The notes beneath the pieces are model-generated. The model had not been told where the DNA came from, made no database searches, and saw nothing but the letters and a program-made list of their open reading frames with translations. Of a stretch of DNA of 64,000 nucleotides, positions 1-64,000 are shown piece by piece (within the stretch, counting starts at the first letter, position 1; each line of letters opens with the position of its first letter). Position numbers and translations under genes: made by a program. Where the stretch lies: the IMG/VR virus record IMGVR_UViG_3300035210_000189, positions 1 through 64,000 of that record. One strand, written 5' to 3'. The DNA is from a virus.

Positions 1-1173
1 TCCAAAATAGAAAGTTTCAAAGCGGCTGCTCAATTGGGTAACACCATTCAGAATCATAAGTATATTGGACATGAAATTCATGAACTTAATGCGGATACCA
101 TTAAAGGCTTAAAAGATGATGTAGCGGGCACTGTCAAAGTGTTTGAAAACCCATTCTGGAAAGGTAACTACATTGAAATAAATGTAACCAAAGACCAGTC
201 AAACCATTTTGTCTTTCCTAACCCTTATTCATTTGAAGCCACTTCAAAGAACTCATTATTGTTAGTTGATAACAGTGAACAAAAATTATATTACAATAAT
301 CAACAAGCCCTTGAATATGCAAAATACAGTGGAACTACCAATATTGAATTAATGACTAAATATATTGTCTACCATGAATCAGCACATGCTTCTTTTAGGC
401 AAGCATTTAGGTTAGGCTCGGATATGGATATTTTAAAAGGTGAGGTTCATTCAGATATTACAGCATTAACCATGATTGGTGTTGAAGCTAGAAGTTTAAA
501 TGAATTTAATGAAGCTGCAGATATGCTTATGGCATTAAGAGTTAAGTCCTTAGAAGCTGGTGATTATGGTCACAATGACTCTTATGCGATCAGTGAATTA
601 AAGAAAGTGATTAATGAAAACCCTGATCTATTAAAGATGAAAGTTACTGACATTGCTGAGTTCTCTTATATCTTAACTGATACTCTTTTCAAAGAAAATG
701 TTAAACAAAATAATTTACAATTATTAGAGCGACTTGGCATCACGCTTGATAGAAAAAGTATTTTCAATGATTTAAAAGCTAATAGAAATTTAGACTTATA
801 TGATTCAGTCGGTGTTAAATTGACCAATAATTATGGTTTCAGAAGTGAAACTATTACCATGAGTGGAATTGATTCAAGAATTGAAAACTTTGCTAAAAAG
901 ATAGAAAAAGAGATGAAAGACCACATGCAATTCGATGCTGTCAGTACGTTAATGTTTAGAGACAATGGTGGTGATGTTGCCAGAACGACAAAGGCTATTC
1001 ACGACAATGTGAAAAACCATCCAATCATTTCACAAGCCGTGATTGATCCTATTAAACAAAAAGTGCATATAGATGGTTTAGAATACGATTTGTCAAAAGT
1101 GAACGACATTCGTTTACAACAGATTGCAAAAGAATCTCAAACGTATGTCAACAAACAAAACTATAAGCTATAA
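1..1173 (+). CDS. Zincin-like (HExxH) metallopeptidase-fold protein, 5' partial
   Basis: YIVYHESAH followed by E-VHSD; frame is open back to base 1, so the gene probably starts upstream of the window. Confidence 0.6.
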   Translation, partial: SKIESFKAAAQLGNTIQNHKYIGHEIHELNADTIKGLKDDVAGTVKVFENPFWKGNYIEINVTKDQSNHFVFPNPYSFEATSKNSLLLVDNSEQKLYYNNQQALEYAKYSGTTNIELMTKYIVYHESAHASFRQAFRLGSDMDILKGEVHSDITALTMIGVEARSLNEFNEAADMLMALRVKSLEAGDYGHNDSYAISELKKVINENPDLLKMKVTDIAEFSYILTDTLFKENVKQNNLQLLERLGITLDRKSIFNDLKANRNLDLYDSVGVKLTNNYGFRSETITMSGIDSRIENFAKKIEKEMKDHMQFDAVSTLMFRDNGGDVARTTKAIHDNVKNHPIISQAVIDPIKQKVHIDGLEYDLSKVNDIRLQQIAKESQTYVNKQNYKL

Positions 1174-1177
1174 CAAA

Positions 1178-1197
1178 GGCACTTAGGTGCCCTATTT
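1178..1197 (+). terminator. Intrinsic terminator
   Basis: GGCAC-TTAG-GTGCC hairpin just after the stop; same hairpin recurs at ~37832 and as a TTCG-loop variant at ~36213. Confidence 0.6.
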
Positions 1198-1308
1198 GTT
1201 AATACATCAAAACATCTGTTGGTTATTATCTCTTTTTTCTTTAAAAAATTGCGATAGATGCTTAGTTGTGGTATCATTAGTCATCTTAAACAGAACGGAG
1301 TTATCGAA

Positions 1309-1539
1309 ATGTCCATTAAGCCTAAAGACGAAGTAGTCATGAAATCGAGTGTTATTAAACGTACTCACCACTCTGACTTTGCAAAAAACTTTAAAGGCGT
1401 TGTTACGCAAATTGTTGGTAACACTGCAGATGTTCAAACTGCTACTGGTATTCGTTCAGTTCCTGTTGCTAATCTCTCTGTTGTTCGCAATGTGTTTGAT
1501 GCTAGAACTAACAAGACATCTCGCCTTATTGTTGATTAA
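1309..1539 (+). CDS. Small hypothetical protein (SH3/KOW-like beta barrel pattern)
   Basis: GGAG RBS before ATG 1309; IKPKDEVV...GVVTQIVGNTADV. Confidence 0.6.
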   Translation: MSIKPKDEVVMKSSVIKRTHHSDFAKNFKGVVTQIVGNTADVQTATGIRSVPVANLSVVRNVFDARTNKTSRLIVD

Positions 1540-2114
1540 TTTTCCTGTATATACAACATCCTTTTGCCAGACCATACATTTTTGTTGGCGAGTAGCCTAA
1601 TAACCATGTATGTTTCTGGCTCATCATAGGAGGCCATTTTTCGAGTGGTGTATTGTGGTTGTTTGTCACTGTCTAAATCAAACGAAAAAGTGTCAATTTT
1701 TAACCCTTGTGGAATTGAAATTCGTTCAATACCTTTTGAGACTTCCTCTTTGGTAAATATGTTTTCTTCTGTATTCATTGATTCTTGTTGAAACCCTTTT
1801 TCGTTAAAGCACGCAATTAAAGTGATGTCTTGGTCAGTTTTATTTTTCTTGGAAATACAAATCTGCTCATACACATCAGTGATCGATCTCTCTCTTGTAC
1901 TAATAGATGGATTGTACATTTTTGTGTTTAAACTGACATTGATAGTTTTCTTGTTTTCAGGTATTTCAACAGCCGTCGAACCTGATTCCAATGAATAGAT
2001 TTTATACTCTGGTTCAGCATTCATTTCATTCTCTTTTGAATCCTTATGCGTTGAACAGGCTGACACCAGCATTACTAATGCACCCAGTAAGATAAGTTTA
2101 CTCATTTTCATCAT
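1536..2114 (-). CDS. Putative lipoprotein
   Basis: Signal peptide with lipobox LVSAC; GAGG RBS. Confidence 0.7.
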   Translation of the reverse strand: MMKMSKLILLGALVMLVSACSTHKDSKENEMNAEPEYKIYSLESGSTAVEIPENKKTINVSLNTKMYNPSISTRERSITDVYEQICISKKNKTDQDITLIACFNEKGFQQESMNTEENIFTKEEVSKGIERISIPQGLKIDTFSFDLDSDKQPQYTTRKMASYDEPETYMVIRLLANKNVWSGKRMLYIQEN

Positions 2115-2184
2115 TTAGACCTCTTTATGCTTATTTTTGCAAGTTATCATATCAATTTTTTCTTTTAAGTCAATGACAAAGTGA

Positions 2185-2213
2185 TTGATGGTATAGCAGT
2201 ATTATGCTATAAT
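2185..2213 (+). promoter_or_regulatory. Sigma70-type promoter with extended -10
   Basis: TTGATG-17 nt-TATAAT with TG before the -10; a parallel copy lies at 2763-2791. Confidence 0.65.
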
Positions 2214-2246
2214 CTACATTCATAAATAGCACTCATCGGAGTTCAT

Positions 2247-2735
2247 ATGTTTAAATCTCTCGTTTTTTTTGTTGCAATGATTTTTTCTTCTGTTGGTTTT
2301 GCAGACGGATTTCCGCTTAAACAAGTGTCATTCAATGGAATTAATTTTACAATGAGTTTTTCAGATGTTGCAGGCAAGGGGTTTTTGTGTGATTTTAAAA
2401 AATGTAAGAAAGATAAAAATACGCTTATTTTTGATAATGAACATATGAAATCAATGTCTTTTAAAGTTGACTATAAATCAGATTTGACGTGCAATGACTT
2501 TTCTAATGATGTTGAAAAATCTATTTCTGCTAAATATGGTTTTTATCAAAATTATAATCATAAGGCATTGCGAGCACCACATCGTGTATCTCGTATCATT
2601 AATACTGATGCTGGCTCAGTTGAAATGACTGTTACTTGCAGCAGTAATGAATATTATGATGGTGTAACAACTGTTTATACTCGATTAAAATATATTGGTT
2701 TGCCGGGAAGCGACTTTTCAGCATCTCTCAATTAA
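2247..2735 (+). CDS. Exported Cys-containing protein, family A
   Basis: Signal peptide; SFNGINF.MS...GF.C...C; paralog of 2823 and 38913. Confidence 0.8.
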   Translation: MFKSLVFFVAMIFSSVGFADGFPLKQVSFNGINFTMSFSDVAGKGFLCDFKKCKKDKNTLIFDNEHMKSMSFKVDYKSDLTCNDFSNDVEKSISAKYGFYQNYNHKALRAPHRVSRIINTDAGSVEMTVTCSSNEYYDGVTTVYTRLKYIGLPGSDFSASLN

Positions 2736-2822
2736 ATCAGTCTACTTTCAATAGTAAAGTGATTGAATCAATATTGGAATTATGATATAATAAAGCCTAA
2801 TAAATAGCACCTCGGAGTTCAT

Positions 2823-3317
2823 ATGTTTAAATCTCTTGTTGTTTTTGTTGCAATGATTTTTTCAGCTATCGTATCTGCCGCTAGTATTCCTGTTGAAAAT
2901 GTTTCTTTTAACGAAATTAACTTTTCTATGGATTGGTCATCTTTAAATTCTCGTGGATATGACTGCACTGTATCTCGATGCTACAAAGGCGATATGGATG
3001 TGACGTTTGAGCATAATCGAATGAAAACGATAGTTAATAAAGTTCGATACAGTTCAAATTTGGATTGTGCAAAAATGATTGATGGTATCAATGATTCTAT
3101 TTACAAACGTTATTTGACAGAACAGAATTATAATCCTATTGGGATTGAACGTCCTGATCCTACACAAACTTCTCGGACAATCAATAGTAGTGTTGGCAAA
3201 ATCACAATGAATGTTGTTTGTAAGTCAGGTGATCCTTCTAACAACATTTCAACGATTACTACTGAAATGTATTTTACTGATTTACCTGTCCATGTTTTTG
3301 CAGCTTCGCTTAAATAA
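2823..3317 (+). CDS. Exported Cys-containing protein, family A
   Basis: Tandem paralog of 2247 with near-identical leader and N-terminus. Confidence 0.8.
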   Translation: MFKSLVVFVAMIFSAIVSAASIPVENVSFNEINFSMDWSSLNSRGYDCTVSRCYKGDMDVTFEHNRMKTIVNKVRYSSNLDCAKMIDGINDSIYKRYLTEQNYNPIGIERPDPTQTSRTINSSVGKITMNVVCKSGDPSNNISTITTEMYFTDLPVHVFAASLK

Positions 3318-3328
3318 GGATATTGATT

Positions 3329-3820
3329 ATGGATAACATCATTAAAAAGTCTCCTAAGTTTAATCGCCTACTTTTTGGTGATGATAACGTGCTTATTCTA
3401 AGTAACAAGCATATGCAGGTTCATATGGATGTTTATCCATTGCTTGAAGAAGCCTTATCTATGTTTACACCGACAAAAGAAACCATTCAGAAACCTGTGA
3501 TTATGTTTGATCGTATCATAGGCTCCACTATTTGTGTGAAAACAACGCCTGAAGATGAAATTGTGTATGCAAAGAGGAAGGGGCGTAAATGGAAGTCTAG
3601 AATGGTCAAAAACAGAACACCTACACCTTCTAATGAGTTGACCTTTGTTGTTAAACGATGTAAGAATAACATTTACCGTTTATTGACAGCTTATGTGGGT
3701 GGGCAATCAGAACGCGAACCTGATGATACCAATATTCGAACAGATGAAGAACATGATCGCTGTGTTGAATTTTGGAGTAATCATGCACTTCTTTACATTG
3801 AAGAAGACCTTGCTCGTTAA
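3329..3820 (+). CDS. Hypothetical protein (phage-like)
   Basis: AAGGA RBS; clean ORF followed by a terminator. Confidence 0.75.
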   Translation: MDNIIKKSPKFNRLLFGDDNVLILSNKHMQVHMDVYPLLEEALSMFTPTKETIQKPVIMFDRIIGSTICVKTTPEDEIVYAKRKGRKWKSRMVKNRTPTPSNELTFVVKRCKNNIYRLLTAYVGGQSEREPDDTNIRTDEEHDRCVEFWSNHALLYIEEDLAR

Positions 3821-3826
3821 TTAACT

Positions 3827-3854
3827 AAAAAAGACTTCCGAAGAAGTCTTTTTT
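3827..3854. terminator. Bidirectional intrinsic terminator
   Basis: A6-GACTTC-CGAA-GAAGTC-T6 between convergent genes. Confidence 0.8.
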
Positions 3855-3866
3855 ATTTGTTTTATT

Positions 3867-6224
3867 TTAACCTGCTCTACATGTTGCACTACTTATTGCA
3901 CCCGCTCCTGAAACTTTGTAATATGTTTTACCATCGTTTCCTACCACTGATAGTATATTTTTAGCTGCTGGTGTGTTTCCAACTGTGAGTTGTTTGAAAT
4001 AAACTTGAACGCCATTCCATGTTACACTCATTTGTGGATGTGGAGTAATTATCCAAGTATTTGGAATACCATTACACGTATAAGCTGTTCCTACAATATA
4101 TTGTGCGGTTTGAGCAACACCAACAGATTGTGTTTCTGCAATAGCAGCACCATTATTTCGTACTACACCAGTGGCTGTTTCTTGTTGACGTTCTTGTCTG
4201 TAACGAACTTGAGGTTGATAACATGTGCTATTACTGTATGCACCCGTACCAGAAGGTATATCGGCAGCAGTTGGCGACCACGCTGTGCAGCTTGAATAAC
4301 CACCATTATTGGCCCAAGCTGTGTAAGTTGGAGCTATATATACCCAGTTTTCAACTTGCACATTGATTGTTTTAGAAACCGTTGTTCCTGCAACACTTGT
4401 TCCTGTTACAGTATAAGTAAATGTTCCTGCTGCTGTTGGTGTGATTGCTCTTGATAATGCTGAACCCACTGAAACACCTGTTGTTGCTATACCTGATCCA
4501 TTATTATTAGATGAAACGGCATAACTAACAATATCTTGACCTGTCCAACTAAGCGTAAATGATGTATTGATATTCACAACAGATGGAGCCGTTAAGTTCC
4601 CTAATACTGGATTGCTGGCTACGTTTACAGTTACTGATTTTACTGGACTGTATCTGGTTACACCGTTAATTGTTTTAGTTGCCGCCATGTAATAACTGTA
4701 ACTACCTATTCCCATTGGTGCATTTGATGGATGTGAAGCTACGGCATCATTAGCACTTGTTCTTGGTTGAGTAACTGCACCAACACTTGCACCTGAACCC
4801 ACAAAGGATAATGCAGCGTTAGGAGCTACCGTCACAGCCGCTTGACCATTTACAGTAAAGCTACCTAATGTTGGGTTAGCTTCAACAGCAACTGTGGTTG
4901 TCTTAACCAATTCTTTGTTAACAAGGTTAGTGCCTGTAATCGTATATTCAAAACTACCCGCTGCTGTAGGTGTAACCGTATACGTTGTTGCAGTTCCAAC
5001 ATCTTGTGAACCACTTACACCCGAGCCTGATCCATTTGCTGACAACTTGTAATTGGATATGTTACTACCTGACCAGTTGAAAACAACAGGAGCGTTGATA
5101 AAACTACTTGATGGTCCTGAGAATGATGGTAATGCACCTGCACCAACCACGTTCACACTGATAGTTTTATCAATGGTCTTTCCAGCACCGTTAGTTCCGA
5201 TTAATACATAATTTTTTGAACCTGTTGTGTCCGCAACAGCCGTGTGATGACCATTGGCAACTGTTGTTCCATTCAATGAGTAACTTTCATTATTAGAACC
5301 TGTCCATGTGAAATCTAAGGCGTCATTCTGTTCAACCGTTATCGCTGTATCGCTGTTATTAATTTTATATGAAGCAATGGTTGGAAGGCCATAAACAGTT
5401 ACATTGATTGGACTACTTATATCTTCAAGTCCGCTTAAACTGGTGGTTTTCAATGTGTAATCAAAACTACCTACACTGCTCAGTGTTACTGTTTTAGAAG
5501 TATCTATTTTATTGACTGCACCAAACGGACTTAACTCCAAACCTTCACTATCATTGACAGCCCAATTAAATGTTACGTTTTCGCCAACAGTTAGCTTCGT
5601 TTTGTCACTTGTAAAACTGTTTACTTTTGAAGTGTTTACCACATCAATAGCAACTGAACGGCTGGTGCTGTTTTCATTATTATAACCTCTGACAGACATT
5701 TTGTAAGTAGTATCTTGTGTTGGAACTACTGAGTAGTTTCCAGAAAGACTTACGTTACCAATGGCATTATCTATGCTCACTGCTTCAGCATCAGTAACAT
5801 TCCAGTTTAGTTTAACGGGTTGACCAAAACCTACTTTCAATTTATCAGCAGTGAAACTAACAACAGGTGTTGGTTGGATTACTGTAAGTTTTAATGTTTT
5901 TTCTTCTATTTTTTTATTGTTATCCAAAGTAATAATGTAATCGGTGGTTACTAATGGTGATAATGGATATGAACCAAAATAGGAAGACTCATCAAAATTC
6001 TTATCTGACGAAACAACTTTTAAACTTTTAAGATAATTGTAGTTCCAATTTAAAGCTGTTGATTCTCCACGATTAATAGTTGCAGGTGCAAACTCTATTG
6101 TTCCTGTAATTTCATCAGGAGTGTCGATACTCATGTGCTGTGGATCTAGTGGCATTCTTACCATATAACTGGCAGACGCTATTGAAACTGTCAAGGCTGA
6201 CAGAACTATTATTTTCTTATTCAT
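3867..6224 (-). CDS. Large secreted Ig/PKD-like repeat surface protein (putative adhesin)
   Basis: Signal peptide; repeated Thr/Ser/Gly-rich beta modules (LxW..G, TY.LT..N); W/C-rich C-terminal module; paralog of 7570. Confidence 0.8.
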   Translation of the reverse strand: MNKKIIVLSALTVSIASASYMVRMPLDPQHMSIDTPDEITGTIEFAPATINRGESTALNWNYNYLKSLKVVSSDKNFDESSYFGSYPLSPLVTTDYIITLDNNKKIEEKTLKLTVIQPTPVVSFTADKLKVGFGQPVKLNWNVTDAEAVSIDNAIGNVSLSGNYSVVPTQDTTYKMSVRGYNNENSTSRSVAIDVVNTSKVNSFTSDKTKLTVGENVTFNWAVNDSEGLELSPFGAVNKIDTSKTVTLSSVGSFDYTLKTTSLSGLEDISSPINVTVYGLPTIASYKINNSDTAITVEQNDALDFTWTGSNNESYSLNGTTVANGHHTAVADTTGSKNYVLIGTNGAGKTIDKTISVNVVGAGALPSFSGPSSSFINAPVVFNWSGSNISNYKLSANGSGSGVSGSQDVGTATTYTVTPTAAGSFEYTITGTNLVNKELVKTTTVAVEANPTLGSFTVNGQAAVTVAPNAALSFVGSGASVGAVTQPRTSANDAVASHPSNAPMGIGSYSYYMAATKTINGVTRYSPVKSVTVNVASNPVLGNLTAPSVVNINTSFTLSWTGQDIVSYAVSSNNNGSGIATTGVSVGSALSRAITPTAAGTFTYTVTGTSVAGTTVSKTINVQVENWVYIAPTYTAWANNGGYSSCTAWSPTAADIPSGTGAYSNSTCYQPQVRYRQERQQETATGVVRNNGAAIAETQSVGVAQTAQYIVGTAYTCNGIPNTWIITPHPQMSVTWNGVQVYFKQLTVGNTPAAKNILSVVGNDGKTYYKVSGAGAISSATCRAG

Positions 6225-6425
6225 ATCTCTACATATGTTGTTTTTATAATATTATTATACCATATTTTATACGCATAACAATTTGTTTTTCACAAAAAAT
6301 TCACGTTTTTTTTACATAATACTCATTATTAATAATTATTTTGTATTCCATCCTATTTTATCTTTCTATTATTGTTTGAATTATTACCAATATTAAATTT
6401 AAAATATATTTTAATCTTATTATCC

Positions 6426-6613
6426 TGTTACTTTGCGTTACGACGACAAAAAATCTCGATAATGTGTTACTTTGCCATAAAAAGAACTAAAATAGTGTTA
6501 CATGTCTGAATTGTGTAACTATATGACACATTTTGGTAGTTGATTTCCCTGAAATACTTGATATAATGTGGTTACAAATTAGCGAATTTCTAATTTCTCT
6601 CGAAAAATGTAAC
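6426..6613. repeat. Cluster of GTTAC/GTAAC boxes in divergent promoter region
   Basis: GTTAC at 6427, 6437, 6466, 6497, 6571; GTAAC at 6515, 6609. Confidence 0.45.
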
Positions 6614-6692
6614 TATCTAATATAATTTATTGAGCTGTTGGTATAACCATAGTTCTGCTTGATTAACTAAACTAAAAAATAAAGGTGATAAA

Positions 6693-6944
6693 ATGTTCTT
6701 AAATACTATCAGTATAACTAAACAACTTTTGAAGACTGGCCGTCTTGAAATGAACTACAACGAAAAGAATTTTCGTAAAAAGTACGAACTTGGTTTCTGG
6801 GAAGTTTATCAAGATGTTCATTCAGTTTCAAAAAATATTATCAGTGGTCCATACAGAGTCTTCAGACCTATCTACAAAACTGGAACGCTTGATAAGTTGA
6901 ATTCAAAACTTGAAAAATTGACAGCTCAATCTTCTCTTTATTGA
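6693..6944 (+). CDS. Hypothetical protein
   Basis: AAGGTG RBS; terminator hairpin at ~6970-6997. Confidence 0.6.
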   Translation: MFLNTISITKQLLKTGRLEMNYNEKNFRKKYELGFWEVYQDVHSVSKNIISGPYRVFRPIYKTGTLDKLNSKLEKLTAQSSLY

Positions 6945-7066
6945 GATGATTGTTCTTTTATTGTATAACAAAAGACCCTTTTCGAAGGGTTTTTTTGTTG
7001 ACTTAAAAACAAACAAATGATATTATAACGCCTCTTAATAAGTCAACCACTCAATAAGGAAGCATA

Positions 7067-7273
7067 ATGAAAATTAAAGAAACTTACAAGGTGTTAGGCG
7101 ATGATTGGTGGAAAGTTCCGAATGGTTCATTTGTTGTCACCACGGATACGCTTATTGTTACTGATGTCACCGATGAGAAAACAATCTTTGATGTTTATCG
7201 TAACGAGTCCGTAATTGGACAACTTCGTGTTCAACATGCTTTTGTAAAAGAAGACTTTGAAAAAATTAATTAA
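7067..7273 (+). CDS. Hypothetical protein
   Basis: TAAGGA RBS; upstream TTGACT. Confidence 0.7.
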   Translation: MKIKETYKVLGDDWWKVPNGSFVVTTDTLIVTDVTDEKTIFDVYRNESVIGQLRVQHAFVKEDFEKIN

Positions 7274-7288
7274 ACTGAGGATAACCAT

Positions 7289-7522
7289 ATGAGTGTTGGT
7301 TGCTGCAATATTTCAGGTGTTAAATACATTTCCGAAAACGGTGAAATGATTCAGTCTGTTTTTCAAAAACATTATGGTGTTTCTGCAAGCTTGTCTGATT
7401 CAGAAGAAATCAATATGTTCACACAAAAAACAGTCCCCATTAAATTGATTCATGTAAATGGAAGCTCCAGTAAGTTTTGCATGTGTGGTTGCCACAAGGT
7501 TGGCATTTACATGGATCATTGA
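7289..7522 (+). CDS. Small Cys-rich hypothetical protein
   Basis: GAGGA RBS; GCC and CMCGCH motifs. Confidence 0.7.
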   Translation: MSVGCCNISGVKYISENGEMIQSVFQKHYGVSASLSDSEEINMFTQKTVPIKLIHVNGSSSKFCMCGCHKVGIYMDH

Positions 7523-7526
7523 CAAC

Positions 7527-7550
7527 AAAAAAGACGCTTAGGCGTCTTTT
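7527..7550. terminator. Bidirectional intrinsic terminator
   Basis: A6-GACGC-TTAG-GCGTC-T4. Confidence 0.8.
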
Positions 7551-7569
7551 CTATTTTTCAGTTATGGTA

Positions 7570-10461
7570 TTAACCATTTCTACATGCATACCATCTTAAA
7601 CTACTTACTTGTGCTCCTTTTGTATAAGTATAACCATCCCAACCTGCCATTTGTGTTATGTTAACAGCACCCGGAAATGCAGTGGATGTTGCTTTCGAAC
7701 CGCCCTCCCATACAACCTGAGCACCGGTATTACCGCCCTGAAATACAACAACAACCCAGTAGTTACTTGCGTCATATCGACATGTTGTGGTTGGTTTTGT
7801 TCCCACAGCATATTGTGTATTTGGCTGGTTTGTTAACGTTTGTGACTCGCCTACGGCTGTTGTATTTCTCACTTCACCCGTTGCTACTTCTTGTATACGA
7901 TCTTGGCGAGTTCTTGATTGGTTCAAGTAACAGTATTGTGTTTGATAAAAACCTGTTCCTGCGTTAACAGTGCTGGCATCTGGGGAGAATGCACTACAAC
8001 TGTAAAAACCACTACTATTTACCCATCCAGTGTAAGTAGGTGCAATTGCTACCCACTGTTCTACTTTAACGTTTCCAGATACTTTTGCTGTTGCAGCACC
8101 AATGGAGTTTGTTGCTGTTACTGTGTAATTATAGGTGCCAGCCGCTTGTGGTGTTACTGACAGTGCAGCACCCGTTCCTGTTGATACACCTGCAACTGCG
8201 ACACCAGAAGCCGCCACGTTTCCTTTAACTGTATAGTTTGCTACGTCTGTCCCACTCCATGATAATGTAAATGCAGAACCATAGTTAATTACTGTTGGAG
8301 CTGATATTGTACCAATGGTTGGTGCATTCACAACAGAAACTGTTACTGATCTTAATGGGCTATACTTATTTACTCCATTTAATGTTTTAGCTGCAGCCAT
8401 ATAGTAAGTATAAGTTCCAGCCGTGGAAGGAGCTGTTGCTGGGAACGTTAAATTACCATCATTTCCATTGGTTCTTGCTTGTCCGATTGCTCCTGAACTT
8501 ATACCACTGCCTACAAATGATAATGCAGTGTTAGGAGCTACACTTATTGCCGTTGAACCATTTACAGTAAAACCGCCTAGTGTTGGTATATTTTCAACGA
8601 TTACAGTATAATCTGCATCCAATGTTGCACCAGCCATGTTTGTTGCCACTAATTTATAAGCGTATGTACCTGCTGTGTTTGAACTGGTAGAATAACTTGT
8701 GCTTGTACCTAAATCAACACCGCTTGGACTTACACCAGAAGCAGCAACATCACCGTATAATGTATATTTAGAAACATTAGTGCCTGTCCAGTTAGTATTA
8801 ATAGGCTCATTAACGAATACAGCGGCTGGTCTATTTAAGCCACTCATTTTTGGATAATCAACTGTTGTAACCGTTACACTTTTTAATGCACTGTCTCTTG
8901 TTACTCCATTGATTGTTTTAGAACCTGCACCATAGTAAGTGGCTGTTCCTATTGTTGCAGAGGCTGTTGATGGTAATGCACTTGCAGTACCACTTGATGT
9001 TTTACCTATCAATGTTGCTCCGTTACTTAACCCTGTTCCCACAAATGACAATGCTTGGTTTGGACTTACTGATACAGATGATTGACCATTGACTGTCATT
9101 GATGACATTGTTGGGTCAGCTTCCACCACAACACTGGTTTTCTTCACTGTTGTTTTGCTTGCCGCATTGGTTCCTGTTAATGTGTATTCTAAACTTCCCA
9201 CTGAGGTTGGTGTAGCTGTATAGGTTAAATCAGTTCCTAAATCTTGTGATCCTGTTACGCCTGAACCTGCAACACCTGATAATTTATAGTTACTAATATT
9301 AGATCCTGTCCAGTTTAAAACAATAGGTGTATTGGCAAATGTTGTTGAAACTGTTGAGAACGATGGAATGTTACCTGTACCAACGACATTAACACTGACT
9401 GATTTATTGATTGTTTTACCGGCTCCATTTACACCAGTTAAGACATAGTTCTTAGTTCCTGTTGAAGTGTCTGCATTCAACGTATAGGTTCCATTTGAAA
9501 CCACTACCCCATTGATGTCATAACTCACATTGTTTGCACCAGCCCATGTGAAAGCTAATGGATCATTGGCTTCAACTGTTACTGATGTGTCACTGTTGTT
9601 AACTTTATATGACGTGATGGTTGGAAGACCATAAACACTCACAGCAATAGGGTTTGATGTTTTTGTCATTCCACTAAAACTGGTTGTTTTCAATGAATAG
9701 GTAAAGTCACCTACTGTCCCCATTGTGACTGCTTTACTGGTTGATGTTTTATCGACTATACCGAATGGAATCAACTCTAATCCTTCACTGTCATTAGTTG
9801 TCCAGTTAAAGGTGATATCATCACCAATGCTTACTTTCGTTTTATCAGATTGAAAACTGCCTATTGTAGAATCCTTGACAACATCAATTGAAATTGATTT
9901 GCTGGTGTTATTCTCATTGTTGTAACCTGTCACGTTGAGCTTGTAGGTGGTATCATTAACCGGCGAAACGGTATATGAACTATTTAACCCACTGATTCCT
10001 GTATTTTCAAGTAAAGCTGATTCCGCATCTGAAACATTCCATGTAAGTTTAGAAGACTGGCCTTCACCAATTTTTGTTTTATCCGCCGTAAAGTTCACCA
10101 CTGGATTAGGTTGTATAACTGTAAGTTTTAGAGTTTTTTCTTCAATTTTTTTATTATTGTCTAAGGTGATATCGTAATTAGTCGTCTTCAATGGCGATAA
10201 AGGATACGAACCAAAAGAAGCGGTTTCATTAAAGTTTTGATCGGATGATACAACTTTTAAACTCTTTATATAATTATAATTCCAGTTCAAAGCTGTTGAT
10301 TCACCACGATTGATGGTTGCAGGTACTAATTCAATAACCCCTGTAATTTCGTCAGGTGTGTCAAGGTTGATATACTTTGGGTCTAATGGGAACTGAACCA
10401 TGTAACCAGCAGACGCGATTGACATTGCCAATGCTGACAGTAATATTATCTTTTTGTTCAT
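7570..10461 (-). CDS. Large secreted Ig/PKD-like repeat surface protein (putative adhesin)
   Basis: Paralog of 3867 with extra internal repeat modules and a divergent C-terminal tip. Confidence 0.8.
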   Translation of the reverse strand: MNKKIILLSALAMSIASAGYMVQFPLDPKYINLDTPDEITGVIELVPATINRGESTALNWNYNYIKSLKVVSSDQNFNETASFGSYPLSPLKTTNYDITLDNNKKIEEKTLKLTVIQPNPVVNFTADKTKIGEGQSSKLTWNVSDAESALLENTGISGLNSSYTVSPVNDTTYKLNVTGYNNENNTSKSISIDVVKDSTIGSFQSDKTKVSIGDDITFNWTTNDSEGLELIPFGIVDKTSTSKAVTMGTVGDFTYSLKTTSFSGMTKTSNPIAVSVYGLPTITSYKVNNSDTSVTVEANDPLAFTWAGANNVSYDINGVVVSNGTYTLNADTSTGTKNYVLTGVNGAGKTINKSVSVNVVGTGNIPSFSTVSTTFANTPIVLNWTGSNISNYKLSGVAGSGVTGSQDLGTDLTYTATPTSVGSLEYTLTGTNAASKTTVKKTSVVVEADPTMSSMTVNGQSSVSVSPNQALSFVGTGLSNGATLIGKTSSGTASALPSTASATIGTATYYGAGSKTINGVTRDSALKSVTVTTVDYPKMSGLNRPAAVFVNEPINTNWTGTNVSKYTLYGDVAASGVSPSGVDLGTSTSYSTSSNTAGTYAYKLVATNMAGATLDADYTVIVENIPTLGGFTVNGSTAISVAPNTALSFVGSGISSGAIGQARTNGNDGNLTFPATAPSTAGTYTYYMAAAKTLNGVNKYSPLRSVTVSVVNAPTIGTISAPTVINYGSAFTLSWSGTDVANYTVKGNVAASGVAVAGVSTGTGAALSVTPQAAGTYNYTVTATNSIGAATAKVSGNVKVEQWVAIAPTYTGWVNSSGFYSCSAFSPDASTVNAGTGFYQTQYCYLNQSRTRQDRIQEVATGEVRNTTAVGESQTLTNQPNTQYAVGTKPTTTCRYDASNYWVVVVFQGGNTGAQVVWEGGSKATSTAFPGAVNITQMAGWDGYTYTKGAQVSSLRWYACRNG

Positions 10462-10602
10462 ATCTTATTTAATTGTTGTTTTTTTTAATATTATTATATA
10501 TCACCATGCAAAAAAAACAACCTATAGTCTTATATTTTTATTGAAAACATCATGAAAATGATATATAATCTAAGTCTAAAATTCAGAAAACGGAGACGGC
10601 TT

Positions 10603-10860
10603 ATGTCAATTAACACAAACACTCACAAACCTAAAAATTTAGTTCGATTTATATTTTGGGGATTTTGTGCTATGGTTTTCTTGTTTGTTCAAAATTTCTT
10701 TTACCATATATACTACAATGGTAAGCATAAACTTAAACAAGGAAAAGCTCCTTTCTGGAAGTTTGTTGGTTTTACAATTGTTACATTGAATCTGGCTTGC
10801 CTTGTTAGTTTCTGGGATCAAGCAAAAGACATGGTTCCCAAGATTTACCACATTAGCTGA
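10603..10860 (+). CDS. Small membrane protein
   Basis: GGAG RBS before ATG 10603; two hydrophobic segments. Confidence 0.65.
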   Translation: MSINTNTHKPKNLVRFIFWGFCAMVFLFVQNFFYHIYYNGKHKLKQGKAPFWKFVGFTIVTLNLACLVSFWDQAKDMVPKIYHIS

Positions 10861-10880
10861 TATTACGGATAGGTGACGAG

Positions 10881-11216
10881 ATGCGATTAAAGTTTCTTTG
10901 GTTAAAATTTATGCTCAAATTCATGGGATTTAAAGTCGTTGAAGTTCGGATGGTTGATTCCGATAATAAGGTGTTGAGTTATACTTTGAACAATGACTAC
11001 AACCAAAAATCAGGTTCGTATGCCAACTATCCTTTTCTGAGTATTTCTATTGACCCTACTGGGTTTTATTCGACGCAAATACATCAACACAATCCGATTA
11101 TTAAAAATGATGTCTATACATCACGATCACCGTATAAACTCATTAAGTTGTGGTTGGTTGCGTTTCATCATTTCAAAGCCACATACAAAATTAAAATACA
11201 GGAGTCTTTGTATTGA
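10881..11216 (+). CDS. Hypothetical protein
   Basis: AGGTG RBS; operon-like spacing. Confidence 0.6.
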   Translation: MRLKFLWLKFMLKFMGFKVVEVRMVDSDNKVLSYTLNNDYNQKSGSYANYPFLSISIDPTGFYSTQIHQHNPIIKNDVYTSRSPYKLIKLWLVAFHHFKATYKIKIQESLY

Positions 11217-11617
11217 ATAACTCACATGCTGAAATCATTAATTTGAAGGTTTTACGGCCTTATCATAGCCATAACGAAAGATTGTTCAATAACCTCCGTG
11301 AAGCTCATGATTTTGCACCAAAAGTAGCTCAACAGATGGCTTATGAAGCTTTGTTAGTTGAAGATCGAGCTTTTGATGGATTGTTTCGTAAAATTAGAAG
11401 TTTTGTTTTAAAAACAGACTATGAACCATTAACCAGTATTGAGTATTCTATTTTTGATGGAGCTATCAAATTTTACAAAAAAAGCATTGAAGAATCAAAA
11501 GTAGATTTAGCCGCTCGGATGGTGACGCAACCTGTGATTGAGGCGTATATCGAAAGTCAACAAACCACTGTTGAATTGGCTGACAAAATATTGAATAAGA
11601 TTCTCAAGTTAGAATGA
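11213..11617 (+). CDS. Hypothetical protein
   Basis: AGGAG upstream; overlaps the previous stop. Confidence 0.6.
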   Translation: MNNSHAEIINLKVLRPYHSHNERLFNNLREAHDFAPKVAQQMAYEALLVEDRAFDGLFRKIRSFVLKTDYEPLTSIEYSIFDGAIKFYKKSIEESKVDLAARMVTQPVIEAYIESQQTTVELADKILNKILKLE

Positions 11618-12059
11618 TTTCAAGTGACAATTTTTCATTATCGACATCTTTGAATAGTTGATTGAAGTCAAATACTATTTTAGGTATGTCGATAATTTTA
11701 TATATTTTATCCATTCCCATTTTTTCATAACAAGATAGGTTCATTCTAGGATTTATATGTTCTTTATTTTGATCTATAATGAAAACGTCTCCATAATGAT
11801 CATCTCCCTTATATACTTCATGGAGGTGTCCACGTCCGGTTATAACACGATAACCATCATTTTCTTTAAAGATATGTATTCCAAAATAATGATATAATTC
11901 TAAGTCTTCATGCATTTCAACTCTTGATAAATCTAGAATTTTTTCATAATAGTTTAATTTAAGTTGAATATAGAGATCATTAATCATCTGGTCTTCATCT
12001 GTATCTTGCATGTTTGTGTACTTAGAAATCATAGGCTTAACTTTCATAACGGATCTCAT
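11604..12059 (-). CDS. Hypothetical protein (C-terminus resembles the M-x-x-I tag family)
   Basis: 151-aa ORF ending KLSLEIILT. Confidence 0.6.
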   Translation of the reverse strand: MRSVMKVKPMISKYTNMQDTDEDQMINDLYIQLKLNYYEKILDLSRVEMHEDLELYHYFGIHIFKENDGYRVITGRGHLHEVYKGDDHYGDVFIIDQNKEHINPRMNLSCYEKMGMDKIYKIIDIPKIVFDFNQLFKDVDNEKLSLEIILT

Positions 12060-12200
12060 TGTTTTTCTATAACCTTATCATTTTTTAATCCATTGTAAAC
12101 CCGTATATTTTCTAAATAAATTGATATTTTTTGAGAAATGTTGTATAATAACGTATCTAATCCATGCAAATGCTGGATATTATTATCTTGGAGATTTCAA

Positions 12201-12695
12201 ATGACTTTGAGTAAAAAAGAGCAGACTATACAAGTGATTGATGCGGCGTTTGAAGCTGCTATTAAAGAGCAACATTCAGGATTTGCATGGGAGCTTTTTT
12301 GGCAATTTGGCGTTGTATCTAAACTTCAAGATTTTAATTTTAAGTTGATGTCTGAGGCTATTTCCACTGGTAACATGAAAGATTTTGATAAGCTCCCAAT
12401 TATTGATGTTAATACTGAAGAAACACTTGAAGTAATCAAAGAACGCCAAAAAGCACTGAATAACGAACACAAAATTAGAAGTGTGACGTTTGCTGATTAC
12501 CGTGAACGTATTGTTACATTCTTCAAAGATAAACGTGATATTGATTTTGATTCATTAGATGAAGACAGTGCTAAAAAAGCTCTTCAAAATGAAGATATTA
12601 TGAGTTACCCAGATACTATTTATGAAGCTTTGTCCATGACTCATATGCAGTATAAGTATCTCTATCAACGAGGTAGTGTACAACTTAAGGCTTAA
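12201..12695 (+). CDS. Hypothetical protein
   Basis: GGAG RBS before ATG 12201; TTGATA-17-TATAAT upstream. Confidence 0.75.
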   Translation: MTLSKKEQTIQVIDAAFEAAIKEQHSGFAWELFWQFGVVSKLQDFNFKLMSEAISTGNMKDFDKLPIIDVNTEETLEVIKERQKALNNEHKIRSVTFADYRERIVTFFKDKRDIDFDSLDEDSAKKALQNEDIMSYPDTIYEALSMTHMQYKYLYQRGSVQLKA

Positions 12696-12776
12696 CACAT
12701 TGTCTTTTGTTGATAACTTATTGACTTTAAGGTTCGATGCCTTAAACTTTAGTTATCAACAAGAGATTGCTATTTA

Positions 12777-13298
12777 ATGTTAGAATTATTTATTAAACTT
12801 ATATTAGTCAGCTTTTATGCCATTATTTCTGGATGTAGCCCTAATGGTCATTTAACTGAAAACCTTGAGCCACAAGGTAAAGCAATGTTCGATCCCGAAA
12901 ATAGAACGATGTTGGGTTATAAGTTATATGACAAGATAGATAACATTTCAAAAGATCCTAATTATACATTTTTGAAAAAAGAAGACGATGTGACTTATTA
13001 CACCGTTAAAAATCAAAATAACGACCCAAGACAGATCTCAATTGTGGTCAGTGTCCGCAATGATAAAATCTATTCAATAGAAAGCCGCTACCAATACCCG
13101 CATTTCAGAAGCTGTAATGCTGCAGCCGAACAAATCTACAATGAAACTAAAGACGTTTTCCCACTTGAAAAACGCCCTAATGTCAATGATAAAGGCTATC
13201 ACTTCGATGGTGTACTGAAAAATTACATCTTTATTACAGCTTGCACTGACTTATTAGATACTGATAAAATAATTCATAGTACAACCTACATGCGATAA
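12777..13298 (+). CDS. Putative lipoprotein / exported protein
   Basis: Hydrophobic N-terminus ending ISGC; paired Cys. Confidence 0.7.
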   Translation: MLELFIKLILVSFYAIISGCSPNGHLTENLEPQGKAMFDPENRTMLGYKLYDKIDNISKDPNYTFLKKEDDVTYYTVKNQNNDPRQISIVVSVRNDKIYSIESRYQYPHFRSCNAAAEQIYNETKDVFPLEKRPNVNDKGYHFDGVLKNYIFITACTDLLDTDKIIHSTTYMR

Positions 13299-13392
13299 GT
13301 GGTTATTGACGGATTTGATAACTGTATAATACTAATTCAATATTGACGACAGCTTGTTAATTGTTTATAGTGTCAGATAATTTTTCAAATAT

Positions 13393-13469
13393 CTCTGCGT
13401 AGCTCAGTTGGATAGAGTGCTCGCTTCCGAAGCGAACGGTCGTTGGTTCGAATCCAACCGTAGAGGCCA
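13393..13469 (+). tRNA. tRNA-Arg(CCG)
   Basis: Acceptor CTCTGCG/CGTAGAG, D-arm GCTC-AGTTGGATA-GAGT, anticodon loop TTCCGAA, T-arm GTTGG-TTCGAAT-CCAAC, encoded CCA; 77 nt. Confidence 0.95.
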
Positions 13470-13490
13470 TATAAATATAGGAGACTATTT

Positions 13491-13835
13491 ATGAGTATTC
13501 AGAAATATCTATACCTTGCAGTTATTATTGATACATCACAAGACGTTGTTTGTGTTGCAGCCGTCACAAAAGATACTTGGGATACTCATAAAATGTATGA
13601 TGACCCTAATGATATTGAAGACATTGTTTCTCGGATTAGTGTGAATGGTTATTTTATGGAGTCCAGTGGAATGGATTACTCACTGCTGGATGTTATTGAA
13701 AAAGATGGAATGCCATTAACCGCTAAAGATGCTCACACTCTTGTGAATGACCTTGAATCAAATGGTTTTACCATTAACAATGAATTTGCAAAGAACATTC
13801 ATGAGTTATCAGATGGTCTGTATCAGATGGCTTAA
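13491..13835 (+). CDS. Hypothetical acidic protein
   Basis: AGGAG RBS; directly downstream of the tRNA. Confidence 0.75.
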   Translation: MSIQKYLYLAVIIDTSQDVVCVAAVTKDTWDTHKMYDDPNDIEDIVSRISVNGYFMESSGMDYSLLDVIEKDGMPLTAKDAHTLVNDLESNGFTINNEFAKNIHELSDGLYQMA

Positions 13836-13850
13836 CTGTCAATTAAAAAT

Positions 13851-13871
13851 AAAGCACCATCAGGTGCTTTT
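13851..13871. terminator. Bidirectional intrinsic terminator
   Basis: AAAGCACC-ATCA-GGTGCTTTT. Confidence 0.75.
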
Positions 13872-13878
13872 ATTCTTT

Positions 13879-14673
13879 CTAAATACCTGCCATTTTTACA
13901 ACATGAAGGTTTTCAGATAATCCAGTATCAAATATGCCCTTGTTATAGGCTTCTTTCAACTCTTTGTAAAAAACCTCTAGTGTTTCGTTACTGTTTACTT
14001 GTTTCACACTGAAATAGGGATACATCGTCACAAATGCTTCTGATGATTTTAGGATATCGTTGATGTGAACATTGAAAAAATCATCAAATTCAGAAAGTTC
14101 AAAGCCATTATCAATGTCTAGTATTAATGATTCTTGATTTACACAGTCGAATAAGGCTAAGTGATCTTTCTTTTGAGCATCCTTGTAAAATACATATCGA
14201 ATTAGATAGCCTAATGTATCATTTTTATAAACATCAATGGGTCGATTTATAAAATAACCATCAAGTTCATTTTCCTCATCTAATGCAAATTGAAGATCAA
14301 AAAAATGACTTGAATTTGGAAAATTTAGATGATCAAAAACACCCGATTTTATTTCTAATTCAAGATCAACTTCAATAAAATTATTATTATCATCATAATC
14401 ATATAAGAATATTATATGTCCATCACTATCTTTTAATTTATATTTTGCATTTACTTGTTTATTTTTTCCAATAACATATTGATCGATTTTGATGTTTTCA
14501 AAATTAATAGTTGGATCATTTTTTTCATTAACTTGATTAAGCCAATGAATAATTCTATGTTTAAAATAGAAGATATGCTCTGGTAACATATCTGCAGTTG
14601 TTCGACGTTTATCTTTTAAAATAGAAAAGTCTGGTTTTAAATAATCAAATGTAACACTTTTATTAATTGTCAT
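13879..14673 (-). CDS. M-x-x-I C-terminal tag family protein, subfamily 1
   Basis: FDYLKPDF N-terminus shared with 14697 and 15502; ends VVKMAGI. Confidence 0.8.
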   Translation of the reverse strand: MTINKSVTFDYLKPDFSILKDKRRTTADMLPEHIFYFKHRIIHWLNQVNEKNDPTINFENIKIDQYVIGKNKQVNAKYKLKDSDGHIIFLYDYDDNNNFIEVDLELEIKSGVFDHLNFPNSSHFFDLQFALDEENELDGYFINRPIDVYKNDTLGYLIRYVFYKDAQKKDHLALFDCVNQESLILDIDNGFELSEFDDFFNVHINDILKSSEAFVTMYPYFSVKQVNSNETLEVFYKELKEAYNKGIFDTGLSENLHVVKMAGI

Positions 14674-14696
14674 TCTGCATTCCTGTTTATTTCTAG

Positions 14697-15485
14697 TTAA
14701 ATAGTCATCATCTTGATAATCGTAAGATTTTCATCGAAGCCTTTATTAAATACACCATCTTTATACATTTTTTTCATTTCGGCATAAAAAAGGTCAAGCG
14801 TTTCATTGTTGTTTACAAGACCCATACTAAATTGTGGATACATGTCGATGAACGTCTCTAATGATTGTAAAATAACATTTATATTTTTATTGAAAAAATC
14901 ATCAAAGTTTTCTACACTTTCAACCTCAGCATTAATAACCATGTTCTCATCTTTCGATTTGTAATCATACAGAATTAATAAATCTTTTGTTTTCTGTCCA
15001 TCAGCAGTAAACGAATACTTTACCATGAAATCGTCATATGAGGTATCTGACATGTCTAGTGAACGCTCTACAACATAATCGAGCATTTCATTGTGTGTAT
15101 TCATATCAGCAGTCACAGTAAAGAATTGACTGGTAGATGGAAACTTTAACTGATTGTTATAAATACCGACCTCAGTCGAAAAGCTTATATTTTTAAAAGT
15201 TCCAATTTTATCATAATTGAAGTGAAGGGTGCCAGCAAGATTTTTAAAACCATAGACGATTAGGGCAGTCCCTTTGTCACCTACCATATAACGTTCAATT
15301 TTTACCGCATCAAAATTGGTTTCTGGATCAAACGATTGATTCATTTGATTGAGCCAATGAACAATCCTATGTTTGAAATAAAATTGATATTCAGGTTGAA
15401 GATTAACCATAACGATTCTTCTACCTTTTAAAATAGAAAAGTCTGGTTTTAAATAATCGAATGTTACCGTTTCATCAGTTTTCAT
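14697..15485 (-). CDS. M-x-x-I C-terminal tag family protein, subfamily 1
   Basis: Tandem paralog; ends IIKMMTI. Confidence 0.8.
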   Translation of the reverse strand: MKTDETVTFDYLKPDFSILKGRRIVMVNLQPEYQFYFKHRIVHWLNQMNQSFDPETNFDAVKIERYMVGDKGTALIVYGFKNLAGTLHFNYDKIGTFKNISFSTEVGIYNNQLKFPSTSQFFTVTADMNTHNEMLDYVVERSLDMSDTSYDDFMVKYSFTADGQKTKDLLILYDYKSKDENMVINAEVESVENFDDFFNKNINVILQSLETFIDMYPQFSMGLVNNNETLDLFYAEMKKMYKDGVFNKGFDENLTIIKMMTI

Positions 15486-15501
15486 TTATTTTCCTTTTCA
15501 A

Positions 15502-16302
15502 TTAAATAGCAGCCATTCGAACAACTTCTAAATTGTTTTCTAAATTTACTAGAAGACCTTTGTCATGTAAATCTCTTAGCTCATCGTAAAAAATAGAGAA
15601 AGATTCACTGTTATTTATTTTTTTGATACTAAATGTTGGATTGAGTTCTAAAAATGTATTGGGTGACAAAAGAACAGTATCAATTATTGTGTTGAAAAAA
15701 ATGTCAAAACCATACGTGTTCTCGATGTTTTCTTTTTTTAATTTCAATAGATCAGTATCGAAACCCTTATTCATATCATCAACAATTAAAAATAGCATAT
15801 CTCTTAATTTGACACTATATCTATCAAAATCGTAATATATAGATAACGATAAATTATCAAGAGTCTCAACATTACGAGCTAATCTGTAACCATTAAACTC
15901 CATTTTATTATTTATTTTAATTGTTAATCGAAACAAACAATCATGGTCAGGATATTTTTCTTTATTTTTGTATACATTATGGAGAAAAACAAGCTCAGCT
16001 TCTTTAAATTTGTTCTCTTGATCGTAATCAATATAAATCGTACCTGCACCTGCTGGTGTATGGATATTTACAGAAAAATGATCACTGCCTCTTAAAGTAG
16101 TGTCTGCCACTGCTATGGTTTCAAAGTTAAATGCCATATCGGTGGATTCGTTTACTGCATTTAACCAATCAATAGTTTTATGAACTAAAAAGAACTGAAA
16201 TTCAGGTGGCACAAAAAATGTAACAGGCTCACCTTCTGTCTCTGTTTTAAAATCTGGATTTAAGAAATCAAATTTAAAACCCGATTCTTCTATTTTATTC
16301 AT
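15502..16302 (-). CDS. M-x-x-I C-terminal tag family protein, subfamily 1
   Basis: Tandem paralog; ends VVRMAAI. Confidence 0.8.
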   Translation of the reverse strand: MNKIEESGFKFDFLNPDFKTETEGEPVTFFVPPEFQFFLVHKTIDWLNAVNESTDMAFNFETIAVADTTLRGSDHFSVNIHTPAGAGTIYIDYDQENKFKEAELVFLHNVYKNKEKYPDHDCLFRLTIKINNKMEFNGYRLARNVETLDNLSLSIYYDFDRYSVKLRDMLFLIVDDMNKGFDTDLLKLKKENIENTYGFDIFFNTIIDTVLLSPNTFLELNPTFSIKKINNSESFSIFYDELRDLHDKGLLVNLENNLEVVRMAAI

Positions 16303-16305
16303 GAT

Positions 16306-16998
16306 TTATTGGACCTTTAAAACAAAATCGTTTGATTTAAAATCGCTAAAAAAATCATTGAAATTATTAGTATTCATGACGAGTTCGTATTTTTTATTCA
16401 GAATTGCTTTTGCTCTTTGTAAATTTTCAACACCTACTTTTACAAAGCTATTCATATCCAAATCAAGCGTAGCAATATAACCATTCTTGTTACCAAATGA
16501 AGCTTGGATTTGATAACCACCACCCGCTAATACCCAAATAGGTTCATCAGTTTTGGAGATTAAATGATTATGGATAGTCTTGATGCGTGCATGATAATGA
16601 GTGCTAAGTAGTTTAAAATGCTTGATAGCATGTTCAATACTGTTTTTATCCTTTTCCAATGCATAGCGGCCACGATCATCAAGTCCATATTGAATACCAT
16701 CATGATTGACCGCTACCATTGATTGAGTATGCCATGCAGACCCTTTGACGGGTTCGGCAATAATCCCAAAATCAGAGTAAGCCGCAATAATATATTCAAT
16801 TGGAGGTCTAGTAGAAATATAATACCCTAACTCAACCAATGTTTTACAGCCATTATCAGCTTGAAACTCTGCCCATTCATAATCACCCGCCATGAAACGG
16901 GCAAATAGGTTCTTTTGTTTATACGTTGCAACAGAAAGTTTGGCTTTCACGTTTTTAATTTCTTCTGGTGTTTCTGGATGTCTGTAATCATATTCCAT
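16306..16998 (-). CDS. Hypothetical protein
   Basis: 230-aa ORF, AAGGGG RBS. Confidence 0.75.
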   Translation of the reverse strand: MEYDYRHPETPEEIKNVKAKLSVATYKQKNLFARFMAGDYEWAEFQADNGCKTLVELGYYISTRPPIEYIIAAYSDFGIIAEPVKGSAWHTQSMVAVNHDGIQYGLDDRGRYALEKDKNSIEHAIKHFKLLSTHYHARIKTIHNHLISKTDEPIWVLAGGGYQIQASFGNKNGYIATLDLDMNSFVKVGVENLQRAKAILNKKYELVMNTNNFNDFFSDFKSNDFVLKVQ

Positions 16999-17035
16999 GA
17001 TATAACCCCTTTATTTAATGAGTTTTGTAAATTGA

Positions 17036-17515
17036 TTAAGCACCATCAAGATCTTCAAGCTCAGATTCATCATTAAGACTTTCTTCTAGTGATTGACGAA
17101 ACTTTGCCACCATCACATCAATGGCATCAGGGTTATTTTTGAAGTGGGCTTCGATACGTTCCATGTTGATTTCTTCATCACCTTTACGGTCATAAAACAA
17201 AATGTTGGAAACTGCTTGATCAACCAATCCGGTAACATCATCATCAGTGAGTGGAAATACTGCCAATGCATCATGCAGTTTGTGAGAGTGAGCGAATTCA
17301 TTAATCGACCTAATCACAAGCTCGCTACCATTTTCGACGTAGTAAGAATAAAGCATGGAAATCTCACTTTTATCTTTTTCAGATGTTACCAAAGCTAAGA
17401 CTTCTTGAATGAAAGATTCTCCATTTTTTTTCAAGTTACGTTTGATGAGGGTAGTGTCATACAGACCATCCAGAAATTCTTTCAAATCTTCAAAGCTCTT
17501 TTCAGTGGTAGTCAT
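17036..17515 (-). CDS. Hypothetical acidic protein
   Basis: AGGAG RBS; promoter-like TATAAT upstream. Confidence 0.75.
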   Translation of the reverse strand: MTTTEKSFEDLKEFLDGLYDTTLIKRNLKKNGESFIQEVLALVTSEKDKSEISMLYSYYVENGSELVIRSINEFAHSHKLHDALAVFPLTDDDVTGLVDQAVSNILFYDRKGDEEINMERIEAHFKNNPDAIDVMVAKFRQSLEESLNDESELEDLDGA

Positions 17516-17642
17516 GGTAAATCTCCTAAATAATTTCAGTGATTATAGCAGATTCTGCACAACTAGGCAAGGATAAAGAATGATTGACATATGCCGTCAA
17601 TTCCTTTAAAATAAGCACTCAATATTACTAGGATACTTAATA

Positions 17643-17972
17643 ATGTCTCAATTAATTAATCTCGCTCTGAAGGATACTTCTGATAATTTGGGTCGTTCAT
17701 CTTCTGCTCAATATCAAGTTAAGCATTATTTTGACAGCACGCTTCGAGGACTTCAAGAAGAATGTGTTACACTTAATAATGTTATTGCTATGCTCAAAGA
17801 GAATGAAACTGATAATGCCAAAGCATTGGATAAACTGAACAAAGCAGTAGATGTTAATCGTGCTCGTTATACTGAAACCATTAAGACGGCGGGGCAGATA
17901 GACGTTGCTATTGACTCACTTAACCGTGCTAGCACTTGGATTTCTGCTTTGGAAGTTGAATTGAAAGCTTAA
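17643..17972 (+). CDS. Hypothetical coiled-coil protein
   Basis: TTGACA promoter, AGGA RBS, heptad-like sequence. Confidence 0.7.
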   Translation: MSQLINLALKDTSDNLGRSSSAQYQVKHYFDSTLRGLQEECVTLNNVIAMLKENETDNAKALDKLNKAVDVNRARYTETIKTAGQIDVAIDSLNRASTWISALEVELKA

Positions 17973-17993
17973 CTTAAAAAATTGTAAACAAAT

Positions 17994-18018
17994 AAAAACC
18001 ATCCTAGGATGGTTTTTT
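17994..18018. terminator. Bidirectional intrinsic terminator
   Basis: A5-CCATC-CTAG-GATGG-T6. Confidence 0.8.
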
Positions 18019-18019
18019 G

Positions 18020-18826
18020 TTATTGTCTTATTGTAGTTTTTTGTCCAAATACATTGATGGTTGTTACAATTTCTTTTAAGCTTTCTGGTAGTGTTTTATT
18101 TTCTTCTATATTAGCAATAAGTTGTTTATATTCATATAACTCACGTCTAGTCACAAATTTATCTTTATAGATTTCATCAAACTTCGCTTTTGATTCAGGT
18201 TGCTTTGTGATTTCATTGACACTAATCAGACCAGTCAATAATGTGTTGGGTATACTGAGTAAGTTCTCTTTGTCTTTGATGTATTCTTGTAGTTTACTTT
18301 CGTCACTTGCCAATTTATCAGTAGATATTTGCTTGTATAGATCACTTTTACTATAATCTTGATGGCTGTTAATTTGAAGATATTTTGACAGATCTTTATA
18401 TCCTTTATTAATTTCATTTATTTTCTCAGTATTAAAAAACATCACTTGATAAAAAATTTGCATAATAATAAATAAAGAAACTGTGGCAATTGCAATTTTT
18501 TTGGATTTATTGGTCATGTCATCTAGGATAATTGAAAAAACACCCAATAACGTTAGCAATGTGCCAAATATTGTAGCCAAAATCAAAACATTAAAACTTT
18601 TTGCATCATTAATTTGATAACTATAATCCAATCCTGCAAAAGAAAGTACAACATCTTAGTACATTTTTGCAGTACAATAAAAACCAAATAAAAATAATAG
18701 GCTAGCAATAACAACTCGTTTTTGAGTTAATTTAAATGGTTTATTTTGTGTAGGTTCTACTACTTCCATTTTTTCTTTTGTACTCTCCATTTTTTTCGAC
18801 CTTACTGTTAATTTTACCTTTTCCAT
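18020..18826 (-). pseudogene. Membrane protein gene interrupted by one in-frame TAA
   Basis: ATG 18826 with AAGG RBS reads MEKVKL...AKMY-TAA(18658-18656)-DVVLSFAG and continues in frame into ORF 18631..18020. Confidence 0.65.
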
Positions 18827-18988
18827 TGTTTTAACCTTATTATTATACTAATAAGATTATTCCATGATGAATATAAAAGTCAAACCAAAATAATTCATTG
18901 TTTAAAAGAAAAAATATAATATCAACAACCAGTCAAAAAGTAAATTTTCATTTATTGAGACGAAAAAAAAGGAACTCTTTCAAGTTCC

Positions 18989-19381
18989 TTATTGTTGTGT
19001 TACTGATACATCCACTGATTCGCCGTAATACCCATTTGAAGACCCGAAGAATCGTAATACCACCAATCCTCTCTCAGTCGCCATTCGATAATAAGTCCAA
19101 GTGAAAGATTCTCCTTGATAACATGACGACCCAACAATCAAATCGCTGTTAGAAGTTTCCTCAGCCATAACGACAGTGTGTCCGATTAAATCATCAATGT
19201 CGCCAATGATCTCTTCCAAATACACATCCTCACAGCAATCTTGGTTATGATAGAACGTAAACACTAAACCACTTGTTGTACGCACTATAAACTCTTCATC
19301 GTTACGGTTACCGCTCACAGACTCGATAGTTTCACCCACCATTCTGTTCAATGTTGCATTTACTTCGTTTTGCATATTCAT
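18989..19381 (-). CDS. Conserved phage-type protein (YH.QDCCE.V / W..Y...T / SNGYY motifs)
   Basis: Motif set recognised from phage hypothetical proteins; AGGAG RBS. Confidence 0.75.
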   Translation of the reverse strand: MNMQNEVNATLNRMVGETIESVSGNRNDEEFIVRTTSGLVFTFYHNQDCCEDVYLEEIIGDIDDLIGHTVVMAEETSNSDLIVGSSCYQGESFTWTYYRMATERGLVVLRFFGSSNGYYGESVDVSVTQQ

Positions 19382-19732
19382 TAGTAATTCTCCTGTTGGT
19401 AATTAGTACCAAGCCACAAGAGTCATTTATTACTATTGAATGTCGCCATTCTATCATGTGATCCTTATTAAATCAAGACTATATTTAAAATAAATCTATT
19501 ATATGGCAATCTTTGAGCGATACGGTGTTCAGGCTTATAAGCAATAGCCTTATTATTCATGAATATCCGACCGTTGGATTGCTCATAAACCTTGCTATTT
19601 CACTGCATTTCATCTATAATTCCAACAGAATTGAGCGTGAGGTTATTGATGAAAAAACCGGCTTATTTCTAAAATTAAAGCTGATCTTGACAACTTTAAA
19701 ATATAAACTTAACTTATTTGGAGACATACACT

Positions 19733-20140
19733 ATGTATCAATCATTTCAAGACTTCATCAAGAAAACAGAAGAATCCCATGCGGCTATGGTCGCTACTGC
19801 TAATGAGAAACCAAGTTTGGAATCTTACCGTGATACAGTGGCTAAATTGCTAGGTCATGATGATGTTCATGCTCTGGAAGCTGCTTTGGATAACAACTAT
19901 CAACCCAGCTATGTATTGGTCTACATGTGGCAAGGTGTGACTGATACTATTCGCACCTATAAACCGACTGACGCTGGTAAAGAACAGATGTTGGAAGAGT
20001 TCTCTGAAAAGGTTAAAGATCGACTTGGTGTTCTTCCTGATGGTAGTTTATCAGATGAAGCACAGGCTCTGTTAGATGCAGCGATTGATGATATGTTTTA
20101 TGAAGATTCAAAAGTCACTATTACTTGTTACAAAGTTTAA
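19733..20140 (+). CDS. Hypothetical protein
   Basis: GGAG RBS before ATG 19733; TTGACA upstream. Confidence 0.75.
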   Translation: MYQSFQDFIKKTEESHAAMVATANEKPSLESYRDTVAKLLGHDDVHALEAALDNNYQPSYVLVYMWQGVTDTIRTYKPTDAGKEQMLEEFSEKVKDRLGVLPDGSLSDEAQALLDAAIDDMFYEDSKVTITCYKV

Positions 20141-20151
20141 ATCGTGTCAAC

Positions 20152-20179
20152 AAAAAAGCCATCTTTTGATGGCTTTTTT
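20152..20179. terminator. Bidirectional intrinsic terminator
   Basis: A6-GCCATC-TTTT-GATGGC-T6. Confidence 0.8.
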
Positions 20180-20192
20180 CTTTTAACGCTAC

Positions 20193-21236
20193 TTAGCTAC
20201 ATTTTGTAATCAATAAACCATGATCTTTATTGAATTTAACACTGTCTTTATTTTTCAATATTAATATTTGTTGTAAGTTAGTTAATGATTCTGTCTGGTT
20301 ATTAATCAGTTCAGCCACCGCATTGACACCACCTTTCTCGAAAGCCTTAATAGTTGCTATGTCACGAGTTAGTTGACCGTCAGTTATATTCCTTCTAATT
20401 GCCAGTATAGATTTCTTATACTCTTCTGGATATTTTGTTTTTATATAGTCTGATTTATTGGCTGTATAGTAATTTAAAAATTCTTTTTTCAATCCTATTA
20501 ACTCTTCGTTAGTAAATTTTTCATAATTATTTTTAAAATAGTTAATTTCACCTAAACCGTCTAGTTTTTCAATGTAGTCATTAACAACCACTTCGGTCAC
20601 TTCTATACCCAGAGCACCGGATATTTTATTATAACTGGGAGCACCACATAGACTTGCAGAAATTTCATGTCTTTTGTTTATTTTGTCATTTTCAATTTGT
20701 TGTTCTGTTGCAACAATGAGTGCCGCAATAACACTAAATGACACGGCTAGTTTTAAGAAGCCTTTGTTAACACTCATCTCATCATGAAAAAACTTGTTAG
20801 CACAAAAGAATGTCAAAAGAATAATTAAGGCATATGTTATGTAGGTTACTGTGAGTATTGTTTCTGTCTTTTCAGGATTCCAGTCTATTACTATTTTTCC
20901 TACTGAATACGTGATGAGGCATAGCAGTATTGATTTTGACGTTAATTGTAGATATGCCGTTTTATACGGTTTCCCTAACACATAGTATTTGAAAGCCATT
21001 AAAAATATGAATACCATCGCATACATCAAATTAAGTTGACTTCTAAATAAATCCGTTGCTGAGCCTGTAGTTAGATTTAAATATTTGGTATAACTATTAT
21101 CATCATTCTGGAATAATGTAACAATTTCCATAACTCCATTTGTCAAACCCATGCCGAAACTCATTAGACATGCGTATAAAAATATACCTATAAAACAGCC
21201 AAATAATAGTTTTTGTTCTCTTTTGTTTTCGTTCAT
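20193..21236 (-). CDS. Multi-pass membrane protein with soluble C-terminal domain, family M
   Basis: About 5 hydrophobic helices then a helical domain; distant paralog of 57882/58963/59963; AAGGAG RBS before ATG 21236. Confidence 0.75.
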   Translation of the reverse strand: MNENKREQKLLFGCFIGIFLYACLMSFGMGLTNGVMEIVTLFQNDDNSYTKYLNLTTGSATDLFRSQLNLMYAMVFIFLMAFKYYVLGKPYKTAYLQLTSKSILLCLITYSVGKIVIDWNPEKTETILTVTYITYALIILLTFFCANKFFHDEMSVNKGFLKLAVSFSVIAALIVATEQQIENDKINKRHEISASLCGAPSYNKISGALGIEVTEVVVNDYIEKLDGLGEINYFKNNYEKFTNEELIGLKKEFLNYYTANKSDYIKTKYPEEYKKSILAIRRNITDGQLTRDIATIKAFEKGGVNAVAELINNQTESLTNLQQILILKNKDSVKFNKDHGLLITKCS

Positions 21237-21375
21237 GAAAATTCTCCTTTGCATAATTAGACCACTATCCTATTAAATGTCAATAATGATGAAAATATTA
21301 AAATTTTAGTTTATTTTTTGTTATAAATATGGTATTCTATCAAAATATTTATTACTATTTTAAGAGGCGGTATTA

Positions 21376-22287
21376 ATGAGAATCATTCAACATAACAAAC
21401 TATATGTTCCGCAATCTTTTACACACCGTTTATCTGACAATTTAATCGCATTTGTTGATGAGAATAGTAAAAGATTTTCTTTTGATAATGCCAATGTCTA
21501 TCATTTAAATAATAATAACTTAGTAGAATATAAAGATATTATTACATCAAGCATTAAGGCTAAATTAATAAAAAATCACAGAAGCACTGGATCGGATATG
21601 ATGAAGGATATCATTAAGGCGGTAAATGATTACTATGAGAATCTTCAAAATAAACTACCAACATCTATGATTGTTTTTGAACATGTTTATTCATCGTTAA
21701 CTGAAACGTCTATGTTATTTTTCAAAGAGCATCATGATATGTTGCTTATTGATACCACTACGTCTACTTTGGAGTTTGCTATAACTAAAAATATGTTTAG
21801 TTACCTTCCTCTTAATGATAATTATGTTGCGAGAGCTGTTACACAATCAGTTGGTTATGAAAGCTCCAGTACCAAAGGAGTTTTTCCTTTTACTACTTTT
21901 TTACTTCCTTTTAATGAAAATTCTTTTAAAATTGACTTTGAAAAATCTCAAACTAAAAGTCTTGAGTTACAAGTTAGAATACTTCAAGCAGGACAAGATA
22001 AGTTTGAAAATCTTAATATTTCAGATGATAAAATTTTAAATACTAGCCTCAAGAACATTGATATTGTTAATACTCGGTTACTTCATAATAACATTATTAT
22101 TTTTAATGAATATGCTCTTTCTGATTATAATGTTCGTGACCTTATTTCGTCATATTTGATGCCTTTCATTGATGATTTAAACTCTAAATATGAAATCATT
22201 GATGAAATTCCCGTGGCACTTACAAAAGAATATTATGACCATTTTAAAGCCAATATTAAGCCCGTTATTGACATGGCAATCTGCTAA
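21376..22287 (+). CDS. Hypothetical protein with variant C-terminal tag
   Basis: Ends PVIDMAIC. Confidence 0.75.
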   Translation: MRIIQHNKLYVPQSFTHRLSDNLIAFVDENSKRFSFDNANVYHLNNNNLVEYKDIITSSIKAKLIKNHRSTGSDMMKDIIKAVNDYYENLQNKLPTSMIVFEHVYSSLTETSMLFFKEHHDMLLIDTTTSTLEFAITKNMFSYLPLNDNYVARAVTQSVGYESSSTKGVFPFTTFLLPFNENSFKIDFEKSQTKSLELQVRILQAGQDKFENLNISDDKILNTSLKNIDIVNTRLLHNNIIIFNEYALSDYNVRDLISSYLMPFIDDLNSKYEIIDEIPVALTKEYYDHFKANIKPVIDMAIC

Positions 22288-22359
22288 TAAGTTAATGACA
22301 ACAACATCAATTTTGTGATATACTTTGCTAATATTATGACCATTTAAGAGGATTTAATA

Positions 22360-22920
22360 ATGATTACGAAAGACATGTCTGTTCTTGAAGCAGTGACAGT
22401 TGTCAATAATTATGTAGAAAAAGCCGAAGAATTTTATTTGACATACCATGAGGCTGTTCGCTCACTTCGTAAAGCTGCAGTGTTCATTCGCAATGGTGAT
22501 ACTAAACAGCTTGTGCTGAAAGAAATTAAAGCTTATGAGAATGACGATCATGAATTTGTCCGTCGATATCAACCGTTGGTATTTTCATTTATCTATTACA
22601 TCTTCAACCATCCAGAGAAAGAATCGCTTTTTGTTAGCGAAATTGTTCCTAAATCGGATGATGATTTCTACAATTACAAGTTTTCTGGTCATTTGGGTGG
22701 TCCCTTGGCACGTTTGCTTGAACTTGAAAAAGAAGAGATTGAATTTAATCTCGGTGGTTTCTATGAAGATATGCCAACTGAAAACCTAATCAATGGTAAT
22801 ATGACGCCATCAGAATTCATTAAAGCGATCAGAAAATATGTGGAAGACGAACAGACTTTCAATTTTGATACGATTGCAAAAAATCATAAAGATGTTGTCG
22901 ATTCCTACGAAAATAAATGA
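22360..22920 (+). CDS. Hypothetical protein
   Basis: GAGGA RBS; 186-aa ORF. Confidence 0.75.
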   Translation: MITKDMSVLEAVTVVNNYVEKAEEFYLTYHEAVRSLRKAAVFIRNGDTKQLVLKEIKAYENDDHEFVRRYQPLVFSFIYYIFNHPEKESLFVSEIVPKSDDDFYNYKFSGHLGGPLARLLELEKEEIEFNLGGFYEDMPTENLINGNMTPSEFIKAIRKYVEDEQTFNFDTIAKNHKDVVDSYENK

Positions 22921-22939
22921 TTTTTTGATGAAAAAGGTG

Positions 22940-22968
22940 TTGCCAAAAACCATGAATTGTCGTATAAT
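22940..22968 (+). promoter_or_regulatory. Sigma70 promoter of the ncRNA-tRNA unit
   Basis: TTGCCA-17 nt-TATAAT; predicted start ~22975 coincides with the 5' strand of the terminal stem. Confidence 0.8.
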
Positions 22969-22974
22969 GGCCTC

Positions 22975-23330
22975 GTTGTAAAGCAATAAGGTAATCTTGG
23001 AAAGTGGGCTTAAAAGCAGCCATCTTTTAATGAGTAGAGCGGTTGCCACAGGTGTTTGGGATACAGTGATGGTAAGCATCGGGTTCAAGTAATTTAGCAG
23101 TTATTTGAAGGTATCGGTGACAAGTGAGCCACGGTTTGTCGAAATTGAATCCACATTAAAGTAGATTTTGCAGATCAAAACGTCTCAGCCAAAAACGCCC
23201 AGTTCTTGCAATAATGTAAGAATTTGCCGTGGTTGTGGTCTTGGTACAGTAATGAGACACCCCAGAAATGGTAAGGTCGAGTTCTCTTTTGGCGTAATAG
23301 CACACCATGATTATGATTGTTTTTTGCAAC
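22975..23330 (+). ncRNA. Structured ncRNA containing a split 23S rRNA H43-H44 (L11-binding) mimic
   Basis: GTGGGCTTAAAAGCAGCCATCTTTTAA and GGCGTAATAGCACAC match the two halves of E. coli 23S ~1055-1104; closed by GTAATCTTGG/CCATGATTAT and by the terminal stem GTTGTAAAGCAAT/ATTGTTTTTTGCAAC; nested internal helices. Confidence 0.8.
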
Positions 23331-23334
23331 AAAT

Positions 23335-23403
23335 CTGCCGCTAAGGCTGACCTTGGCCCTCTAAAAGCTAAAGGGAACGGTTCGACTCCGTTGCGGTGGA
23401 CCA
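23335..23403 (+). tRNA. Atypical short-D-arm tRNA with CUA (amber) anticodon and G3:U70 alanine identity
   Basis: Acceptor CTGCCGC/GCGGTGG, A73, CCA; T-arm AACGG-TTCGACT-CCGTT; anticodon loop CTCTAAA; D-arm AGG-CTGA-CCT; 69 nt. Confidence 0.75.
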
Positions 23404-23412
23404 ATTTAAGAT

Positions 23413-23448
23413 AATGCCAACTCATAGTGATGTGATGTTGGCATTTTT
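23413..23448 (+). terminator. Intrinsic terminator of the ncRNA-tRNA unit
   Basis: AATGCCAAC...GTTGGCATT followed by a T run. Confidence 0.7.
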
Positions 23449-23477
23449 ATTGTTTTTATTTTATTTATATGATATAA

Positions 23478-24161
23478 TTGTCCAAATTTTTGGAGATCTA
23501 TTCAATGCCTAGTCCAGATAGAATTGCTCAGGTAACTGTAGTGGCTAATATGAGCCAGCTTGATAAAATTGAGCGGTTGACGACTACAATTAAAAAATTC
23601 TATGATATTGATGTGTCGGATGTAAAATTGGTTAAGAATCAAACAACCCATTACACTGCTAATACGTCACTTGGCCGTGCTCGCATCTATGTCTATTCAC
23701 AATGTATTGATATTAAATTCACTTCAACCGTTGCTTTTGATGGTCAACAACTTACCTTAAAAAAATCAACGAGTGTCATTCAATCTATTTTTGATGACAT
23801 CAATAAACGAACAGTTATTTTTCATGCAGTAAAATTAAAAAATGGACAGAATAAAGACCTTCATTTTTATGAGAATACAAAGTTTAGTATCAAAATAGTA
23901 GTGAGATTTCTTGCCACTAATCCACAACTGTATTTTAAAGCAACACCCTATTCGAAATATTCTTTCTTTAACTACATGAATGAAACTGCTCGTTCTGGTT
24001 ATAATAAAACGCTTGAATTGTATTATCTGAAAGATGAATTTGATTCCATCACGGGTGTTGACCAAGCTTTTTCATTTATAAAAGATTATTTTAAAGGCCG
24101 AAACCTTACATTAGAGGATGCAAAACGTTTAGGTGACTTACATGACATGGTTAAAATATGA
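23478..24161 (+). CDS. M-x-x-I C-terminal tag family protein, subfamily 2
   Basis: Ends KRLGDLHDMVKI; start uncertain. Confidence 0.75.
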   Translation: MSKFLEIYSMPSPDRIAQVTVVANMSQLDKIERLTTTIKKFYDIDVSDVKLVKNQTTHYTANTSLGRARIYVYSQCIDIKFTSTVAFDGQQLTLKKSTSVIQSIFDDINKRTVIFHAVKLKNGQNKDLHFYENTKFSIKIVVRFLATNPQLYFKATPYSKYSFFNYMNETARSGYNKTLELYYLKDEFDSITGVDQAFSFIKDYFKGRNLTLEDAKRLGDLHDMVKI

Positions 24162-24805
24162 ACGGCTACCACGAACCTGATCCCATCCATCTTGCCAGTA
24201 TTGAAACTGCACGGAAAATTCTGTTCACTAAATTTGGCATTGATTTTACTAATGTGACTCGTGAAAGCCACGGCGACTATGTGGCTTCTGGTGCATATTC
24301 TGTTGATATTTATGCTCTAAATCATACGGATCTCTACATTGGCTTTAAAACTTTAATCCATCTTGAAAATGGCCTTTTAGTTTCGAAACTCAACGATCCA
24401 ATGATAAATGACTTTGTAAAAGACATGAACTCTTTCTTTTATATTTTCGACGCCTTACGTTTTACAACATGGGATCAAGACGTATTCTATCCTATTTTAG
24501 ACAATATCAGACCTTCTATTATTTTCAAATATAATATTGAGTGTGATGATATGATGATTCATATTGATTTACACCCCACTATTGAATCAGAAGAGTCTAT
24601 TTACATCACAACAAAAGATATCATTATTCAACATGGTTATGAACCGGCTGGTTTTAAAGCCATCTATCATTTAAATGGTTCGCACTATCTCAGTGATTTG
24701 TTGACTTACAAAACTAGACTTTTAAAAGTTTGGAATATTGATGAAAATAGTAGTGATATTGACTATAAACGTCTTGGTGTTTTAACTGACATGATTACAA
24801 TTTGA
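24158..24805 (+). CDS. M-x-x-I C-terminal tag family protein, subfamily 2
   Basis: Ends DYKRLGVLTDMITI; paralog of 24817. Confidence 0.8.
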   Translation: MNGYHEPDPIHLASIETARKILFTKFGIDFTNVTRESHGDYVASGAYSVDIYALNHTDLYIGFKTLIHLENGLLVSKLNDPMINDFVKDMNSFFYIFDALRFTTWDQDVFYPILDNIRPSIIFKYNIECDDMMIHIDLHPTIESEESIYITTKDIIIQHGYEPAGFKAIYHLNGSHYLSDLLTYKTRLLKVWNIDENSSDIDYKRLGVLTDMITI

Positions 24806-24816
24806 GTATGAATTAG

Positions 24817-25464
24817 ATGAATACTATTGAAAATAAAAAACCAATAATTGAACATATTAAAGATGGTAATTCATTAATTTTTGATTATCTTGGTATTTCC
24901 ATCACTGATATTAGACCAAATGGCACTTCTCAATATATTGCTGATTGTGATTATGGCGATATTGTGACTATATGGGCTTCTATTTTAGGTGATATTTGGT
25001 TTACTTTTGATAATGTACTTCAACTTAGTAACGAAACATTAACTACACAGACTAGTTCACCACTTATTCAAGTTATTTTGAAAAATATCAATGATTCTCT
25101 CTATGTTTTAGATGGTTTGCGACTAACAAATGATAATATATTGTATTTTACTGTTTTGTCTAAACTGTCACCTAACCTTGTTGTTAGGTATAGTCAAAAA
25201 ACTAAGCATACATCTGTTGAGATTAGATTCCAGATTACTGAACAGGCTATTAACTCATATCATTTCACAACAAAGCAAACAAGCATTCAACATGTCAATG
25301 AATGTGAAGGTTTCACATTTGTTTACTCTATTTCTGGTGATTTATTGAAAAATGACCTTGAAAAATATTGTTCACGAATGCTTGATGTTTGGGAAATTAC
25401 TGAAGATAAAAAAAATGTTGATTATAAAAAATTAGGTATCTTGTCTGACATGCTTACTATTTGA
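24817..25464 (+). CDS. M-x-x-I C-terminal tag family protein, subfamily 2
   Basis: Ends DYKKLGILSDMLTI. Confidence 0.8.
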   Translation: MNTIENKKPIIEHIKDGNSLIFDYLGISITDIRPNGTSQYIADCDYGDIVTIWASILGDIWFTFDNVLQLSNETLTTQTSSPLIQVILKNINDSLYVLDGLRLTNDNILYFTVLSKLSPNLVVRYSQKTKHTSVEIRFQITEQAINSYHFTTKQTSIQHVNECEGFTFVYSISGDLLKNDLEKYCSRMLDVWEITEDKKNVDYKKLGILSDMLTI

Positions 25465-25519
25465 TTGATTGTTTTGATATTTTCTGTTAGACTTATGCAC
25501 CTTATTGGAGATATTTGAT

Positions 25520-25669
25520 ATGAAAAAATCACTGTTAGTTCTTGGCCTTATCTTTGGTGTGACTCAAGTACAGGCTTCTGAACGTATCGTTTTGGATATT
25601 TTTATTCCCTTAACTGTCTGTACTCCGGTTCTCAAGCCCGCACCACAATTGAAAAAATGTGAGATCTAA
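25520..25669 (+). CDS. 49-aa secreted peptide (not in ORF track)
   Basis: GGAG RBS; MKKSLLVLGLIFGVTQVQA signal peptide plus a 30-aa mature part with two Cys; stop abuts the next ATG. Confidence 0.6.
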   Translation: MKKSLLVLGLIFGVTQVQASERIVLDIFIPLTVCTPVLKPAPQLKKCEI

Positions 25670-26161
25670 ATGCATAGTTACATTTCATTCAAAGAACTTC
25701 TAGAACAACCTATTCAGGCTATCGTTTCAGGCGATTATGAAGTTGAAGACTATTTGTCTATTCAAATCGGTGAGCTGGTTGATTTCCCAATGGATTTTAA
25801 AAACAATGAAACCATCAAAATTCATATTTTTGAAGACTTTTGTTATGATGGCCGTCGAGTATGGCAACTTTTTTATGTTACGTTTAAAAATAAAATTGTT
25901 ATGGCTTGTTATGCCGCTGGTCGAGAAGGACAAGACAGCTATGCATCCAGAGTATTTGACTTACAAGCTTTGTCTGAGATGGTTATGTTTATTGCCGAAC
26001 AGCGTGATTTTTATGATATTGAAACGTTAAAAAATGATGAATTGAATAAAATTAGAAAAAAAGTTGCCGCCATTGATCGAGCTACTGAGTTTGATGACAG
26101 TGCGAATGATTTTATCAATTTTTATAGCAATAAATTCAATGATGTCTTTAGTAATTGGTAG
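25670..26161 (+). CDS. Hypothetical protein
   Basis: 163-aa ORF; DGRR.W and AGREG.D motifs. Confidence 0.75.
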   Translation: MHSYISFKELLEQPIQAIVSGDYEVEDYLSIQIGELVDFPMDFKNNETIKIHIFEDFCYDGRRVWQLFYVTFKNKIVMACYAAGREGQDSYASRVFDLQALSEMVMFIAEQRDFYDIETLKNDELNKIRKKVAAIDRATEFDDSANDFINFYSNKFNDVFSNW

Positions 26162-26205
26162 CCTTGTGATATAATACAGGCCACACATGAGAGTAGAGGC
26201 TTATC

Positions 26206-26730
26206 ATGACTTTATCAATACGCAAAGAATACGAAACCTTGGGGGTTGATACCTATTACAGCGATCATGCTGAAACGTATCATAATCCGCATGCTGTCTT
26301 CGCTTTGAACTGTCTTGACCAACTTTGGCAAAAAGACTTTAAAAGCGTGCTTGATTTTGCTTGTGGTGATGGCCTTGTCTCCAAACACCTTGTTAAAACT
26401 CAATCCGTAGATAGCATTGTTGGGTGTGACAAATTCATGTTTTCCCGTTATATAAAAGAAACCCATAATGAGTGCTTCCAATATTCTTTCGAGGATATTG
26501 CTAATGGAAACTTTGAAATGCCCAAGGTTGATGTGATTGTTTTTAGCTATGCCATTGACCTTGTTGAATCGTCTTACTTGAATACTATGCTTTATGGGCT
26601 TTCAACGGTGGCAGATAATTTGATTGTTATTCGTCCTAATAACCATGTTGTAGAGCATTTTGCTTGGACATTAAGTAAATCTGTAAAAGTAGAAAAATCG
26701 CGTGGCATGTTGTATACAAAAACCATTTAA
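26206..26730 (+). CDS. Class I SAM-dependent methyltransferase
   Basis: Motif I VLDFACGDG, then IVGCD and DVIVFSYA. Confidence 0.8.
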   Translation: MTLSIRKEYETLGVDTYYSDHAETYHNPHAVFALNCLDQLWQKDFKSVLDFACGDGLVSKHLVKTQSVDSIVGCDKFMFSRYIKETHNECFQYSFEDIANGNFEMPKVDVIVFSYAIDLVESSYLNTMLYGLSTVADNLIVIRPNNHVVEHFAWTLSKSVKVEKSRGMLYTKTI

Positions 26731-26744
26731 CTAGGAGCTTTAAA

Positions 26745-27164
26745 ATGATGAAGAAAATTGTTGGTCTAATGCTAATGTCCTTGTGCTTAATGAGCTTTGG
26801 CACTTATGCTAATACTGCAGTTAGCACGGCTATTATCAATACAGTTGCCGCGTCAAGCATTATTGATGATCCTGAGACTGAACACGTAGATGAACCTGTT
26901 GTCTCGGTAAAGATTGAAGCAAAAGAAAAGTCATACAATGTAGAACCAGCCGGTAGTTATATGTTGACTATTTGTAGTCGTGAACAATCACAGACAGCCC
27001 TTGCTTGGCAAACAGTTTGTGTAGCTGACAGGAACCGTTCATTCGTTTCTACTGTTTGTCCTATCATGTCTTATTTGCGTTATTGCCAGCCTGCTACTGC
27101 ACAGGAAGTCAAAGGACTGAAACCTTTGAAAGCGAACTACAATAACGTTTTTCTACGAGAATAA
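26745..27164 (+). CDS. Exported Cys-containing protein
   Basis: Signal peptide ending TYA; AGGAG RBS. Confidence 0.7.
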   Translation: MMKKIVGLMLMSLCLMSFGTYANTAVSTAIINTVAASSIIDDPETEHVDEPVVSVKIEAKEKSYNVEPAGSYMLTICSREQSQTALAWQTVCVADRNRSFVSTVCPIMSYLRYCQPATAQEVKGLKPLKANYNNVFLRE

Positions 27165-27175
27165 GGTATTTTATC

Positions 27176-27688
27176 ATGAATAAGACTCCATTAATGTATT
27201 CGATTACATTCACTCAACAGGGTGAAAAAACTATTAGTCATGATGATTTGAAACGAGTGACTAATCTGGTCATTACGCAATGGGCGGAAGAAGGTGAGCA
27301 GGGACGCAAAAATGCAAAACCAGAACAGTTCAACAATCCTTGGAATTATGTTGACCTTAATCGTCCTGTGATAGCTGACAGAATGTTACGTTATGACAGT
27401 ATGGTGGTTGGTGATGATTTGGTCATTGAATTCAACTTGAATGATGTTCTTGATAATCCTTTTAATATTAAGGCTGATTATTGGGAAGATAAGTATCTTC
27501 AAAATTACAACGATGATGAAAAAATGTTTCATCCGCTTGTTGATGGATTTTTCAATAATTTTGGTGGTCAACTGACCTTTGCTTTCTTCAAAGAAATGTC
27601 GGCCAGCAAAGATTTTAAAGATGTGCCTGTTTTAAAAAATAAATTGTTCAACAAAAGAGCTGCTAATCAATTAAAAGGTTCTAAATGA
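27176..27688 (+). CDS. Hypothetical protein
   Basis: TAAGGT RBS; in operon. Confidence 0.75.
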   Translation: MNKTPLMYSITFTQQGEKTISHDDLKRVTNLVITQWAEEGEQGRKNAKPEQFNNPWNYVDLNRPVIADRMLRYDSMVVGDDLVIEFNLNDVLDNPFNIKADYWEDKYLQNYNDDEKMFHPLVDGFFNNFGGQLTFAFFKEMSASKDFKDVPVLKNKLFNKRAANQLKGSK

Positions 27689-27697
27689 TGAATAAAG

Positions 27698-28330
27698 GTG
27701 AATGACATGACCACTGAAAAAGAATACCCTTTGATTGAAAACCTTGAAAGGGTGAAATGCAAAAAGTTCGCAACATCAGAACAACGCCTTCACGCCATTA
27801 TTACTGTGCTTGATGAAGAAGAAGCATCTTCTCGTTGGGTAGAACGGGATTCTGCCGCAACTGTGCCAGTTGAAATGCGTCGTCAGTCTACTTATCGTTG
27901 GGATGTGGCAGGTTCCATATTCAAGGATGACGATATTCTGCACATGATGCGAGTTAAAAAATTGACCAATACAGCCACTCAAAGTCATTTGATGTGTGTG
28001 TCTTTATCAGAAATTTTCTACGATATGGCCGCAAACTTGCTTTACCTTTCTTATTCCAAGGACAGTGGAAGTCAGTTAACCGCAGAAGAAAATAATGAAA
28101 TCATCAAAACTATTTTTGGTGAGCAATTTGCTCGTTTGGATCAAGCTTTTCATGAATGGATTATTGAGCATGTTCCAAAAATGCTGGTTCCACATCCTGC
28201 ATGGGGCGATGTAGATCCTGTTAAATACCTTGAACAACAAACCCAGCATTATCGCACAACCTACGAAGGTGCCTTTTTTATGCCACACATTGAAGAAGCT
28301 ATTCAAAATGTGACAGGTAAGATGGATTAA
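27698..28330 (+). CDS. Hypothetical protein
   Basis: 210-aa ORF followed by a terminator at 28349-28372. Confidence 0.75.
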   Translation: MNDMTTEKEYPLIENLERVKCKKFATSEQRLHAIITVLDEEEASSRWVERDSAATVPVEMRRQSTYRWDVAGSIFKDDDILHMMRVKKLTNTATQSHLMCVSLSEIFYDMAANLLYLSYSKDSGSQLTAEENNEIIKTIFGEQFARLDQAFHEWIIEHVPKMLVPHPAWGDVDPVKYLEQQTQHYRTTYEGAFFMPHIEEAIQNVTGKMD

Positions 28331-28440
28331 AAACAACTTATAAGCTATAAAGCCTCTTGTGAGGCTTTTTTTATGAATTTTTTTTAACTTGATTTTTTCT
28401 GTAATAGTGATAGTCTTTTATTTACACTAATGGAGCCATC

Positions 28441-29022
28441 ATGTTCAATAAATTTATTAATTATATAAAATTAGACAAAACAACTATTCTTATACTTGTT
28501 GCTATCTTATCCTTCAAGTCTTTCGCTTATAATCCATCTTATGTCCCTACTGGCTCAATGATACCTACCATTGATGAGAAATCATTTATATTGGTTGATG
28601 TTCATAGCTATGGTCTGAAAATACCTTTTACTAAAATTGAAATTTTAAAAACAGGTCATCCAGAACGTGGTGATATTGCTGTGTTTAGAATGCCACTGGA
28701 TGAAAGCACCAATTATGTAAAACGTATTGTGGCAGTAGCGGGTGATACTGTTTACTTCAACGACCATTCATTTAAAATTAATGAAATGCCTACTGATATG
28801 CCTAATATGAAGAAAGCTGTTGTTCCAGTCGGTTACTATTTTGCCATTGGTGATAACATTAATCACTCTTATGATAGCCGTTTCTGGGGTTATGTTCCAG
28901 AGAGTAACTTGGTAGGGAAATACGTCACCACATTGCTCAGTTTGAATAAGATATTACCTAACTCAGATAAGCCTGCAGAACATGAAAAGCATGGCGAAGA
29001 AAAACTCAATTTGCAAAAATAA
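28441..29022 (+). CDS. lepB: Signal peptidase I (S26)
   Basis: VPTGSMIPT (catalytic Ser), PERGDIAVF, YVKRIVA (catalytic Lys), GDN..HSYDSRFWG. Confidence 0.93.
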   Translation: MFNKFINYIKLDKTTILILVAILSFKSFAYNPSYVPTGSMIPTIDEKSFILVDVHSYGLKIPFTKIEILKTGHPERGDIAVFRMPLDESTNYVKRIVAVAGDTVYFNDHSFKINEMPTDMPNMKKAVVPVGYYFAIGDNINHSYDSRFWGYVPESNLVGKYVTTLLSLNKILPNSDKPAEHEKHGEEKLNLQK

Positions 29023-29063
29023 TAAAACCTGCTATAATTGGCTCCAACAACGGAGCCTTTTTT

Positions 29064-29339
29064 ATGTCCAATAAAACTTTTATTGCATTTGTTAACTTGG
29101 TTGACAAATATGAAAAAACATTAAATGAACTCGATGATCCAGAACTCATGAAAACAGATAAGTTGTTTTCAATGACAATGGCTGACTTCAAAAAAGAATT
29201 TGTCAGTTACTGGTTACTGATTGAGCAGTATGCTCGACTTAAAGTGTTTGGCAATGAAGAAGAAATGCTAGCGACTTTGCATGAAATGCAAATCATTATT
29301 GATAAAAAGAACGAACCAGTGTCAGAATTTTTTCTTTGA
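29064..29339 (+). CDS. Hypothetical protein
   Basis: TTGCAA-17-TATAAT promoter; GGAG RBS. Confidence 0.7.
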   Translation: MSNKTFIAFVNLVDKYEKTLNELDDPELMKTDKLFSMTMADFKKEFVSYWLLIEQYARLKVFGNEEEMLATLHEMQIIIDKKNEPVSEFFL

Positions 29340-29384
29340 CATTTAATAGATTTCTCTTATCTTTAATGTAATAAGGAGATTTCT

Positions 29385-29516
29385 ATGAGCGATGACAAAA
29401 CCAAACCAATACCACCTATCAGGCCAGAAGGCCCACCTATTCGAAGAGTCGTCAATGAAAAAGTTATCAATAAAAAAGAAATTGATGACTGGAGTAATAG
29501 CCGTAAAAGTAAGTAG
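29385..29516 (+). CDS. 43-aa Pro-rich peptide (not in ORF track)
   Basis: TAAGGAG RBS; MSDDKTKPIPPIRPEGPPIRR...; TTGACA upstream. Confidence 0.5.
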   Translation: MSDDKTKPIPPIRPEGPPIRRVVNEKVINKKEIDDWSNSRKSK

Positions 29517-29581
29517 TCTTTGTAGACGAAACCCTTCATTCATGGTATAATAGCTCCATATTTCAAGCAGAGTGATTAACC

Positions 29582-30475
29582 ATGAAAGCTTCCGATTTCA
29601 ACAAAAATTTTATCAAAGACCTTAAACTGCCGATTGCAGTCGATAAGGCTCCCTATTTTGAACATTATCTTGAACTGACCAGCCCTTACTATGGTTCCGT
29701 TGAAAAATACGAAACCTTTAAGCGTGACTTTGAATCGTTCGGTAGTCAATTCTTCTTTGAACACAACCGTAAAACAGTGAATGGCACACTTGATATGATC
29801 TCGGCTTCGCCTGAATACGCTCGTTTTAACGCAATGGATATGAGTGTGTTCAACAAAGAAATCAAAATCAGTGCAAAAGACCTTTACAAGTCGGATAAGG
29901 CTGATAAAAAGTTTTACAGTATTGATTTGGTTAAAGCCAACTTTCAGTCGCTGTTGCTTGTAGAACCAACCATTTTTGGTGGTCATACCGATTATGCAGA
30001 ATTTGCGATTAGTCGTGGTTTTAACGAATACATGCTCATCAGTAAAATTACTCGCCAAATCTTGTTTGGTAACTTGAACCCGAAACGTCAACAAAAGGTT
30101 CAATACTTCATGATGAACCAGATTGCTGATAAGTTGATTAAAGCCGGTGTGGATGTTTCGTGTGTGTATAGCCTTTCTTCTGATGAACTGGTCTTTGAAC
30201 AAGGCGACTACAAGAAAGAGGCCATTTTGGACGCTATTGCACCACTTGGTTATAATGTTCGTCTGGAAGCTTTCACGCTTCGTAAACCCTTTGATAAGCC
30301 TTTCTACGTGAAGGAAAGGGATGATGGTAGTGTAGAGTTTAAGATGGTTCCAACGGCTGTCATGGCTGAGTTCATTAAACGCTTTGAAGGTCGTGCTGTT
30401 GAGGATATTGACCTTTACTTCTACGATGAAAGTAAACGTCTTGCAAAATTCGTTGAACCTGCCATCGAAAATTAA
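29582..30475 (+). CDS. Protein with DNA-polymerase-palm-like motifs
   Basis: FYSIDLVKANF, SKITRQILFG and SLSSDELVF in motif A/B/C order; function inferred. Confidence 0.55.
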   Translation: MKASDFNKNFIKDLKLPIAVDKAPYFEHYLELTSPYYGSVEKYETFKRDFESFGSQFFFEHNRKTVNGTLDMISASPEYARFNAMDMSVFNKEIKISAKDLYKSDKADKKFYSIDLVKANFQSLLLVEPTIFGGHTDYAEFAISRGFNEYMLISKITRQILFGNLNPKRQQKVQYFMMNQIADKLIKAGVDVSCVYSLSSDELVFEQGDYKKEAILDAIAPLGYNVRLEAFTLRKPFDKPFYVKERDDGSVEFKMVPTAVMAEFIKRFEGRAVEDIDLYFYDESKRLAKFVEPAIEN

Positions 30476-30486
30476 TATTGATAGTT

Positions 30487-30513
30487 AAAAAAGCAGTCTT
30501 CGGGCTGCTTTTT
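30487..30513 (+). terminator. Intrinsic terminator
   Basis: A6-GCAGTC-TTCG-GGCTGC-T6. Confidence 0.8.
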
Positions 30514-30575
30514 TCTTTCCATAACTCTTATACTATGGTATAATCACTATCTTAATTAAACAAATAGGTGACAAC

Positions 30576-31286
30576 ATGATCGGTAGAAAAGCATATTTCC
30601 GTTATGGTAATAAAGTCATGGCTATTGAAGTCTATGCTGAGACTCCAGAAGCCTTTAAAGAGCGGACTGGCATTGATGTTATTGACCACACCGTTGCACA
30701 AGTCGCCAGTTTGGTTGATTATACAGGTGTTGTATCCGAAGTTCGTGTTGGAAAGTCTGTTGAAAAACTTCGTTATGCAGAAGGTATTGCAGAAGTCATT
30801 ACACGTCCAAGGTTGATGATGGCTCAACAAGATATTGATGATGCGATTGCTCGCTCGACCATTTCTTTGGAATTGAAACAAATTACCGACATTCCCGATA
30901 TGCCTGAACATTTCAAAGATTATTTGACTCCTTCATTCTATTTTGATACAGATGACCGCAAAGCTGGTAAAACAAGTTTCGTGGGGTTTGTTGAAATACC
31001 TAACGAAAACCATTTTATTTTGAATAATTTGATTACGTTGCATTCTGCTGCATTTAGTATGCCTGATAAAAGGGAGTTTGTTTCTGTTCATATTTTTAAA
31101 AGTGGAACTTTTGAATTTGACACAGAGAAGGACATTCTTGCAAAAGGTGAGTGGATTGTCTTGATTTATGGTGTTGATAACTATTCGTTAGGAAAACGCT
31201 TTCATACCGAACAGGAAGCAAATGATTTTGTTCGTCTTGGTTGGAAGATGGAACTTGAAAATGACTTGCTTTACTACAATTCATAA
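30576..31286 (+). CDS. Hypothetical protein
   Basis: AGGTG RBS; TGGTATAAT promoter; terminator 31302-31328. Confidence 0.75.
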   Translation: MIGRKAYFRYGNKVMAIEVYAETPEAFKERTGIDVIDHTVAQVASLVDYTGVVSEVRVGKSVEKLRYAEGIAEVITRPRLMMAQQDIDDAIARSTISLELKQITDIPDMPEHFKDYLTPSFYFDTDDRKAGKTSFVGFVEIPNENHFILNNLITLHSAAFSMPDKREFVSVHIFKSGTFEFDTEKDILAKGEWIVLIYGVDNYSLGKRFHTEQEANDFVRLGWKMELENDLLYYNS

Positions 31287-31401
31287 GTATTAAAATACGA
31301 CAAAAGGCTCATTAGTGGGCCTTTTTTTATTGACGATTTTTGATAAAAGTGGTATAATTCTTTCCAATAACTACCATATAAGGTAGTATGGAGGATGGAA
31401 A

Positions 31402-31581
31402 ATGCGTATGTTACTGTTGAAAGTTCTCATTGTTGTTAGCGTTTTGACACTTGTTGTAACGGGGAGTATTTGGGCTGCTGTTCTTTCAGTTGCCTTTGGT
31501 TCTTTGTTGGCATTAGAGAAAAATGAAGTTACACATTTGTGTCACAAACAATGCACTTATAAATTTAGCCAAAATTATTAA
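31402..31581 (+). CDS. 59-aa membrane peptide (not in ORF track)
   Basis: TTGACG-17-TATAAT (31330-31358), GGAGG RBS, hydrophobic N-terminal two-thirds. Confidence 0.55.
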   Translation: MRMLLLKVLIVVSVLTLVVTGSIWAAVLSVAFGSLLALEKNEVTHLCHKQCTYKFSQNY

Positions 31582-31593
31582 GGATATCAAACA

Positions 31594-31920
31594 ATGACTA
31601 TTCAATATATTATGACTCATGATGAATGGCTGGCCCATGTAGTTAGCTTGATTCCTGATGCTTGTGCCAAAGATGAAACCAAGGCTAATATTGCTTTTGA
31701 TTTGGCAATGGAGTTTGGTATTTTGAGTGGTCTTGTTCCAAGCGGTTGGTATCCTGATGAAGCTGTTGGTCATTTGGTGGATCGAGAAGAAGAAAAAGGC
31801 AATCTTGACGAAAGCGACCTTGTTGAATTTGATGCAAAGGTGGATGCTTATCATGACAAAATGAAAGCCAAATATGAACAAGAACAAGCCGAAGCGTCAA
31901 TTAAACAAGGAAATGTGTAA
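31594..31920 (+). CDS. Hypothetical acidic protein
   Basis: AAGGA RBS. Confidence 0.75.
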   Translation: MTIQYIMTHDEWLAHVVSLIPDACAKDETKANIAFDLAMEFGILSGLVPSGWYPDEAVGHLVDREEEKGNLDESDLVEFDAKVDAYHDKMKAKYEQEQAEASIKQGNV

Positions 31921-33080
31921 TGACTACCAGCACCAACCAACAAGTTGTTTCCATCGTTAATGCTCTGACCGATTATCTGTTTTCGGATAAATTCGATCAG
32001 AGCATTGTCGAGTTCAAAAAATATACACCCATCGAAGAACCTGTTGTCATGACAATGGAATTGATGCGGGCTGTCATTGATAAAACAGCGACACCTGAAC
32101 AACTTGAATTGGTCAACAAGTTGACAATGCAAACCATTCGTAAAGTTTCAGAAGAAGATGCAACCAATTCTCTTATTTTTAACATTGATGGATTTCGCTA
32201 TCATGTTAAACAATCAGTTAAGGACTACACTGTCTATTCAAAATATAAAGCTCCCGATTTTTCTGCACTTCCAGATAAATTTAAAGAGCCTCTTATTTAT
32301 GATGTTGATCTTATTCATGAGCGTTTCGTTGAATTGACTAGCCTTTATCCACAACAATCGTTTATTACCTTTACGAACAAAGATCGTTATAGTTCTAATG
32401 AGTTTAGTGAGTATGGCATTGCTCGCCTAAGCACTTACTATCCAGTTGCGTATGTTTCCAAAGACCTTCTTGATCTGTGTGATAAATTTCCAGAAGCTTT
32501 TAATGAAGAACAGCTTTCATTTATTGATGAGAACAAAAAAAGTAGTTTTCAGAAAGTAGAACGTTCCCAAAAAACACTGGAAGATGCTTTTAATGCATGG
32601 AAAAACTTGCTTCGCAAAAAGAAGGCTACTGCTGATAAACAGTTCGCTTTTAATGATTCTGACAACTATGCGTATCTTGAAGAAACAGAAACTCACCTGC
32701 TGATGTCACAGCGTAGCCAGAACACTTTGTATGCTTATGTCTTTGAGAAAGCCACTGGGCGTTATAAAGTTTGGAAAGCCGCCCGAGAAGTGAAAGCTGA
32801 GCATGATGATTTCTACTATTCTGAAATGGTTGAGGATTGTACGAATTATTTGGAAATGGCTCAGTATTATATTGGTTGTTCCTATGGGCCAACCAGCTAT
32901 CCAGTGATGATTGATCATAAAGGTTATGATAAGTCGGCTCTCTATTACCTTCATCACTTTGAAGATGATAATGGCTTGGTTTATGATTCATTGCGTGGTT
33001 TTAACCTGCAATCTAATGACGCTGGCAATCTTCTTAGTGATTTTGACCTGTTGCTGACTGTCATTCATCATTATAACTAA
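31920..33080 (+). CDS. Hypothetical protein
   Basis: 386-aa ORF coupled to the previous gene (TAATG). Confidence 0.8.
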   Translation: MTTSTNQQVVSIVNALTDYLFSDKFDQSIVEFKKYTPIEEPVVMTMELMRAVIDKTATPEQLELVNKLTMQTIRKVSEEDATNSLIFNIDGFRYHVKQSVKDYTVYSKYKAPDFSALPDKFKEPLIYDVDLIHERFVELTSLYPQQSFITFTNKDRYSSNEFSEYGIARLSTYYPVAYVSKDLLDLCDKFPEAFNEEQLSFIDENKKSSFQKVERSQKTLEDAFNAWKNLLRKKKATADKQFAFNDSDNYAYLEETETHLLMSQRSQNTLYAYVFEKATGRYKVWKAAREVKAEHDDFYYSEMVEDCTNYLEMAQYYIGCSYGPTSYPVMIDHKGYDKSALYYLHHFEDDNGLVYDSLRGFNLQSNDAGNLLSDFDLLLTVIHHYN

Positions 33081-33097
33081 TATATTTTGAAGATAAC

Positions 33098-33121
33098 AAA
33101 AAAGCCCGTGAGGGCTTTTTT
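33098..33121. terminator. Bidirectional intrinsic terminator
   Basis: A6-GCCC-GTGA-GGGC-T5. Confidence 0.8.
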
Positions 33122-34628
33122 ACTTATAAGGTAAGCATATATAGGCTGAAACGTCCCATTGTGTGTATTGGAAGGCTTGTCCACTTAGGAAGCCAAAAGA
33201 TCCCGCTTCACAAGAACAATTACCCGTATAAGGGTTTGCCACTCTGCAACCACCACCAAAGGTATTTAACCAATAAGCTCCACCTACTGTTGGTGAACCA
33301 CTTGGTTTCCATTGATAACCTTGGCAAGAGAATATTTTACCCGTGCTATCGGTACCAATTAAACCTATTTTTGCACAAGAACCGTTGCTGACAACTTTCT
33401 TTGTTGAATCGAAAAATTCGTTCGTTGTAATTCTTGAGTCAACTGTCAAATCACCTACCATATGGCTTTTTCCACCCACATCTAAGCTATTTTTAACCTT
33501 AATATCAGTTGTCGTCGTCAAGCCAGCAACATCTAAATCTTTTTTAACGTTTAAGAAGTTAGTATTGATTTGTTCAGATACGACATCGGTTGCATAAATA
33601 TTTCTAATGGTTCCATTATCTGCAGTGATTCCATTGGTGAGTTGATAAATGGTATTGGTACCGTCTAATTTTACCATTCCACATGGAGCTTTTTCACCAC
33701 TGTCTACTATTTGAGCACCATTATATTTGTAAACAATACACAACTTGTCTAAGAGTATTTCTTTTTGTGTTGTATAGTCTACTGCTACGTCTACCGTCAC
33801 TGGATAGCCAGTTTCTTTATGAATACCTACACCACAATCTACTACTCTTGATTCCCATTTAGCTGCATCGTCTACTTTAACCCACTTTACACATTGTTTG
33901 TTAGCTGATGTTCTTGTGTCTTTAAAGGTGACTGCAGATCCAACCATTGAGTTTTTTCCATCAATTCTTAAAAATTCAGCTCCACCACTTCTGTAGTATT
34001 CCGCAATGATTACACAGGCTGAACCTAACGTATAACATTTTGTTGAAGTAATCTTAGTATCAGGAGCAGCAGCATCCGCAAAATAAAAATTGTTAGATCC
34101 TGTTGTGCCTTCTTTGTTATTGTGTCTGGCTGACATTAACATCTTGTTAAGGTAGGGAAAGAGTTCTTTGAAACTGGCATCATTATCAAGTTTTAACATC
34201 ATTCTGAATGAGTTAACAAATCCTTCTGAATCAGTGCCTATTACCGCTTCTGGCTTGAAGCTGTACGGTATTCTTGCCCACAATCCACAGTCGATTAATT
34301 TAGCATCTTTTTCAGTGGCTAATTGTGGAACCCACCCGGAACCCTTACCACAATTGGCTGTTCTTGATATTAACTCTTTGGTTAATAAATCTTGTATGTT
34401 TGAATTATTCCATGTTGTACCATTTTTGAAGTTTGAGACATCTAAACCATCTATGCTTAGTCTTTTATCAAAGCCTTCTACAATTGATGATAATTCTTTG
34501 CCATATTGAACTGCGAATTGGTTTCTTTGTGCTTCCATCATCCAGTAAAAGATTCCTGTCACTATGACTAGGAGTATCGAAAGAGTCATTAACGTTTCAA
34601 ACAATGAAAGTCCTTTATTTTTTCTCAT
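33120..34628 (-). CDS. pilV: PilV-like type IV pilus minor pilin / tip adhesin
   Basis: Class III signal MRKNKG|LSLFETLM plus hydrophobic helix; GLIGTDSTGKIFSCQGYQWK resembles the PilV constant-end motif; Cys-rich tip NPYTGNCSC. Confidence 0.7.
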   Translation of the reverse strand: MRKNKGLSLFETLMTLSILLVIVTGIFYWMMEAQRNQFAVQYGKELSSIVEGFDKRLSIDGLDVSNFKNGTTWNNSNIQDLLTKELISRTANCGKGSGWVPQLATEKDAKLIDCGLWARIPYSFKPEAVIGTDSEGFVNSFRMMLKLDNDASFKELFPYLNKMLMSARHNNKEGTTGSNNFYFADAAAPDTKITSTKCYTLGSACVIIAEYYRSGGAEFLRIDGKNSMVGSAVTFKDTRTSANKQCVKWVKVDDAAKWESRVVDCGVGIHKETGYPVTVDVAVDYTTQKEILLDKLCIVYKYNGAQIVDSGEKAPCGMVKLDGTNTIYQLTNGITADNGTIRNIYATDVVSEQINTNFLNVKKDLDVAGLTTTTDIKVKNSLDVGGKSHMVGDLTVDSRITTNEFFDSTKKVVSNGSCAKIGLIGTDSTGKIFSCQGYQWKPSGSPTVGGAYWLNTFGGGCRVANPYTGNCSCEAGSFGFLSGQAFQYTQWDVSAYICLPYK

Positions 34629-34858
34629 ATTAAAATCCATTATTGTTATTTTCAATATTAAAATATTGATCTTATCTTTTAAATATAACATACAATAATA
34701 GATAATAAAGATTGTATTAGATTTTTTATTTTGGTTCTTTTTAGTGGTTATATTTAGACATTTACATATGATGATATTTCGTTTTTTTATTCATTAAAAT
34801 ATAGACAATTCTTCAATAAAATGCTATCATAATCCTTTAATTTCTAGGAATTTTACAC

Positions 34859-35290
34859 ATGTCAAACGTCTATAATGGTGGCATTTATACATTCTCTTTT
34901 ACATTGAGTGGTTCATTATCAATTGAAAATATTTCAGATTCTTTTTTTAAGAAACTTCATTCAAGCGACGACTTGAAGTCATTGCTCACAGACCATCAGT
35001 ATTCAGTTTATGAAACGATTCTTCTGTTTAAAGAGCATGAGGAAGAAGGCTATAACTATAAGACGATTGACGGACTAGAACGCATTGTTGATAATGAAGA
35101 CGGCGAATTCTCCATTGGTTTTGCATGCTCCAGACGATTCACAACCGATGAATTAAAAGATCTTTATGTTCATGTTGTTATCCCTATTATGATTGCTTCT
35201 GATGTCGCCTGTACGCCTACTGGTGGGTTTTCAGAGCACCATGAAGTTATTGAACGAACGTATCAAAATCATACGATTTCATTCTCTTAA
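34859..35290 (+). CDS. Hypothetical protein
   Basis: AGGA RBS; TAGACA..TGCTATCAT promoter. Confidence 0.7.
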   Translation: MSNVYNGGIYTFSFTLSGSLSIENISDSFFKKLHSSDDLKSLLTDHQYSVYETILLFKEHEEEGYNYKTIDGLERIVDNEDGEFSIGFACSRRFTTDELKDLYVHVVIPIMIASDVACTPTGGFSEHHEVIERTYQNHTISFS

Positions 35291-35349
35291 ACTGTTGAAT
35301 CTCCTAAATTTTGATGGTATAATTACCCCATATTTAGGAGACATCTTTT

Positions 35350-35592
35350 TTGAAATCTTCATATCAAAATCCTAGCTTTTTATTGCTTAAAGCACCTTAT
35401 TCTCTTTTCACTAAGATATCAGGTGCTTGCTATAGTAAAAAAACACTAATTTTGGGAACTTATCGTATTGTTGATGATAAAATCACGTATACTGATATTG
35501 AAAAGGGTGTCGTACACAGGTTGTTTGGGTTTCCTGTTTTAGCCCATGCTGGAAAGCTTACTGATGAGGATTGGAAGCTTATTATCTCTTAA
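35350..35592 (+). CDS. Hypothetical protein
   Basis: AGGAG RBS before TTG; TGGTATAAT upstream. Confidence 0.5.
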   Translation: MKSSYQNPSFLLLKAPYSLFTKISGACYSKKTLILGTYRIVDDKITYTDIEKGVVHRLFGFPVLAHAGKLTDEDWKLIIS

Positions 35593-35986
35593 CATTTTTA
35601 GGTATCAACCATTGGCTCATTTTATCAAAAATTATTTAATGCTCATTGAATCCCATGCTGGGATTTTTTTTATTGCCTTCTTCCTCTGTCTTGCAGTCTT
35701 TTACAATTTGCCTGAAAAAAGTGTATTGATGTTCTTCGGCGTCTTTAGTATACCGTTCGTCGTCATTCCATTTTTTTTCAAAATTCTATTGTTTTTCTTC
35801 GAAAAAAACGAGTTTAAATAGTTGATTTTTATGTTGTTTTTTAGACCTTAAAAAATATTGAAAAAAGATTAAAAAAGTTTGTAAGTTGTTGATTTATAAG
35901 GATTTAAAATCTTATTTATTTTTAGAAAAATTTGCTTTTTTGTTATTTTCTTGGTATAATACTCACACACAAACAGGAGAGCAAAT

Positions 35987-36196
35987 ATGACTATCAAAAT
36001 GAATACTGTAGAATCCAGCTCAATTTTTCAAGTTGGCTATCGTCGTCGCACTCTGCAAGTTCAGTTCAATTCCGGTCGTCTTTATGAGTTCCGTAAGGTG
36101 CCGCGTGCAACGTATGACCAACTTTTGAAGTCTCCATCGAAAGGTGAATTCTTCAACCGTGAAATCAAAGGTTCTTATGTAGAAACTGAGATTTAA
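35987..36196 (+). CDS. KTSC domain protein
   Basis: V.SS.I..VGY....L.VQF.SG..YEF..VP...Y..LL.SPSKG.FFN..IK..Y. Confidence 0.9.
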   Translation: MTIKMNTVESSSIFQVGYRRRTLQVQFNSGRLYEFRKVPRATYDQLLKSPSKGEFFNREIKGSYVETEI

Positions 36197-36290
36197 GGAG
36201 GGTTTATCAAAGGGCACTTCGGTGCCTTTTGTTATTATTGTAAATTTTAAAAATCATGCTATAATAGCTCAAATTTCGTAGGAGACTACC

Positions 36291-36617
36291 ATGTCCAATT
36301 CCAGTCCTTGTGTTGAATGTCCGTTCAAGCAATCTATTCCCGGTGATTGCCATGTGGCATGTGGTCATCCTGTGGCTAATGGGGAGCGTCAAATGATGCT
36401 TTTAATGATGGTGATGGCAGGTCAGTTAAGCACCATTGAAAAAGCTCTTGGTCTTACAATTAATCCACATGGGGCAGCTTCTGGTTGGGCTAACTTCCCC
36501 GTCAATTACGATCCAATCTGGGTGACTGGCACTTGTTCAATGCTGGAAAACTACAAGACGGCTTTGGCACTTCATCAAGAAAAACAAGCCGCAGAGCTTA
36601 TCCATAAAGAAGTGTGA
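36291..36617 (+). CDS. Cys/His-rich metal-binding hypothetical protein
   Basis: CVEC...PGDCH..C, HG...GW..FP.NYDP.W...C. Confidence 0.7.
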   Translation: MSNSSPCVECPFKQSIPGDCHVACGHPVANGERQMMLLMMVMAGQLSTIEKALGLTINPHGAASGWANFPVNYDPIWVTGTCSMLENYKTALALHQEKQAAELIHKEV

Positions 36618-37172
36618 ATGCTTATTACTACACCGTTAACAATTAAAGACTTGAGCGATCAGGTCTTTTTTGTTATAATGCGACTATCCAATTCCTATAA
36701 CGGCTTATTGACAATGAATGATGGTATTACTCACAAAGAACGACTTCATATTGAGAAGGTCGTAAACTTTGCTAAACATATTGATGACAATGGTTTTCAG
36801 CACAAAGTGGCTGCAGCGATTGTTTATAAAAATAAAATCATCAGTCTTGAACACAATGTCGATAAAAGCCATACCTTTCAAAAGCGTTTTGCTAAAAACG
36901 AACATGCCATTTTCTTTCATGCCGAAACCAGTGCTATTCATAAAGCATTAAAAATCATCGGTGCGGATAAGCTCAGCAAAGCTACGCTGCTGGTGGTTAG
37001 GTTGTCTTCGGTTAAGAGTAAGTATCGTCAACGACTGTTGCACCACACCTTAGCTACTAGCAAGCCTTGTGAGGGCTGTTCGTCGTGTATTAACCATTAT
37101 GGCATCAAGAAGGTTATTCACAGTGTTATCAATGGTTTTGAAGTGTACAATAAGTTAGAAATGGTTGCTTAA
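36618..37172 (+). CDS. Zn-dependent cytidine/nucleotide deaminase superfamily protein
   Basis: HAE and PCEGC motifs; true start probably ATG 36714. Confidence 0.8.
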   Translation: MLITTPLTIKDLSDQVFFVIMRLSNSYNGLLTMNDGITHKERLHIEKVVNFAKHIDDNGFQHKVAAAIVYKNKIISLEHNVDKSHTFQKRFAKNEHAIFFHAETSAIHKALKIIGADKLSKATLLVVRLSSVKSKYRQRLLHHTLATSKPCEGCSSCINHYGIKKVIHSVINGFEVYNKLEMVA

Positions 37173-37224
37173 ATAAAACTATTGTGTTATTATAATGTCT
37201 CAAAAATAAACTAGGAGTTCTGCA

Positions 37225-37815
37225 ATGAAGCGAATTATGTTTACCCTCATGTTGTTCCTCAGTATGAGTTTTGCAGCTTATGGAGCACCATCTAATACGG
37301 GTTGTAATATCTCAACCGATGGTCTTTCACCCGAAGTTGTAAAACAAATGATGGATCTTTGTGTAAAAGACAAAGAGAAACAAGCATCAATCACTGGGGT
37401 AGCGTCTGAAAATATCAAGAACCTTGGCGAGTTTGCTGCTGTCTCCAAAGCGTTTGCAAGTTCTCTTGGTGTTGCAGCTAATGAACTGGGTGTGGCCGTA
37501 AATACCTTTTTGGCTTCGCCTGCAGGTATGTTAACGGCTGGTGTGATTATTTGGAAAGTGTTTGCCATGAATATTCTTGGTCTTTTATTCATTCTCGTTA
37601 CTATTGGTATTTGGATTTTCATGTTGCGTGCTGTTATGACAGAAAAATTTGAAACTAAAATGGTTGAAGGTTGGGGTAAAACACAAAAAGAAAAACGCAC
37701 TCGTGTTTACATTGATTTTGGTGACCTCTCTGGTGAACGTGTAGGATCTCTCTTTGTTGTAAACGCTGTCCCAATTATCTTAATCATTATTATTGTGGCT
37801 AACATGATGCACTAA
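37225..37815 (+). CDS. Exported/membrane protein (phage-type)
   Basis: Signal peptide, AANELGVAVN.F..SP.G motif, TM helices. Confidence 0.75.
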   Translation: MKRIMFTLMLFLSMSFAAYGAPSNTGCNISTDGLSPEVVKQMMDLCVKDKEKQASITGVASENIKNLGEFAAVSKAFASSLGVAANELGVAVNTFLASPAGMLTAGVIIWKVFAMNILGLLFILVTIGIWIFMLRAVMTEKFETKMVEGWGKTQKEKRTRVYIDFGDLSGERVGSLFVVNAVPIILIIIIVANMMH

Positions 37816-37828
37816 TGATTTAATGATG

Positions 37829-37852
37829 AAAAGGCACTTAGGTGCCTTTTTT
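37829..37852. terminator. Bidirectional intrinsic terminator
   Basis: AAAAGGCAC-TTAG-GTGCC-T6. Confidence 0.8.
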
Positions 37853-38321
37853 AGTTTTGCGTTTTATTATTTTTGATTACGGTAAATCCTAATTTCACTT
37901 CTTTTTTAATACCTTGTGCCCTTTCAGCTAAAACAGCATTTACGTCAGCCAAATCATAATTAATTTCATGAATTACAATTCTTGTAGGGTTTAATTTTGC
38001 TCTTTTTTCTGCTGTATACTCAATTTTTTCAGATTCACTCATTTTAGCCATTTTGTCATATTCTTCATCAACTAATCGTTGGACAGAATTAACAACCATA
38101 TCATCAAAAGATTTTTTTGGTTGAGTTGGTTGAGCTTCTGATAAACTCATGTTTATCATGAGTGCAGTAGGAAGTGCAAGCCCAGCTATCAAGAGTTTAT
38201 GGTTAGCACAAAAACTTTTGAAACTTTGAAAAATCCCTTTTGTATTTTCAAACTTATCGGATTGATTAAGATTCTTATAAAATTCTTCTTTGAGTTCTTT
38301 TATCTCTGAGATCTTGGACAT
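37851..38321 (-). CDS. Hypothetical protein with one hydrophobic segment
   Basis: GGAG RBS. Confidence 0.7.
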   Translation of the reverse strand: MSKISEIKELKEEFYKNLNQSDKFENTKGIFQSFKSFCANHKLLIAGLALPTALMINMSLSEAQPTQPKKSFDDMVVNSVQRLVDEEYDKMAKMSESEKIEYTAEKRAKLNPTRIVIHEINYDLADVNAVLAERAQGIKKEVKLGFTVIKNNKTQN

Positions 38322-38482
38322 AATTTATCTCCATCATGAGTGTTATTTTTTACATTTTAACATATTAAAATAATAATTATAGAGTTCACCTTTAAAATTT
38401 GGTCGCACAAAGAATAAAAACATTGCTTGTTTATAGATTATTTGCTATAATTTAAGCCTATTAATTCAGTGAGAAAATAATT

Positions 38483-38677
38483 ATGTCTTTTTTTGAAGGT
38501 GGTGGTAAATCGCGGATTCATGATGATGTTGCTGATGTTCATAAACGTTTTGATGCGGCTGTTAAATCTGCCAAAACCGACAGTCAGAAGCGTAACCTTG
38601 AAATGGAACGTTCTGCGGCTGTAAGTGCTGTTTGTAAGCGTTATGGTCAATCTGGTCGTGGCGGTTTTCTAGAATAA
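38483..38677 (+). CDS. Small hypothetical protein
   Basis: TTGCTT-17-TATAAT promoter upstream. Confidence 0.65.
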   Translation: MSFFEGGGKSRIHDDVADVHKRFDAAVKSAKTDSQKRNLEMERSAAVSAVCKRYGQSGRGGFLE

Positions 38678-38705
38678 TATATTAAATCCGTTCACTTACT
38701 ATAAG

Positions 38706-38912
38706 GTGCTTAACATGTCGTATACGTTTGATGAAAAAAACAATGTCTATCTCATTGAAAGTAATCTTGAAGAAAACGATCTTTATGATGTTCTTTTGTC
38801 GATAGCAAAAGAGAATGATCTTATTGAAGCTAACCAAGCATCTGATTCTTCCCATATCAGGTTTATTTTATCAAATAACAGTGTTGATGTTGAGTTTTTA
38901 CCAGAAGAATAA
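38706..38912 (+). CDS. Small acidic hypothetical protein
   Basis: AAGGTG RBS; operon context. Confidence 0.6.
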   Translation: MLNMSYTFDEKNNVYLIESNLEENDLYDVLLSIAKENDLIEANQASDSSHIRFILSNNSVDVEFLPEE

Positions 38913-39500
38913 ATGGAGATTATTATGCGTAAAATAATGTTTACTTTGTTGGGCTGTTTGTTATTTTCTTCTGCTTTTGGTGAAGAATTTAAAAGCATTC
39001 GAGACTTCACCTATAAAGGTATTAGTTTTTCTTCGTCTATTGATGATTTGAAGGCAAAAGGTTTTTCTTGTGTTGATAAAACTTGTATCATGGGAGATTC
39101 ATTTTTTAAATATACGTCACCGGGATTTTTTTCAACTGAACAATTTGCTCGTAATGGTAAAACAGTGACTTTCCATGAAGGACATCCGCTTAAAATTACT
39201 ATTGATCAACTGTATCCTGATACTGGTGAAGAGTGTAGTGTTATTATTAAAGATATTAAAACTAGATTTAATGATAAATACAAAGCTGATATAACGTTTA
39301 GAACTTATCCTAGTCGTTATGGTTCTGCTACTGATTATGACACGCTGTTAGGATCTGTTAAATTAGGTGAAGATGTTTTGCGAGTTAATTTTTCTTGCAA
39401 TAAGATTCAAAACCCGACAACTTCTGAACGGTTGACATTCATTCACGCTCTTTTTCACTATGAAAACTTAGCATCAAGATTACTTATTGATGATATTTAA
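38913..39500 (+). CDS. Exported Cys-containing protein, family A
   Basis: Signal peptide; FTYKGISFSSS...L.AKGFSC...C matches 2247/2823. Confidence 0.75.
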   Translation: MEIIMRKIMFTLLGCLLFSSAFGEEFKSIRDFTYKGISFSSSIDDLKAKGFSCVDKTCIMGDSFFKYTSPGFFSTEQFARNGKTVTFHEGHPLKITIDQLYPDTGEECSVIIKDIKTRFNDKYKADITFRTYPSRYGSATDYDTLLGSVKLGEDVLRVNFSCNKIQNPTTSERLTFIHALFHYENLASRLLIDDI

Positions 39501-39570
39501 AAAAGCCTTCGCGGGCTTTTGTTTGTTTGCGTTATACCTGTCATTTAAATTTTAATAATGGAGAATACTT

Positions 39571-39870
39571 ATGACTGTAGATGATTTAAAAAAGTTTTTT
39601 TACGAGTATGGCGAAACTGATGAACCCCATAAATTCGATAGGATTCCAGTGAAATTTAGTAAGCGTGATGATCTTCATGCCTTCATTTTGCTGGATAACA
39701 TTATGCCTGATGGTCACACTATGATTTCAGCCGCTGAACACGATGAAATTTATTTGGATGTTGATATTGAAGAACTGGCAAAAGTAATTACCCAAGAACA
39801 GATTCTGGAATTGGTTCGTTGCGGTGTGTCTTTTGACGGTCATCATGACTGTCTATATATGTTCGTTTAA
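39571..39870 (+). CDS. Conserved phage-type hypothetical protein
   Basis: SKR.DLHAFILLD...SAAEHDEIYL...L.RCGV...C L.MFV; GGAG RBS. Confidence 0.75.
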   Translation: MTVDDLKKFFYEYGETDEPHKFDRIPVKFSKRDDLHAFILLDNIMPDGHTMISAAEHDEIYLDVDIEELAKVITQEQILELVRCGVSFDGHHDCLYMFV

Positions 39871-39939
39871 ATATAAGTTGATTAAAAGTGGCTCATTTGG
39901 TATAATGGGCCTTCTTAATTCACAGTAAGGTGTTTTACC

Positions 39940-40374
39940 ATGTCTCTTAAACTGATTACAACTCCTGATACTCTCAAACTTCACCCAACCAGCTATGAGC
40001 GTGGTGTTATGATTGATTGTTTTGATAAGTTGGCACCTACTGATATGGAGCGTAAACAGTACTTGTCAGACGCCGTTGTCAAAAAAATGCGAGATTTTGT
40101 TGAATCGCACTACATTGTTTTCTACTTTGTAGATTCTTACACTTATTCTGTCAAAGACTATAATGACAGTGATGGCGATTACACTCATTCTGACTCTGAA
40201 ACCAACCGTTATCCTGTTCCAATGGAAGAAATGGTTGCTCAATTGACCGAAATGGGCTATAATGATGCCACTAAAATGATAAAGGATGCGGTTATCATAG
40301 ACCACGATATTAACCTTTATTACGGTGAGCGTATCTCACTTCAATCCTATGCCATTAAAGTTGAAGGAATTTAA
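39940..40374 (+). CDS. Hypothetical acidic protein
   Basis: Resembles 40376 (YYG motif near C-terminus). Confidence 0.75.
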   Translation: MSLKLITTPDTLKLHPTSYERGVMIDCFDKLAPTDMERKQYLSDAVVKKMRDFVESHYIVFYFVDSYTYSVKDYNDSDGDYTHSDSETNRYPVPMEEMVAQLTEMGYNDATKMIKDAVIIDHDINLYYGERISLQSYAIKVEGI

Positions 40375-40375
40375 T

Positions 40376-40888
40376 ATGTCTATCCACTACGTTGCAGGGC
40401 ACAATGCTGATCAAGGTGAAGCCTTCGTTTGGCAAATTGAAAATGGTCTTTTGCATGAAGACATCAGTTATATGCTTAAAGAAATTTTCCCTGAGCTTCG
40501 TTCTATGCTGGATTATGCACCAGAGGACGCCTACAACGCAGAAGTTCATGTGGCTAACAAGATTAAATTTCACGATAAAATTGTGGAAGACTACTTGTTG
40601 ATTTATTACCCAGTCATTGAGACGGCTCCTGTCGATTCTTATCGGGATGAAGGTGGTGGTTATTGCCATAAGTCTACCACTGACGTAGACATTGAGGTTC
40701 CACTTTACGAGATTCGTGAACTCATTCGTGAACACTATCCACAAGTAGAAAATGTTGAGGCTTTTGTTGACAACATGCTTAAAATTCATGCGAATGACAC
40801 TTATTGGCATAATGACTATTATGGCAGTAGTGTGACTTACGCTTACATTAAAATCAAAAAAGATGCTGACCTTAGTCGCTATCTTTAA
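40376..40888 (+). CDS. Hypothetical acidic protein
   Basis: AAGGA RBS before ATG 40376; NDYYG. Confidence 0.75.
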   Translation: MSIHYVAGHNADQGEAFVWQIENGLLHEDISYMLKEIFPELRSMLDYAPEDAYNAEVHVANKIKFHDKIVEDYLLIYYPVIETAPVDSYRDEGGGYCHKSTTDVDIEVPLYEIRELIREHYPQVENVEAFVDNMLKIHANDTYWHNDYYGSSVTYAYIKIKKDADLSRYL

Positions 40889-40905
40889 TCTATAAGGAAA
40901 CTGTT

Positions 40906-41208
40906 ATGAGCCGTATGACTGTTCGTTTTGACCGCGTATTTAATAAGAAAGGCAACTTTAACCTTAAAGAGTTTGGAATCGAATATTTTGACCCTTATCG
41001 TAGCAGTGATAATGAAAATCATGTTGAGTTGTTTGAACTCTTGTTTGATAGCAATGGTAACGTGCTTGATGAAGTTCGTCGTGAACTTGAAAGTTACATC
41101 AAGTTGAAAAACTTTCCAGCCTTATCCGATGCAGTCAAACTGTATTATGCTGGTATCCACGGTAGCAACACCAAAGGCTCTTATCCAGCGATTTATATGT
41201 ATCGTTAA
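40906..41208 (+). CDS. Hypothetical protein
   Basis: AAGGA RBS. Confidence 0.7.
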   Translation: MSRMTVRFDRVFNKKGNFNLKEFGIEYFDPYRSSDNENHVELFELLFDSNGNVLDEVRRELESYIKLKNFPALSDAVKLYYAGIHGSNTKGSYPAIYMYR

Positions 41209-41315
41209 TTAAAAAAAATTTCAAAAATAAATTTAAAAATGTTAAAAAAGTAGTTGTTTTAAAATAAAAACGTTGATATAATAACCCCACACTAACTAAA
41301 TAAGGAAACACAATC

Positions 41316-41441
41316 ATGGCAACAGTAAATTCAGCAAAAAAAGAACAAGAAATCGAACAAGCCTACGCACAGGTTGCTGAAACCAAGCGTCGTCAAGAAG
41401 AAAAAATGTGGTCGCAACACGAAAAAGCACGCAAGCGTTAA
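41316..41441 (+). CDS. 41-aa charged helical peptide (not in ORF track)
   Basis: TAAGGA RBS, TGATATAAT promoter; MATVNSAKKEQEIEQAYAQVAETKRRQEEKMWSQHEKARKR. Confidence 0.6.
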   Translation: MATVNSAKKEQEIEQAYAQVAETKRRQEEKMWSQHEKARKR

Positions 41442-41469
41442 TTCCCTTCATTTTCCAAAAGGATTTACA

Positions 41470-41805
41470 ATGTTACGTGTTAATTCAGTAATTGAGTTCG
41501 ACAGCCTAAATGACCCACCAGAAGGGTTCTATGCTTCTGCAATGGGTTGGTATTTTCATGGTGAGCTTCAAGATATGGTAGGCTTTGATATTCCATCCGC
41601 TTCTGTTGACTTAATGGAAGTTCCCGATGGTATCTATGCTGGCTCTTACAAAGGGCTGGATTGCACCTTCTTCAACTGGTCTTATGTTGATGAAGATACC
41701 TACAGTAAGCAGCGTCGGCATCGTGGTTTTATTGTCCTTAATTCGGATAAAACAGCTTATGAATTTGCTCAGTTATCTTATGATGCAAAACGTAGATATC
41801 TTTAA
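41470..41805 (+). CDS. Hypothetical protein
   Basis: AAGGA RBS before ATG 41470. Confidence 0.7.
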   Translation: MLRVNSVIEFDSLNDPPEGFYASAMGWYFHGELQDMVGFDIPSASVDLMEVPDGIYAGSYKGLDCTFFNWSYVDEDTYSKQRRHRGFIVLNSDKTAYEFAQLSYDAKRRYL

Positions 41806-41906
41806 TCGTTAAATAACAATGAAAAAGGTCAAGTTCGCTTGATCTTTTTTTTGCCTTTATTTTCTTGTCATGTTATACTAAACCATTACTTATTCGGAGT
41901 GTCACC

Positions 41907-42338
41907 ATGCATAATATTGTAGCGTCCAAACTTATTAATGACCTTATACTGAACACTGATGACAGTAGCCATCTTATTCTCGATGAAATCAAAAAAAACC
42001 AAAGCCTTGTTGGTGTTCGTCAACTCTTGATTGAAATTGATACAGATGATGATTTTGCCGTTGATGGTTCATCTGATTTTTCGAAAACATTTGATTTGGG
42101 TGAACGTGATATTGTTGAAGTCTACAAAGAAGCTATTAAGAGTATCAAGTTTGGGCATGATAACGTCAAAAATTATAAGGTCGATAATTTCTTGGAATAT
42201 ATCTTGTCAGAAGACGCATTGAATGAAGTGGCTACTGGTCATCTTTCAACAGGCGGTAATCAGACAATTTATGTCACCGTTGTCGATGCTCCTAGAAATA
42301 TGTATATTGGTTCATTAGTTATTGATTTGACCCGATAA
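41907..42338 (+). CDS. Hypothetical acidic protein
   Basis: GGAG RBS before ATG 41907. Confidence 0.7.
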   Translation: MHNIVASKLINDLILNTDDSSHLILDEIKKNQSLVGVRQLLIEIDTDDDFAVDGSSDFSKTFDLGERDIVEVYKEAIKSIKFGHDNVKNYKVDNFLEYILSEDALNEVATGHLSTGGNQTIYVTVVDAPRNMYIGSLVIDLTR

Positions 42339-42395
42339 TGCTTTCATTATTCATTCAGTTGTGATAAAATAGGCCCACTTGAGGGCTTATTTTTT

Positions 42396-43043
42396 ATGAG
42401 AAAACCAATTAATGTCAATACTATTGAGGAACTGAAAGCAGTTGCATTTGATTATAATGCTCCTGTTTTCGTTGCTCCTGAGCTTTTGATGAATGAAATC
42501 ATTGAGACTGATGAAGAATGTGATAAACTCTTGGCTAACTTATCCCATTATCATAAAAGTGTCATCGCCTTCTTTTTCAGATGTGAAGGATTTAGGGTTT
42601 ATTTTTTGGTGATTGATAGCTTTGTTGTCGTAAAAAACTATGTTCTTGATAATGTAACGATTGCTAATTTGAAAAAATTTGTCATTCAATCCGTTCGCTT
42701 TGATTCAGGCAGTCACCAGTGGAATGAAAAACAATTTTATTCTTACAAACGTGGAAATAAACCTGACAGTGTGGAACGCAGTTACGGTTCTTTTATTGCT
42801 AGGTATAGCCATGTTTATGATAAAACCTATGTGAGCCAAATTAGAGTCACTGATCAATCACAATACCTTATTGACATGACCTTTAAACGCAATGGTCGGC
42901 AAATCACATTGATTGAACTGTCAGCAGACTATCCAGAAATTGCATCCGCTTTGAGAGGTAAAGTTCGGTCAATTGAAAACCTTACAAACAAAAGCAAATT
43001 GATTAAATCTTATCTACCTATTATTGATATGATTCTTATTTAA
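42396..43043 (+). CDS. M-x-x-I C-terminal tag family protein, subfamily 3
   Basis: INVNTIEELK start like 43053; ends PIIDMILI. Confidence 0.75.
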   Translation: MRKPINVNTIEELKAVAFDYNAPVFVAPELLMNEIIETDEECDKLLANLSHYHKSVIAFFFRCEGFRVYFLVIDSFVVVKNYVLDNVTIANLKKFVIQSVRFDSGSHQWNEKQFYSYKRGNKPDSVERSYGSFIARYSHVYDKTYVSQIRVTDQSQYLIDMTFKRNGRQITLIELSADYPEIASALRGKVRSIENLTNKSKLIKSYLPIIDMILI

Positions 43044-43052
43044 GGAATAACC

Positions 43053-43682
43053 ATGCTATTAATCAATACCATTGACCAATTAAAAGAATGTTTGTTATCA
43101 GTTGAGCAAACTGGACGATTTGTCACACCTGTTAAAGAATTCGTTAAGGCTGGTCAGATTATTAAACCCGAGAACCGAAATGAATATATTTACGTTCTGG
43201 ATGATCTTCATACTATTTATTTTCAATTGAGTGAAGATCTTATTGTCTTCAAAGGGTTTCAGATTAAGCCAGAAAAACACTATATTTTCCATAGACTAGA
43301 TAACCTTCCATGCTCTCTATTTTATCTTAAAAATGGTAATTTAAACACTACAAGTTGGTATGTGAATGGTATTGCTGTTCGTGACAATCCTATGCAACCT
43401 GTCGTCGTAGATCGTCGTGATGGTGATTTCTGGACGTTTCAGTATGCAACCTCAGATGATGGTTGCTTTGAGATGTCTCATATTATCTATGACAAGCGTA
43501 AGAAAGGTGAATGGCGTGTCATGGACATGTTGGCTAGGCGTCGTGGACAAAACATGAATTTTAAAGAGATTAAAAAACAATTTCCTTTTGTTGAAGATAT
43601 TACATTTGAGGATTGTTATGATCTTAGTAAAAACATCTTTACTGCAGATCAAGTGACATTGATGAGAATGATTGATATTTGA
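43053..43682 (+). CDS. M-x-x-I C-terminal tag family protein, subfamily 3, with HR.D..P-type beta repeat
   Basis: HRLDNLPC..Y.KNG....WYVNG..RD.P; ends TLMRMIDI. Confidence 0.75.
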   Translation: MLLINTIDQLKECLLSVEQTGRFVTPVKEFVKAGQIIKPENRNEYIYVLDDLHTIYFQLSEDLIVFKGFQIKPEKHYIFHRLDNLPCSLFYLKNGNLNTTSWYVNGIAVRDNPMQPVVVDRRDGDFWTFQYATSDDGCFEMSHIIYDKRKKGEWRVMDMLARRRGQNMNFKEIKKQFPFVEDITFEDCYDLSKNIFTADQVTLMRMIDI

Positions 43683-43790
43683 AATCGGCAATATAATACT
43701 GCTTAATATTAAAAGATGGCACCTAATCGGCATTATATTGCAGATTTAGGTGCTTTTTTGTATTCTTTTATGCAATATAATGCAGTTTGA

Positions 43791-44603
43791 TTAAATTTCG
43801 ATCATTTCAATCAGTTTTAAGTAATCCATAAAAGCCACTTTGTTATCACCATTAAAATTATCATAAAATGACTTATTGACCACTTTAAACCAATTGTTAT
43901 CTTCCAAGTCAATATTTTTAGGATCGAAGAAGCTTGAATCTACTTCTTCTTTTACATTCATGACGTGTTTAGTAAATCTTAACAACATTAGTTCTGATGC
44001 AACATCACCATTAGAGTTGAGTGAGTAACTTGTAGCATTAGATTTAACTATATTTTTCAATTCAAATGTCTTACGGCAAATTTTATGATTTTTGTCAAAG
44101 AAATATGTCATGCTCGACATCTTTCTTAAATGCAACAAGATCACCCAGTGTTTCTGCTTGATGGCATAGGCTGAACCGTAGTAATCTTTTTGTAGATGAA
44201 ATTCTAATTCATTACCTTCTTTATTGAAATGATTTAAGTTCAGATGATTGATTAATGTTGATTCGAATGATTCACCCTTATACAGAGCACTGTAATGCGT
44301 TTGTTGACCTTTTTCATTATAATACACATAAATAGGCAACTCAAACTCACAGTTAAACAATTCAAATAAGTTAAATTTAAAGGTAATGACAATGCAATCA
44401 CTTGATTTTCCAGATACATAAAAAGAGGTTTCGTCTTTTACCAAATCAAGATGTTCTTTAATTAACTCTTTGGTTAAATTTGGATTATTGTTAATTGCTA
44501 TTAATTTTTCACACATCATGGCACGAACAATTTCAAAGTGCTTGTCTTTGAGCTTATTATTCTTAGATAACTCTTCAAAATTTGGAAAGTATAATTTCAT
44601 CAT
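43791..44603 (-). CDS. M-x-x-I C-terminal tag family protein, subfamily 4
   Basis: FPNFEELS N-terminus; paralog of 44619; ends KLIEMIEI. Confidence 0.8.
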   Translation of the reverse strand: MMKLYFPNFEELSKNNKLKDKHFEIVRAMMCEKLIAINNNPNLTKELIKEHLDLVKDETSFYVSGKSSDCIVITFKFNLFELFNCEFELPIYVYYNEKGQQTHYSALYKGESFESTLINHLNLNHFNKEGNELEFHLQKDYYGSAYAIKQKHWVILLHLRKMSSMTYFFDKNHKICRKTFELKNIVKSNATSYSLNSNGDVASELMLLRFTKHVMNVKEEVDSSFFDPKNIDLEDNNWFKVVNKSFYDNFNGDNKVAFMDYLKLIEMIEI

Positions 44604-44618
44604 TCACCCTGTATTTTG

Positions 44619-45410
44619 TTAAATTGCTATCATGTCTATTACATTCATATAATCCAAGAATGCAGTGCGTTTGTCACCTGTTAAGCTTCTGAAAAAGTGT
44701 TTATGAACTTCCCGCATCCATTCTGATTGGGTGAAATCTATATCTTTGTAATTAATAAATGATGAATCAACAGAATCTCTTTCATTTGTGACATGTTTTA
44801 CGAACTTTAAAAACATAAGTTCAGTTTCAAATTTCTCAAAACCTTCCATTGAATAATTAGAACTTGAATTATTAATTTTTGATTCAAAACCACGCAAATA
44901 AACCTTATGCTCAGTGTCAAAACGATATTTTAAAGTAGTCCTTATTTTTGGATATTCTGGTGTTTTTATATAATTTTCTTTGATGATTTCATATACAGTT
45001 TTATTGTTTGCATCTTCATCTAATGAAAACTCTAATTTAGACAAATCGTCATTAAAATGATTAATATTTAAAAGATTCATTAAACTTAAATCATTTTTTG
45101 ATCCCATATATGTTGAATGCCATCTATTGTATTTTCCATGTTGATTAAAATATAAATGTACAGGTATTACAATATAACAATCGAAAAAATTAACAGCAAA
45201 GTTAACTGTACAGTAATCCTTAGTATTATAAAATTTGGTAGTTGTTCCATAAATCCCAAGGTTACTTTGAATATCTTCATCTGTGATATTTGGGTTATTA
45301 TTCATTTTTACGAATTTTTCATACAATAATTCCCACACCTTACCTTCTTGGTCTTTCGCAAGGTTTGGGTTGCTTGATAATTCTTCGTAATTTGGAAATG
45401 AAAGATACAT
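44619..45410 (-). CDS. M-x-x-I C-terminal tag family protein, subfamily 4
   Basis: FPNYEELS; ends NVIDMIAI. Confidence 0.8.
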   Translation of the reverse strand: MYLSFPNYEELSSNPNLAKDQEGKVWELLYEKFVKMNNNPNITDEDIQSNLGIYGTTTKFYNTKDYCTVNFAVNFFDCYIVIPVHLYFNQHGKYNRWHSTYMGSKNDLSLMNLLNINHFNDDLSKLEFSLDEDANNKTVYEIIKENYIKTPEYPKIRTTLKYRFDTEHKVYLRGFESKINNSSSNYSMEGFEKFETELMFLKFVKHVTNERDSVDSSFINYKDIDFTQSEWMREVHKHFFRSLTGDKRTAFLDYMNVIDMIAI

Positions 45411-45554
45411 TTAACATCCTCAATTTATATATCTTTTGATTATACCTTATTTTGTTGTTTTAGTCTATGATTTTGCCTATTAAATGTTCATAAAAAAGAC
45501 ATAATTTTATTGATTTTATTTTTAAAATATGTTAAAATACTTGCTCTTTAAGAG

Positions 45555-45998
45555 GTGATTTTTATGGAGTTAGATATTAAAGTTTTGAGAGAATTAGGCC
45601 CGCATGTCGGCCAAAAAGTTTGGATTTGTGATTATCGTCAACCTGACTTGGATAAGAAAGCTATCCGCCATGTCCCGCCAACAGAAGTTATTATTGTTTC
45701 GAACGAAGAAAACAAGCCAACTAAGCCTATTCATTACTCAGATACCCATTTTAGAACTTTGACAAAAACGGGTGAAGCAGGCAGTAAAGTGATTGGTATT
45801 TTCGACAATACAGGTTATCGGTTTAATACAGGCACAGCTTTGCATGTTTTCGACAATAAGGAAGAATGTGTTGAGTTTTATAACGATCAAGCTGATAAAA
45901 TTATTTCAGCACTTGATGACAAGATCAGTTGGGTTGTGGTAGGATTGAACAATGCTAAAAAAGAAGTCCTCGATAACAAGCTGAAATCAAGGAAATAA
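45555..45998 (+). CDS. Hypothetical protein (phage-type)
   Basis: GAGGTG RBS; VWICDYR and FDNTGYR motifs. Confidence 0.75.
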   Translation: MIFMELDIKVLRELGPHVGQKVWICDYRQPDLDKKAIRHVPPTEVIIVSNEENKPTKPIHYSDTHFRTLTKTGEAGSKVIGIFDNTGYRFNTGTALHVFDNKEECVEFYNDQADKIISALDDKISWVVVGLNNAKKEVLDNKLKSRK

Positions 45999-46005
45999 CA
46001 ATATC

Positions 46006-46377
46006 ATGGATGGCTTCGGTCATCCTTTTCTTTCGGAGAGCCACCTGATGATTAATTTTCTGTTCAAAAAAGTGATTGTTGTGGAATATGAACATAGTAT
46101 CAGTATTTATGATACCTTTGAAAAAGTAACCAATAATGATGCCCTTTTACCCTATGTGAACAAAAATATGACGCTTAAAAATGGAGTCTCTTCCATCAAA
46201 GCTGATTTGCACACTGGTGCTGAATATCATTATCCTGTTACTATTTATGCAGCTCACCGTTTTAATTTCTTGCACCTGAGTGACGCCGCTTCTTGTGCCT
46301 ATCATCAATTTAAATCTATTTTGACACGTTCTTCGTGTGATTGGGACAGCTTTTCGGCTTACTCTTTCAAAAAATAA
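46006..46377 (+). CDS. Hypothetical protein
   Basis: ORF; true start probably ATG ~46048 after GGAG. Confidence 0.55.
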   Translation: MDGFGHPFLSESHLMINFLFKKVIVVEYEHSISIYDTFEKVTNNDALLPYVNKNMTLKNGVSSIKADLHTGAEYHYPVTIYAAHRFNFLHLSDAASCAYHQFKSILTRSSCDWDSFSAYSFKK

Positions 46378-46411
46378 TATATCTTTAATTTTTTAAAATG
46401 AGGTATTTGAC

Positions 46412-46855
46412 ATGCGTATTGAAAACCAGAATCCTGATACATTTGAAAGAATTCTTTTAGCAGTTATGGGGGTAGCTATGATTGCGTTGGCATTCCTTTT
46501 TTTGAGTTTGTTTATTTTTGAGGTGCCATCTTCAGAAACAACTTATAATGTTCGGAAAGACATCTTTACAATCAATCGAGCATTTGATCAAAATTCCAAC
46601 ACATGGGTGGTTGGCGTCATGGATGCTGATAATATCAAACTGGGATCATTTGTTTGTGCATCAAAACCTATGAATGCGAATCCTGAACTTTACTATAAAA
46701 TGACTAGAGAAGACATGTTCTTTGGACCTTCTAAATACGCTTTTTCTTTTAGTTATGTGGAAAACTGTACAAGTGTGAGTGGTTCATCGGCTATAACGCA
46801 AATGCCAAACGTGCAAAATAGAACGCCACGTAAAAAAGGCGAATTCATACTGTAG
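46412..46855 (+). CDS. Membrane-anchored protein
   Basis: N-terminal TM helix; GAGGT RBS. Confidence 0.7.
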   Translation: MRIENQNPDTFERILLAVMGVAMIALAFLFLSLFIFEVPSSETTYNVRKDIFTINRAFDQNSNTWVVGVMDADNIKLGSFVCASKPMNANPELYYKMTREDMFFGPSKYAFSFSYVENCTSVSGSSAITQMPNVQNRTPRKKGEFIL

Positions 46856-46915
46856 TGGTTGATTTTTTCTTATTTTATGATATAATGACCTTCTTAATTT
46901 AAAGAGGTCATTATC

Positions 46916-47395
46916 ATGGGTGTTACCTTCCAAGCTCAAATCAATCACGATGATTACCCACAACAGAAGGTGTTCATGGCTGATCTTTATCCTGATTTGG
47001 ATGAAGAGTATTTCAAGCTTGAAGGTTATTGCCCATTTGATGAAGAAACTCAACGCCATTACCAGATGGAGCGTGTCATTGACTTCAAACAAAGTCGTGA
47101 TTTCAGCTACGCTAATTTCTACTTGTTATTGGATCTGGTAGATCGTAATATCCGTATTGCCACACAAGCTGATGGTGGCTACTATGCTATCAATCATGCT
47201 GATATTCAAGTGTTCCGTAAGAAAGTCTTCATGGCCTTGAATAAGGTCAACGAAGGCCATGCTGTTGAGCCATCACAAAATGGAAACTTCTATGATTGTG
47301 GTGCATCTATGGATTATATTCATGGTGCTCTCAGTGATATGCTTGAAATCATTGATCAGGCATATAAGAAAAACTTAAATATTTTTTGGGCTTAA
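46916..47395 (+). CDS. Hypothetical protein
   Basis: GAGGT RBS; TGATATAAT promoter. Confidence 0.75.
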   Translation: MGVTFQAQINHDDYPQQKVFMADLYPDLDEEYFKLEGYCPFDEETQRHYQMERVIDFKQSRDFSYANFYLLLDLVDRNIRIATQADGGYYAINHADIQVFRKKVFMALNKVNEGHAVEPSQNGNFYDCGASMDYIHGALSDMLEIIDQAYKKNLNIFWA

Positions 47396-47397
47396 TT

Positions 47398-47745
47398 ATG
47401 ATCAATTCAAAACAAGTCTTTAAAGCAGGATTATGCAGTGTCTTCGGAGCTGCGACATTCTCACTCTTCTTCTGGAATAGTTACATGCTTTCCACAGGTC
47501 GGTTTATGGTCTGGAAAGCTTTTGAAGGGGATTCTCATTTCCTCATGTTCGCTTTATTCCTTATGCCATTACTGATTGGTTTTACAGCCGGATTTGGTAT
47601 GATTTTTTACTCGTTTCGTCTAGAAAGTAAAGAAGCTGACAAAAGAATGCAAGATCGAATCGCGGACAGAGACAAGCAATTAGAAGATACCACATTAACC
47701 AGTCTAGAAAGAATTGATATAATTCTAGGCAACCACCGAACTTAA
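47398..47745 (+). CDS. Small membrane protein
   Basis: Two hydrophobic helices. Confidence 0.65.
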   Translation: MINSKQVFKAGLCSVFGAATFSLFFWNSYMLSTGRFMVWKAFEGDSHFLMFALFLMPLLIGFTAGFGMIFYSFRLESKEADKRMQDRIADRDKQLEDTTLTSLERIDIILGNHRT

Positions 47746-47766
47746 CCAGCCTATGGGAGTCCTCAT

Positions 47767-48150
47767 ATGACAATAGCTCAGAAAGACAATGAAAGTTTTG
47801 TTAACGCTATACGTTCAATGACTGAAAAGTTTATTGCTCTGGTTGAATCCCATTCAGTATCCAAAGATTTTTCTTGGTTTACATTTCGTGATGATACCCT
47901 TTTGACCGCAATTCAGCATTCTTTTGGTGAATTGACCCAAGAAGAACTGCAAGACTATCATCTTGTATTTAATCAAGTTATGGTTGAGCATGGCTATAGC
48001 ATCACTTCCGTAAATCATCTTGACGATAAAGTCGAATTATGGCATAATACACCTTCATTAAATATGGAACTTCACGAATATCTTGGCATTGCTTGGGGTG
48101 ATTATCATCATTTTATGTTTGGTCGTGATGTTTATTTGAAAAATAACTGA
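47767..48150 (+). CDS. Hypothetical protein
   Basis: GGGAG RBS; WH......LHEYLG..W..Y motif. Confidence 0.75.
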   Translation: MTIAQKDNESFVNAIRSMTEKFIALVESHSVSKDFSWFTFRDDTLLTAIQHSFGELTQEELQDYHLVFNQVMVEHGYSITSVNHLDDKVELWHNTPSLNMELHEYLGIAWGDYHHFMFGRDVYLKNN

Positions 48151-48210
48151 ACTAGCTGTTTCGCTGGGTCAGGGGTTTTATAATTTCAACTCTTAGTTAC
48201 GGATCAAGAT

Positions 48211-48834
48211 ATGAATGTCAATTCGGCTGAAACAGATAGCTTTAAAGAACTGTTTACTGTGTTCGCTAAGGAACACGATATAATGGTGGGGCGTTATTGT
48301 GCCGTAAAACTTCTCAGTTTCTACAATCATAATTTTGATCCTGTTATGCTCTTCCAGCTTGATGCTGATGTCGTTGCACCCTTGGTTTTAAAACCTTTTA
48401 AACATTTTCATGTAAAAAAGTTGGTCACACGATTAACCGATTTTTTGAGTGAAGTCGTTGAAGATAGTTTAGAGGGGTTTCTTGCTGCCAACTTCTTTGA
48501 TCAATTCACCCTTCACAATATTCAAAATATTGTCTTGAAAGAAGGTTATACCAGTGTTCATGATGTGGCTTATTATCAATTAGAATTGCTCAGCACATCC
48601 ACCCGACTTATGGTGAATTTTCATACTGAACCTGTTCAGCCTAGATTTTACAGAAATACAGAAATGAAGGGAACTATTAAATATCTCAATCTGGATGTTT
48701 ATTATCGAGATTTTGAATCACTCAGAGAACCCATGTTGGAACATTATGCTGATGAAATTGGTAAATTTCTCAATATTCCAGTGAATGAAATTGATGATAA
48801 TGTTTTAAAACTTGTTGAAATGGTTAAAATCTAG
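48211..48834 (+). CDS. M-x-x-I C-terminal tag family protein, singleton
   Basis: Ends DDNVLKLVEMVKI-TAG. Confidence 0.75.
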   Translation: MNVNSAETDSFKELFTVFAKEHDIMVGRYCAVKLLSFYNHNFDPVMLFQLDADVVAPLVLKPFKHFHVKKLVTRLTDFLSEVVEDSLEGFLAANFFDQFTLHNIQNIVLKEGYTSVHDVAYYQLELLSTSTRLMVNFHTEPVQPRFYRNTEMKGTIKYLNLDVYYRDFESLREPMLEHYADEIGKFLNIPVNEIDDNVLKLVEMVKI

Positions 48835-48852
48835 CACGTTTCTCGTTTTTTC

Positions 48853-48881
48853 TTGACGTGGAGTGATTTCTTTAGTATAAT
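48853..48881 (+). promoter_or_regulatory. Sigma70 promoter of the RNA ligase gene
   Basis: TTGACG-17 nt-TATAAT. Confidence 0.75.
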
Positions 48882-48914
48882 TACGAGATTGAAAATAAAA
48901 GAGGATTACACAAA

Positions 48915-50000
48915 ATGTCTACGTTTAAAGCGACAGTTCTTCCAGTCATTGTTGAGCCACATCCTAACGCTGATGCGATTGAACTGGCTCGCGTCGGGGA
49001 TTTCTTCTCGATCATTCAAAAAGGATACCTGAAAACAGGTGACTTGGCTGTTTATATTCCAGAAGGTGCCCTTGTTCCTGATTTCATTCAAGAAGAAGTG
49101 GGTTGCCTTGGTAAATTGGCAGGTTCCAAGAAAAACCGTTTGAAGCCTTCCATGCTTCGTGGTGTTCTTAGTCAAGGTCTTTGCTTTAAAGCCCGTGATG
49201 GCTGGGCTATCGGTGACGATAAAGCCGAAGAATTGGGTATCATCAAGTATGAAGCTCCTATTCCAGCCTCCATGAATGGTGAGATTTCTAACGTGGGCAT
49301 TGAAAACACTTTCCACTTTGACATTGAAAACGTCAAGCGTTACCCTGATGTATTGGTTGATGGTGAGCTTGTATCCATGACTGAAAAACTTCATGGCACG
49401 TTCACTATTGCTGGTAGCGTTTATGGTAAAGACCCTATTCCACATGTGGTTGATGGTCGCTCATTCGTGAGTAGCAAAGGTTTCTTTAACAAAGGCTTGG
49501 TGCTTCGTGACAACGAACAAAATGCTCATAACATTTACATTCGTGTTGCTAAAAAGTTCAATCTTTATGAGATTACAGCCATCCTTGCAGATCGCTACAA
49601 AACCAATGCTTATATTTCGGGCGAAACATTTGGTGCTGTTCAAGATTTGACTTACGGCTTGGATGCTGGCGTATTTGATTTCCGTGTCTTCAACTTGTTC
49701 CTTGGTTCGCGTAGTGATGCAAAAGGCGTGTTCCCAGTGGATGATGATGTGCTTGAAGCCTTGCTCACTGAGTTCAACTTGAAACGTGTTCCTGTGCTTT
49801 ACAAAGGCCCATACAGCAAAGAAGTCATGTTGAAATACACTGATGGGTTGGAAACTTACTCTGGCAAAGAAACACACATTCGTGAGGGTCTTGTTGTGGA
49901 ACCGCTTGTTCAGCGTCGAGATCCAGCCATTGGCCGTGTTGTCTTAAAAAGCGTTTCAACTGCTTACCTTTCTCGCAAAGGCGGCACAGAACTAAACTGA
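48915..50000 (+). CDS. RNA ligase, DRB0094 (Rnl2-like) family
   Basis: N-terminal HPNADAIELA..G...GDLAVYIPE, LRGVLSQG; motif I TEKLHGT, GE.FG, REGLVV, LKSVS..YL. Confidence 0.92.
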   Translation: MSTFKATVLPVIVEPHPNADAIELARVGDFFSIIQKGYLKTGDLAVYIPEGALVPDFIQEEVGCLGKLAGSKKNRLKPSMLRGVLSQGLCFKARDGWAIGDDKAEELGIIKYEAPIPASMNGEISNVGIENTFHFDIENVKRYPDVLVDGELVSMTEKLHGTFTIAGSVYGKDPIPHVVDGRSFVSSKGFFNKGLVLRDNEQNAHNIYIRVAKKFNLYEITAILADRYKTNAYISGETFGAVQDLTYGLDAGVFDFRVFNLFLGSRSDAKGVFPVDDDVLEALLTEFNLKRVPVLYKGPYSKEVMLKYTDGLETYSGKETHIREGLVVEPLVQRRDPAIGRVVLKSVSTAYLSRKGGTELN

Positions 50001-50001
50001 T

Positions 50002-50027
50002 AGGAACCTTCGGGTTCCTCTTTTTTT
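50002..50027 (+). terminator. Intrinsic terminator
   Basis: AGGAACC-TTCG-GGTTCCT then T run. Confidence 0.8.
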
Positions 50028-50037
50028 GAGGTATATC

Positions 50038-50376
50038 ATGAGTAAACTAACCTGTACACAAATTAAAGCGGCTGTTGGCTTAGTCGCATTGAAACATAAT
50101 TTGCAAGTGGATTGGAGTTCAGAAGACTCCTTTACATGGATTACCATGTGGCGTGATGGTGTTAAATTTAAAGCCGAAGAAGCTGCATTGATTTCTCAGG
50201 AAATTGCGAACGCCAGTGGTTTTGACTTCTACCTGAATAAAATCATTGCTGATGGTTTTGAAGGTGCGTTGGATGCGTATATTCGCAAAGTAACTCCCGA
50301 TGAAGTTCCACAGCGTTATGTTGAACATGGAAATACCAAAATTGATGACTACGGTGAGCAGTTCGTTGCTCAATAA
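50038..50376 (+). CDS. Hypothetical protein
   Basis: GAGGT RBS; terminator at 50385-50409. Confidence 0.7.
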   Translation: MSKLTCTQIKAAVGLVALKHNLQVDWSSEDSFTWITMWRDGVKFKAEEAALISQEIANASGFDFYLNKIIADGFEGALDAYIRKVTPDEVPQRYVEHGNTKIDDYGEQFVAQ

Positions 50377-50448
50377 TGCAGACAGAAGGAGCCGAAAGGT
50401 TCCTTTTTTCATTCTACTATGGTATAATGCCTTATCAAAAAATCAAAG

Positions 50449-51060
50449 GTGTTATTACTCATGAACGAAAAAATTGTTAAGCTTCTCAACTCCTTTTACA
50501 ATATTGGTTTTGATGGCGTTGATTATTTCTCCGTATTCCCAACGGTTCCTAATGACCAAATTTCAGAATTCGCTATCTGTATTGCTCATGACTGCGATAT
50601 TCATGTGATGCCTTGCATTAATCCAGATGTTCAAACACTTCGTGATGCCGATGGTAATATGAATGATATTTATCAAGACATGTTCTTTTCCTTTGAACAA
50701 TATCCTACACTGACTGGCTTCTTGAAAATCGCCGCTCGGGGTATTGGCATGGACAACATGTTGGGGCGTATTTCCAGTGGTGTGGATTTGAAAAATCCAA
50801 TTGAACTCATCAATGCCATTGTTAAAGAACAAGACTACCCAGAAGTGCTGGATGGTTTTGTTTACTCTCGCCTACAAGATGATAATGATGGTGAAGACAC
50901 GTCTACACTGGATATCAGCTTTGACAGTGTGGGTGCCTATGTGAAGGTTCGTTCGCTGGACAGTCTTCGGTATCGCACCAGTTATGGTGGTGGTAAAAGT
51001 GACCGTCTTCGTAATTCTTTGCTGTTGATTTGCTATATTATTCATCATAACCTTGTTTAA
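50449..51060 (+). CDS. Hypothetical protein
   Basis: SLRYRT..GGG.S.R.RNSLL motif; TGGTATAAT promoter. Confidence 0.75.
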   Translation: MLLLMNEKIVKLLNSFYNIGFDGVDYFSVFPTVPNDQISEFAICIAHDCDIHVMPCINPDVQTLRDADGNMNDIYQDMFFSFEQYPTLTGFLKIAARGIGMDNMLGRISSGVDLKNPIELINAIVKEQDYPEVLDGFVYSRLQDDNDGEDTSTLDISFDSVGAYVKVRSLDSLRYRTSYGGGKSDRLRNSLLLICYIIHHNLV

Positions 51061-51110
51061 AACGCTCTAAACTGCTATAATAGACCATACTTTTTCATCG
51101 GAGATACATT

Positions 51111-51539
51111 ATGACTACTTTGCACAAAGGCTTCAATAAAATCATGGAACAAGAAAGTATCCAGAGTGGTAATGCTTTTACCAGTGTGCAGACTTCCATG
51201 TATGTTCGTGGCATTAATACGCTTGAATGTAACAATCATGATTTTAAAAAAGGTGAGCTTCATCAGCGAGACATGAACATTTTTACAGATTGGATGCAAC
51301 GAAATGTTCAGGCTGATTATTTGACTCGTGATGACTTCTACAAAAAAGTTTCTGATTTGGCGTTTACTGGTGATCTGTGCCTTTATATTTTTCATAGTTC
51401 GCCAAAATCGGCTGCCATTGCCATTGCGATTGCTGATAAGAGTGGTCTGCAATATTTTTACGAACTCAAAGGTGATATTAAAAACCGTAGCATCGTTAAT
51501 TACATTAAAGATGAACTCAATCGGAGAGGTTGGTATTAA
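51111..51539 (+). CDS. Hypothetical protein
   Basis: GGAG RBS; TGCTATAAT promoter. Confidence 0.7.
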   Translation: MTTLHKGFNKIMEQESIQSGNAFTSVQTSMYVRGINTLECNNHDFKKGELHQRDMNIFTDWMQRNVQADYLTRDDFYKKVSDLAFTGDLCLYIFHSSPKSAAIAIAIADKSGLQYFYELKGDIKNRSIVNYIKDELNRRGWY

Positions 51540-51635
51540 TTAACCTTTCATCATACTCTTAGTTGTTAATTTTGACTTTCAGTCAGATTATAGTATACTG
51601 AACCGAAGTTAAAAGAAAAACAACTAGGAGTTTAT

Positions 51636-52136
51636 ATGTTAAAGAAAACCTTATTAGCGTGTCTTTTGATCAGTAGTTCCTTAGCTGTTCATGCAGCAGA
51701 TTTTGCACCCTTTGGAATCAAAATTGGAGAGCAAAGTTCGTTTTATCCAAAAAATCTCCAACCCACTGTTCTTGAACCTGTTAAGGTTCAGCCACCACAA
51801 CCTGTTGACGATTTCTTCAATGAATACAATGTCTATTTTAATGATGATCAACTTGTTCGCAAAGTAGAAGCCACTGGTGATTTAACCTCGGGTAAATACA
51901 GTTGTGTCGATATTGCTAATTCATTAAATGACACTTTTTTGAAGACCTATACCAATGCTCAGCCTAGTGTGCAAAATGGTGCCATGTATGCGTATACAGT
52001 TGAAGAAGGTACTGATAGTTATTCAGCCTATATTGCTTGTGATGAAACTTCAATTCATTATGTCATGTTTAATCCTGCACTTGAAAAGATAAGAGATAAT
52101 GTTGAAAGTACAAAGAAAGTAGACGTTCAATTATAA
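51636..52136 (+). CDS. Exported protein
   Basis: Signal peptide ending VHA; PFGIKIG; paired Cys. Confidence 0.75.
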   Translation: MLKKTLLACLLISSSLAVHAADFAPFGIKIGEQSSFYPKNLQPTVLEPVKVQPPQPVDDFFNEYNVYFNDDQLVRKVEATGDLTSGKYSCVDIANSLNDTFLKTYTNAQPSVQNGAMYAYTVEEGTDSYSAYIACDETSIHYVMFNPALEKIRDNVESTKKVDVQL

Positions 52137-52220
52137 TTCTTTAAATTTGTGAAATCAGCCAGCACTTGTGTTGGCTTTTTTATTTTTTCTGCTATATTAA
52201 ATCTTTTAAGGAGAATTAAA

Positions 52221-52613
52221 ATGGCTGGAATACCTAAACTATCAGTTAGATTATCGGACAGTTACAAAGCAGCACTATCAGAAATAACCACCACTATTGA
52301 AAATTTTAGAGCACTCGATGAATTGTATGATGCATACTCAGTTGAAATGACAATCAGAACAGCATGCATGGTTGATGATGAAGACATTTTTCCAGAAGAT
52401 TACGAGTTTGATTTAGATCCAGAATCACTTTATCTTAACATTTCTGACCTTCACAGTTTACAATCATGTAAGCCATCCGTTCTTAGTTTGTTGGAGTATG
52501 CGTTTAAAGATTCAGATTTAAAATTATGGCTTTATATTACCGATGATGACAAAACGTTTGTTTTTGTTCAAGCACCGTTGTCCCATCTCGCAGAGAATGC
52601 AAGGCACTATTGA
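52221..52613 (+). CDS. Hypothetical acidic protein
   Basis: AAGGAG RBS before ATG 52221. Confidence 0.7.
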   Translation: MAGIPKLSVRLSDSYKAALSEITTTIENFRALDELYDAYSVEMTIRTACMVDDEDIFPEDYEFDLDPESLYLNISDLHSLQSCKPSVLSLLEYAFKDSDLKLWLYITDDDKTFVFVQAPLSHLAENARHY

Positions 52614-53035
52614 TGACTGATATTGTTCCTTTGCTTCCACAGCTAACACATACACCGGAGATCGTTAAGGCCATTGATACCATCACTGGCTTGATTAAAA
52701 AAGTGAAAACAGCTCATGACCTTTTTTCAAAAAGAGACATGATAGAGCGAGCCACAGAGCTTGACTATCGTCTTCATTATGAAAAAAAGTTGCCTAATGA
52801 TATGTTGTTCATTCCAATACCTTATCAGGTGCTTAATCTATCCAGTGCTGAACTTGAAGTGATAAAACGCCACTTTGAGATTAGATCTGGCATCGTTTAT
52901 TCAATCAAGAATTTAAAAATCAAACACGAATATAATCATTGTATTGGTTTTAAACTTGATGTCTTATATCCTGCACCTGTTGAAGTTGCACCCGTAAAAG
53001 AAGATGTTAAGCCACCTGTTAAAAAAGCCAAATAA
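52610..53035 (+). CDS. Hypothetical protein
   Basis: Overlaps the previous stop. Confidence 0.65.
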   Translation: MMTDIVPLLPQLTHTPEIVKAIDTITGLIKKVKTAHDLFSKRDMIERATELDYRLHYEKKLPNDMLFIPIPYQVLNLSSAELEVIKRHFEIRSGIVYSIKNLKIKHEYNHCIGFKLDVLYPAPVEVAPVKEDVKPPVKKAK

Positions 53036-53339
53036 AAAACCCCGCTCTTTCGAGCAGGGCTTGGTAATAGGTAAGAGCGGCGATGAATTGCCGGATAAAG
53101 AACCCCTATTGATCCCGTGTTATAATTGCCCTTGGTGGCTACTATATCACTGGTTATTTTCACAACTCCCTCCCAGATCAACCACACCCAGTTAGAATGT
53201 CAGATTTTCTATTATCTACTGTTAACGAGGAAAAAATCTTCGAGACGAAAAAAACCTTTCAACAGTGAGTTTTTTTTTACAACAAAAAGTATACGGCATG
53301 AAACTACTCAATAAAAAAATCCGATATACCCTACCAAGA
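53034..53339 (-). ncRNA. Candidate ~305-nt structured ncRNA
   Basis: Own promoter, 5' CUUGGUAGGGUA pairs with 3' UACCUAUUACCAAG, internal hairpins, terminator CCCUGCUC-GAAA-GAGCGGG-U6; no credible ORF. Confidence 0.65.
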
Positions 53340-53342
53340 TCT

Positions 53343-53373
53343 AAATAGTATTACATTTAATACTATTTGTCAA
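53343..53373 (-). promoter_or_regulatory. Sigma70 promoter overlapped by an 11-bp palindromic operator
   Basis: TTGACA(53373-53368)-17 nt-TACTAT(53350-53345); AAATAGTATTA-CATT-TAATACTATTT at 53343-53368. Confidence 0.7.
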
Positions 53374-53374
53374 G

Positions 53375-54010
53375 TTAGCTATAACCTAATATAACATTTG
53401 TTGGTGCATACTTTGTTTTATTCAATGATGGTAAATGAGCAATAACCTCATCAGGTACCGAAACTTGAATCAAATAGCATGATTCGTTTTCAGTCATCAT
53501 AAAATTTTGAAGCAAATTTATGAACTCATCATTGTCAAATAAGTTGTTGGGAACAAAGACAGCCTTACTTTCCAGTTTTCTGAAAGCGGGTTTATTGATT
53601 TTTTCATTTTCAATCAACGTCAAATAGGTTTCATGGCTTCGTTTTTCATGAAGGCAGACACCCATGTTTTTACAAGCAGCCCAGTATGCATCTTGAATAA
53701 CGCTGATTTCTTCAATTTCGGCTGGCAGTTTAAAGACAAATGTTTTCTCACTCTCACCTTGGCCTAATGAAACAGTAAAGTGTTCGTCATATTCTTCGTT
53801 GATTAGTGCTTTTATAGAGCAATAGTTCATCGCTTTATCAATCACGTTGTTGGGCGTTTCACCTGTCAGTACATGATGTTTTGATTCACACCAGAACCGA
53901 ATCCAAAAATCATGTTTAGAACCTTTATTGACGGCTCTTTCGTCACATTCAATGGTCGGTTTTTTCGCCACTGTCCAAGCGAGACGTTCAGCATCGGTGT
54001 AGGTTTTCAT
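53375..54010 (-). CDS. Hypothetical protein
   Basis: AAGGT RBS; GGTATAAT promoter. Confidence 0.7.
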   Translation of the reverse strand: MKTYTDAERLAWTVAKKPTIECDERAVNKGSKHDFWIRFWCESKHHVLTGETPNNVIDKAMNYCSIKALINEEYDEHFTVSLGQGESEKTFVFKLPAEIEEISVIQDAYWAACKNMGVCLHEKRSHETYLTLIENEKINKPAFRKLESKAVFVPNNLFDNDEFINLLQNFMMTENESCYLIQVSVPDEVIAHLPSLNKTKYAPTNVILGYS

Positions 54011-54156
54011 TGTGTTTACCTTATTTTGGATATTGAGTGATTATACCTAAATATGGTCTAGATGGCAACCAATATTGTTTAAATTCAAATTAGCAATTTG
54101 CTTTTATTTTTTTTGTGATTATGTTATAATTAGACATTCTTTTAGAGAGCGTAATT

Positions 54157-54744
54157 ATGTTCGACATTAAGTATACGGAAATTCACGACAACCGCAAAAT
54201 GGCTAATCTCATCAAGCGTCATAAGCTTTTCGAGAAAGAACACCGCTCTAGCCGTTTTGAGAACAACGCTTTCTATATTTTGGAAGGGGATGAAGTTCGC
54301 CCTATGGGTGATGTTACCTTTATCAAAGTTAGTCATTTTTCTACAGTGGTTTGTCGTGTTGACAAGAAACCCGTGGGACTGCTTGTTCTGGAACACTACA
54401 TTGTTAATGATACCATTGATCCAAAGTTTACGTTGAACAACAAAAAACGTCGTTATACGATGATTGGTTTGGTCGGCACTTATGTTAAACCAGAGTTTCG
54501 TAAGAAAGGTATTGGACATGCTATGATGAGCGTGTTAAACGAGCAGCTTCAAGATCTTTATGTCAGTGATGATACGCATGTTCACATGTTAGCCGCTACT
54601 GGGAAAACGTTTGACCTTGTTCAAGCTGAAATGCCATCGTTCTGCCCTGTTGTGGCACCTTATAATTCTAACAAGTGGAAAGATACCGCAAAAAGCTGGT
54701 ATACTTACAGTCGTCATCATGAAGGTATGGTGGAATTCGTTTGA
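54157..54744 (+). CDS. GNAT family acetyltransferase
   Basis: YVKPEFRKKGIGHAMM acetyl-CoA motif A. Confidence 0.85.
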   Translation: MFDIKYTEIHDNRKMANLIKRHKLFEKEHRSSRFENNAFYILEGDEVRPMGDVTFIKVSHFSTVVCRVDKKPVGLLVLEHYIVNDTIDPKFTLNNKKRRYTMIGLVGTYVKPEFRKKGIGHAMMSVLNEQLQDLYVSDDTHVHMLAATGKTFDLVQAEMPSFCPVVAPYNSNKWKDTAKSWYTYSRHHEGMVEFV

Positions 54745-54778
54745 TTGTGGTATAATACTCTACACACATTTGAGGATA

Positions 54779-55063
54779 ATGACGATGATGAGCAAAATTC
54801 TGTTTGGCCTTGGTGCTGCATGGACTTGGTTCTGGTATAACACCGTTACTCGCCTGTTTGTTGTTCTTATTCCTACCTACATGGTCTTTGTTATCCCCTT
54901 TTTCAAGTATGTTCTGAAAGTTCCAGACTCTGACATGGCAAACTCTCTTTCAGCACTCTATATCCTCATTTTTATGATTGCTGTCTATGACAATGATTTT
55001 TCCAAGCGTAAAAAATATGGCATTCCCGACCGTTTGTTTTTCAAGAAAAAAAGTAAATCTTGA
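54779..55063 (+). CDS. Small membrane protein
   Basis: GAGGA RBS; hydrophobic helices. Confidence 0.65.
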   Translation: MTMMSKILFGLGAAWTWFWYNTVTRLFVVLIPTYMVFVIPFFKYVLKVPDSDMANSLSALYILIFMIAVYDNDFSKRKKYGIPDRLFFKKKSKS

Positions 55064-55117
55064 TCTAAACAGTATTTTTGTGTATAATACACGAACTTAA
55101 TTGATTCGGAGTCTGTC

Positions 55118-55882
55118 ATGTCCACTGTAAAAGCCCTTGTTATGAGCGACCTTCACCTTGAATACAGGAACAATATTAATATTCCTGTGATTGATGGTGT
55201 GAAGTTTTTGATCTTGGCTGGGGATATTGGTAGTAACCAGTCTCACCTTGAATTTATCAAAGACTGTGCCAGTAAATACACGGTCATTTATATCTTGGGT
55301 AACCATGAATTCTATGGCTTCACCTTGAAAGAAGTCCGTGACTTTTGGAACTCTGTCAAGATTGATAACTTTCACTTTTTGGATAACTCATCTGTGGTTA
55401 TTGACGACATTGAGTTTATTGGTTCTACTTTGTGGGTCGATTTTAATCGCCAAGATTTTCACACCATGTATAATGCGGCTATTGAGATCAAAGACTTTCA
55501 AAAAATCTTGAATGCTAATAATGATGAATATATCACTGCACAAGAAATTTATGAAGAGTTTGAAAAGTCATATGATTATTTGAAAAATGCTTTGTATGAT
55601 GACAATGGTTATGTGAAAGTTCTGGTGACTCATTATGGTTTTTCTCACCAAAGTGTTCACACAAGCTACCGTGACCATCCAGCAGATTTAAAGATGAACC
55701 ATTACTTTACCAATCATTTGGACAACTTTATTGGAAATTCGTTGGCTAAGGTTGCTATTCATGGTCATATGCATACTTCGGCTGATTACATGTTGGGCGA
55801 TGTTCATGTGGTGTGTGAGCCTGTGGGATATCCAGACAGTGTTAACCCAGAATTTCACTTTAAATTGGTTGACTTGAAGTAA
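55118..55882 (+). CDS. Calcineurin-like metallophosphoesterase
   Basis: SDLHLE, LAGDIG, GNHE, VTH, HGHMH. Confidence 0.93.
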   Translation: MSTVKALVMSDLHLEYRNNINIPVIDGVKFLILAGDIGSNQSHLEFIKDCASKYTVIYILGNHEFYGFTLKEVRDFWNSVKIDNFHFLDNSSVVIDDIEFIGSTLWVDFNRQDFHTMYNAAIEIKDFQKILNANNDEYITAQEIYEEFEKSYDYLKNALYDDNGYVKVLVTHYGFSHQSVHTSYRDHPADLKMNHYFTNHLDNFIGNSLAKVAIHGHMHTSADYMLGDVHVVCEPVGYPDSVNPEFHFKLVDLK

Positions 55883-55915
55883 CCCCTTATTACCTTAATT
55901 TTTGGAGTATATACA

Positions 55916-56176
55916 ATGATTTCAGAACCGTTGAACTATTATGATGAACAAGTCATTGCATTGGACTTGACACGCCTTTACAGAAAAGAACAAGAACTAT
56001 TGGCCGCTATGATTAAGAATCAAGCTTCTGCTACGTCGATGGCTGAGCAAAAACAGGTTATGAAAGAATATCAAGAGCATGAAGATGTGGTCAAATTTTC
56101 AGAAAGAAAAGCTGAAATCATGCGTCGTCAACAGGTGTGTCAAGACCGAAAAGAAGAAGCAAAACTCAAAGCTTAA
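55916..56176 (+). CDS. Hypothetical coiled-coil protein
   Basis: GGAG RBS. Confidence 0.7.
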   Translation: MISEPLNYYDEQVIALDLTRLYRKEQELLAAMIKNQASATSMAEQKQVMKEYQEHEDVVKFSERKAEIMRRQQVCQDRKEEAKLKA

Positions 56177-56240
56177 CAGTTGCTTTAATTTTCGATTTTT
56201 GCTATAATTAGGCACATTCAAAAAGAACGAGATATTAATC

Positions 56241-56615
56241 ATGAAAATTGCACACGTAGTTATTCAAGAAGCTGTCACTCATTTTCTGGCTAACCAGCCT
56301 ATTAATAAGTTGATCAATCAACTGTTTCGTGGTGGTAAACAAGTTCAAGATGACTTTGAACCCATTAAACAAGTTTCGTGTCTTATGTTTAAAGATGGGG
56401 TAGGCACCATGCGTTTGCATTGGAATGATGTTGTTCCGCGTGCTTTGCAAGATATTGAAAAAACAGAAGACCTTGATACAATCTTTACGATTTCTGTAAA
56501 AGGTCTGGAAGCAGAAATTTTTGTAAGCTATGATAAGTCTTCGATGTGGTTTAATATCACTTCGAAAACATTTGATAACCTTTTTGCATTGGCCGTGGAG
56601 AGGTCAAAGGAGTAA
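56241..56615 (+). CDS. Hypothetical protein
   Basis: TTGCTT..TGCTATAAT promoter. Confidence 0.7.
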   Translation: MKIAHVVIQEAVTHFLANQPINKLINQLFRGGKQVQDDFEPIKQVSCLMFKDGVGTMRLHWNDVVPRALQDIEKTEDLDTIFTISVKGLEAEIFVSYDKSSMWFNITSKTFDNLFALAVERSKE

Positions 56616-56617
56616 GT

Positions 56618-57046
56618 ATGGAATTTAGAGAATTTGTTGAAAAAGCTTTCGAAGCTGTTACTTTATATCAAGATACTCAGGCTGTATATGGTACAGTTTC
56701 TAGAAAAGAACTGCCTTCACTGAGCGATAGTGAATTGGAATCGCTTTTCTTTGAGCGTACTTGGGTTTCTGGTGGTCATACAGGTAAAAGCTGCTGGGGT
56801 GGTGAAGGTTATTCACGTAGTGGTGATACGCCAGAAGATATCACGCCTGATGTGGCTAAGGTTCTGAAAGCCGTTGGCCGGTCTGATATTAGTTTTGTTG
56901 ATTATATGGCAACTGTTCAGCCATTGGTTAAATCGACTGACCTGAGTGATTCAAGTGATTATTATGGTAACTATACCAACTATGCACGGCTTTATGTAAA
57001 TTTGAAAGAGTTGTATGATGTGGTGTATTGCGACAATGATGAGTAA
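56618..57046 (+). CDS. Hypothetical protein (WVSGG.G..C family)
   Basis: Tandem paralog of 57108; DYYGNY...YVNLK.LYD. Confidence 0.75.
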   Translation: MEFREFVEKAFEAVTLYQDTQAVYGTVSRKELPSLSDSELESLFFERTWVSGGHTGKSCWGGEGYSRSGDTPEDITPDVAKVLKAVGRSDISFVDYMATVQPLVKSTDLSDSSDYYGNYTNYARLYVNLKELYDVVYCDNDE

Positions 57047-57107
57047 GCAATAACAATTAATAATTATATCCTATGAATCTAGTGACGATTATATAAGGAG
57101 AAAAATT

Positions 57108-57527
57108 ATGATTGAGTTTACAGAGTTTGTAAAAAAAGCAGTAGTGTTTGCAAATGTGTCCGTGGATGTTTTAACTTCGCGTGATTACTCGTTAACCGAA
57201 CAGTGTATTGAAGCGTTAGATGACAAAGTGCTGGAAACTGCTGTGATCGAAAAAGTTTGGGTTTCTGGTGGTGTCTCAGGCAACGATTGCTATGAGTATT
57301 TGAATAGAACCGTAGACAGTGAAGGTGAACAAGAGATTATTCCAGAAGTTTTGGGATTGTTGAGAAGTCTAGGTCGTGATGACGTTGACAGTTCAGTAAT
57401 AGAATCAATGGTTCAAAGGCATTCATTTGATGAAGAACCAGATTACTATTTTAACTACTACGAGTATTCAAAAGTGTATGTGAACCTGAAAGCGTTGTAT
57501 GATAAATTTTTGGTGAAAGCTGAATAA
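57108..57527 (+). CDS. Hypothetical protein (WVSGG.G..C family)
   Basis: Tandem paralog of 56618; terminator at 57549-57578. Confidence 0.75.
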   Translation: MIEFTEFVKKAVVFANVSVDVLTSRDYSLTEQCIEALDDKVLETAVIEKVWVSGGVSGNDCYEYLNRTVDSEGEQEIIPEVLGLLRSLGRDDVDSSVIESMVQRHSFDEEPDYYFNYYEYSKVYVNLKALYDKFLVKAE

Positions 57528-57651
57528 TTTAATCTTAGCATTATGTTATAAAAAAACCTCACTTCGGTGGGGTTTTTTATTGTTTAATTATTATGGTTCT
57601 GTTATAATGAGGCTAATGACTTGCATTGCTTTGAGGCAAAGGAGATAACAC

Positions 57652-57885
57652 ATGAGTCGCGGCGAATCCACTGAAATGATTTCAACTACCTTCTATATTG
57701 GATGGTATTACTTACGGACTGTTCGTCAATACTTGGATGATATTATTGAAAATAAGGGCTGGCCTATTCAATATCAAGAGTCCATGTGGATTTTCGAAAA
57801 CAAGTTTGTTTTGTATGGCCCACAAGGTGATATTATGTATGTTAAAACAAAAATCGAAAAATATTTGAGTGAGTTGCAATTTTAA
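57652..57885 (+). CDS. Small hypothetical protein
   Basis: AAGGAG RBS; TGTTATAAT promoter. Confidence 0.7.
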   Translation: MSRGESTEMISTTFYIGWYYLRTVRQYLDDIIENKGWPIQYQESMWIFENKFVLYGPQGDIMYVKTKIEKYLSELQF

Positions 57886-58925
57886 ATTAAAAAAGGATTT
57901 TCAAGTTCTTTCACATTTTCAACTGTCTTAATGAATAGATAAATAATGGATTGTTTCTTGTCTTTTTTCATCTTTTCAATTTCGTTCATTGCAACCGCCA
58001 ACCCTTTATTTTTATAGACATCAAGCAAATGTAAATCGTTGTCTTTATGTTGAAGTAGACGATTGTATCTACCTACTTTTGTCCCTTCATAATACTTACC
58101 CAACTTTTCTTTTAAATATTCATTATTTATTGTTTCATATTTTGCATAAAAAGTTTCGACTATCTTAAAAATTTCATCATTAGATGGTTTGTTAGTTCTT
58201 ACATATATGAACAGCCCCATAAAATCTTTATAATCATTAGATGATCTTTCCACTGACATCAATCCATCATTATAGAACTCAACATTTAATAGGTTGACTT
58301 TTGCTTTAATGACAGGTGTGCCTGCGGTTGTGTATTTACTGATTGCCTCAATTACTCTGTTATACATGTTTACTCTTAAAATATTTACATGTAAATTCAT
58401 GATCAGTGTTAACAACATAAAAGACACTGAAATTGTTGCTATCATTTTTATGTTTTTGAGGTCTTTCCTGTATACGAATAACACACTCAAAATAGAAATA
58501 ATGATGTAGTAATATTCAAAACTCATTGACTTTGTATCTGTGATTAATTCTTCGCTATACTGTGTTAAAAAATTAGACGTTGTAAGAAATTTAATCAATA
58601 TCAGTAAAACAATTTGAACCTTTAATGCTGTTGCTACTTTTTGACTAGTTTCACCTGACCCAGTATACAGAATAATGGTGATAATATTTAGTATTGGAAG
58701 CATAATATAAGTTACACTGAAATAATAACTTAATGTCACTCTCCAATATTCAGTTGGAGTTCCTGTTAACATTTCGTCTTGATACAATACTTTATTTATA
58801 TAGCCTGTTGTATCTAACCAGCCAAAATATCCAATAATAATGTATATGATATTAATAGCTAATATGTTGAGCATTACTTTCGTTGTTATTATTTTCATTT
58901 TTTTTCTCTCTATCACAATGATCAT
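57882..58925 (-). CDS. Multi-pass membrane protein, family M
   Basis: TGTP.EY, GTP..K.K, NKPSN.E.FK motifs shared with neighbours; true start probably ~58898. Confidence 0.8.
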   Translation of the reverse strand: MIIVIERKKMKIITTKVMLNILAINIIYIIIGYFGWLDTTGYINKVLYQDEMLTGTPTEYWRVTLSYYFSVTYIMLPILNIITIILYTGSGETSQKVATALKVQIVLLILIKFLTTSNFLTQYSEELITDTKSMSFEYYYIIISILSVLFVYRKDLKNIKMIATISVSFMLLTLIMNLHVNILRVNMYNRVIEAISKYTTAGTPVIKAKVNLLNVEFYNDGLMSVERSSNDYKDFMGLFIYVRTNKPSNDEIFKIVETFYAKYETINNEYLKEKLGKYYEGTKVGRYNRLLQHKDNDLHLLDVYKNKGLAVAMNEIEKMKKDKKQSIIYLFIKTVENVKELENPFLI

Positions 58926-58962
58926 AAACCAATCAGGCAGATTGGTTTATTTTTTATTCTTA

Positions 58963-59979
58963 TTAATTATTGACAATTTCTTTCTTTTCTTCAACTTTCT
59001 TTGGTTCCTGTTTCTCGGCACTAATAAGTAATCTTAATATCGAACCTTTCTTTGATATTTCTATTTCTTTTAGTGCGGCTTCTAAACCTTGTGTTTTATA
59101 AATATCAATAATTTTCATGTCATTTTCTTTATACAAATGCATTTTGTTATTAAGAGCTAACCTCGTTTGTTTGGCATCATCACCCATTTTTTCTTTTAAA
59201 TAGGTTTCATCATAATGAACGTGATTAGCATAAAAGTTTTCTACCATTTTAAATAGTTCTTCATTACTTGGCTTATTTATTCCAGCATAAACCAAGAGAT
59301 CAAGGTAATTAGTTTGGTTCTCCGTCAATCTATCTAAGGTAGATACACCGTCTTCATAACTTTCAGCCCCGAATAAAGTGACCTTATGTTTCATAAGTGG
59401 TGAGCCAACAGGTTTTAGTTTACTCATAACAATTGCTGATTTGTTTGCCAAATCAACTCTTAAAATATTATTTTCTATATTCAAAATAAATGAAACCAGT
59501 AAACATGCTGAGGTTACAGCAACTAGACCTACTTTGTTTTTGAAATTAAAGTTATAGACTAATATGGCACTAGCAATTGCTACAATGACATAATAAATAC
59601 CAAATGTAGAAGGTTCAAATGCTTCAATTGGCGTTTTATTATAGCCGTCAATAATAAACACTGTGATTATACTGATCACGGTGGTGATAAACAATTGTAG
59701 GATTAAAGCGGCTGACACCTTTCGCATGATTTCGCCTTGTCCTCTATAAAAAAGGATTACTAGGTAGTTAATCACAAAAAAAGCTATAAAAACGATACTA
59801 AAATAATAATCTTTTTTTGCTGTCCAATACTCTTCTGGTGTGCCTGTTGTTAAATCGGCTGTTGCTATCAGACCATTTAAAAATCCTGCAGAGTTCATTA
59901 CTCCAAAATATCCAATTGTAATCAATGCCATATTTATGAGCAAAAACGCTAATGCTACTTTATTACCTATTATTTTCAT
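58963..59979 (-). CDS. Multi-pass membrane protein, family M
   Basis: Tandem paralog. Confidence 0.8.
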   Translation of the reverse strand: MKIIGNKVALAFLLINMALITIGYFGVMNSAGFLNGLIATADLTTGTPEEYWTAKKDYYFSIVFIAFFVINYLVILFYRGQGEIMRKVSAALILQLFITTVISIITVFIIDGYNKTPIEAFEPSTFGIYYVIVAIASAILVYNFNFKNKVGLVAVTSACLLVSFILNIENNILRVDLANKSAIVMSKLKPVGSPLMKHKVTLFGAESYEDGVSTLDRLTENQTNYLDLLVYAGINKPSNEELFKMVENFYANHVHYDETYLKEKMGDDAKQTRLALNNKMHLYKENDMKIIDIYKTQGLEAALKEIEISKKGSILRLLISAEKQEPKKVEEKKEIVNN

Positions 59980-60994
59980 TTTTTTCCCCTAAGTTAATAT
60001 TTTCTTTATTTTTCTTTATTTTTATTAAAGCTGACAATAATGTTTTATTCTTTGTTTCATTTAGTGCTTGCATTGCAGCCTTAACACCATCTTTTTTGTA
60101 TATATTAATTAACCTTATGTCTTCATCTTTATATTTCATTAAATTATTATATTGATGTATTTTTGTTGCTTTTATTTCATAACCAATTTTACTTTTCAAA
60201 TACGCTTCATCTTTTGGTATAAAATTATCATGAAACTTTTCCATTATCTCAAAGATGTCTTCATTACTGAATTCATTATATGTAAGATAATGAAATAATT
60301 TAACATAATCAGTATAGTTTTCTGTTGCTCTTTCTATGGTGACTACACCATCTGGTAGGCTCTCTCCACTTAGCAACGTAGCCTTGTGTTTATAAAGTGG
60401 TGTTCCTTCTTTGTTAAATGCCATACTATGTTCAGTGATTATATTTGTGATACTAGCACTTAAAATATTTCCTTGAAAGTTAATTAAAATTGCTACGCTT
60501 AGACAAGCAATAGCTGTTAGACTCATCATTCTGACATTCTTTAAGTTATTAATATTTGAGAGATAGACAGCAATCGCTGCTATTATTAAACAATAAATAT
60601 TAAAAGATGTTGGATTGTATTCAGTTAAAACTCTTATTTTATTTTCTGATAATGATTGTATGGCACCATAAAAAATAAATATAATGCTGTAAATCAATAT
60701 TTGAACTTTTAAAGCAAATGCTATTATTCTTGTTGTTGCTGTTTTTCCAAAATATAATAATATTAACAAATAGCTTACGATATAAAATAATATGTAGACT
60801 ATACTGAATACTAAATTCGTGTTTAGTTTTATATATTCTGATTCTGTTCCAGTTATATATTTGTAAGGACCAGCAGTACTGTATAAAAAACCAGCCGCTT
60901 CTGTTATTCCCATGTAACTTAATGCAATTAGTATTACGTTTATTAATGCTATTGCGATCACAAGTTTACCGCTTATTATGTTTTCAATTTTCAT
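59963..60994 (-). CDS. Multi-pass membrane protein, family M
   Basis: Tandem paralog. Confidence 0.8.
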   Translation of the reverse strand: MKIENIISGKLVIAIALINVILIALSYMGITEAAGFLYSTAGPYKYITGTESEYIKLNTNLVFSIVYILFYIVSYLLILLYFGKTATTRIIAFALKVQILIYSIIFIFYGAIQSLSENKIRVLTEYNPTSFNIYCLIIAAIAVYLSNINNLKNVRMMSLTAIACLSVAILINFQGNILSASITNIITEHSMAFNKEGTPLYKHKATLLSGESLPDGVVTIERATENYTDYVKLFHYLTYNEFSNEDIFEIMEKFHDNFIPKDEAYLKSKIGYEIKATKIHQYNNLMKYKDEDIRLINIYKKDGVKAAMQALNETKNKTLLSALIKIKKNKENINLGEKNENNR

Positions 60995-61479
60995 TTTTCT
61001 TCACTTAATTTAAATTCTATGAATGTCTGATCGCCTTTTATGTACAATGGGTGTTTTGGCATACCGGCTTTGGTAGTCCCTAAACAATACATTTCAACGC
61101 CTAACTCACTCAGCATGTTGTAGACTTCAATCACTCTATTCATCTTGGCATTTCCACCCCAAGCACAAATGATTTTTTTATTACTGGTAAATAAGTTCTT
61201 CAAATATTCATCATTTTCACAACCCACCGGATCTTCGGTTAACCAGAGACTTTTTGGTGTGGGTGAACGATACGCATAAAGATTGACTACTTTGAGTGAA
61301 TCGTATCCATTATCTTTCGCAAATTGAATACATCGTCTAATCGTGGGATCATCAAGCATGGCATCTGCAGTGCTTGGATTTAGCATACAAAATATGGCGG
61401 GATTATTGGCGTTTTCTACGAAGTCTCTACCTAGTTCATAACGGTATTTTTGACACTGACTAATGATGGCTGTTTTCAT
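60991..61479 (-). CDS. DUF1643 family protein
   Basis: YRY.L.R, MLNPSTAD...DDPTIRRC, VNLYA.R, AWG, G.PKHPLY. Confidence 0.9.
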   Translation of the reverse strand: MKTAIISQCQKYRYELGRDFVENANNPAIFCMLNPSTADAMLDDPTIRRCIQFAKDNGYDSLKVVNLYAYRSPTPKSLWLTEDPVGCENDEYLKNLFTSNKKIICAWGGNAKMNRVIEVYNMLSELGVEMYCLGTTKAGMPKHPLYIKGDQTFIEFKLSEEK

Positions 61480-61666
61480 ATTTAAATTCTCCTTATCGCA
61501 TAATATAACAAAGAAAACTTAAGTCAAAAAATCAGGTTATATTTTATTAAATAATGTTGATTTATAAGTAATACACAATGTATTAGCATTATAGTGTATA
61601 TATACAAAGTATGATTGCTTTATTTATTTTAATACTATACACTGTCTTGCAAAATAGGAGCACCTT

Positions 61667-62176
61667 ATGAAATATTTTCTAATCCTGATTATTGTGCTTT
61701 TGAGTGGTATGTTGGTCAATGCTAACGATCCTGACATCGTATCCCCTAACTATGACATAACGGTCACTGATAAAAATAAAACGGTTAATCTTGTTATTCC
61801 ATCCAGTCTTGGACAAATATCCTATGCATCTATCGGAGAAGGAAAAGAAGATACCTTAATAGACTGTCTGATCAGTTTAGGTGAAATTGATGATTTAAAT
61901 GTCAAAACATCTGTTTATAACATTAAACGAATTGGTGCTGACATCTCTATTTACACATTATCTAAGAATAATGATCAATTTAAAGTAATGGTGGTCTACA
62001 CCAAACCAGAAATCAGATTAGACGATAATTTAACCAATAACGATCAGCGGTGTGATTTCTTAAACAGTGTTTCACCTACTATTAAATGGCTTGGTAACCT
62101 TAATATTGGACAAACTACAATTATTGTGACTCCTGATGGTAACGAGTTATATTTACAGATAACTAAATCTAAATAG
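61667..62176 (+). CDS. Exported protein, family B
   Basis: Signal peptide; two Cys; W.GNLNIG...GNELYL; paralog of the next two genes. Confidence 0.75.
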   Translation: MKYFLILIIVLLSGMLVNANDPDIVSPNYDITVTDKNKTVNLVIPSSLGQISYASIGEGKEDTLIDCLISLGEIDDLNVKTSVYNIKRIGADISIYTLSKNNDQFKVMVVYTKPEIRLDDNLTNNDQRCDFLNSVSPTIKWLGNLNIGQTTIIVTPDGNELYLQITKSK

Positions 62177-62236
62177 AAGTCCATTGTATATTTAAGTTAA
62201 GAGAGTATAATACTTGTAAACTTCGGAGACTTCATT

Positions 62237-62758
62237 ATGTTTAAATCATTATTGGCTATTGGTGTATTGTTGGCGTCAGGATTAATACATGCAGCAGAAA
62301 TAGACGATGCTGTCTATACTGTTAACTTTACTGACAAACATAACAAAATTATAGGATTTGAAGAGCTTGAGGTAGGTAATATGTCCTATGGTGGTATTGG
62401 TTCAATGAAAGATAAGAATAAGATTTCTAATTGTGTTATTGACGTTGATGATCCTTTGGCTCCACCTATACCTATTGAAATTTATTCAGCAACCGACTCA
62501 GATACGTTCGTTTCTGTTTTTACGATTTCAAAAATTAGAGATACATTTCATATGATTATATCACTTAAATATGAAGAAGATTTTTCAACCGAAAACTCTA
62601 TTAAAATTAATGACAAATGTACAATTGCTAATAATGTAGCCACTTTAATTGATGTTAACTGGGCTGGTGATATTAATGTTGGTGAAAAGAAAACTATAAA
62701 ACTTCCTAACAATAATGAACTTTATATGGAAGTTATTGAAGGTTATCCAGAACCATAA
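62237..62758 (+). CDS. Exported protein, family B
   Basis: Signal peptide; WAGDINVG..K.IKLPNNNELYM. Confidence 0.75.
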   Translation: MFKSLLAIGVLLASGLIHAAEIDDAVYTVNFTDKHNKIIGFEELEVGNMSYGGIGSMKDKNKISNCVIDVDDPLAPPIPIEIYSATDSDTFVSVFTISKIRDTFHMIISLKYEEDFSTENSIKINDKCTIANNVATLIDVNWAGDINVGEKKTIKLPNNNELYMEVIEGYPEP

Positions 62759-62828
62759 AATCCATATTTTAATATGATTGCAATTCTCTTTTTAAAAGAT
62801 ATAATTTATACTTTATAGGAGAATTACA

Positions 62829-63362
62829 ATGTTAAAACAAATTTTTATTGCAGGATCTTTATTGATCGCTTCGATATCCGCTTATGCTGTTGATGAAATA
62901 CCAAAATTATATAACTTTGATTTTAAAGATGACAAGGGAACCATTTCTTTTTCGTTAACGACACCCATTGGTAAAATGATCCCTATTCAAATCGCACAAG
63001 AAGATAAAGATAAAAGTTCTACATGCTTTCTTACATTAAATGATGAATTTGAAACTTCAACGCTTGAAGCTAAACAAAAAGTTAATCTTGGTATAACTGC
63101 GACTATTTATCCTTCCACTATCAAAGATGATGATATTAAATTGATGTTAGTTCTTAACAAACAAGAATACATTGCTTCAGAATCTCCACATGACCCTGTT
63201 AAACTTGGTGATACTTGCGATTTTTCTAACAGTCTTTCTGTAGTAGAAAATACTAACCTGCAGTGGATTGGCAATATTAAAGTGGGCAAAAAAGTAAAAG
63301 TTAAGTTATCTAACGATAATACTCTCTTTATTACAGCGACAGAAGTTAAACCAGACGCTTAA
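62829..63362 (+). CDS. Exported protein, family B
   Basis: Signal peptide; WIGNIKVG..VKVKLSNDNTLFI. Confidence 0.75.
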   Translation: MLKQIFIAGSLLIASISAYAVDEIPKLYNFDFKDDKGTISFSLTTPIGKMIPIQIAQEDKDKSSTCFLTLNDEFETSTLEAKQKVNLGITATIYPSTIKDDDIKLMLVLNKQEYIASESPHDPVKLGDTCDFSNSLSVVENTNLQWIGNIKVGKKVKVKLSNDNTLFITATEVKPDA

Positions 63363-63367
63363 TTATT

Positions 63368-64000
63368 ATGAACGAACATGTTTGTAAAATTAAACAAACA
63401 CTGCGTCAATTAGGCTTTTCACTATCAATTGTGGAGAGTCTAACTGATTCACACTTCCATTATTCAACTGAAAACGAACATTTCAAACACTCAAAATATA
63501 TTATTTCAGATTCTTCTAATATAAAAATTTTTGAATTAGAACTCTATGAATATAATGACTATAATACAATTAGTTTAAAGTTTGAACAGCAGCAAGAGAT
63601 TCTTAAAAGAATTAATCTTACAACTTATGATAAAAAAAATCTTTATCGTTACTGCACTCTTCATTTCGATAAAAAGTATGACTTCTTACACCTCAGCATC
63701 AGTGATGGCTTGGACATTATTACTGATAAATTAAAATATTCGTTTGACATTTTTATATGGTTTGACTTTGACATTAATTTAGATTTACAACGAATTAAAG
63801 TTTCTGGATACACTCATTCTGGAACTGAACTTTTATTTGATATTAGTAAGAATAAAGAAAATATACTTCCTATTGATGATGAACTCTTGTTGATTGAATT
63901 TCTTCAATATCAATATAATGATGATATTATTGGTTACGTTCCTGAGTTCTATATACCAGCCGCCTATGATTTCAATTCAGATGAATTTAACATCCGTATT
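63368..64000 (+). CDS. Hypothetical protein, 3' partial (not in ORF track)
   Basis: ATG 63368, open to the window end; composition and ELLLIEF segment resemble tag subfamily 4. Confidence 0.65.
   Translation, partial: MNEHVCKIKQTLRQLGFSLSIVESLTDSHFHYSTENEHFKHSKYIISDSSNIKIFELELYEYNDYNTISLKFEQQQEILKRINLTTYDKKNLYRYCTLHFDKKYDFLHLSISDGLDIITDKLKYSFDIFIWFDFDINLDLQRIKVSGYTHSGTELLFDISKNKENILPIDDELLLIEFLQYQYNDDIIGYVPEFYIPAAYDFNSDEFNIRI

Follow-up and report, generated by a model that had tools for sequence, protein, structure and literature searches.

A shared Met-x-x-Ile C-terminal tag, predicted to end a helix, on orphan proteins of an AT-rich, megabase-sized mobile element

The window analysed here is a stretch of 64,000 nucleotides, positions 1 to 64,000 of the 152,440-bp IMG/VR record IMGVR_UViG_3300035210_000189, and it encodes twelve complete proteins of unknown function that end in the same short tail, together with a thirteenth that runs off its right end (Table 1). 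The first-pass annotation had reported that twelve dissimilar proteins share a terminal motif with an aliphatic residue at -7, a charged residue at -5, Met at -4, a hydrophobic residue at -3 and mostly Ile at -1, and this observation is confirmed, as all twelve ORFs translate to the tails it gave. Its statements that the proteins are 207-303 aa long, lie on both strands and lack hydrophobic leaders also hold. However, for the seven plus-strand ORFs the coordinate it attached to the tail is the start of the ORF, and the tail lies at the right end. In addition, the twelve proteins form seven groups by BLAST, which are the families of Table 1, and not about six as had been judged by eye. The window also encodes a shufflon-type prepilin-like protein.

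Table 1. Tag-carrying ORFs in the window (family names such as F03 are our own labels for groups of carriers)
ORF	Strand	Family	Length (aa)	Tail	Tail position	Remarks
13879..14673	-	F07	264	VVKMAGI	13882-13902	
14697..15485	-	F07	262	IIKMMTI	14700-14720	
15502..16302	-	F07	266	VVRMAAI	15505-15525	
21376..22287	+	F11	303	VIDMAIC	22264-22284	
23478..24161	+	F04	227	LHDMVKI	24138-24158	Length counted from a TTG; the true start may be the ATG 27 nt downstream
24158..24805	+	F04	215	LTDMITI	24782-24802	
24817..25464	+	F04	215	LSDMLTI	25441-25461	
42396..43043	+	F12	215	IIDMILI	43020-43040	
43053..43682	+	F13	209	LMRMIDI	43659-43679	
43791..44603	-	F03	270	LIEMIEI	43794-43814	AlphaFold model, pLDDT 90.8: helices 9-51, nine strands 60-195, helices 201-216, 238-250 and 255-269
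44619..45410	-	F03	263	VIDMIAI	44622-44642	
48211..48834	+	F10	207	LVEMVKI	48811-48831	
63368..64000	+	F02	219	LAKMMII	64004-64024 of the record	Runs off the window

The enrichment of the tag is far beyond chance. In the whole record, 38-39 of 236 ORFs end M-x-x-[ILVCY]-stop, and Met is found at -4 in 43 of the 236 against 7 expected (binomial P=3e-21). The strict motif is terminal 18 times and internal 3 times in 44,689 residues, indicating that it is tied to the exact C-terminus, and extensions beyond it are very rare. Relatives carry the tag on 55/292 and 53/275 genes, and nine distinct loci from other megabase contigs carry it on 46/228, whereas control loci carry it on 3/241 genes (GTDB genomes) and 0/61 (41 kb of LR756508, a 484-kb huge phage that is the nearest deposited phage by RNA ligase). 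Overall, three related records carry the tag on 19% of genes and control DNA on about 1%. A degenerate DNA pattern for the tail of family F01, scanned over the GTDB species genomes, gave 35 hits, all of which are chance. Two further endings proved not to be the tag: an RNA_ligase protein (locus L043, 4165-4911, tail SYMGKI), the one tagged protein with a Pfam domain, is a chance match of our loose pattern, since its ortholog ends differently, and RRF ends ...KEIMAI with its Met at -3, which we take to be the normal RRF C-terminus.

Selection acts on the protein. Codons vary within the tail, in that Ile is ATT, ATA or ATC, Leu codons are mixed and all three stop codons occur. An explanation at the DNA level, in which the tail would contain an overlapping start or the Shine-Dalgarno sequence of the next gene, is rejected for the shared positions because carriers lie on both strands with varied spacing and varied codons, although it may explain the Gln-Ala specific to F01. 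In within-family pairs with under 60% body identity, the body is 27% identical, against 94% at -4, 75% at -7, 71% at -1 and only 20% at -2. In 74 ortholog pairs, the synonymous/nonsynonymous counts are 28/7 at -7, 15/8 at -1 and 14/34 at -2, and Met-4 never changes (0/0). The F03 family, which has only 27 hits among 1.84 billion representatives, keeps the Met-4/Ile-1 tail in most members, and a few distant members depart from it. It should be said that the family set was chosen with a pattern that requires Met at -4, so that the 22/22 figure across families is partly circular.

The carriers fall into about 24 families, and none of about 150 true carriers has a Pfam, PHROG or PADLOC hit, whereas at least 45 of 279 untagged neighbours (at least 18 of 150 and 27 of 129) have Pfam hits. 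Pfam and PHROG searches with the carriers of the window gave nothing significant, protein searches of the phage and plasmid collections with the F03 protein gave no match, the ESM Atlas returned no usable hit, and profile searches of the PDB sequences gave nothing. No similarity between families beyond the tail was seen by hhalign on whole proteins, on tail-trimmed proteins or on the C-terminal 90 aa; with the last 12 residues trimmed, no pair reached 40% probability among the 243 of 253 family pairs compared, except F09-F17. The tag sits on soluble proteins and also on two families predicted to be polytopic membrane proteins with 2-4 membrane segments (F05, in 9 of 9 members, and F19), so the constraint is not tied to one body plan.

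At the level of structure, however, the bodies are not all unrelated. AlphaFold models of two of the about 24 families, F01 and F03 (pLDDT 91 each, pTM 0.86), have the same order of helix, 8-9-stranded sheet and helix (z=3.8 against shuffled element order), although the two families are unrelated in sequence. They share weak cystatin/NTF2-like hits for their N-terminal halves, and ten of the top 50 weak structural hits are common to both. In these predictions, the tag is the end of helix 226-258 in F01 and of helix 255-269 in F03 (pLDDT 83-95; last 10-residue blocks 83 and 90), and not a floppy appendage. That all carriers might be homologs with the tail buried in the fold had been named beforehand as the outcome that would refute a docking tail, and the shared architecture, which speaks to homology and not to burial, goes part of the way towards it.

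These results make a purely structural reading possible, which we rate somewhat below our preferred one. In this view, all carriers descend from one ancestral domain family that expanded and diverged, the C-terminal helix is simply its most constrained core element, a keystone packing against the sheet and the N-terminal helix, and there is no separate reader. The confident placement of the helix in monomer models and its hydrophobic surface, which covers about two thirds of its circumference, fit an intrinsic core element at least as well as an exposed handle. All carriers are orphans of similar size (170-416 aa), often in tandem arrays, several families share an N-terminal h-x-x-h-h-x-x-h-[YF]-x-h-D helix by eye, and the absence of proteins of known function among them is what descent from one family predicts and is not how a freely portable label would be expected to behave. 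Nevertheless, core positions elsewhere in these proteins have diverged completely while Met-4 is 94-100% fixed, although packing usually tolerates Met to Leu or Ile, the C-terminus is never ragged, and the two membrane-protein families have a different N-terminal body. It is also conceivable, but unlikely, that the tails bind each other or a groove on other carriers and so build homo- or hetero-oligomers (mixed rings, lattices or condensates) from interchangeable subunits. There is no positive evidence for this, and the high monomer pTM suggests that the helix is satisfied within one chain; a complex prediction with two copies of the F03 protein returned a score of 0.00 without a verdict, which we do not count either way.

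The replicon that carries the tag does not look like an ordinary phage and resembles the pMEGA megaplasmids (bioRxiv 10.1101/2025.09.30.679422). Its relatives sit in contigs of 1,917,244, 1,859,102 and 1,539,155 bp, and the GC content of this clade is 28-35%. The pMEGAs are reported to be of megabase size and very low GC, with about 80% hypothetical proteins, runs of 2-11 tandem paralogs, multicopy shufflon/pilin-like and TnpB genes, many tRNAs, and NAD and acetylation genes, which match features seen here, including the shufflon-like prepilin and a TnpB. The reported pMEGAs have 26% GC (pMEGA4) and reach 1.58 Mb, their prevalent expansions are alpha- and beta-solenoids, and the text of that paper does not use the word "C-terminal". 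IMG/VR files pieces of the present elements as proviruses, and CheckV rates these pieces 50-59% complete. No capsid, portal, terminase or tail gene is listed among the 25 most frequent of the 35 Pfam families hit by 150 untagged proteins, and the only phage-like structural hit is a 140-residue domain of phrog_2155 in two large proteins.

The closest known motif is the clamp-binding C-terminus of RB69 gp43, which reads ...KKASLFDMFDF-stop and has the same L(-7)-h-D(-5)-M(-4)-h-x-h(-1)-COOH pattern with the same 3-residue spacing, its last residue being Phe where the tag has Ile. The hydrophobic, acidic C-termini of T4 gp43, gp55 and gp33 are interchangeable clamp-binding epitopes (PMC2988020); in both cases one motif is shared by otherwise unrelated proteins. 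However, membership of the tagged proteins among clamp clients is not supported, and we consider this reading very doubtful. T4 has three clients, all of which are DNA or RNA polymerase components, whereas about 16-20% of all proteins carry the tag here, dozens to hundreds of orphans including predicted polytopic membrane proteins that cannot track on DNA, and no carrier has a DNA-metabolism domain or any other known domain. Clamp epitopes hang on divergent, flexible linkers (PMC2988020), whereas the tag continues a long, confidently modelled helix. A search for a gp45-like clamp (PF02916) gave no real hit in the four fragments examined, which cover only about a tenth of a 1.9-Mb replicon.

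An export, transfer or turnover signal would be a special case of a shared reader, in which the tag directs the proteins into recipients or prey through type IV secretion or conjugation, or marks them for an AAA+ protease that clears them on schedule. The pMEGAs encode Vir/Dot/Icm-like T4SS parts, a coupling protein and several FtsH and HflK/C copies (bioRxiv 10.1101/2025.09.30.679422). T4SS signals and FtsH/ClpX degrons are C-terminal and need a free end, and FtsH acts on both soluble and membrane proteins. The shufflon-type prepilin-like protein encoded in the window also speaks for this reading. We nevertheless regard this as unlikely, because known signals and degrons of these kinds are disordered and only loosely conserved, while the tag is modelled as an ordered helix with fixed residues. 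Degrons of the ssrA/MuA/FtsH type carry their specificity in the last 2-3 residues of an exposed tail; the present tag lies at the free end, and its -2 position is the least conserved. No coupling protein (PF02534) and no obvious peptide-binding hub was found in the same four fragments. More generally, ssrA/MuA-type ClpX degrons, non-polar FtsH tails, PTS1 (SKL-COOH), encapsulin cargo-loading peptides, and Dot/Icm and T1SS C-terminal signals are, like the tag, short peptides at the very end of many different proteins that depend on the free terminus and are kept by selection on the protein. These tags are disordered, mostly 3-10 residues long or only loosely conserved, and attached to proteins of many known functions, whereas the present one is a predicted ordered helix of about 12 residues found only on lineage-specific orphan families.

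Taken as a whole, we tentatively favor the following explanation, although our confidence in it falls short of even odds. The tag is the last two to three turns of a C-terminal helix, with the consensus D-x-h-h-x-[LV]-h-[DE]-M-h-x-I-COOH, usually opened by an acidic or Ser/Thr cap. It closes a very large, fast-evolving repertoire of orphan proteins encoded by a clade of AT-rich, megabase-sized extrachromosomal elements. Much of the soluble repertoire is probably one hyperdivergent superfamily, with an N-terminal helix packed on a cystatin-like sheet, a second sheet and a C-terminal helical cap, and the same end-helix would also close membrane proteins. Everything else has drifted beyond recognition while Leu/Val-7, Met-4, Ile-1 and the position of the stop codon stay fixed across all families, and an invariant Met where a core otherwise varies freely among L/I/V/F would be unusual for packing alone. 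We therefore infer that the helix end, including its free carboxylate, is a common interface read by one shared partner, a docking handle on variable bodies. Our analysis establishes that the tag exists, is enriched and restricted to the terminus, is under purifying selection, sits only on orphan proteins, and is helical in the models of two families that share an architecture; that a single external reader exists, and that the tail binds it, is inference, and no such reader was found in the fragments examined. The interpretation in the first-pass annotation, a variable-body and constant-tail system whose tail docks on one shared partner (as a translocation, packaging or localisation signal, a degron, or an adaptor handle by analogy with SspB tails or viral F-box adaptors), is thus partly supported: the constant tail on bodies that do not align in sequence fits one shared external constraint, but part of the repertoire is probably related, and no partner was identified.

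To our knowledge, no paper describes this tag or what reads it. A bolder reading, which remains possible but is less likely than not, is that the Met-x-x-Ile helix is a proteome-scale address label, through which a single reader encoded by these elements or their host recognises the helix end with its free carboxylate on several hundred fast-evolving orphan proteins, and recruits, exports during conjugation, or degrades on schedule a whole interchangeable arsenal. This would be a prokaryotic counterpart of the PTS1 or F-box adaptor logic. If the tail is read by one partner, a single 12-residue peptide would give experimental access to about a sixth of the otherwise unannotatable proteome of a newly recognised class of megabase extrachromosomal elements and could name the hub. 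The tag could then serve as a classifier for this dark protein repertoire and as a marker for these elements, which virus-detection pipelines currently cut into "proviruses". If the tail is only the keystone of one hyperdivergent fold, it still joins about two dozen "unrelated" orphan families into one superfamily with no clear match among solved or predicted structures.

All twelve ORFs that the first-pass annotation listed as sharing a C-terminal tail exist and end exactly as it described, so its observation holds, although for the seven + strand genes the coordinate it gave is the start of the gene and the tail lies at the other end. The window is the first 64 kb of a 152,440-bp IMG/VR record with 34% GC, and across that record 38-39 of 236 ORF-genes end M-x-x-[ILVCY]-stop, with Met occupying position -4 in 43 proteins against 7 expected (P=3e-21). 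The strict seven-residue motif is terminal 18 times and internal only 3 times in 44,689 residues. Three related IMG/VR records keep the tails, and the two that were examined in full carry the tag on 55/292 and 53/275 genes, while nine distinct loci elsewhere in related megabase contigs carry it on 46/228 genes and unrelated control loci carry it on only 3/241 and 0/61. Codons and stop codons vary. In within-family pairs whose bodies are under 60% identical, the body averages 27% identity, whereas position -4 is 94% identical, -7 is 75%, -1 is 71%, and -2 only 20%. In 74 ortholog pairs, position -7 shows 28 synonymous against 7 non-synonymous changes, -1 shows 15 against 8, -2 shows 14 against 34, and Met-4 never changes. 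The constraint therefore acts on the protein, at -7, -4, and -1, and on the exact position of the end. Upstream, most families have an acidic or Ser/Thr cap near -11/-12 and hydrophobic residues at -9/-10 and -6, and the conserved element is therefore a helix of about 12 residues.

BLAST grouped the carriers of the three records into about 24 families (numbered with the prefix F), 7 of which are found in the window. Profile-profile comparison found no relation between families apart from F09-F17, and this holds for whole proteins, for proteins with the last 12 residues removed (243 of 253 family pairs compared), and for the C-terminal 90 residues. No true carrier has a Pfam, PHROG, or PADLOC domain among those searched, which were 10 of the 12 window proteins, 104 proteins from the relatives, and 46 from other genome positions; the single RNA-ligase hit is a chance match of the loose pattern that we used to collect carriers. 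By contrast, at least 18 of 150 and 27 of 129 untagged neighbours have clear domains. The F03 profile found only 27 proteins among 1.84 billion representatives, and most of them keep the Met-4/Ile-1 tail. Families F05 and F19 have predicted membrane segments, while the rest look soluble. AlphaFold models were built for F01, a tandem array outside the window, and for F03, and both reach pLDDT 91 and pTM 0.86. Both models have a short helix, an 18-residue helix, and a short helix, then eight or nine antiparallel strands, and then C-terminal helices, the last of which ends in the tag with pLDDT 83 and 90 for the final blocks. Aligning the two secondary-structure strings scores 3.8 standard deviations above shuffled element orders. 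So two families with no detectable sequence similarity very likely share one fold, and in these models the tag is part of an ordered helix rather than a loose peptide.

IMG/VR classifies these records as proviruses that are 50-59% complete. However, the close relative G001 (one of the related records) lies at about 0.99-1.18 Mb of a 1,917,244-bp JGI contig, and the same gene style and more tagged arrays continue past the "provirus" edge. A window protein is recorded on a contig of 834,842 bp, and F02 homologs occur at four places spread from 1 kb to 1.36 Mb of a 1,859,102-bp contig and on contigs of 1,539,155, 604,313, 520,353, and 437,043 bp. The "provirus" records are pieces of contigs of 1.5-1.9 Mb. 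Untagged genes include RRF, GatA/GatB, several aminoacyl-tRNA synthetases, PTH2, SIR2, GNATs, Lgt, a signal peptidase, M48/LemA, TnpB, two RNA ligases, and a shufflon-type prepilin-like protein, and no capsid, terminase, portal, clamp, or coupling protein was found in the pieces searched. In these features the profile resembles the pMEGA megaplasmids described by Guitor et al. (bioRxiv 10.1101/2025.09.30.679422) more than a tailed phage. The pMEGAs reach 1.58 Mb and have very low GC, about 80% hypothetical genes, up to 208 tRNAs, tandem multicopy families, multicopy shufflon/pilin-like and TnpB genes, a T4SS with coupling protein, and several FtsH copies. The text of that paper never uses the word "C-terminal", and our literature searches found no description of the tag. 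The positions of the individual features are collected in the table below.

Features of the window, of the rest of the record, and of related loci (handles with the prefix L denote individual loci examined; positions after a handle are those of the locus)
Position	Strand	Feature
Window 3867-6224 and 7570-10461	- and -	Two large proteins (785 and 963 aa) sharing an N-terminal domain of about 140 aa that matches phrog_2155 ("virion structural protein", also in cyanophage S-CAM1); the C-terminus of the longer one resembles Ig-like / invasin-domain proteins of Pseudomonas megaplasmids
Window 22940-23448		Between carriers 21376 and 23478; 23S GTPase-centre-like RNA and amber-reading minimal tRNA, reported only in other first-pass notes on this stretch
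Window 33120-34691	-	523-aa protein with an N-terminal prepilin methylation motif and a match to the end of the shufflon (PilV) constant region, both below Pfam's cut-offs
Window 43794-44603		F03 carrier used for the AlphaFold model
Window 48915-50000; L043:4165-4911	+ (window)	Rnl2-type RNA ligase with a PHA02142 OB domain, next to carrier 48211; a T4 Rnl1-type ligase and a second short RNA-ligase-domain protein (phrog_34045) occur elsewhere in the records
Window 63368-		Thirteenth carrier, running off the window
L001:12583-14695 (record 75583-77698); L025:17626-18252, L043:4925-5671		Carrier families F05 and F19, with 2-4 predicted membrane-spanning segments before a C-terminal region of about 90 residues that ends in the tag
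L005:1788-13556 (record 134788-146556)		Thirteen tandem F01 paralogs, preceded by an RRF gene
L005:10442-11257		SIR2-domain gene interrupting the F01 array
L085 (JGI Ga0370506_000001:1168697-1189437); L088-L097		Gene style and tagged arrays continuing beyond the IMG/VR boundary
L091, L093, L097 (about 11.2-14.1 kb in each)		Adjacent GatA-like (amidase) and GatB genes, plus class I and class II aminoacyl-tRNA synthetases, PTH2, an M17 aminopeptidase, glutamate synthase, and five R2K ATP-grasp proteins, among the tagged arrays of related megabase contigs

In the F01 array, the tail codons Gln-Ala (CAGGCN) put an AGG about 9-11 nt before the ATG of the next gene, and a Shine-Dalgarno role may explain the family-specific "QA". 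The closest sequence match of the tag to anything known is the clamp-binding tail of RB69 gp43, ...SLFDMFDF (PMC2988020). However, the number of carriers, the membrane carriers, and the lack of a flexible linker in the modelled proteins argue against the carriers being clamp clients. A degron or a type IV transfer signal remain possible named readers, given what pMEGA-type elements encode.

Two readings fit these results. The tail could simply be the most constrained core helix of one hyperdivergent superfamily, or it could be a common interface that is kept constant by a shared external reader. We tentatively favour the second, by a narrow margin and without considering it established, because Met-4 and the exact end stay fixed while every other core position has drifted, because the C-terminus is never ragged, and because the same end-helix closes membrane proteins with a different body. 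Nevertheless, the ordered, largely hydrophobic helix and the restriction to orphan families keep the first reading alive as a possibility. The analysis demonstrates the tag itself, its enrichment, its confinement to the terminus, and the selection on it, whereas the existence of a reader and any binding to it are our inference, and the shared fold rests on predicted models of two families. The proposal in the first-pass annotation that the constant tail docks on one shared partner is only partly supported. The two readings are also compatible, in that the carriers could form a superfamily whose conserved helix is its docking surface.

Follow-up and report, generated by a model that had tools for sequence, protein, structure and literature searches.

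The rebuilt GTPase-associated centre in the window

Can a virus encode a free-standing RNA that imitates part of the ribosome? The question was raised by one locus in the window, by which we mean the whole 64,000-nt stretch of DNA analysed (positions 1 to 64,000 of IMG/VR virus record IMGVR_UViG_3300035210_000189). An earlier note had described there a rebuilt GTPase-associated centre (GAC) of 23S rRNA, transcribed together with an amber tRNA. The 58-nt fragment 1051-1108 is the uL11- and thiostrepton-binding domain of 23S rRNA. In the structures of Draper, Wimberly and Conn, this fragment reportedly folds alone; in vitro it reportedly binds both uL11 and thiostrepton. The RNA unit and its promoter, tRNA-like element and terminator lie on the plus strand.

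We located the core unit at 22987-23318. It comprises a closing helix, a near-exact copy of 23S H43, and an H44 that is split by a 257-nt insert. When E. coli rrlH was compared with the window by BLAST, 22 of the 24 positions in 23007-23030 agreed with 23S 1062-1085, and GCGTAATAGC was identical to 23S 1091-1100; matches to E. coli 23S were confined to these two stretches. This bears out the rebuilding of H43 and H44 described in the earlier note. The H43-like word occupies 23000-23033 and the H44-like word 23291-23306. In the R1 alignment, together with the 23S match, the H43 mimic and the 1082-1088 linker span 23001-23033, with lower-stem covariation, and the H44 mimic, GGCGUAAUAGCACA, spans 23291-23304. 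The hairpin has a UUARAAGCA-type loop followed by a YUAANGAGU linker (23001-23035). As had been noticed before, the equivalents of A1067 (23012) and A1095 (23296) are both A, and the 1058:1080 pair is compensated, being A-U in the window and U-A in E. coli. The equivalents of U1060 and A1088 are 23005 and 23033. Position 1082:1086 is U.U in the window and A-U in its nearest relative. A search with model R1, whose seed consists of 34 other phage sequences and excludes the window, returned 22987-23318 with 101.2 bits and an E value of 1.3e-27. The similarity of the window to the GAC is far above chance.

The closing helix P1, predicted earlier as the inner helix, corresponds in position to the top of 23S H42 and pairs GTAATCTTGG (22991-23000) with CCATGATTAT (23305-23314). 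Nine of its ten pairs are formed in the window, its strands flank GG...CC, and both covary family-wide. The equivalents of G1054 and G1055 are 22999 and 23000. An outer helix starting at 22975 had also been proposed. Its strands, 22975-22987 and 23316-23330, are complementary in the window, but no covariation was found in L058 or L044, and we list it as a weak, possible helix.

Other rRNA sequence is absent, as previously stated: the Rfam search (gathering score and E ≤ 10) gave no match to LSU rRNA (RF02541) in the window, and neither Rfam nor the E. coli 23S BLAST detected flanking rRNA domains beside the unit. The partial LSU match that had been anticipated in Rfam did not appear in the window; the unit of phage Astolliot gave one, at 26.4 bits against a threshold of 50. 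The RNA region of the window contains no credible ORFs, and its GC content is 0.42 to 0.455, versus about 0.30 in the flanks. Most likely, 22975-23334 of this large phage specifies a stable RNA, non-coding and about 360 nt long, with transcription and processing as predicted from the sequence.

The insert in H44

The variable 257-nt domain lies in the H44 bulge at 23034-23290. It follows A1088 and begins with a G.U, then a U.U, and then a stem of AGAG (23036-23039) with CUCU (23284-23287); UUUGGCGUAAUAGCACACC completes the segment 23034-23306. This basal stem covaries in the family, and its pairs were formed in 77, 74, 71 and 58 of 77 units. Insertion at this point is common to the relatives, and across the family inserts of 25 to 443 nt leave H44 through the same bulge. 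The smallest, of 25 to 28 nt, are found in members such as L085, in which the whole unit measures 105 nt. The insert of the window is 93% identical to that of L058 and is partly common to L044, L109, L180 and L248.

The nested stems assigned to the insert in the earlier note held in part. The complementary words exist, and the hairpin at 23201-23224 covaries, being kept by means of different sequences in L109, L180 and L248, but several other stems were not supported by the relatives. The AGAGC/GTTCT pairing is 2 nt out of register with respect to the family-wide basal stem, and the AGCCACGG/CCGTGGTT stem is broken in L109 and L180. An alternative helix, GCCAY/GUGGU plus GG/CC, was kept in five of five. 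RNAalifold analysis of 16 class-I units delineated a conserved 3' arm, at 23251-23283 in the window, with the sequence AA-UGA-GAC-ACC-CCA-GAAA-UGG-UAAG-GUC-GAG-UU. This arm contains a tandem G.A loop, an ACC/UAAG internal loop and a GNRA-capped hairpin, and it covaries in the 16 units at pairs 192:213 (GC9/UA6), 186:220 (AU9/GC7) and 187:219 (AU7/GC6). A sarcin-ricin-like reading of AGUAAUGAGACACC in the window was rejected, as the word lacks a C-G-closed GNRA loop and the family alignment gives a different motif.

Scanning with the word GCCGTGGTNNNGGTCTTGGTA for relatives of the insert returned mostly chance matches in GC-rich coding DNA, and L248 was the sole gain. We also compared 122 unique inserts with E. 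coli 23S by BLAST, using reversed and shuffled sequences as controls. Sarcin-ricin loop (SRL) words alone stood out; small excesses near 23S 2260-2440 resemble generic GNRA hairpins.

Promoter, tRNA-like element and terminator

The promoter named in the earlier note, a sigma-70-type TTGCCA-17-TATAAT, is present at 22940-22968. It has 11 of 12 matches and is the best site of the region, and its -10 box also occurs in the relative L058. The transcript is expected to start at about 22975.

The amber tRNA held up only partially. A tRNA-like element with an encoded CCA lies at 23335-23403, 20 nt downstream of the RNA unit. It has acceptor, anticodon and T arms, with compensatory changes in L044 and L058, an anticodon-loop CUA at 23361-23363, G3:U70 and A73, but its D arm is reduced. 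ARAGORN called it, as Pyl(cta), only in mitochondrial mode (-mt) or below the default threshold; neither ARAGORN at default settings nor the Rfam tRNA model (RF00005) at E ≤ 10 recognized a canonical tRNA at these positions. No sign of amber (TAG) recoding was seen, and reading through TAG adds little ORF length. The element probably provides the RNase P site at which the RNA ahead of it is released, and is possibly also a working suppressor. An intrinsic terminator at 23414-23449, made up of ATGCCAAC...GTTGGCAT and a T run behind it, forms a hairpin in the minimum free energy fold and is kept in L044 and L058. A simple terminator scan missed it because its loop is longer than 8 nt.

A family of related units in phages

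Two exact-word sequence patterns scanned over the IMG/VR phage contigs led to about 190 loci. The pattern scans gave 116 loci, 97 of them with both halves, plus at least 120 further loci, and R1 matched 86 of 97 loci from the second scan. In the family alignment, 92.2% of the cells were paired, versus 71.2% in shuffles, and 195 cells were changed on both sides, versus 67.8. The covariation score was 0.532, compared with 0.137 in shuffles, none of which reached the observed value (0 of 500); slid controls stayed at or below 0.19. The fold formed by the top of H42, H43 and H44 is conserved and covaries in homologs, in agreement with a free-standing structured RNA that is neither an rRNA fragment nor an mRNA leader. 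Covariation was strong at three sites: the closing helix (1053:1106, UA48/AU9/CG8/GC4; 1052:1107, GC24/AU16/UA15/CG9), the lower H43 stem (1057:1081, AU60/CG15; 1058:1080, UA38/AU18/GC15) and the base of the insert.

Tertiary signatures of the 23S GAC are also retained. The 1082:1086 pair occurs as CG36/UA25/AU10, U1060/A1088 are retained in 76 of 77 units, and G1071/C1072, nucleotides of a base triple, in 123 of 123. The factor-contact bases are less conserved than these fold-determining bases: the A1067 equivalent is A in about 85% of the family and the A1095 equivalent in about 92%. This difference is more in keeping with selection for the fold or for uL11 binding than with selection for contacts to EF-G or thiostrepton. 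The H43 loop is identical to that of E. coli in 62 of 123 units, and the H44 loop is GUAAUA in 61, GUAACA in 23, and different in others. Because the H44 loop, A1067 and A1095 are more variable than in real rRNA, the constraints on the RNA differ from those on the ribosomal site.

The units form a size series from minimal ones of about 105 nt to ones of about 520 nt with an added SRL, which is the other rRNA element, besides the GAC, that makes up the factor-binding site. A sarcin-ricin-type hairpin, AGUACG(R)(R)AGGAAC, with stems that covary, occurs in seven members with long inserts. The window has no such hairpin, and only a small minority of the family has one.

The architecture, unfamiliar to the author of the earlier note, corresponds to no Rfam family. 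Neither the window nor eight relatives matched a family in Rfam 15 at the gathering score or at permissive E values, and no description of this large, phage-only family of GAC-mimic RNAs was found in the full-text literature that could be searched. Paenibacillus phage Pd_22F, considered as a minimal member, was rejected as a true 23S fragment (60 bits with R1). R1 found no member in the genome of PA5oct, in which abundant RNA-seq-defined non-coding RNAs had been candidates.

Genomic context of the family

Family units are usually found beside tRNAs. A same-strand tRNA lies within 1 kb of the unit in 45 of 81 cases; a canonical tRNA starts at most 24 nt downstream (often 3 to 24 nt) in 16 of 81, and a tRNA ends at most 60 nt upstream in 19 of 81. 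These positions suggest that units residing in phage tRNA arrays probably have their 3' ends made by RNase P. The phage context extends to the window, whose record holds virion-protein and RNA ligase genes. We confirmed the family in the cultured phages pf16, Astolliot, Aeromonas 4_4572, XacN1 and GAP32, and the unit is unannotated in all five GenBank records. If its members bind uL11 or translation factors, the family would help explain unannotated GC-rich gaps in the tRNA arrays of large phages. When bacterial genome contigs were scanned with the H44 word, 3 of the 120 matches listed were real, and the other 117 were chance matches in a conserved betaproteobacterial coding gene. Among the 120 matches listed, the family is nearly absent from bacterial genomes.

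Comparison with known RNAs

The closest known structure is the GAC of bacterial 23S rRNA (H42-H44, 1051-1108), with which the phage RNA shares H43 and H44 almost letter for letter, the secondary structure, and the signatures at 1082:1086, U1060/A1088 and G1071/C1072. R1 scores a real 23S fragment, that of Pd_22F, as well. Unlike the 23S GAC, the phage RNA is free-standing, phage-encoded and without surrounding rRNA; a short private helix that lacks the kink-turn stands in place of H42, a domain of 25 to 443 nt occupies the H44 bulge, and the constraint on A1067, A1095 and the H44 loop is looser.

The L11 operon is under the control of L1, and we know of no uL11-binding leader. Ribosomal-protein leaders also copy a protein-binding site of rRNA outside the ribosome; examples are the L10 leader (RF00557) and the L1, S8, S15 and L20 sites, reviewed by Meyer in 2018 (cited in PMC10931766). 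The L10(L12)4 leader imitates the H42 region, the neighbour of the site copied here. Such leaders, however, are cis-acting, loose mimics within cellular mRNAs, whereas the phage RNA stands alone in tRNA arrays or before a terminator. No ribosomal-protein leader, such as L10_leader, was matched in Rfam, and what lies downstream in the window is the tRNA-like element and the terminator.

GOLLD and ROOL resemble the family in being phage-encoded, large, structured and located in tRNA clusters, but they do not mimic rRNA, and their Rfam models matched neither the family units nor the window. GOLLD was detected in L124 as a separate RNA, 100 nt upstream of the family member, so the search was able to find it. 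In concept, the family is also related to 6S RNA, to the phage decoy RNA pseudo-ToxI of PhiTE (PMC3475682) and to the bacterial Y RNAs that mimic tRNA (PMC4201824), in which an RNA imitates a nucleic-acid ligand to capture a protein partner. The phage RNA differs from these in its fold and in imitating an rRNA domain.

Proposed function and alternatives

What might such an RNA do? Our preferred reading, to which we give slightly less than an even chance, is that it acts in trans as a decoy of the uL11/GTPase centre. In the RNA, a variable Watson-Crick helix stands in for H42, H43 is complete, and H44 is interrupted at the 1088-1090 bulge by a lineage-specific domain, of 257 nt in the window. 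In this model, the RNA would be transcribed from its own promoter and probably freed by an RNase P cut at the start of the tRNA-like element, in parallel with family members flanked by true tRNAs in arrays. It would then fold like the ribosomal domain and decoy that site during infection. The likeliest partner would be the host protein uL11; sub-families with extra arms or an SRL may have stalk proteins or translational GTPases as additional partners. The result would be an altered behaviour of the host translation or stringent-response machinery. Because uL11 matches ribosomes in abundance, a decoy that works by titration would have to be expressed at levels like those of tRNAs. For the family as a whole, we give a slightly lower chance to the idea that phages carry 'ribosome-mimic' RNAs, copies of the factor-docking site (in most members the GAC alone, in some the GAC and the SRL) that might capture uL11, the stalk or GTPases, or absorb attacks directed there. 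Host translation and the stringent response would thereby become open to RNA-based manipulation by phages.

Several observations were counted against the decoy. The insert enters H44 next to A1088, where it could clash with uL11, and the closing helix lacks the uL10-binding kink-turn of H42. Also counted were the U.U of the window at 1082:1086, the absence of an SRL from the window and most members, and the variability of the H44 loop, A1067 and A1095 beyond that of real rRNA. Finally, the record of the window encodes no L11 or L12 homolog that might serve as a dedicated partner, and this was counted as well.

The same data can be read in other ways. The RNA might be a surrogate target that soaks up an antiphage effector, toxin or modifier attacking the GAC or SRL and so spares the ribosomes, much as phage tRNAs replace those cut by anticodon nucleases. 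The restriction of the family to phages, the location of units in tRNA arrays beside other counter-defence-type RNA functions, and the SRL of some members, a classic toxin target, favour this reading, as do an RNA ligase ORF at 48915-50000 in the window and, in XacN1, a 2'-5' RNA ligase gene situated immediately upstream of the unit. That units lie next to RNA-repair genes is anecdotal, however; recognition of A1067/A1095 by a nuclease or modifier would predict invariance, yet both vary, and no bacterial defence effector directed at H43/H44 is known to us. We consider such a shielding role unlikely. Somewhat less likely still is that the GAC fold is a compact, very stable scaffold, possibly stabilized by uL11, which would hold and protect the variable insert, with the activity residing in the insert or in a higher-order assembly of the kind proposed for GOLLD and ROOL, two ornate phage RNAs. 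The inserts are indeed large and specific to lineages, and they show internal conservation (the class-I 3' arm covaries and sets a GNRA loop beside the UAAG/ACC loop), the exposed factor-contact bases vary, and GOLLD neighbours the L124 member. But the minimal members, such as L085, imply that the core alone must function, its loops are nearer to rRNA than a generic scaffold needs (half of the H43 loops, 62 of 123, equal that of E. coli), and the element added by one sub-family is a second piece of rRNA, the SRL, not an arbitrary domain.

The GAC and SRL together form the GTPase-binding site of the ribosome, and the seven members that unite both mimics could point to a sponge or recruiter that binds EF-G, EF-Tu, IF2, RF3 or RelA directly and alters elongation or the stringent response. 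Most members, the window included, have no SRL, though, and the factor-contacting A1067 and A1095 are not invariant. Factor binding on the ribosome further depends on the L7/L12 stalk and the 30S subunit, and GAC RNA in isolation is a weak binder of factors. Direct factor binding thus seems to us improbable, more so than a scaffold. The least credible reading, which we regard as practically refuted by the covariation and distribution data, makes the locus a decaying fragment of host 23S or a cis-acting leader of the ribosomal-protein type. Phage records can hold pieces of rRNA, as Pd_22F illustrates. Here, however, the 58-nt domain alone is present, without flanking rRNA, and about 190 phage loci share a private covarying closing helix and the same insert bulge; downstream lie tRNAs or a terminator and not a ribosomal-protein gene.

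If the RNAs bind uL11 or translation factors as the decoy model predicts, they would be the first known viral RNAs to mimic one of the ribosome's functional centres. They would show that phages control translation or (p)ppGpp signalling, or counter host defences, at a level not recognised before. Culturable carriers among phages of Pseudomonas, Aeromonas, Xanthomonas, Cronobacter, Serratia and Erwinia make the hypothesis directly testable, and the natural series from about 105 to about 520 nt offers a ready dissection of what the GTPase centre needs for folding and recognition.

Layout of the window unit and its match to 23S rRNA

The RNA unit of the window imitates the GTPase-associated center (GAC) of 23S rRNA, with H44 split by an insert. 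It lies between a sigma-70-type promoter (TTGCCA-17-TATAAT, 22940-22968; 11/12 matches, the top-scoring site of the region) and a hairpin followed by a T run (23414-23449). No credible ORF was found in window 22921-23477, where the GC content was 0.42 to 0.455, compared to about 0.30 in the flanks. The unit comprises a closing helix (22991-23000 with 23305-23314), GGAAAGUGGGCUUAAAAGCAGCCAUCUUUUAAUGAGU (22999-23035), an insert of 257 nt (23034-23290), and GGCGUAAUAGCACACC (23291-23306). Using E. coli rrlH as the reference, 22 of 24 positions were identical between window 23007-23030 and 23S 1062-1085, and GCGTAATAGC was the same as E. coli 23S 1091-1100; the rest of the unit displayed no further likeness to E. 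coli 23S above chance. The equivalents of G1055, U1060, A1067, A1088, G1090, A1095, and C1104 (E. coli numbering) are window positions 23000, 23005, 23012, 23033, 23291, 23296, and 23305, respectively. The same comparison confirmed an earlier note on this DNA, which had stated that the A1067 and A1095 equivalents are kept and that the 1058:1080 pair is compensated. Its claim that no other rRNA sequence is present also held, as Rfam detected no rRNA in the window and matched no family to the region of the unit, even at an E value of ≤10.

A phage RNA family

A BLAST search of cultured phages returned one partial match, which falls in Pseudomonas phage Astolliot, 13 nt before tRNA-Met in a gap that carries no annotation. 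The H44-side word GGCGTARTAGCACACC was present in 116 IMG/VR stretches, 97 of which had the H43 word 80 to 470 nt upstream; the others were incomplete loci or chance matches in GC-rich genes. A second IMG/VR scan, with the H43-side word, yielded at least 120 stretches, most of them new. Regular expressions gathered 123 distinct units, with inserts of 25 to 443 nt. We used a covariance model (R1) seeded with 34 short-insert units, from which the window was left out. R1 matched window 22987-23318 (101.2 bits, E = 1.3e-27), the single copy that it found in the whole 152-kb virus record, and 86/97 second-scan loci. It also confirmed full units in Pseudomonas phages pf16 and Astolliot, Aeromonas phage 4_4572, Xanthomonas phage XacN1, and Cronobacter phage GAP32, whose GenBank records carry no annotation of the unit. 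Further carriers were indicated by BLAST: Serratia phage BF, the Erwinia pEa_SNUABM phages, Kaldavass, XbC2, XaC1, CBB, Milchi, and UNO-G1W1.

Bacterial contigs, one genome per species, were scanned with the H44 word. Most matches fell in one conserved betaproteobacterial coding gene, and among the 120 matches listed there were 3 real units (in a Clostridiaceae strain, a Ruminococcus MAG, and an uncultured MAG). In essence, this is a viral family. It is absent from Rfam 15, where the sole trace was a sub-threshold LSU match to the Astolliot unit (26.4 bits, with the threshold at 50, over model positions 1081-1156), and full-text searches of the literature turned up no account of it. Its known relatives are r-protein leader mimics and decoy RNAs in concept, and GOLLD and ROOL in genomic context.

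A match in Paenibacillus phage Pd_22F (L272:1150-1330, MZ092003) was left out of the family as a genuine 23S fragment; it is a true Firmicutes-type stretch, which stems from host DNA or from an assembly artefact. As judged from the GAGUGCG linker of this stretch, the GAGU of the phage family is nearer to Gram-positive-type rRNA than to the GAAAGCG of E. coli. Some phage genomes have two separate family copies (L031 and L076 on one 193-kb contig; L052 and L147 on one of 169 kb). In Astolliot, a second, divergent GAC-like unit (L001:1062-1390), which starts GGGCUUAGAAGUAGCCAU and finishes GACCCGUAGAGCAUUUGGUGUCAUAACACGCC, precedes the canonical one in tandem, and L034 is similar; R1 recognized only the H43 loop of this upstream unit (13.5 bits). 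A near-identical relative of the window RNA and of that in stretch L058 was found in metagenome contig Ga0308158_10000001 (L244), whose length of 1.86 Mb agrees with the label "provirus" in IMG/VR and with an element that is integrated or very large.

Selection on the rRNA fold

Pairs were counted in 77 non-redundant units. In the closing helix, 1053:1106 was UA in 48, AU in 9, CG in 8, and GC in 4, and 1052:1107 was GC in 24, AU in 16, UA in 15, and CG in 9. In lower H43, 1057:1081 was AU in 60 and CG in 15, while 1058:1080 was UA in 38, AU in 18, and GC in 15. The tertiary-type pair 1082:1086, known from rRNA, was CG in 36, UA in 25, and AU in 10, and U1060/A1088 were retained in 76/77. In alignment A2, paired cells reached 92.2% (71.2% in shuffles), both-side-change cells numbered 195 (67.8 in shuffles), and the covariation score was 0.532 (0.137 in shuffles); 0/500 shuffles attained this score, and slid partners gave at most 0.19. 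The insert always exits H44 directly after A1088. Its base consists of G.U and U.U, then a 4-bp stem paired in 77, 74, 71, and 58 of the 77 units with many compensatory changes, and one U precedes G1090. The variation among units indicates that the fold of the family is under selection and is the rRNA fold.

G1071 and C1072, partners of H44 in base triples of the known rRNA structure, were invariant (123/123 units). On the ribosome, A1067 and A1095 contact thiostrepton and EF-G. The solvent-exposed A1067 equivalent was A in about 85% of units and G in about 13 units, the A1095 equivalent was A in about 92%, and the H44 loop varied (GUAAUA, GUAACA, GUAGUA, GUAAAA, GUAGCA, and others). This difference argues that selection keeps the three-dimensional fold and holds the thiostrepton/EF-G-contact bases less tightly.

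Insert architecture

The window insert was 93% identical to that of L058 and partly common to those of L044, L109, L180, and L248. Its 33-nt 3' arm (23251-23283) recurs throughout a large class of inserts (class I). RNAalifold on 16 class I units gave two short covarying stems (GC9/UA6; AU9/GC7; AU7/GC6), between which lie a UGA/GAN tandem-G.A loop and an invariant ACC/UAAG internal loop; a CCN-(GNRA or UAAC)-N'GG hairpin caps the arm. The ACC/UAAG loop adjoins both this hairpin and the tandem G.A loop. We take its UAAG core to recall the 11-nt tetraloop receptor and, by analogy, it could serve self-association. Among the insert helices proposed in the earlier note, the hairpin at 23201-23224 was borne out by covariation, and AGAGC/GTTCT was shifted by 2 nt relative to the basal stem found across the family. 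Helix AGCCACGG/CCGTGGTT was disrupted in L109 and L180, whereas the alternative GCCAY/GUGGU plus GG/CC was retained in 5/5; TTGCCA/TGGTAA conflicts with the covarying GNRA hairpin.

Seven members with long class II inserts (L082, L145, L172, L186, L400, L427, and L429) contain a hairpin of the sarcin-ricin loop (SRL) type within the insert (ACAGUACGRRAGGAAC type, for example, L186:2569-2583 and L145:7562-7576). Its loop, ACAGUACG(R)(R)AGGAAC, is the sarcin-ricin bulged-G plus GNRA motif, and the stems differ and compensate (GCCCGC/GCGGGU, CCCCA/UGGGG, GUGC/GCAC, UUCCA/UGGAA, and GCCCAC/GUGGGU). The strict word AGTACG[AG][AG]AGGAAC had 4 matches among the loci scanned, every one within family inserts, for which roughly 10^-3 or fewer would be expected by chance (inserts total about 20 kb by our own estimate). 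The word was not found in the window. Since GAC and SRL together constitute the docking site of translational GTPases, this hairpin is the strongest hint that the family may imitate function and not just shape. L427 retains the SRL hairpin despite divergence of its H43 and H44 loops. Other class II inserts (L134, L136, L091, L095, L367, and the upstream Astolliot copy) share a recurrent word, GGGGAAGGACAAGUACAGUUUG, and the 3' end GACCCUUAGAGCA, an element loosely resembling the 5' strand of 23S H42 (UGGGAAGGCCCAGACAG).

Genomic context and the tRNA-like element

A same-strand tRNA lay within 1 kb of 45/81 distinct units, starting 7 to 24 nt downstream in 16 and ending 3 to 60 nt upstream in 19; opposite-strand tRNAs were almost absent nearby. 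In pf16, tRNA-Asn and tRNA-Pro flank the unit, which takes up the gap between them. Carriers are mostly large (median roughly 90 kb, many of 150 to 430 kb, among the 80 IMG/VR matches listed). From the placement between tRNAs we infer co-transcription with them. RNase P would free the 3' side of tRNA-flanked units, and tRNA 3' processing the 5' side. The lineage of the window has its own promoter and terminator instead, and a tRNA-like element (23335-23403) still lies 20 nt downstream.

In this element, the acceptor stem comprises 7 bp, among them G3:U70, and leads into A73 and a CCA that is encoded; the T arm is canonical, the anticodon-arm loop reads CUCUAAA, and the D arm is cut down to 3 bp and 4 nt. 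To detect the element, ARAGORN had to be run in mitochondrial mode or with a threshold lower than the default, and Rfam gave no tRNA match for 23335-23403. L044 and L058 keep the element with A:U in place of acceptor G6:C67 and A-U in place of an anticodon-stem G.U, and these compensatory changes indicate a real structure. TAG readthrough brought little gain in ORF length and TAG terminates 6/109 long ORFs; therefore, there is no evidence for amber recoding. The previously proposed "amber tRNA" is a conserved tRNA-like element with CUA in the anticodon loop and a reduced D arm, and default tRNA finders do not detect it. It is no less likely to be a processing signal than a suppressor. The element could be an AlaRS substrate or act only as an RNase P signal.

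Possible functions

We tentatively favor a decoy of the uL11-binding/GTPase-associated center, a reading that falls a little short of an even chance. The RNA would act in trans, with host uL11 as the likeliest partner. The isolated 58-nt rRNA domain is known to fold alone and bind uL11, the conserved bases are fold determinants, minimal members are little more than this domain, and the RNA sits where tRNA-like expression is expected; these points argue for the decoy. The RNA might instead shield the GAC site from a host effector aimed at it, which we consider unlikely. That it is a mere scaffold for functions borne by the insert seems rather improbable, and direct capture of translation factors more improbable still. 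A pseudogene or leader is excluded for practical purposes.

Other RNA-related genes

In stretch L124, a GAC-mimic unit (L124:2147-2288) is preceded, at a distance of 100 nt, by a GOLLD RNA (L124:1582-2047; Rfam, 184.6 bits) of the same tRNA array. The window also holds a canonical tRNA-Arg(CCG) at 13393-13469 and an RNA ligase ORF at 48915-50000 (PHROG 968, E = 3e-30), and the unit of XacN1 comes directly after a 2'-5' RNA ligase gene.

Follow-up and report, generated by a model that had tools for sequence, protein, structure and literature searches.

Structured RNAs of at least 300 nt that are supported by covariation are rare, and most of them are ribozymes, riboswitches or components of ribonucleoproteins, with self-assembling cages as a recent addition. 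6S RNA (SsrS) is an extended rod of ~180-200 nt with a large central bubble, closed by pairing of its 5' and 3' ends. Phages also carry structured RNAs: phi29 pRNA has its own promoter and oligomerises through loop-loop complementarity, and the stable RNAs C and D of T4 are processed from the transcript of a tRNA cluster. Four ncRNAs are reported for jumbo phage PA5oct (PMC7318152), and the ROOL and GOLLD RNAs are described as forming RNA-only multimers (bioRxiv 10.1101/2024.12.08.627333).

The locus described here lies on the minus strand of a window of 64,000 nt (the whole stretch of DNA analysed), taken from the very beginning of an IMG/VR record of 152 kb that is listed as "provirus." A sequence-only reading had proposed a stable, structured, non-coding RNA that could not be assigned to a family, a proposal borne out by the way the sequence is conserved and covaries, with no ORF shared between lineages and no family in Rfam that it matches. 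From comparison of the copies, 53034-53339 is very probably a stand-alone, independently transcribed gene for a structured ncRNA of ~305 nt that belongs to a new family. Searched against Rfam, the RNA interval gave nothing at the gathering score and only scattered chance-level matches at E <= 10, and the weak matches of four homologous loci were equally inconsistent. The comparison with 6S, RNase P, SRP and tmRNA that the earlier reading had suggested was run and none matches; neither these four nor ROOL or GOLLD appeared in 52900-53500 (Rfam, E <= 10), and the search of the window for tmRNA, RNase P and SRP RNA (Rfam, ARAGORN) returned only the tRNA at 13393-13469. Like ROOL and GOLLD, this is a multi-helix structured ncRNA with its own transcription unit, on phage-like DNA that encodes tRNAs, and its sequence offers a possible self-complementary contact; it differs in matching neither Rfam model and in size, with 305-306 nt versus roughly 580-800 nt. 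An analogous candidate contact (CUUGGU/ACCAAG) recalls phi29 pRNA, but there is no Rfam match, size and fold differ, and the records yielded neither capsid nor terminase genes. T4 RNAs C and D and other orphan phage ncRNAs such as those of PA5oct are likewise small stable phage RNAs from genomes with tRNA genes and RNA-repair enzymes; no sequence relation was found, and the present RNA, unlike T4 RNAs C and D, has its own promoter and terminator. With YrlA, the bacterial Y RNA associated with Ro and an RtcB operon, it shares a structured nature, a location near RNA-ligase/repair genes and ends that had been proposed to pair, but there is no Rfam match, no tRNA-like module in the RNA (ARAGORN) and no TROVE/Ro match, the partner of a Y RNA, in four related records (152-193 kb, fragments). 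The same four records gave no RVT_1 match, which would be the partner in a retron or DRT system.

Thirteen further distinct copies of the RNA interval were recovered from metagenomic and IMG/VR contigs, giving a total of 14 that all represent one clade of closely related elements. They were gathered from the contigs of relatives of the neighbouring proteins and by exact-motif scans of IMG/VR and JGI metagenomes. Two candidates (L017 and L018), the only matches of a contig pattern scan, were discarded as chance matches in unrelated G+C-rich DNA. Over aligned columns, the RNA is 85-88% identical to the window and the flanking coding DNA 72-79%. The flanking 211-aa protein has ten relatives at 52-98% identity, only 52-81% in most homologues, and the GNAT-like protein beyond its gene has fourteen. 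Homology of the RNA begins exactly at UCUUGG in every context, even in two contigs (L003 and L030) with unrelated upstream DNA, at the very position that had been predicted as the transcription start. The 211-aa gene (53375-54010, minus strand) is missing in L003 and L030, and the 141-aa gene on the other side (52610-53035, plus strand) is missing in L004, L020, L030 and L031. Since the RNA unit stays in place as its neighbours on either side come and go, we regard it as an autonomous module. Four related records each contain one copy, and searches with nhmmer and the covariance model detected no paralogue in the 152-kb record. The neighbours are small genes, mostly without a family match, the exceptions being the GNAT-like protein, a metallophosphoesterase and an RNA ligase; those conserved next to the RNA are the GNAT-like protein and an acidic 130-aa protein, neither of which looks RNA-binding. 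With blastn, 52600-54100 gave no match among 50,697 phage records, a search of IMG/VR for loci related by the 211-aa or the 130-aa protein came back empty, and Ralstonia phage RsoM2USA, the closest cultured relative by its RNA ligase, has no copy of the RNA (best match E = 0.76). A GNAT homologue (P0024, 44% identity) has no adjoining 300-nt gap. The most distant 211-aa homologue (52% identity), on a 2.4-kb NCBI assembly contig (L012), lies in another setting, where PspC and bPH_2 genes are its neighbours and the RNA would not fit. As for the flanking genes themselves, the 211-aa gene has a promoter of its own (TTGCCA-17-TATAAT, 54068-54040) and the 141-aa protein has a lysine-rich tail.

The RNA body (53034-53339, minus strand, ~306 nt) is taken to start at UCUUGG and to run through the U-tract of the terminator. 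The minus-strand 211-aa ORF ends at 53375, and directly after it comes a sigma70-type promoter (53345-53373, minus strand), with the -35 hexamer TTGACA at 53373-53368, a 17-nt spacer and the -10 hexamer TACTAT at 53350-53345, the same elements that the sequence-only reading had picked out. It matches the consensus at 10 of 12 positions in a scan of the window. It should be noted that the scan alone is little proof in this AT-rich DNA, in which 15 promoter-like sites were found versus 12.6 expected. Across the copies, TTGACA is invariant (14/14), the variants of the -10 hexamer (TACTAT, TATGAT, TATTAT and TATAAT) all stay within TAnnAT, and the spacer keeps to 16-17 nt with a sequence that is free to vary. 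L003 and L030 have a TTGACA-17-TATGAT/TACTAT promoter at the same distance despite their different upstream DNA. At the other end, an intrinsic terminator (53030-53063 including the U-tract, minus strand) was found where one with a GAAA loop had been claimed; its G+C-rich stem (53062-53037, minus strand) has 11 pairs, 6 of them GC, carries the GAAA loop and is followed by the U-tract, which overlaps the stop codon of the convergent 141-aa ORF. The stem is not followed by a U-tract on the plus strand, which indicates that the terminator serves the minus strand. In L030 the terminator has a different sequence with three compensated pairs. Every copy long enough to cover these parts retains both promoter hexamers, the RNA body and a terminator. 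A perfect 11-bp inverted repeat (AAATAGTATTA-N4-TAATACTATTT, 53343-53368) spans the promoter spacer and the -10 hexamer; a conserved operator at this palindrome was considered and found unsupported, the palindrome belonging to the window lineage only and being missing in the others. Four RNA-type libraries were examined among the runs that contain parts of 52400-54200. For three of them, from three studies (wastewater, soil and freshwater), every contig on this stretch is 181-215 nt long and falls wholly inside the unit (53107-53321, 53119-53323 and 53152-53330; 95-99+% identity). The lack of contigs over the flanks in libraries X15, X17 and X18 was given no weight. This is a weak hint of transcription, as contigs reveal neither the ends of a transcript nor its strand or abundance, and possibly one of the three libraries is DNA.

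The window interval (306 nt) folds at -86.1 kcal/mol (z = -2.72), and none of 100 shuffles was as good. A consensus of eight sequences (MAFFT and RNAalifold) is multi-branched (5 branch points), its 11 helices comprising 84 pairs; in this alignment, which was not fitted to a model, both partners differ in 7 pairs, and the observed values were attained by 0 of 500 shuffles. The covariance model R1 was built from the eight sequences and matches positions 1-310 in 12 of 12 full-length copies with 235-381 bits. With all 14 sequences aligned to R1, 96.8% of the cells at the 84 pairs are paired, and 13 pairs (35 cells) are changed on both sides, again reached by 0 of 500 shuffles, figures to be read with the fact that fitting to R1 favours structure and that the covariation partly rests on L030 and the L004 group. 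As a control, sliding the 3' partner by 1-3 columns left ~50% paired and at most 5 pairs with two-sided change. The search for homologues and covariation proposed on reading the sequence thus returned 13 copies beyond the window and 13 compensatory pairs. Compensatory support falls on H2, H4, H5, H6, H7, H9 and the terminator. At least 6 helices stay paired through substitutions, of which many are compensatory. G:U pairs make up 217 of 1141 paired cells (19%), from which it follows that the fold belongs to the minus-strand transcript and not to the DNA or the other strand.

Following the transcript from its 5' end, the first seven nucleotides (UCUUGGU, 53333-53339, minus strand, like all the elements of the fold) are invariant in 14/14 copies. 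The 5' hairpin H2/H3 (53287-53331, GGGUAUAUCGG ... CCGUAUACUU) encloses a U7-containing internal loop and a small apical hairpin; all of its cells are paired, with compensatory GC->AU changes in 4 sequences and AU->GC in 5. Then comes a linker, unpaired in the consensus and A-rich in all copies, which had been counted as A8 and is actually A9 (53270-53278). In the domain H4/H5 (53218-53266), ACUGU/ACAGU (H4; 100% paired, one compensatory pair UA->GC) forms the base of a purine/U-run hairpin made by pairing of GAAAGGUUUUU and GAAGAUUUUUU (H5; 93.5% paired, 2 compensatory pairs, both from L030). A longer version of H5, ACUGUUGA/UUAACAGU, was among the pairings seen by the sequence-only reading and holds well, with 95.8% of cells paired and 2 compensatory pairs. 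An ENE-like triple helix, with A9 clamped by two U-runs, was rejected, the U-runs pairing with purine runs in H5 in a way that is compensated in L030. A second linker, AAUAnAAAAUCU (53203-53217), is unpaired in the consensus and nearly invariant in the alignment. It leads to hairpin H6 (53163-53202), in which UGACAUUCUAACUGG pairs with the purine run CUGGGAGGGAGUUG around an 11-nt loop; its 12 pairs have 100% of cells paired, 7 of them varying on one side only and yet staying paired and one being compensatory. Hairpin H7 (53117-53150) has 3 compensatory pairs, each in 5-6 sequences, and a conserved apical loop (53131-53136), which reads ACCAAG in 10 and GCCAAG in three of the 13 copies covering it. 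A 13-nt stretch at 47173-47185 (minus strand) is identical to AUAGUAGCCACCA, i.e., the H7 5' arm and the first loop bases, at chance level (E = 0.55); AUAGUAGCCACCA also resembles a tRNA 3' end (GCCACCA). The 3' domain H8-H10 (53069-53116) consists of UAGGGG/CUCUUA and the hairpin GGC-AAUUCAUC-GCC with its near-invariant loop; H9 is 100% paired with one compensatory pair (GC->UA) and H10 is invariant.

The remaining pairings of the first proposal fared less well, and that reading had the boundaries largely right and part of the fold wrong. Its pairing GUUGAUCU/GGAUCAAU is 83% paired and has 2 compensatory pairs between two lineages, but the L004 group and L022 do not keep it; possibly it is a pseudoknot, variable among lineages, that links the H6 loop to the stretch following H7 (53103-53109). 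The stem CUUGGUAGGGUA/UACCUAUUACCAAG, thought to close the molecule, is not confirmed in that form: its outer half is 66% paired and formed only in the window lineage (window and L003), and its inner half, 80% paired, competes with H2 (GGGUAUAUCGG/CCGUAUACUU), in which 100% of cells are paired and 2 pairs are compensatory. For UGCCG/CGGCA, the match is 4 bp long and invariant, and it clashes with the supported helices H2 and H10. A weaker 5'-3' contact (GG with CC) is thermodynamically likely in 8/8 sequences folded (ViennaRNA), G5 and G6 pairing with the pre-terminator ACC with a probability of 0.5-0.98. The 5' end is also complementary to two other ACC-containing sites, AACCA (53151-53155) and the H7 loop. 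The match of CUUGGU with the loop ACCAAG is kept in 100% of cells, with one U:A->U:G change and zero compensatory changes, and covariation cannot decide among the three partners.

As to function, the host RNA polymerase would make the RNA early, and the RNA would then act in trans as a folded molecule. Our tentative preference is for a protein-binding RNA, a scaffold, cofactor or decoy that would make its contacts by invariant loops and linkers and not by long antisense pairing. In favour of this reading are the number of helices conserved, the invariance of loops and linkers, and the fact that no complementary target was found in the record; a protein sponge, one of the roles suggested from the sequence alone, is a possible candidate. 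Complementarity to the rest of the 152-kb record was not significant (blastn-short), and none of 340 start regions stood out with RNAduplex, the strongest lying at ~3 sd, as expected among 340. Next in rank is a base-pairing sRNA of the Hfq type, in which UCUUGGU or the linker AAUAnAAAAUCU would act as the seed on host or element mRNAs and the rest would stabilise the molecule. An intrinsic terminator with a U-tail, the conserved A9 tract and the U-runs are what such an sRNA would have, and both the 5' end and the linker are invariant and single-stranded. On the other hand, 305 nt and at least 6 conserved helices are far more structure than these sRNAs need, the 5' end already has three internal pairing partners, and nothing in the record is complementary above chance. 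All in all, we consider it rather unlikely, and behind protein binding.

A more adventurous reading, to which we give a small chance, is that of a new class of folded-particle RNA, either self-assembling through CUUGGU/ACCAAG like ROOL and GOLLD or serving as a decoy within the RNA-repair and tRNA-mimic counter-defence arsenal of a giant, uncharacterised AT-rich element that is found on contigs of up to 1.9 Mb. The narrower version, in which the 5' CUUGGU of one molecule pairs with the ACCAAG loop of another to give dimers or larger RNA-only assemblies, appears improbable. The two motifs are perfectly complementary and conserved, the single U:A->U:G change keeps the pair, and ROOL and GOLLD offer a precedent for multimers; but both sides are invariant, with no covariation between them, the same pairing could form within one molecule, and this RNA is much smaller than ROOL or GOLLD and similar to neither in sequence or model. 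The carrier is a poorly understood element rich in RNA ligases that may use RNAs in host takeover or counter-defence. If this were simply another orphan phage ncRNA, the gain would be a new family for the RNA databases. The clean boundaries, a sigma70 promoter that is expected to work in laboratory hosts and the 14 natural variants make the RNA directly testable.

Three further explanations have very little left in their favour. A 6S-like decoy of RNA polymerase, which the sequence-only reading had put forward, would fit a stand-alone, stable-RNA-like unit without an ORF, read by the housekeeping polymerase and with some 5'-3' pairing predicted thermodynamically, but the RNA is much longer (~305 nt versus ~180), its consensus is multi-branched and not a rod with a central bubble, the closing stem is unconserved and no Rfam 6S match exists at E <= 10; we hold it to be highly improbable. 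The same applies to a leader or attenuator that would act in cis, with the alternative pairing CCGCUCUU/AAGAGCGG as the switch for its terminator, a reading already largely refuted: the 8-bp alternative helix is present in the window, but it has an A.C mismatch in most copies and two mismatches in L030, where the terminator was changed without compensation in that helix, the competing helix H9 covaries, and no minus-strand gene follows in any copy, the next gene always being convergent, so that the same-strand downstream gene expected of a riboswitch or attenuator is lacking. Hardly more credible are the ideas that the unit encodes a small protein or that it works as DNA, be it an origin, a packaging site or a partition site, for which one could cite the ORFs of 29-83 aa that overlap the unit in the window and the AT-rich region with its homopolymer runs; among RNA-strand ORFs of at least 15 aa none is common to the lineages, frame, start and length differing in each, none has an ATG start in any lineage, scattered single-base indels in the RNA alignment shift the frames, and the combination of conserved frame, start codon and ribosome-binding site that marks a small-protein gene is absent, in agreement with the earlier remark that the overlapping ORFs of 62-83 aa lack RBSs, while ~19% of G:U pairs would be meaningless on duplex DNA or on the other strand and the promoter and terminator are conserved.

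The nature of the carrier also deserves a comment. Four "provirus" records of 152-193 kb gave no match to terminase, HK97-type capsid or tail sheath, and the same locus is found on contigs of 1.86 and 1.92 Mb. G+C is uniform along the record (31-38%). Among the proteins of the record are a T4 RnlA-like ligase, with its best match in the jumbo Ralstonia phage RsoM2USA (44% identity), and two that have a domain of jumbo-phage virion proteins. The carrier could be either a very large element or a cell that harbours a large island. Other features of the record include a TnpB-like transposase of 378 aa (100352-101488) that matches PHROG transposase families (phrog_506, E = 6e-66), lies 47 kb from the RNA and is unrelated to it. 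At 140254-146557 there is a tandem run of eight ORFs of ~236-272 aa, several of which overlap by ~20 nt; one such ORF (L033 3443-4261) is of the SIR2 family (E = 4e-37) and two others that were tested had no Pfam match. The tRNA genes of the record include Arg-CCG (13393-13469) and, beyond the window, Leu-TAG (72430-72513) and Cys-GCA (85602-85675).
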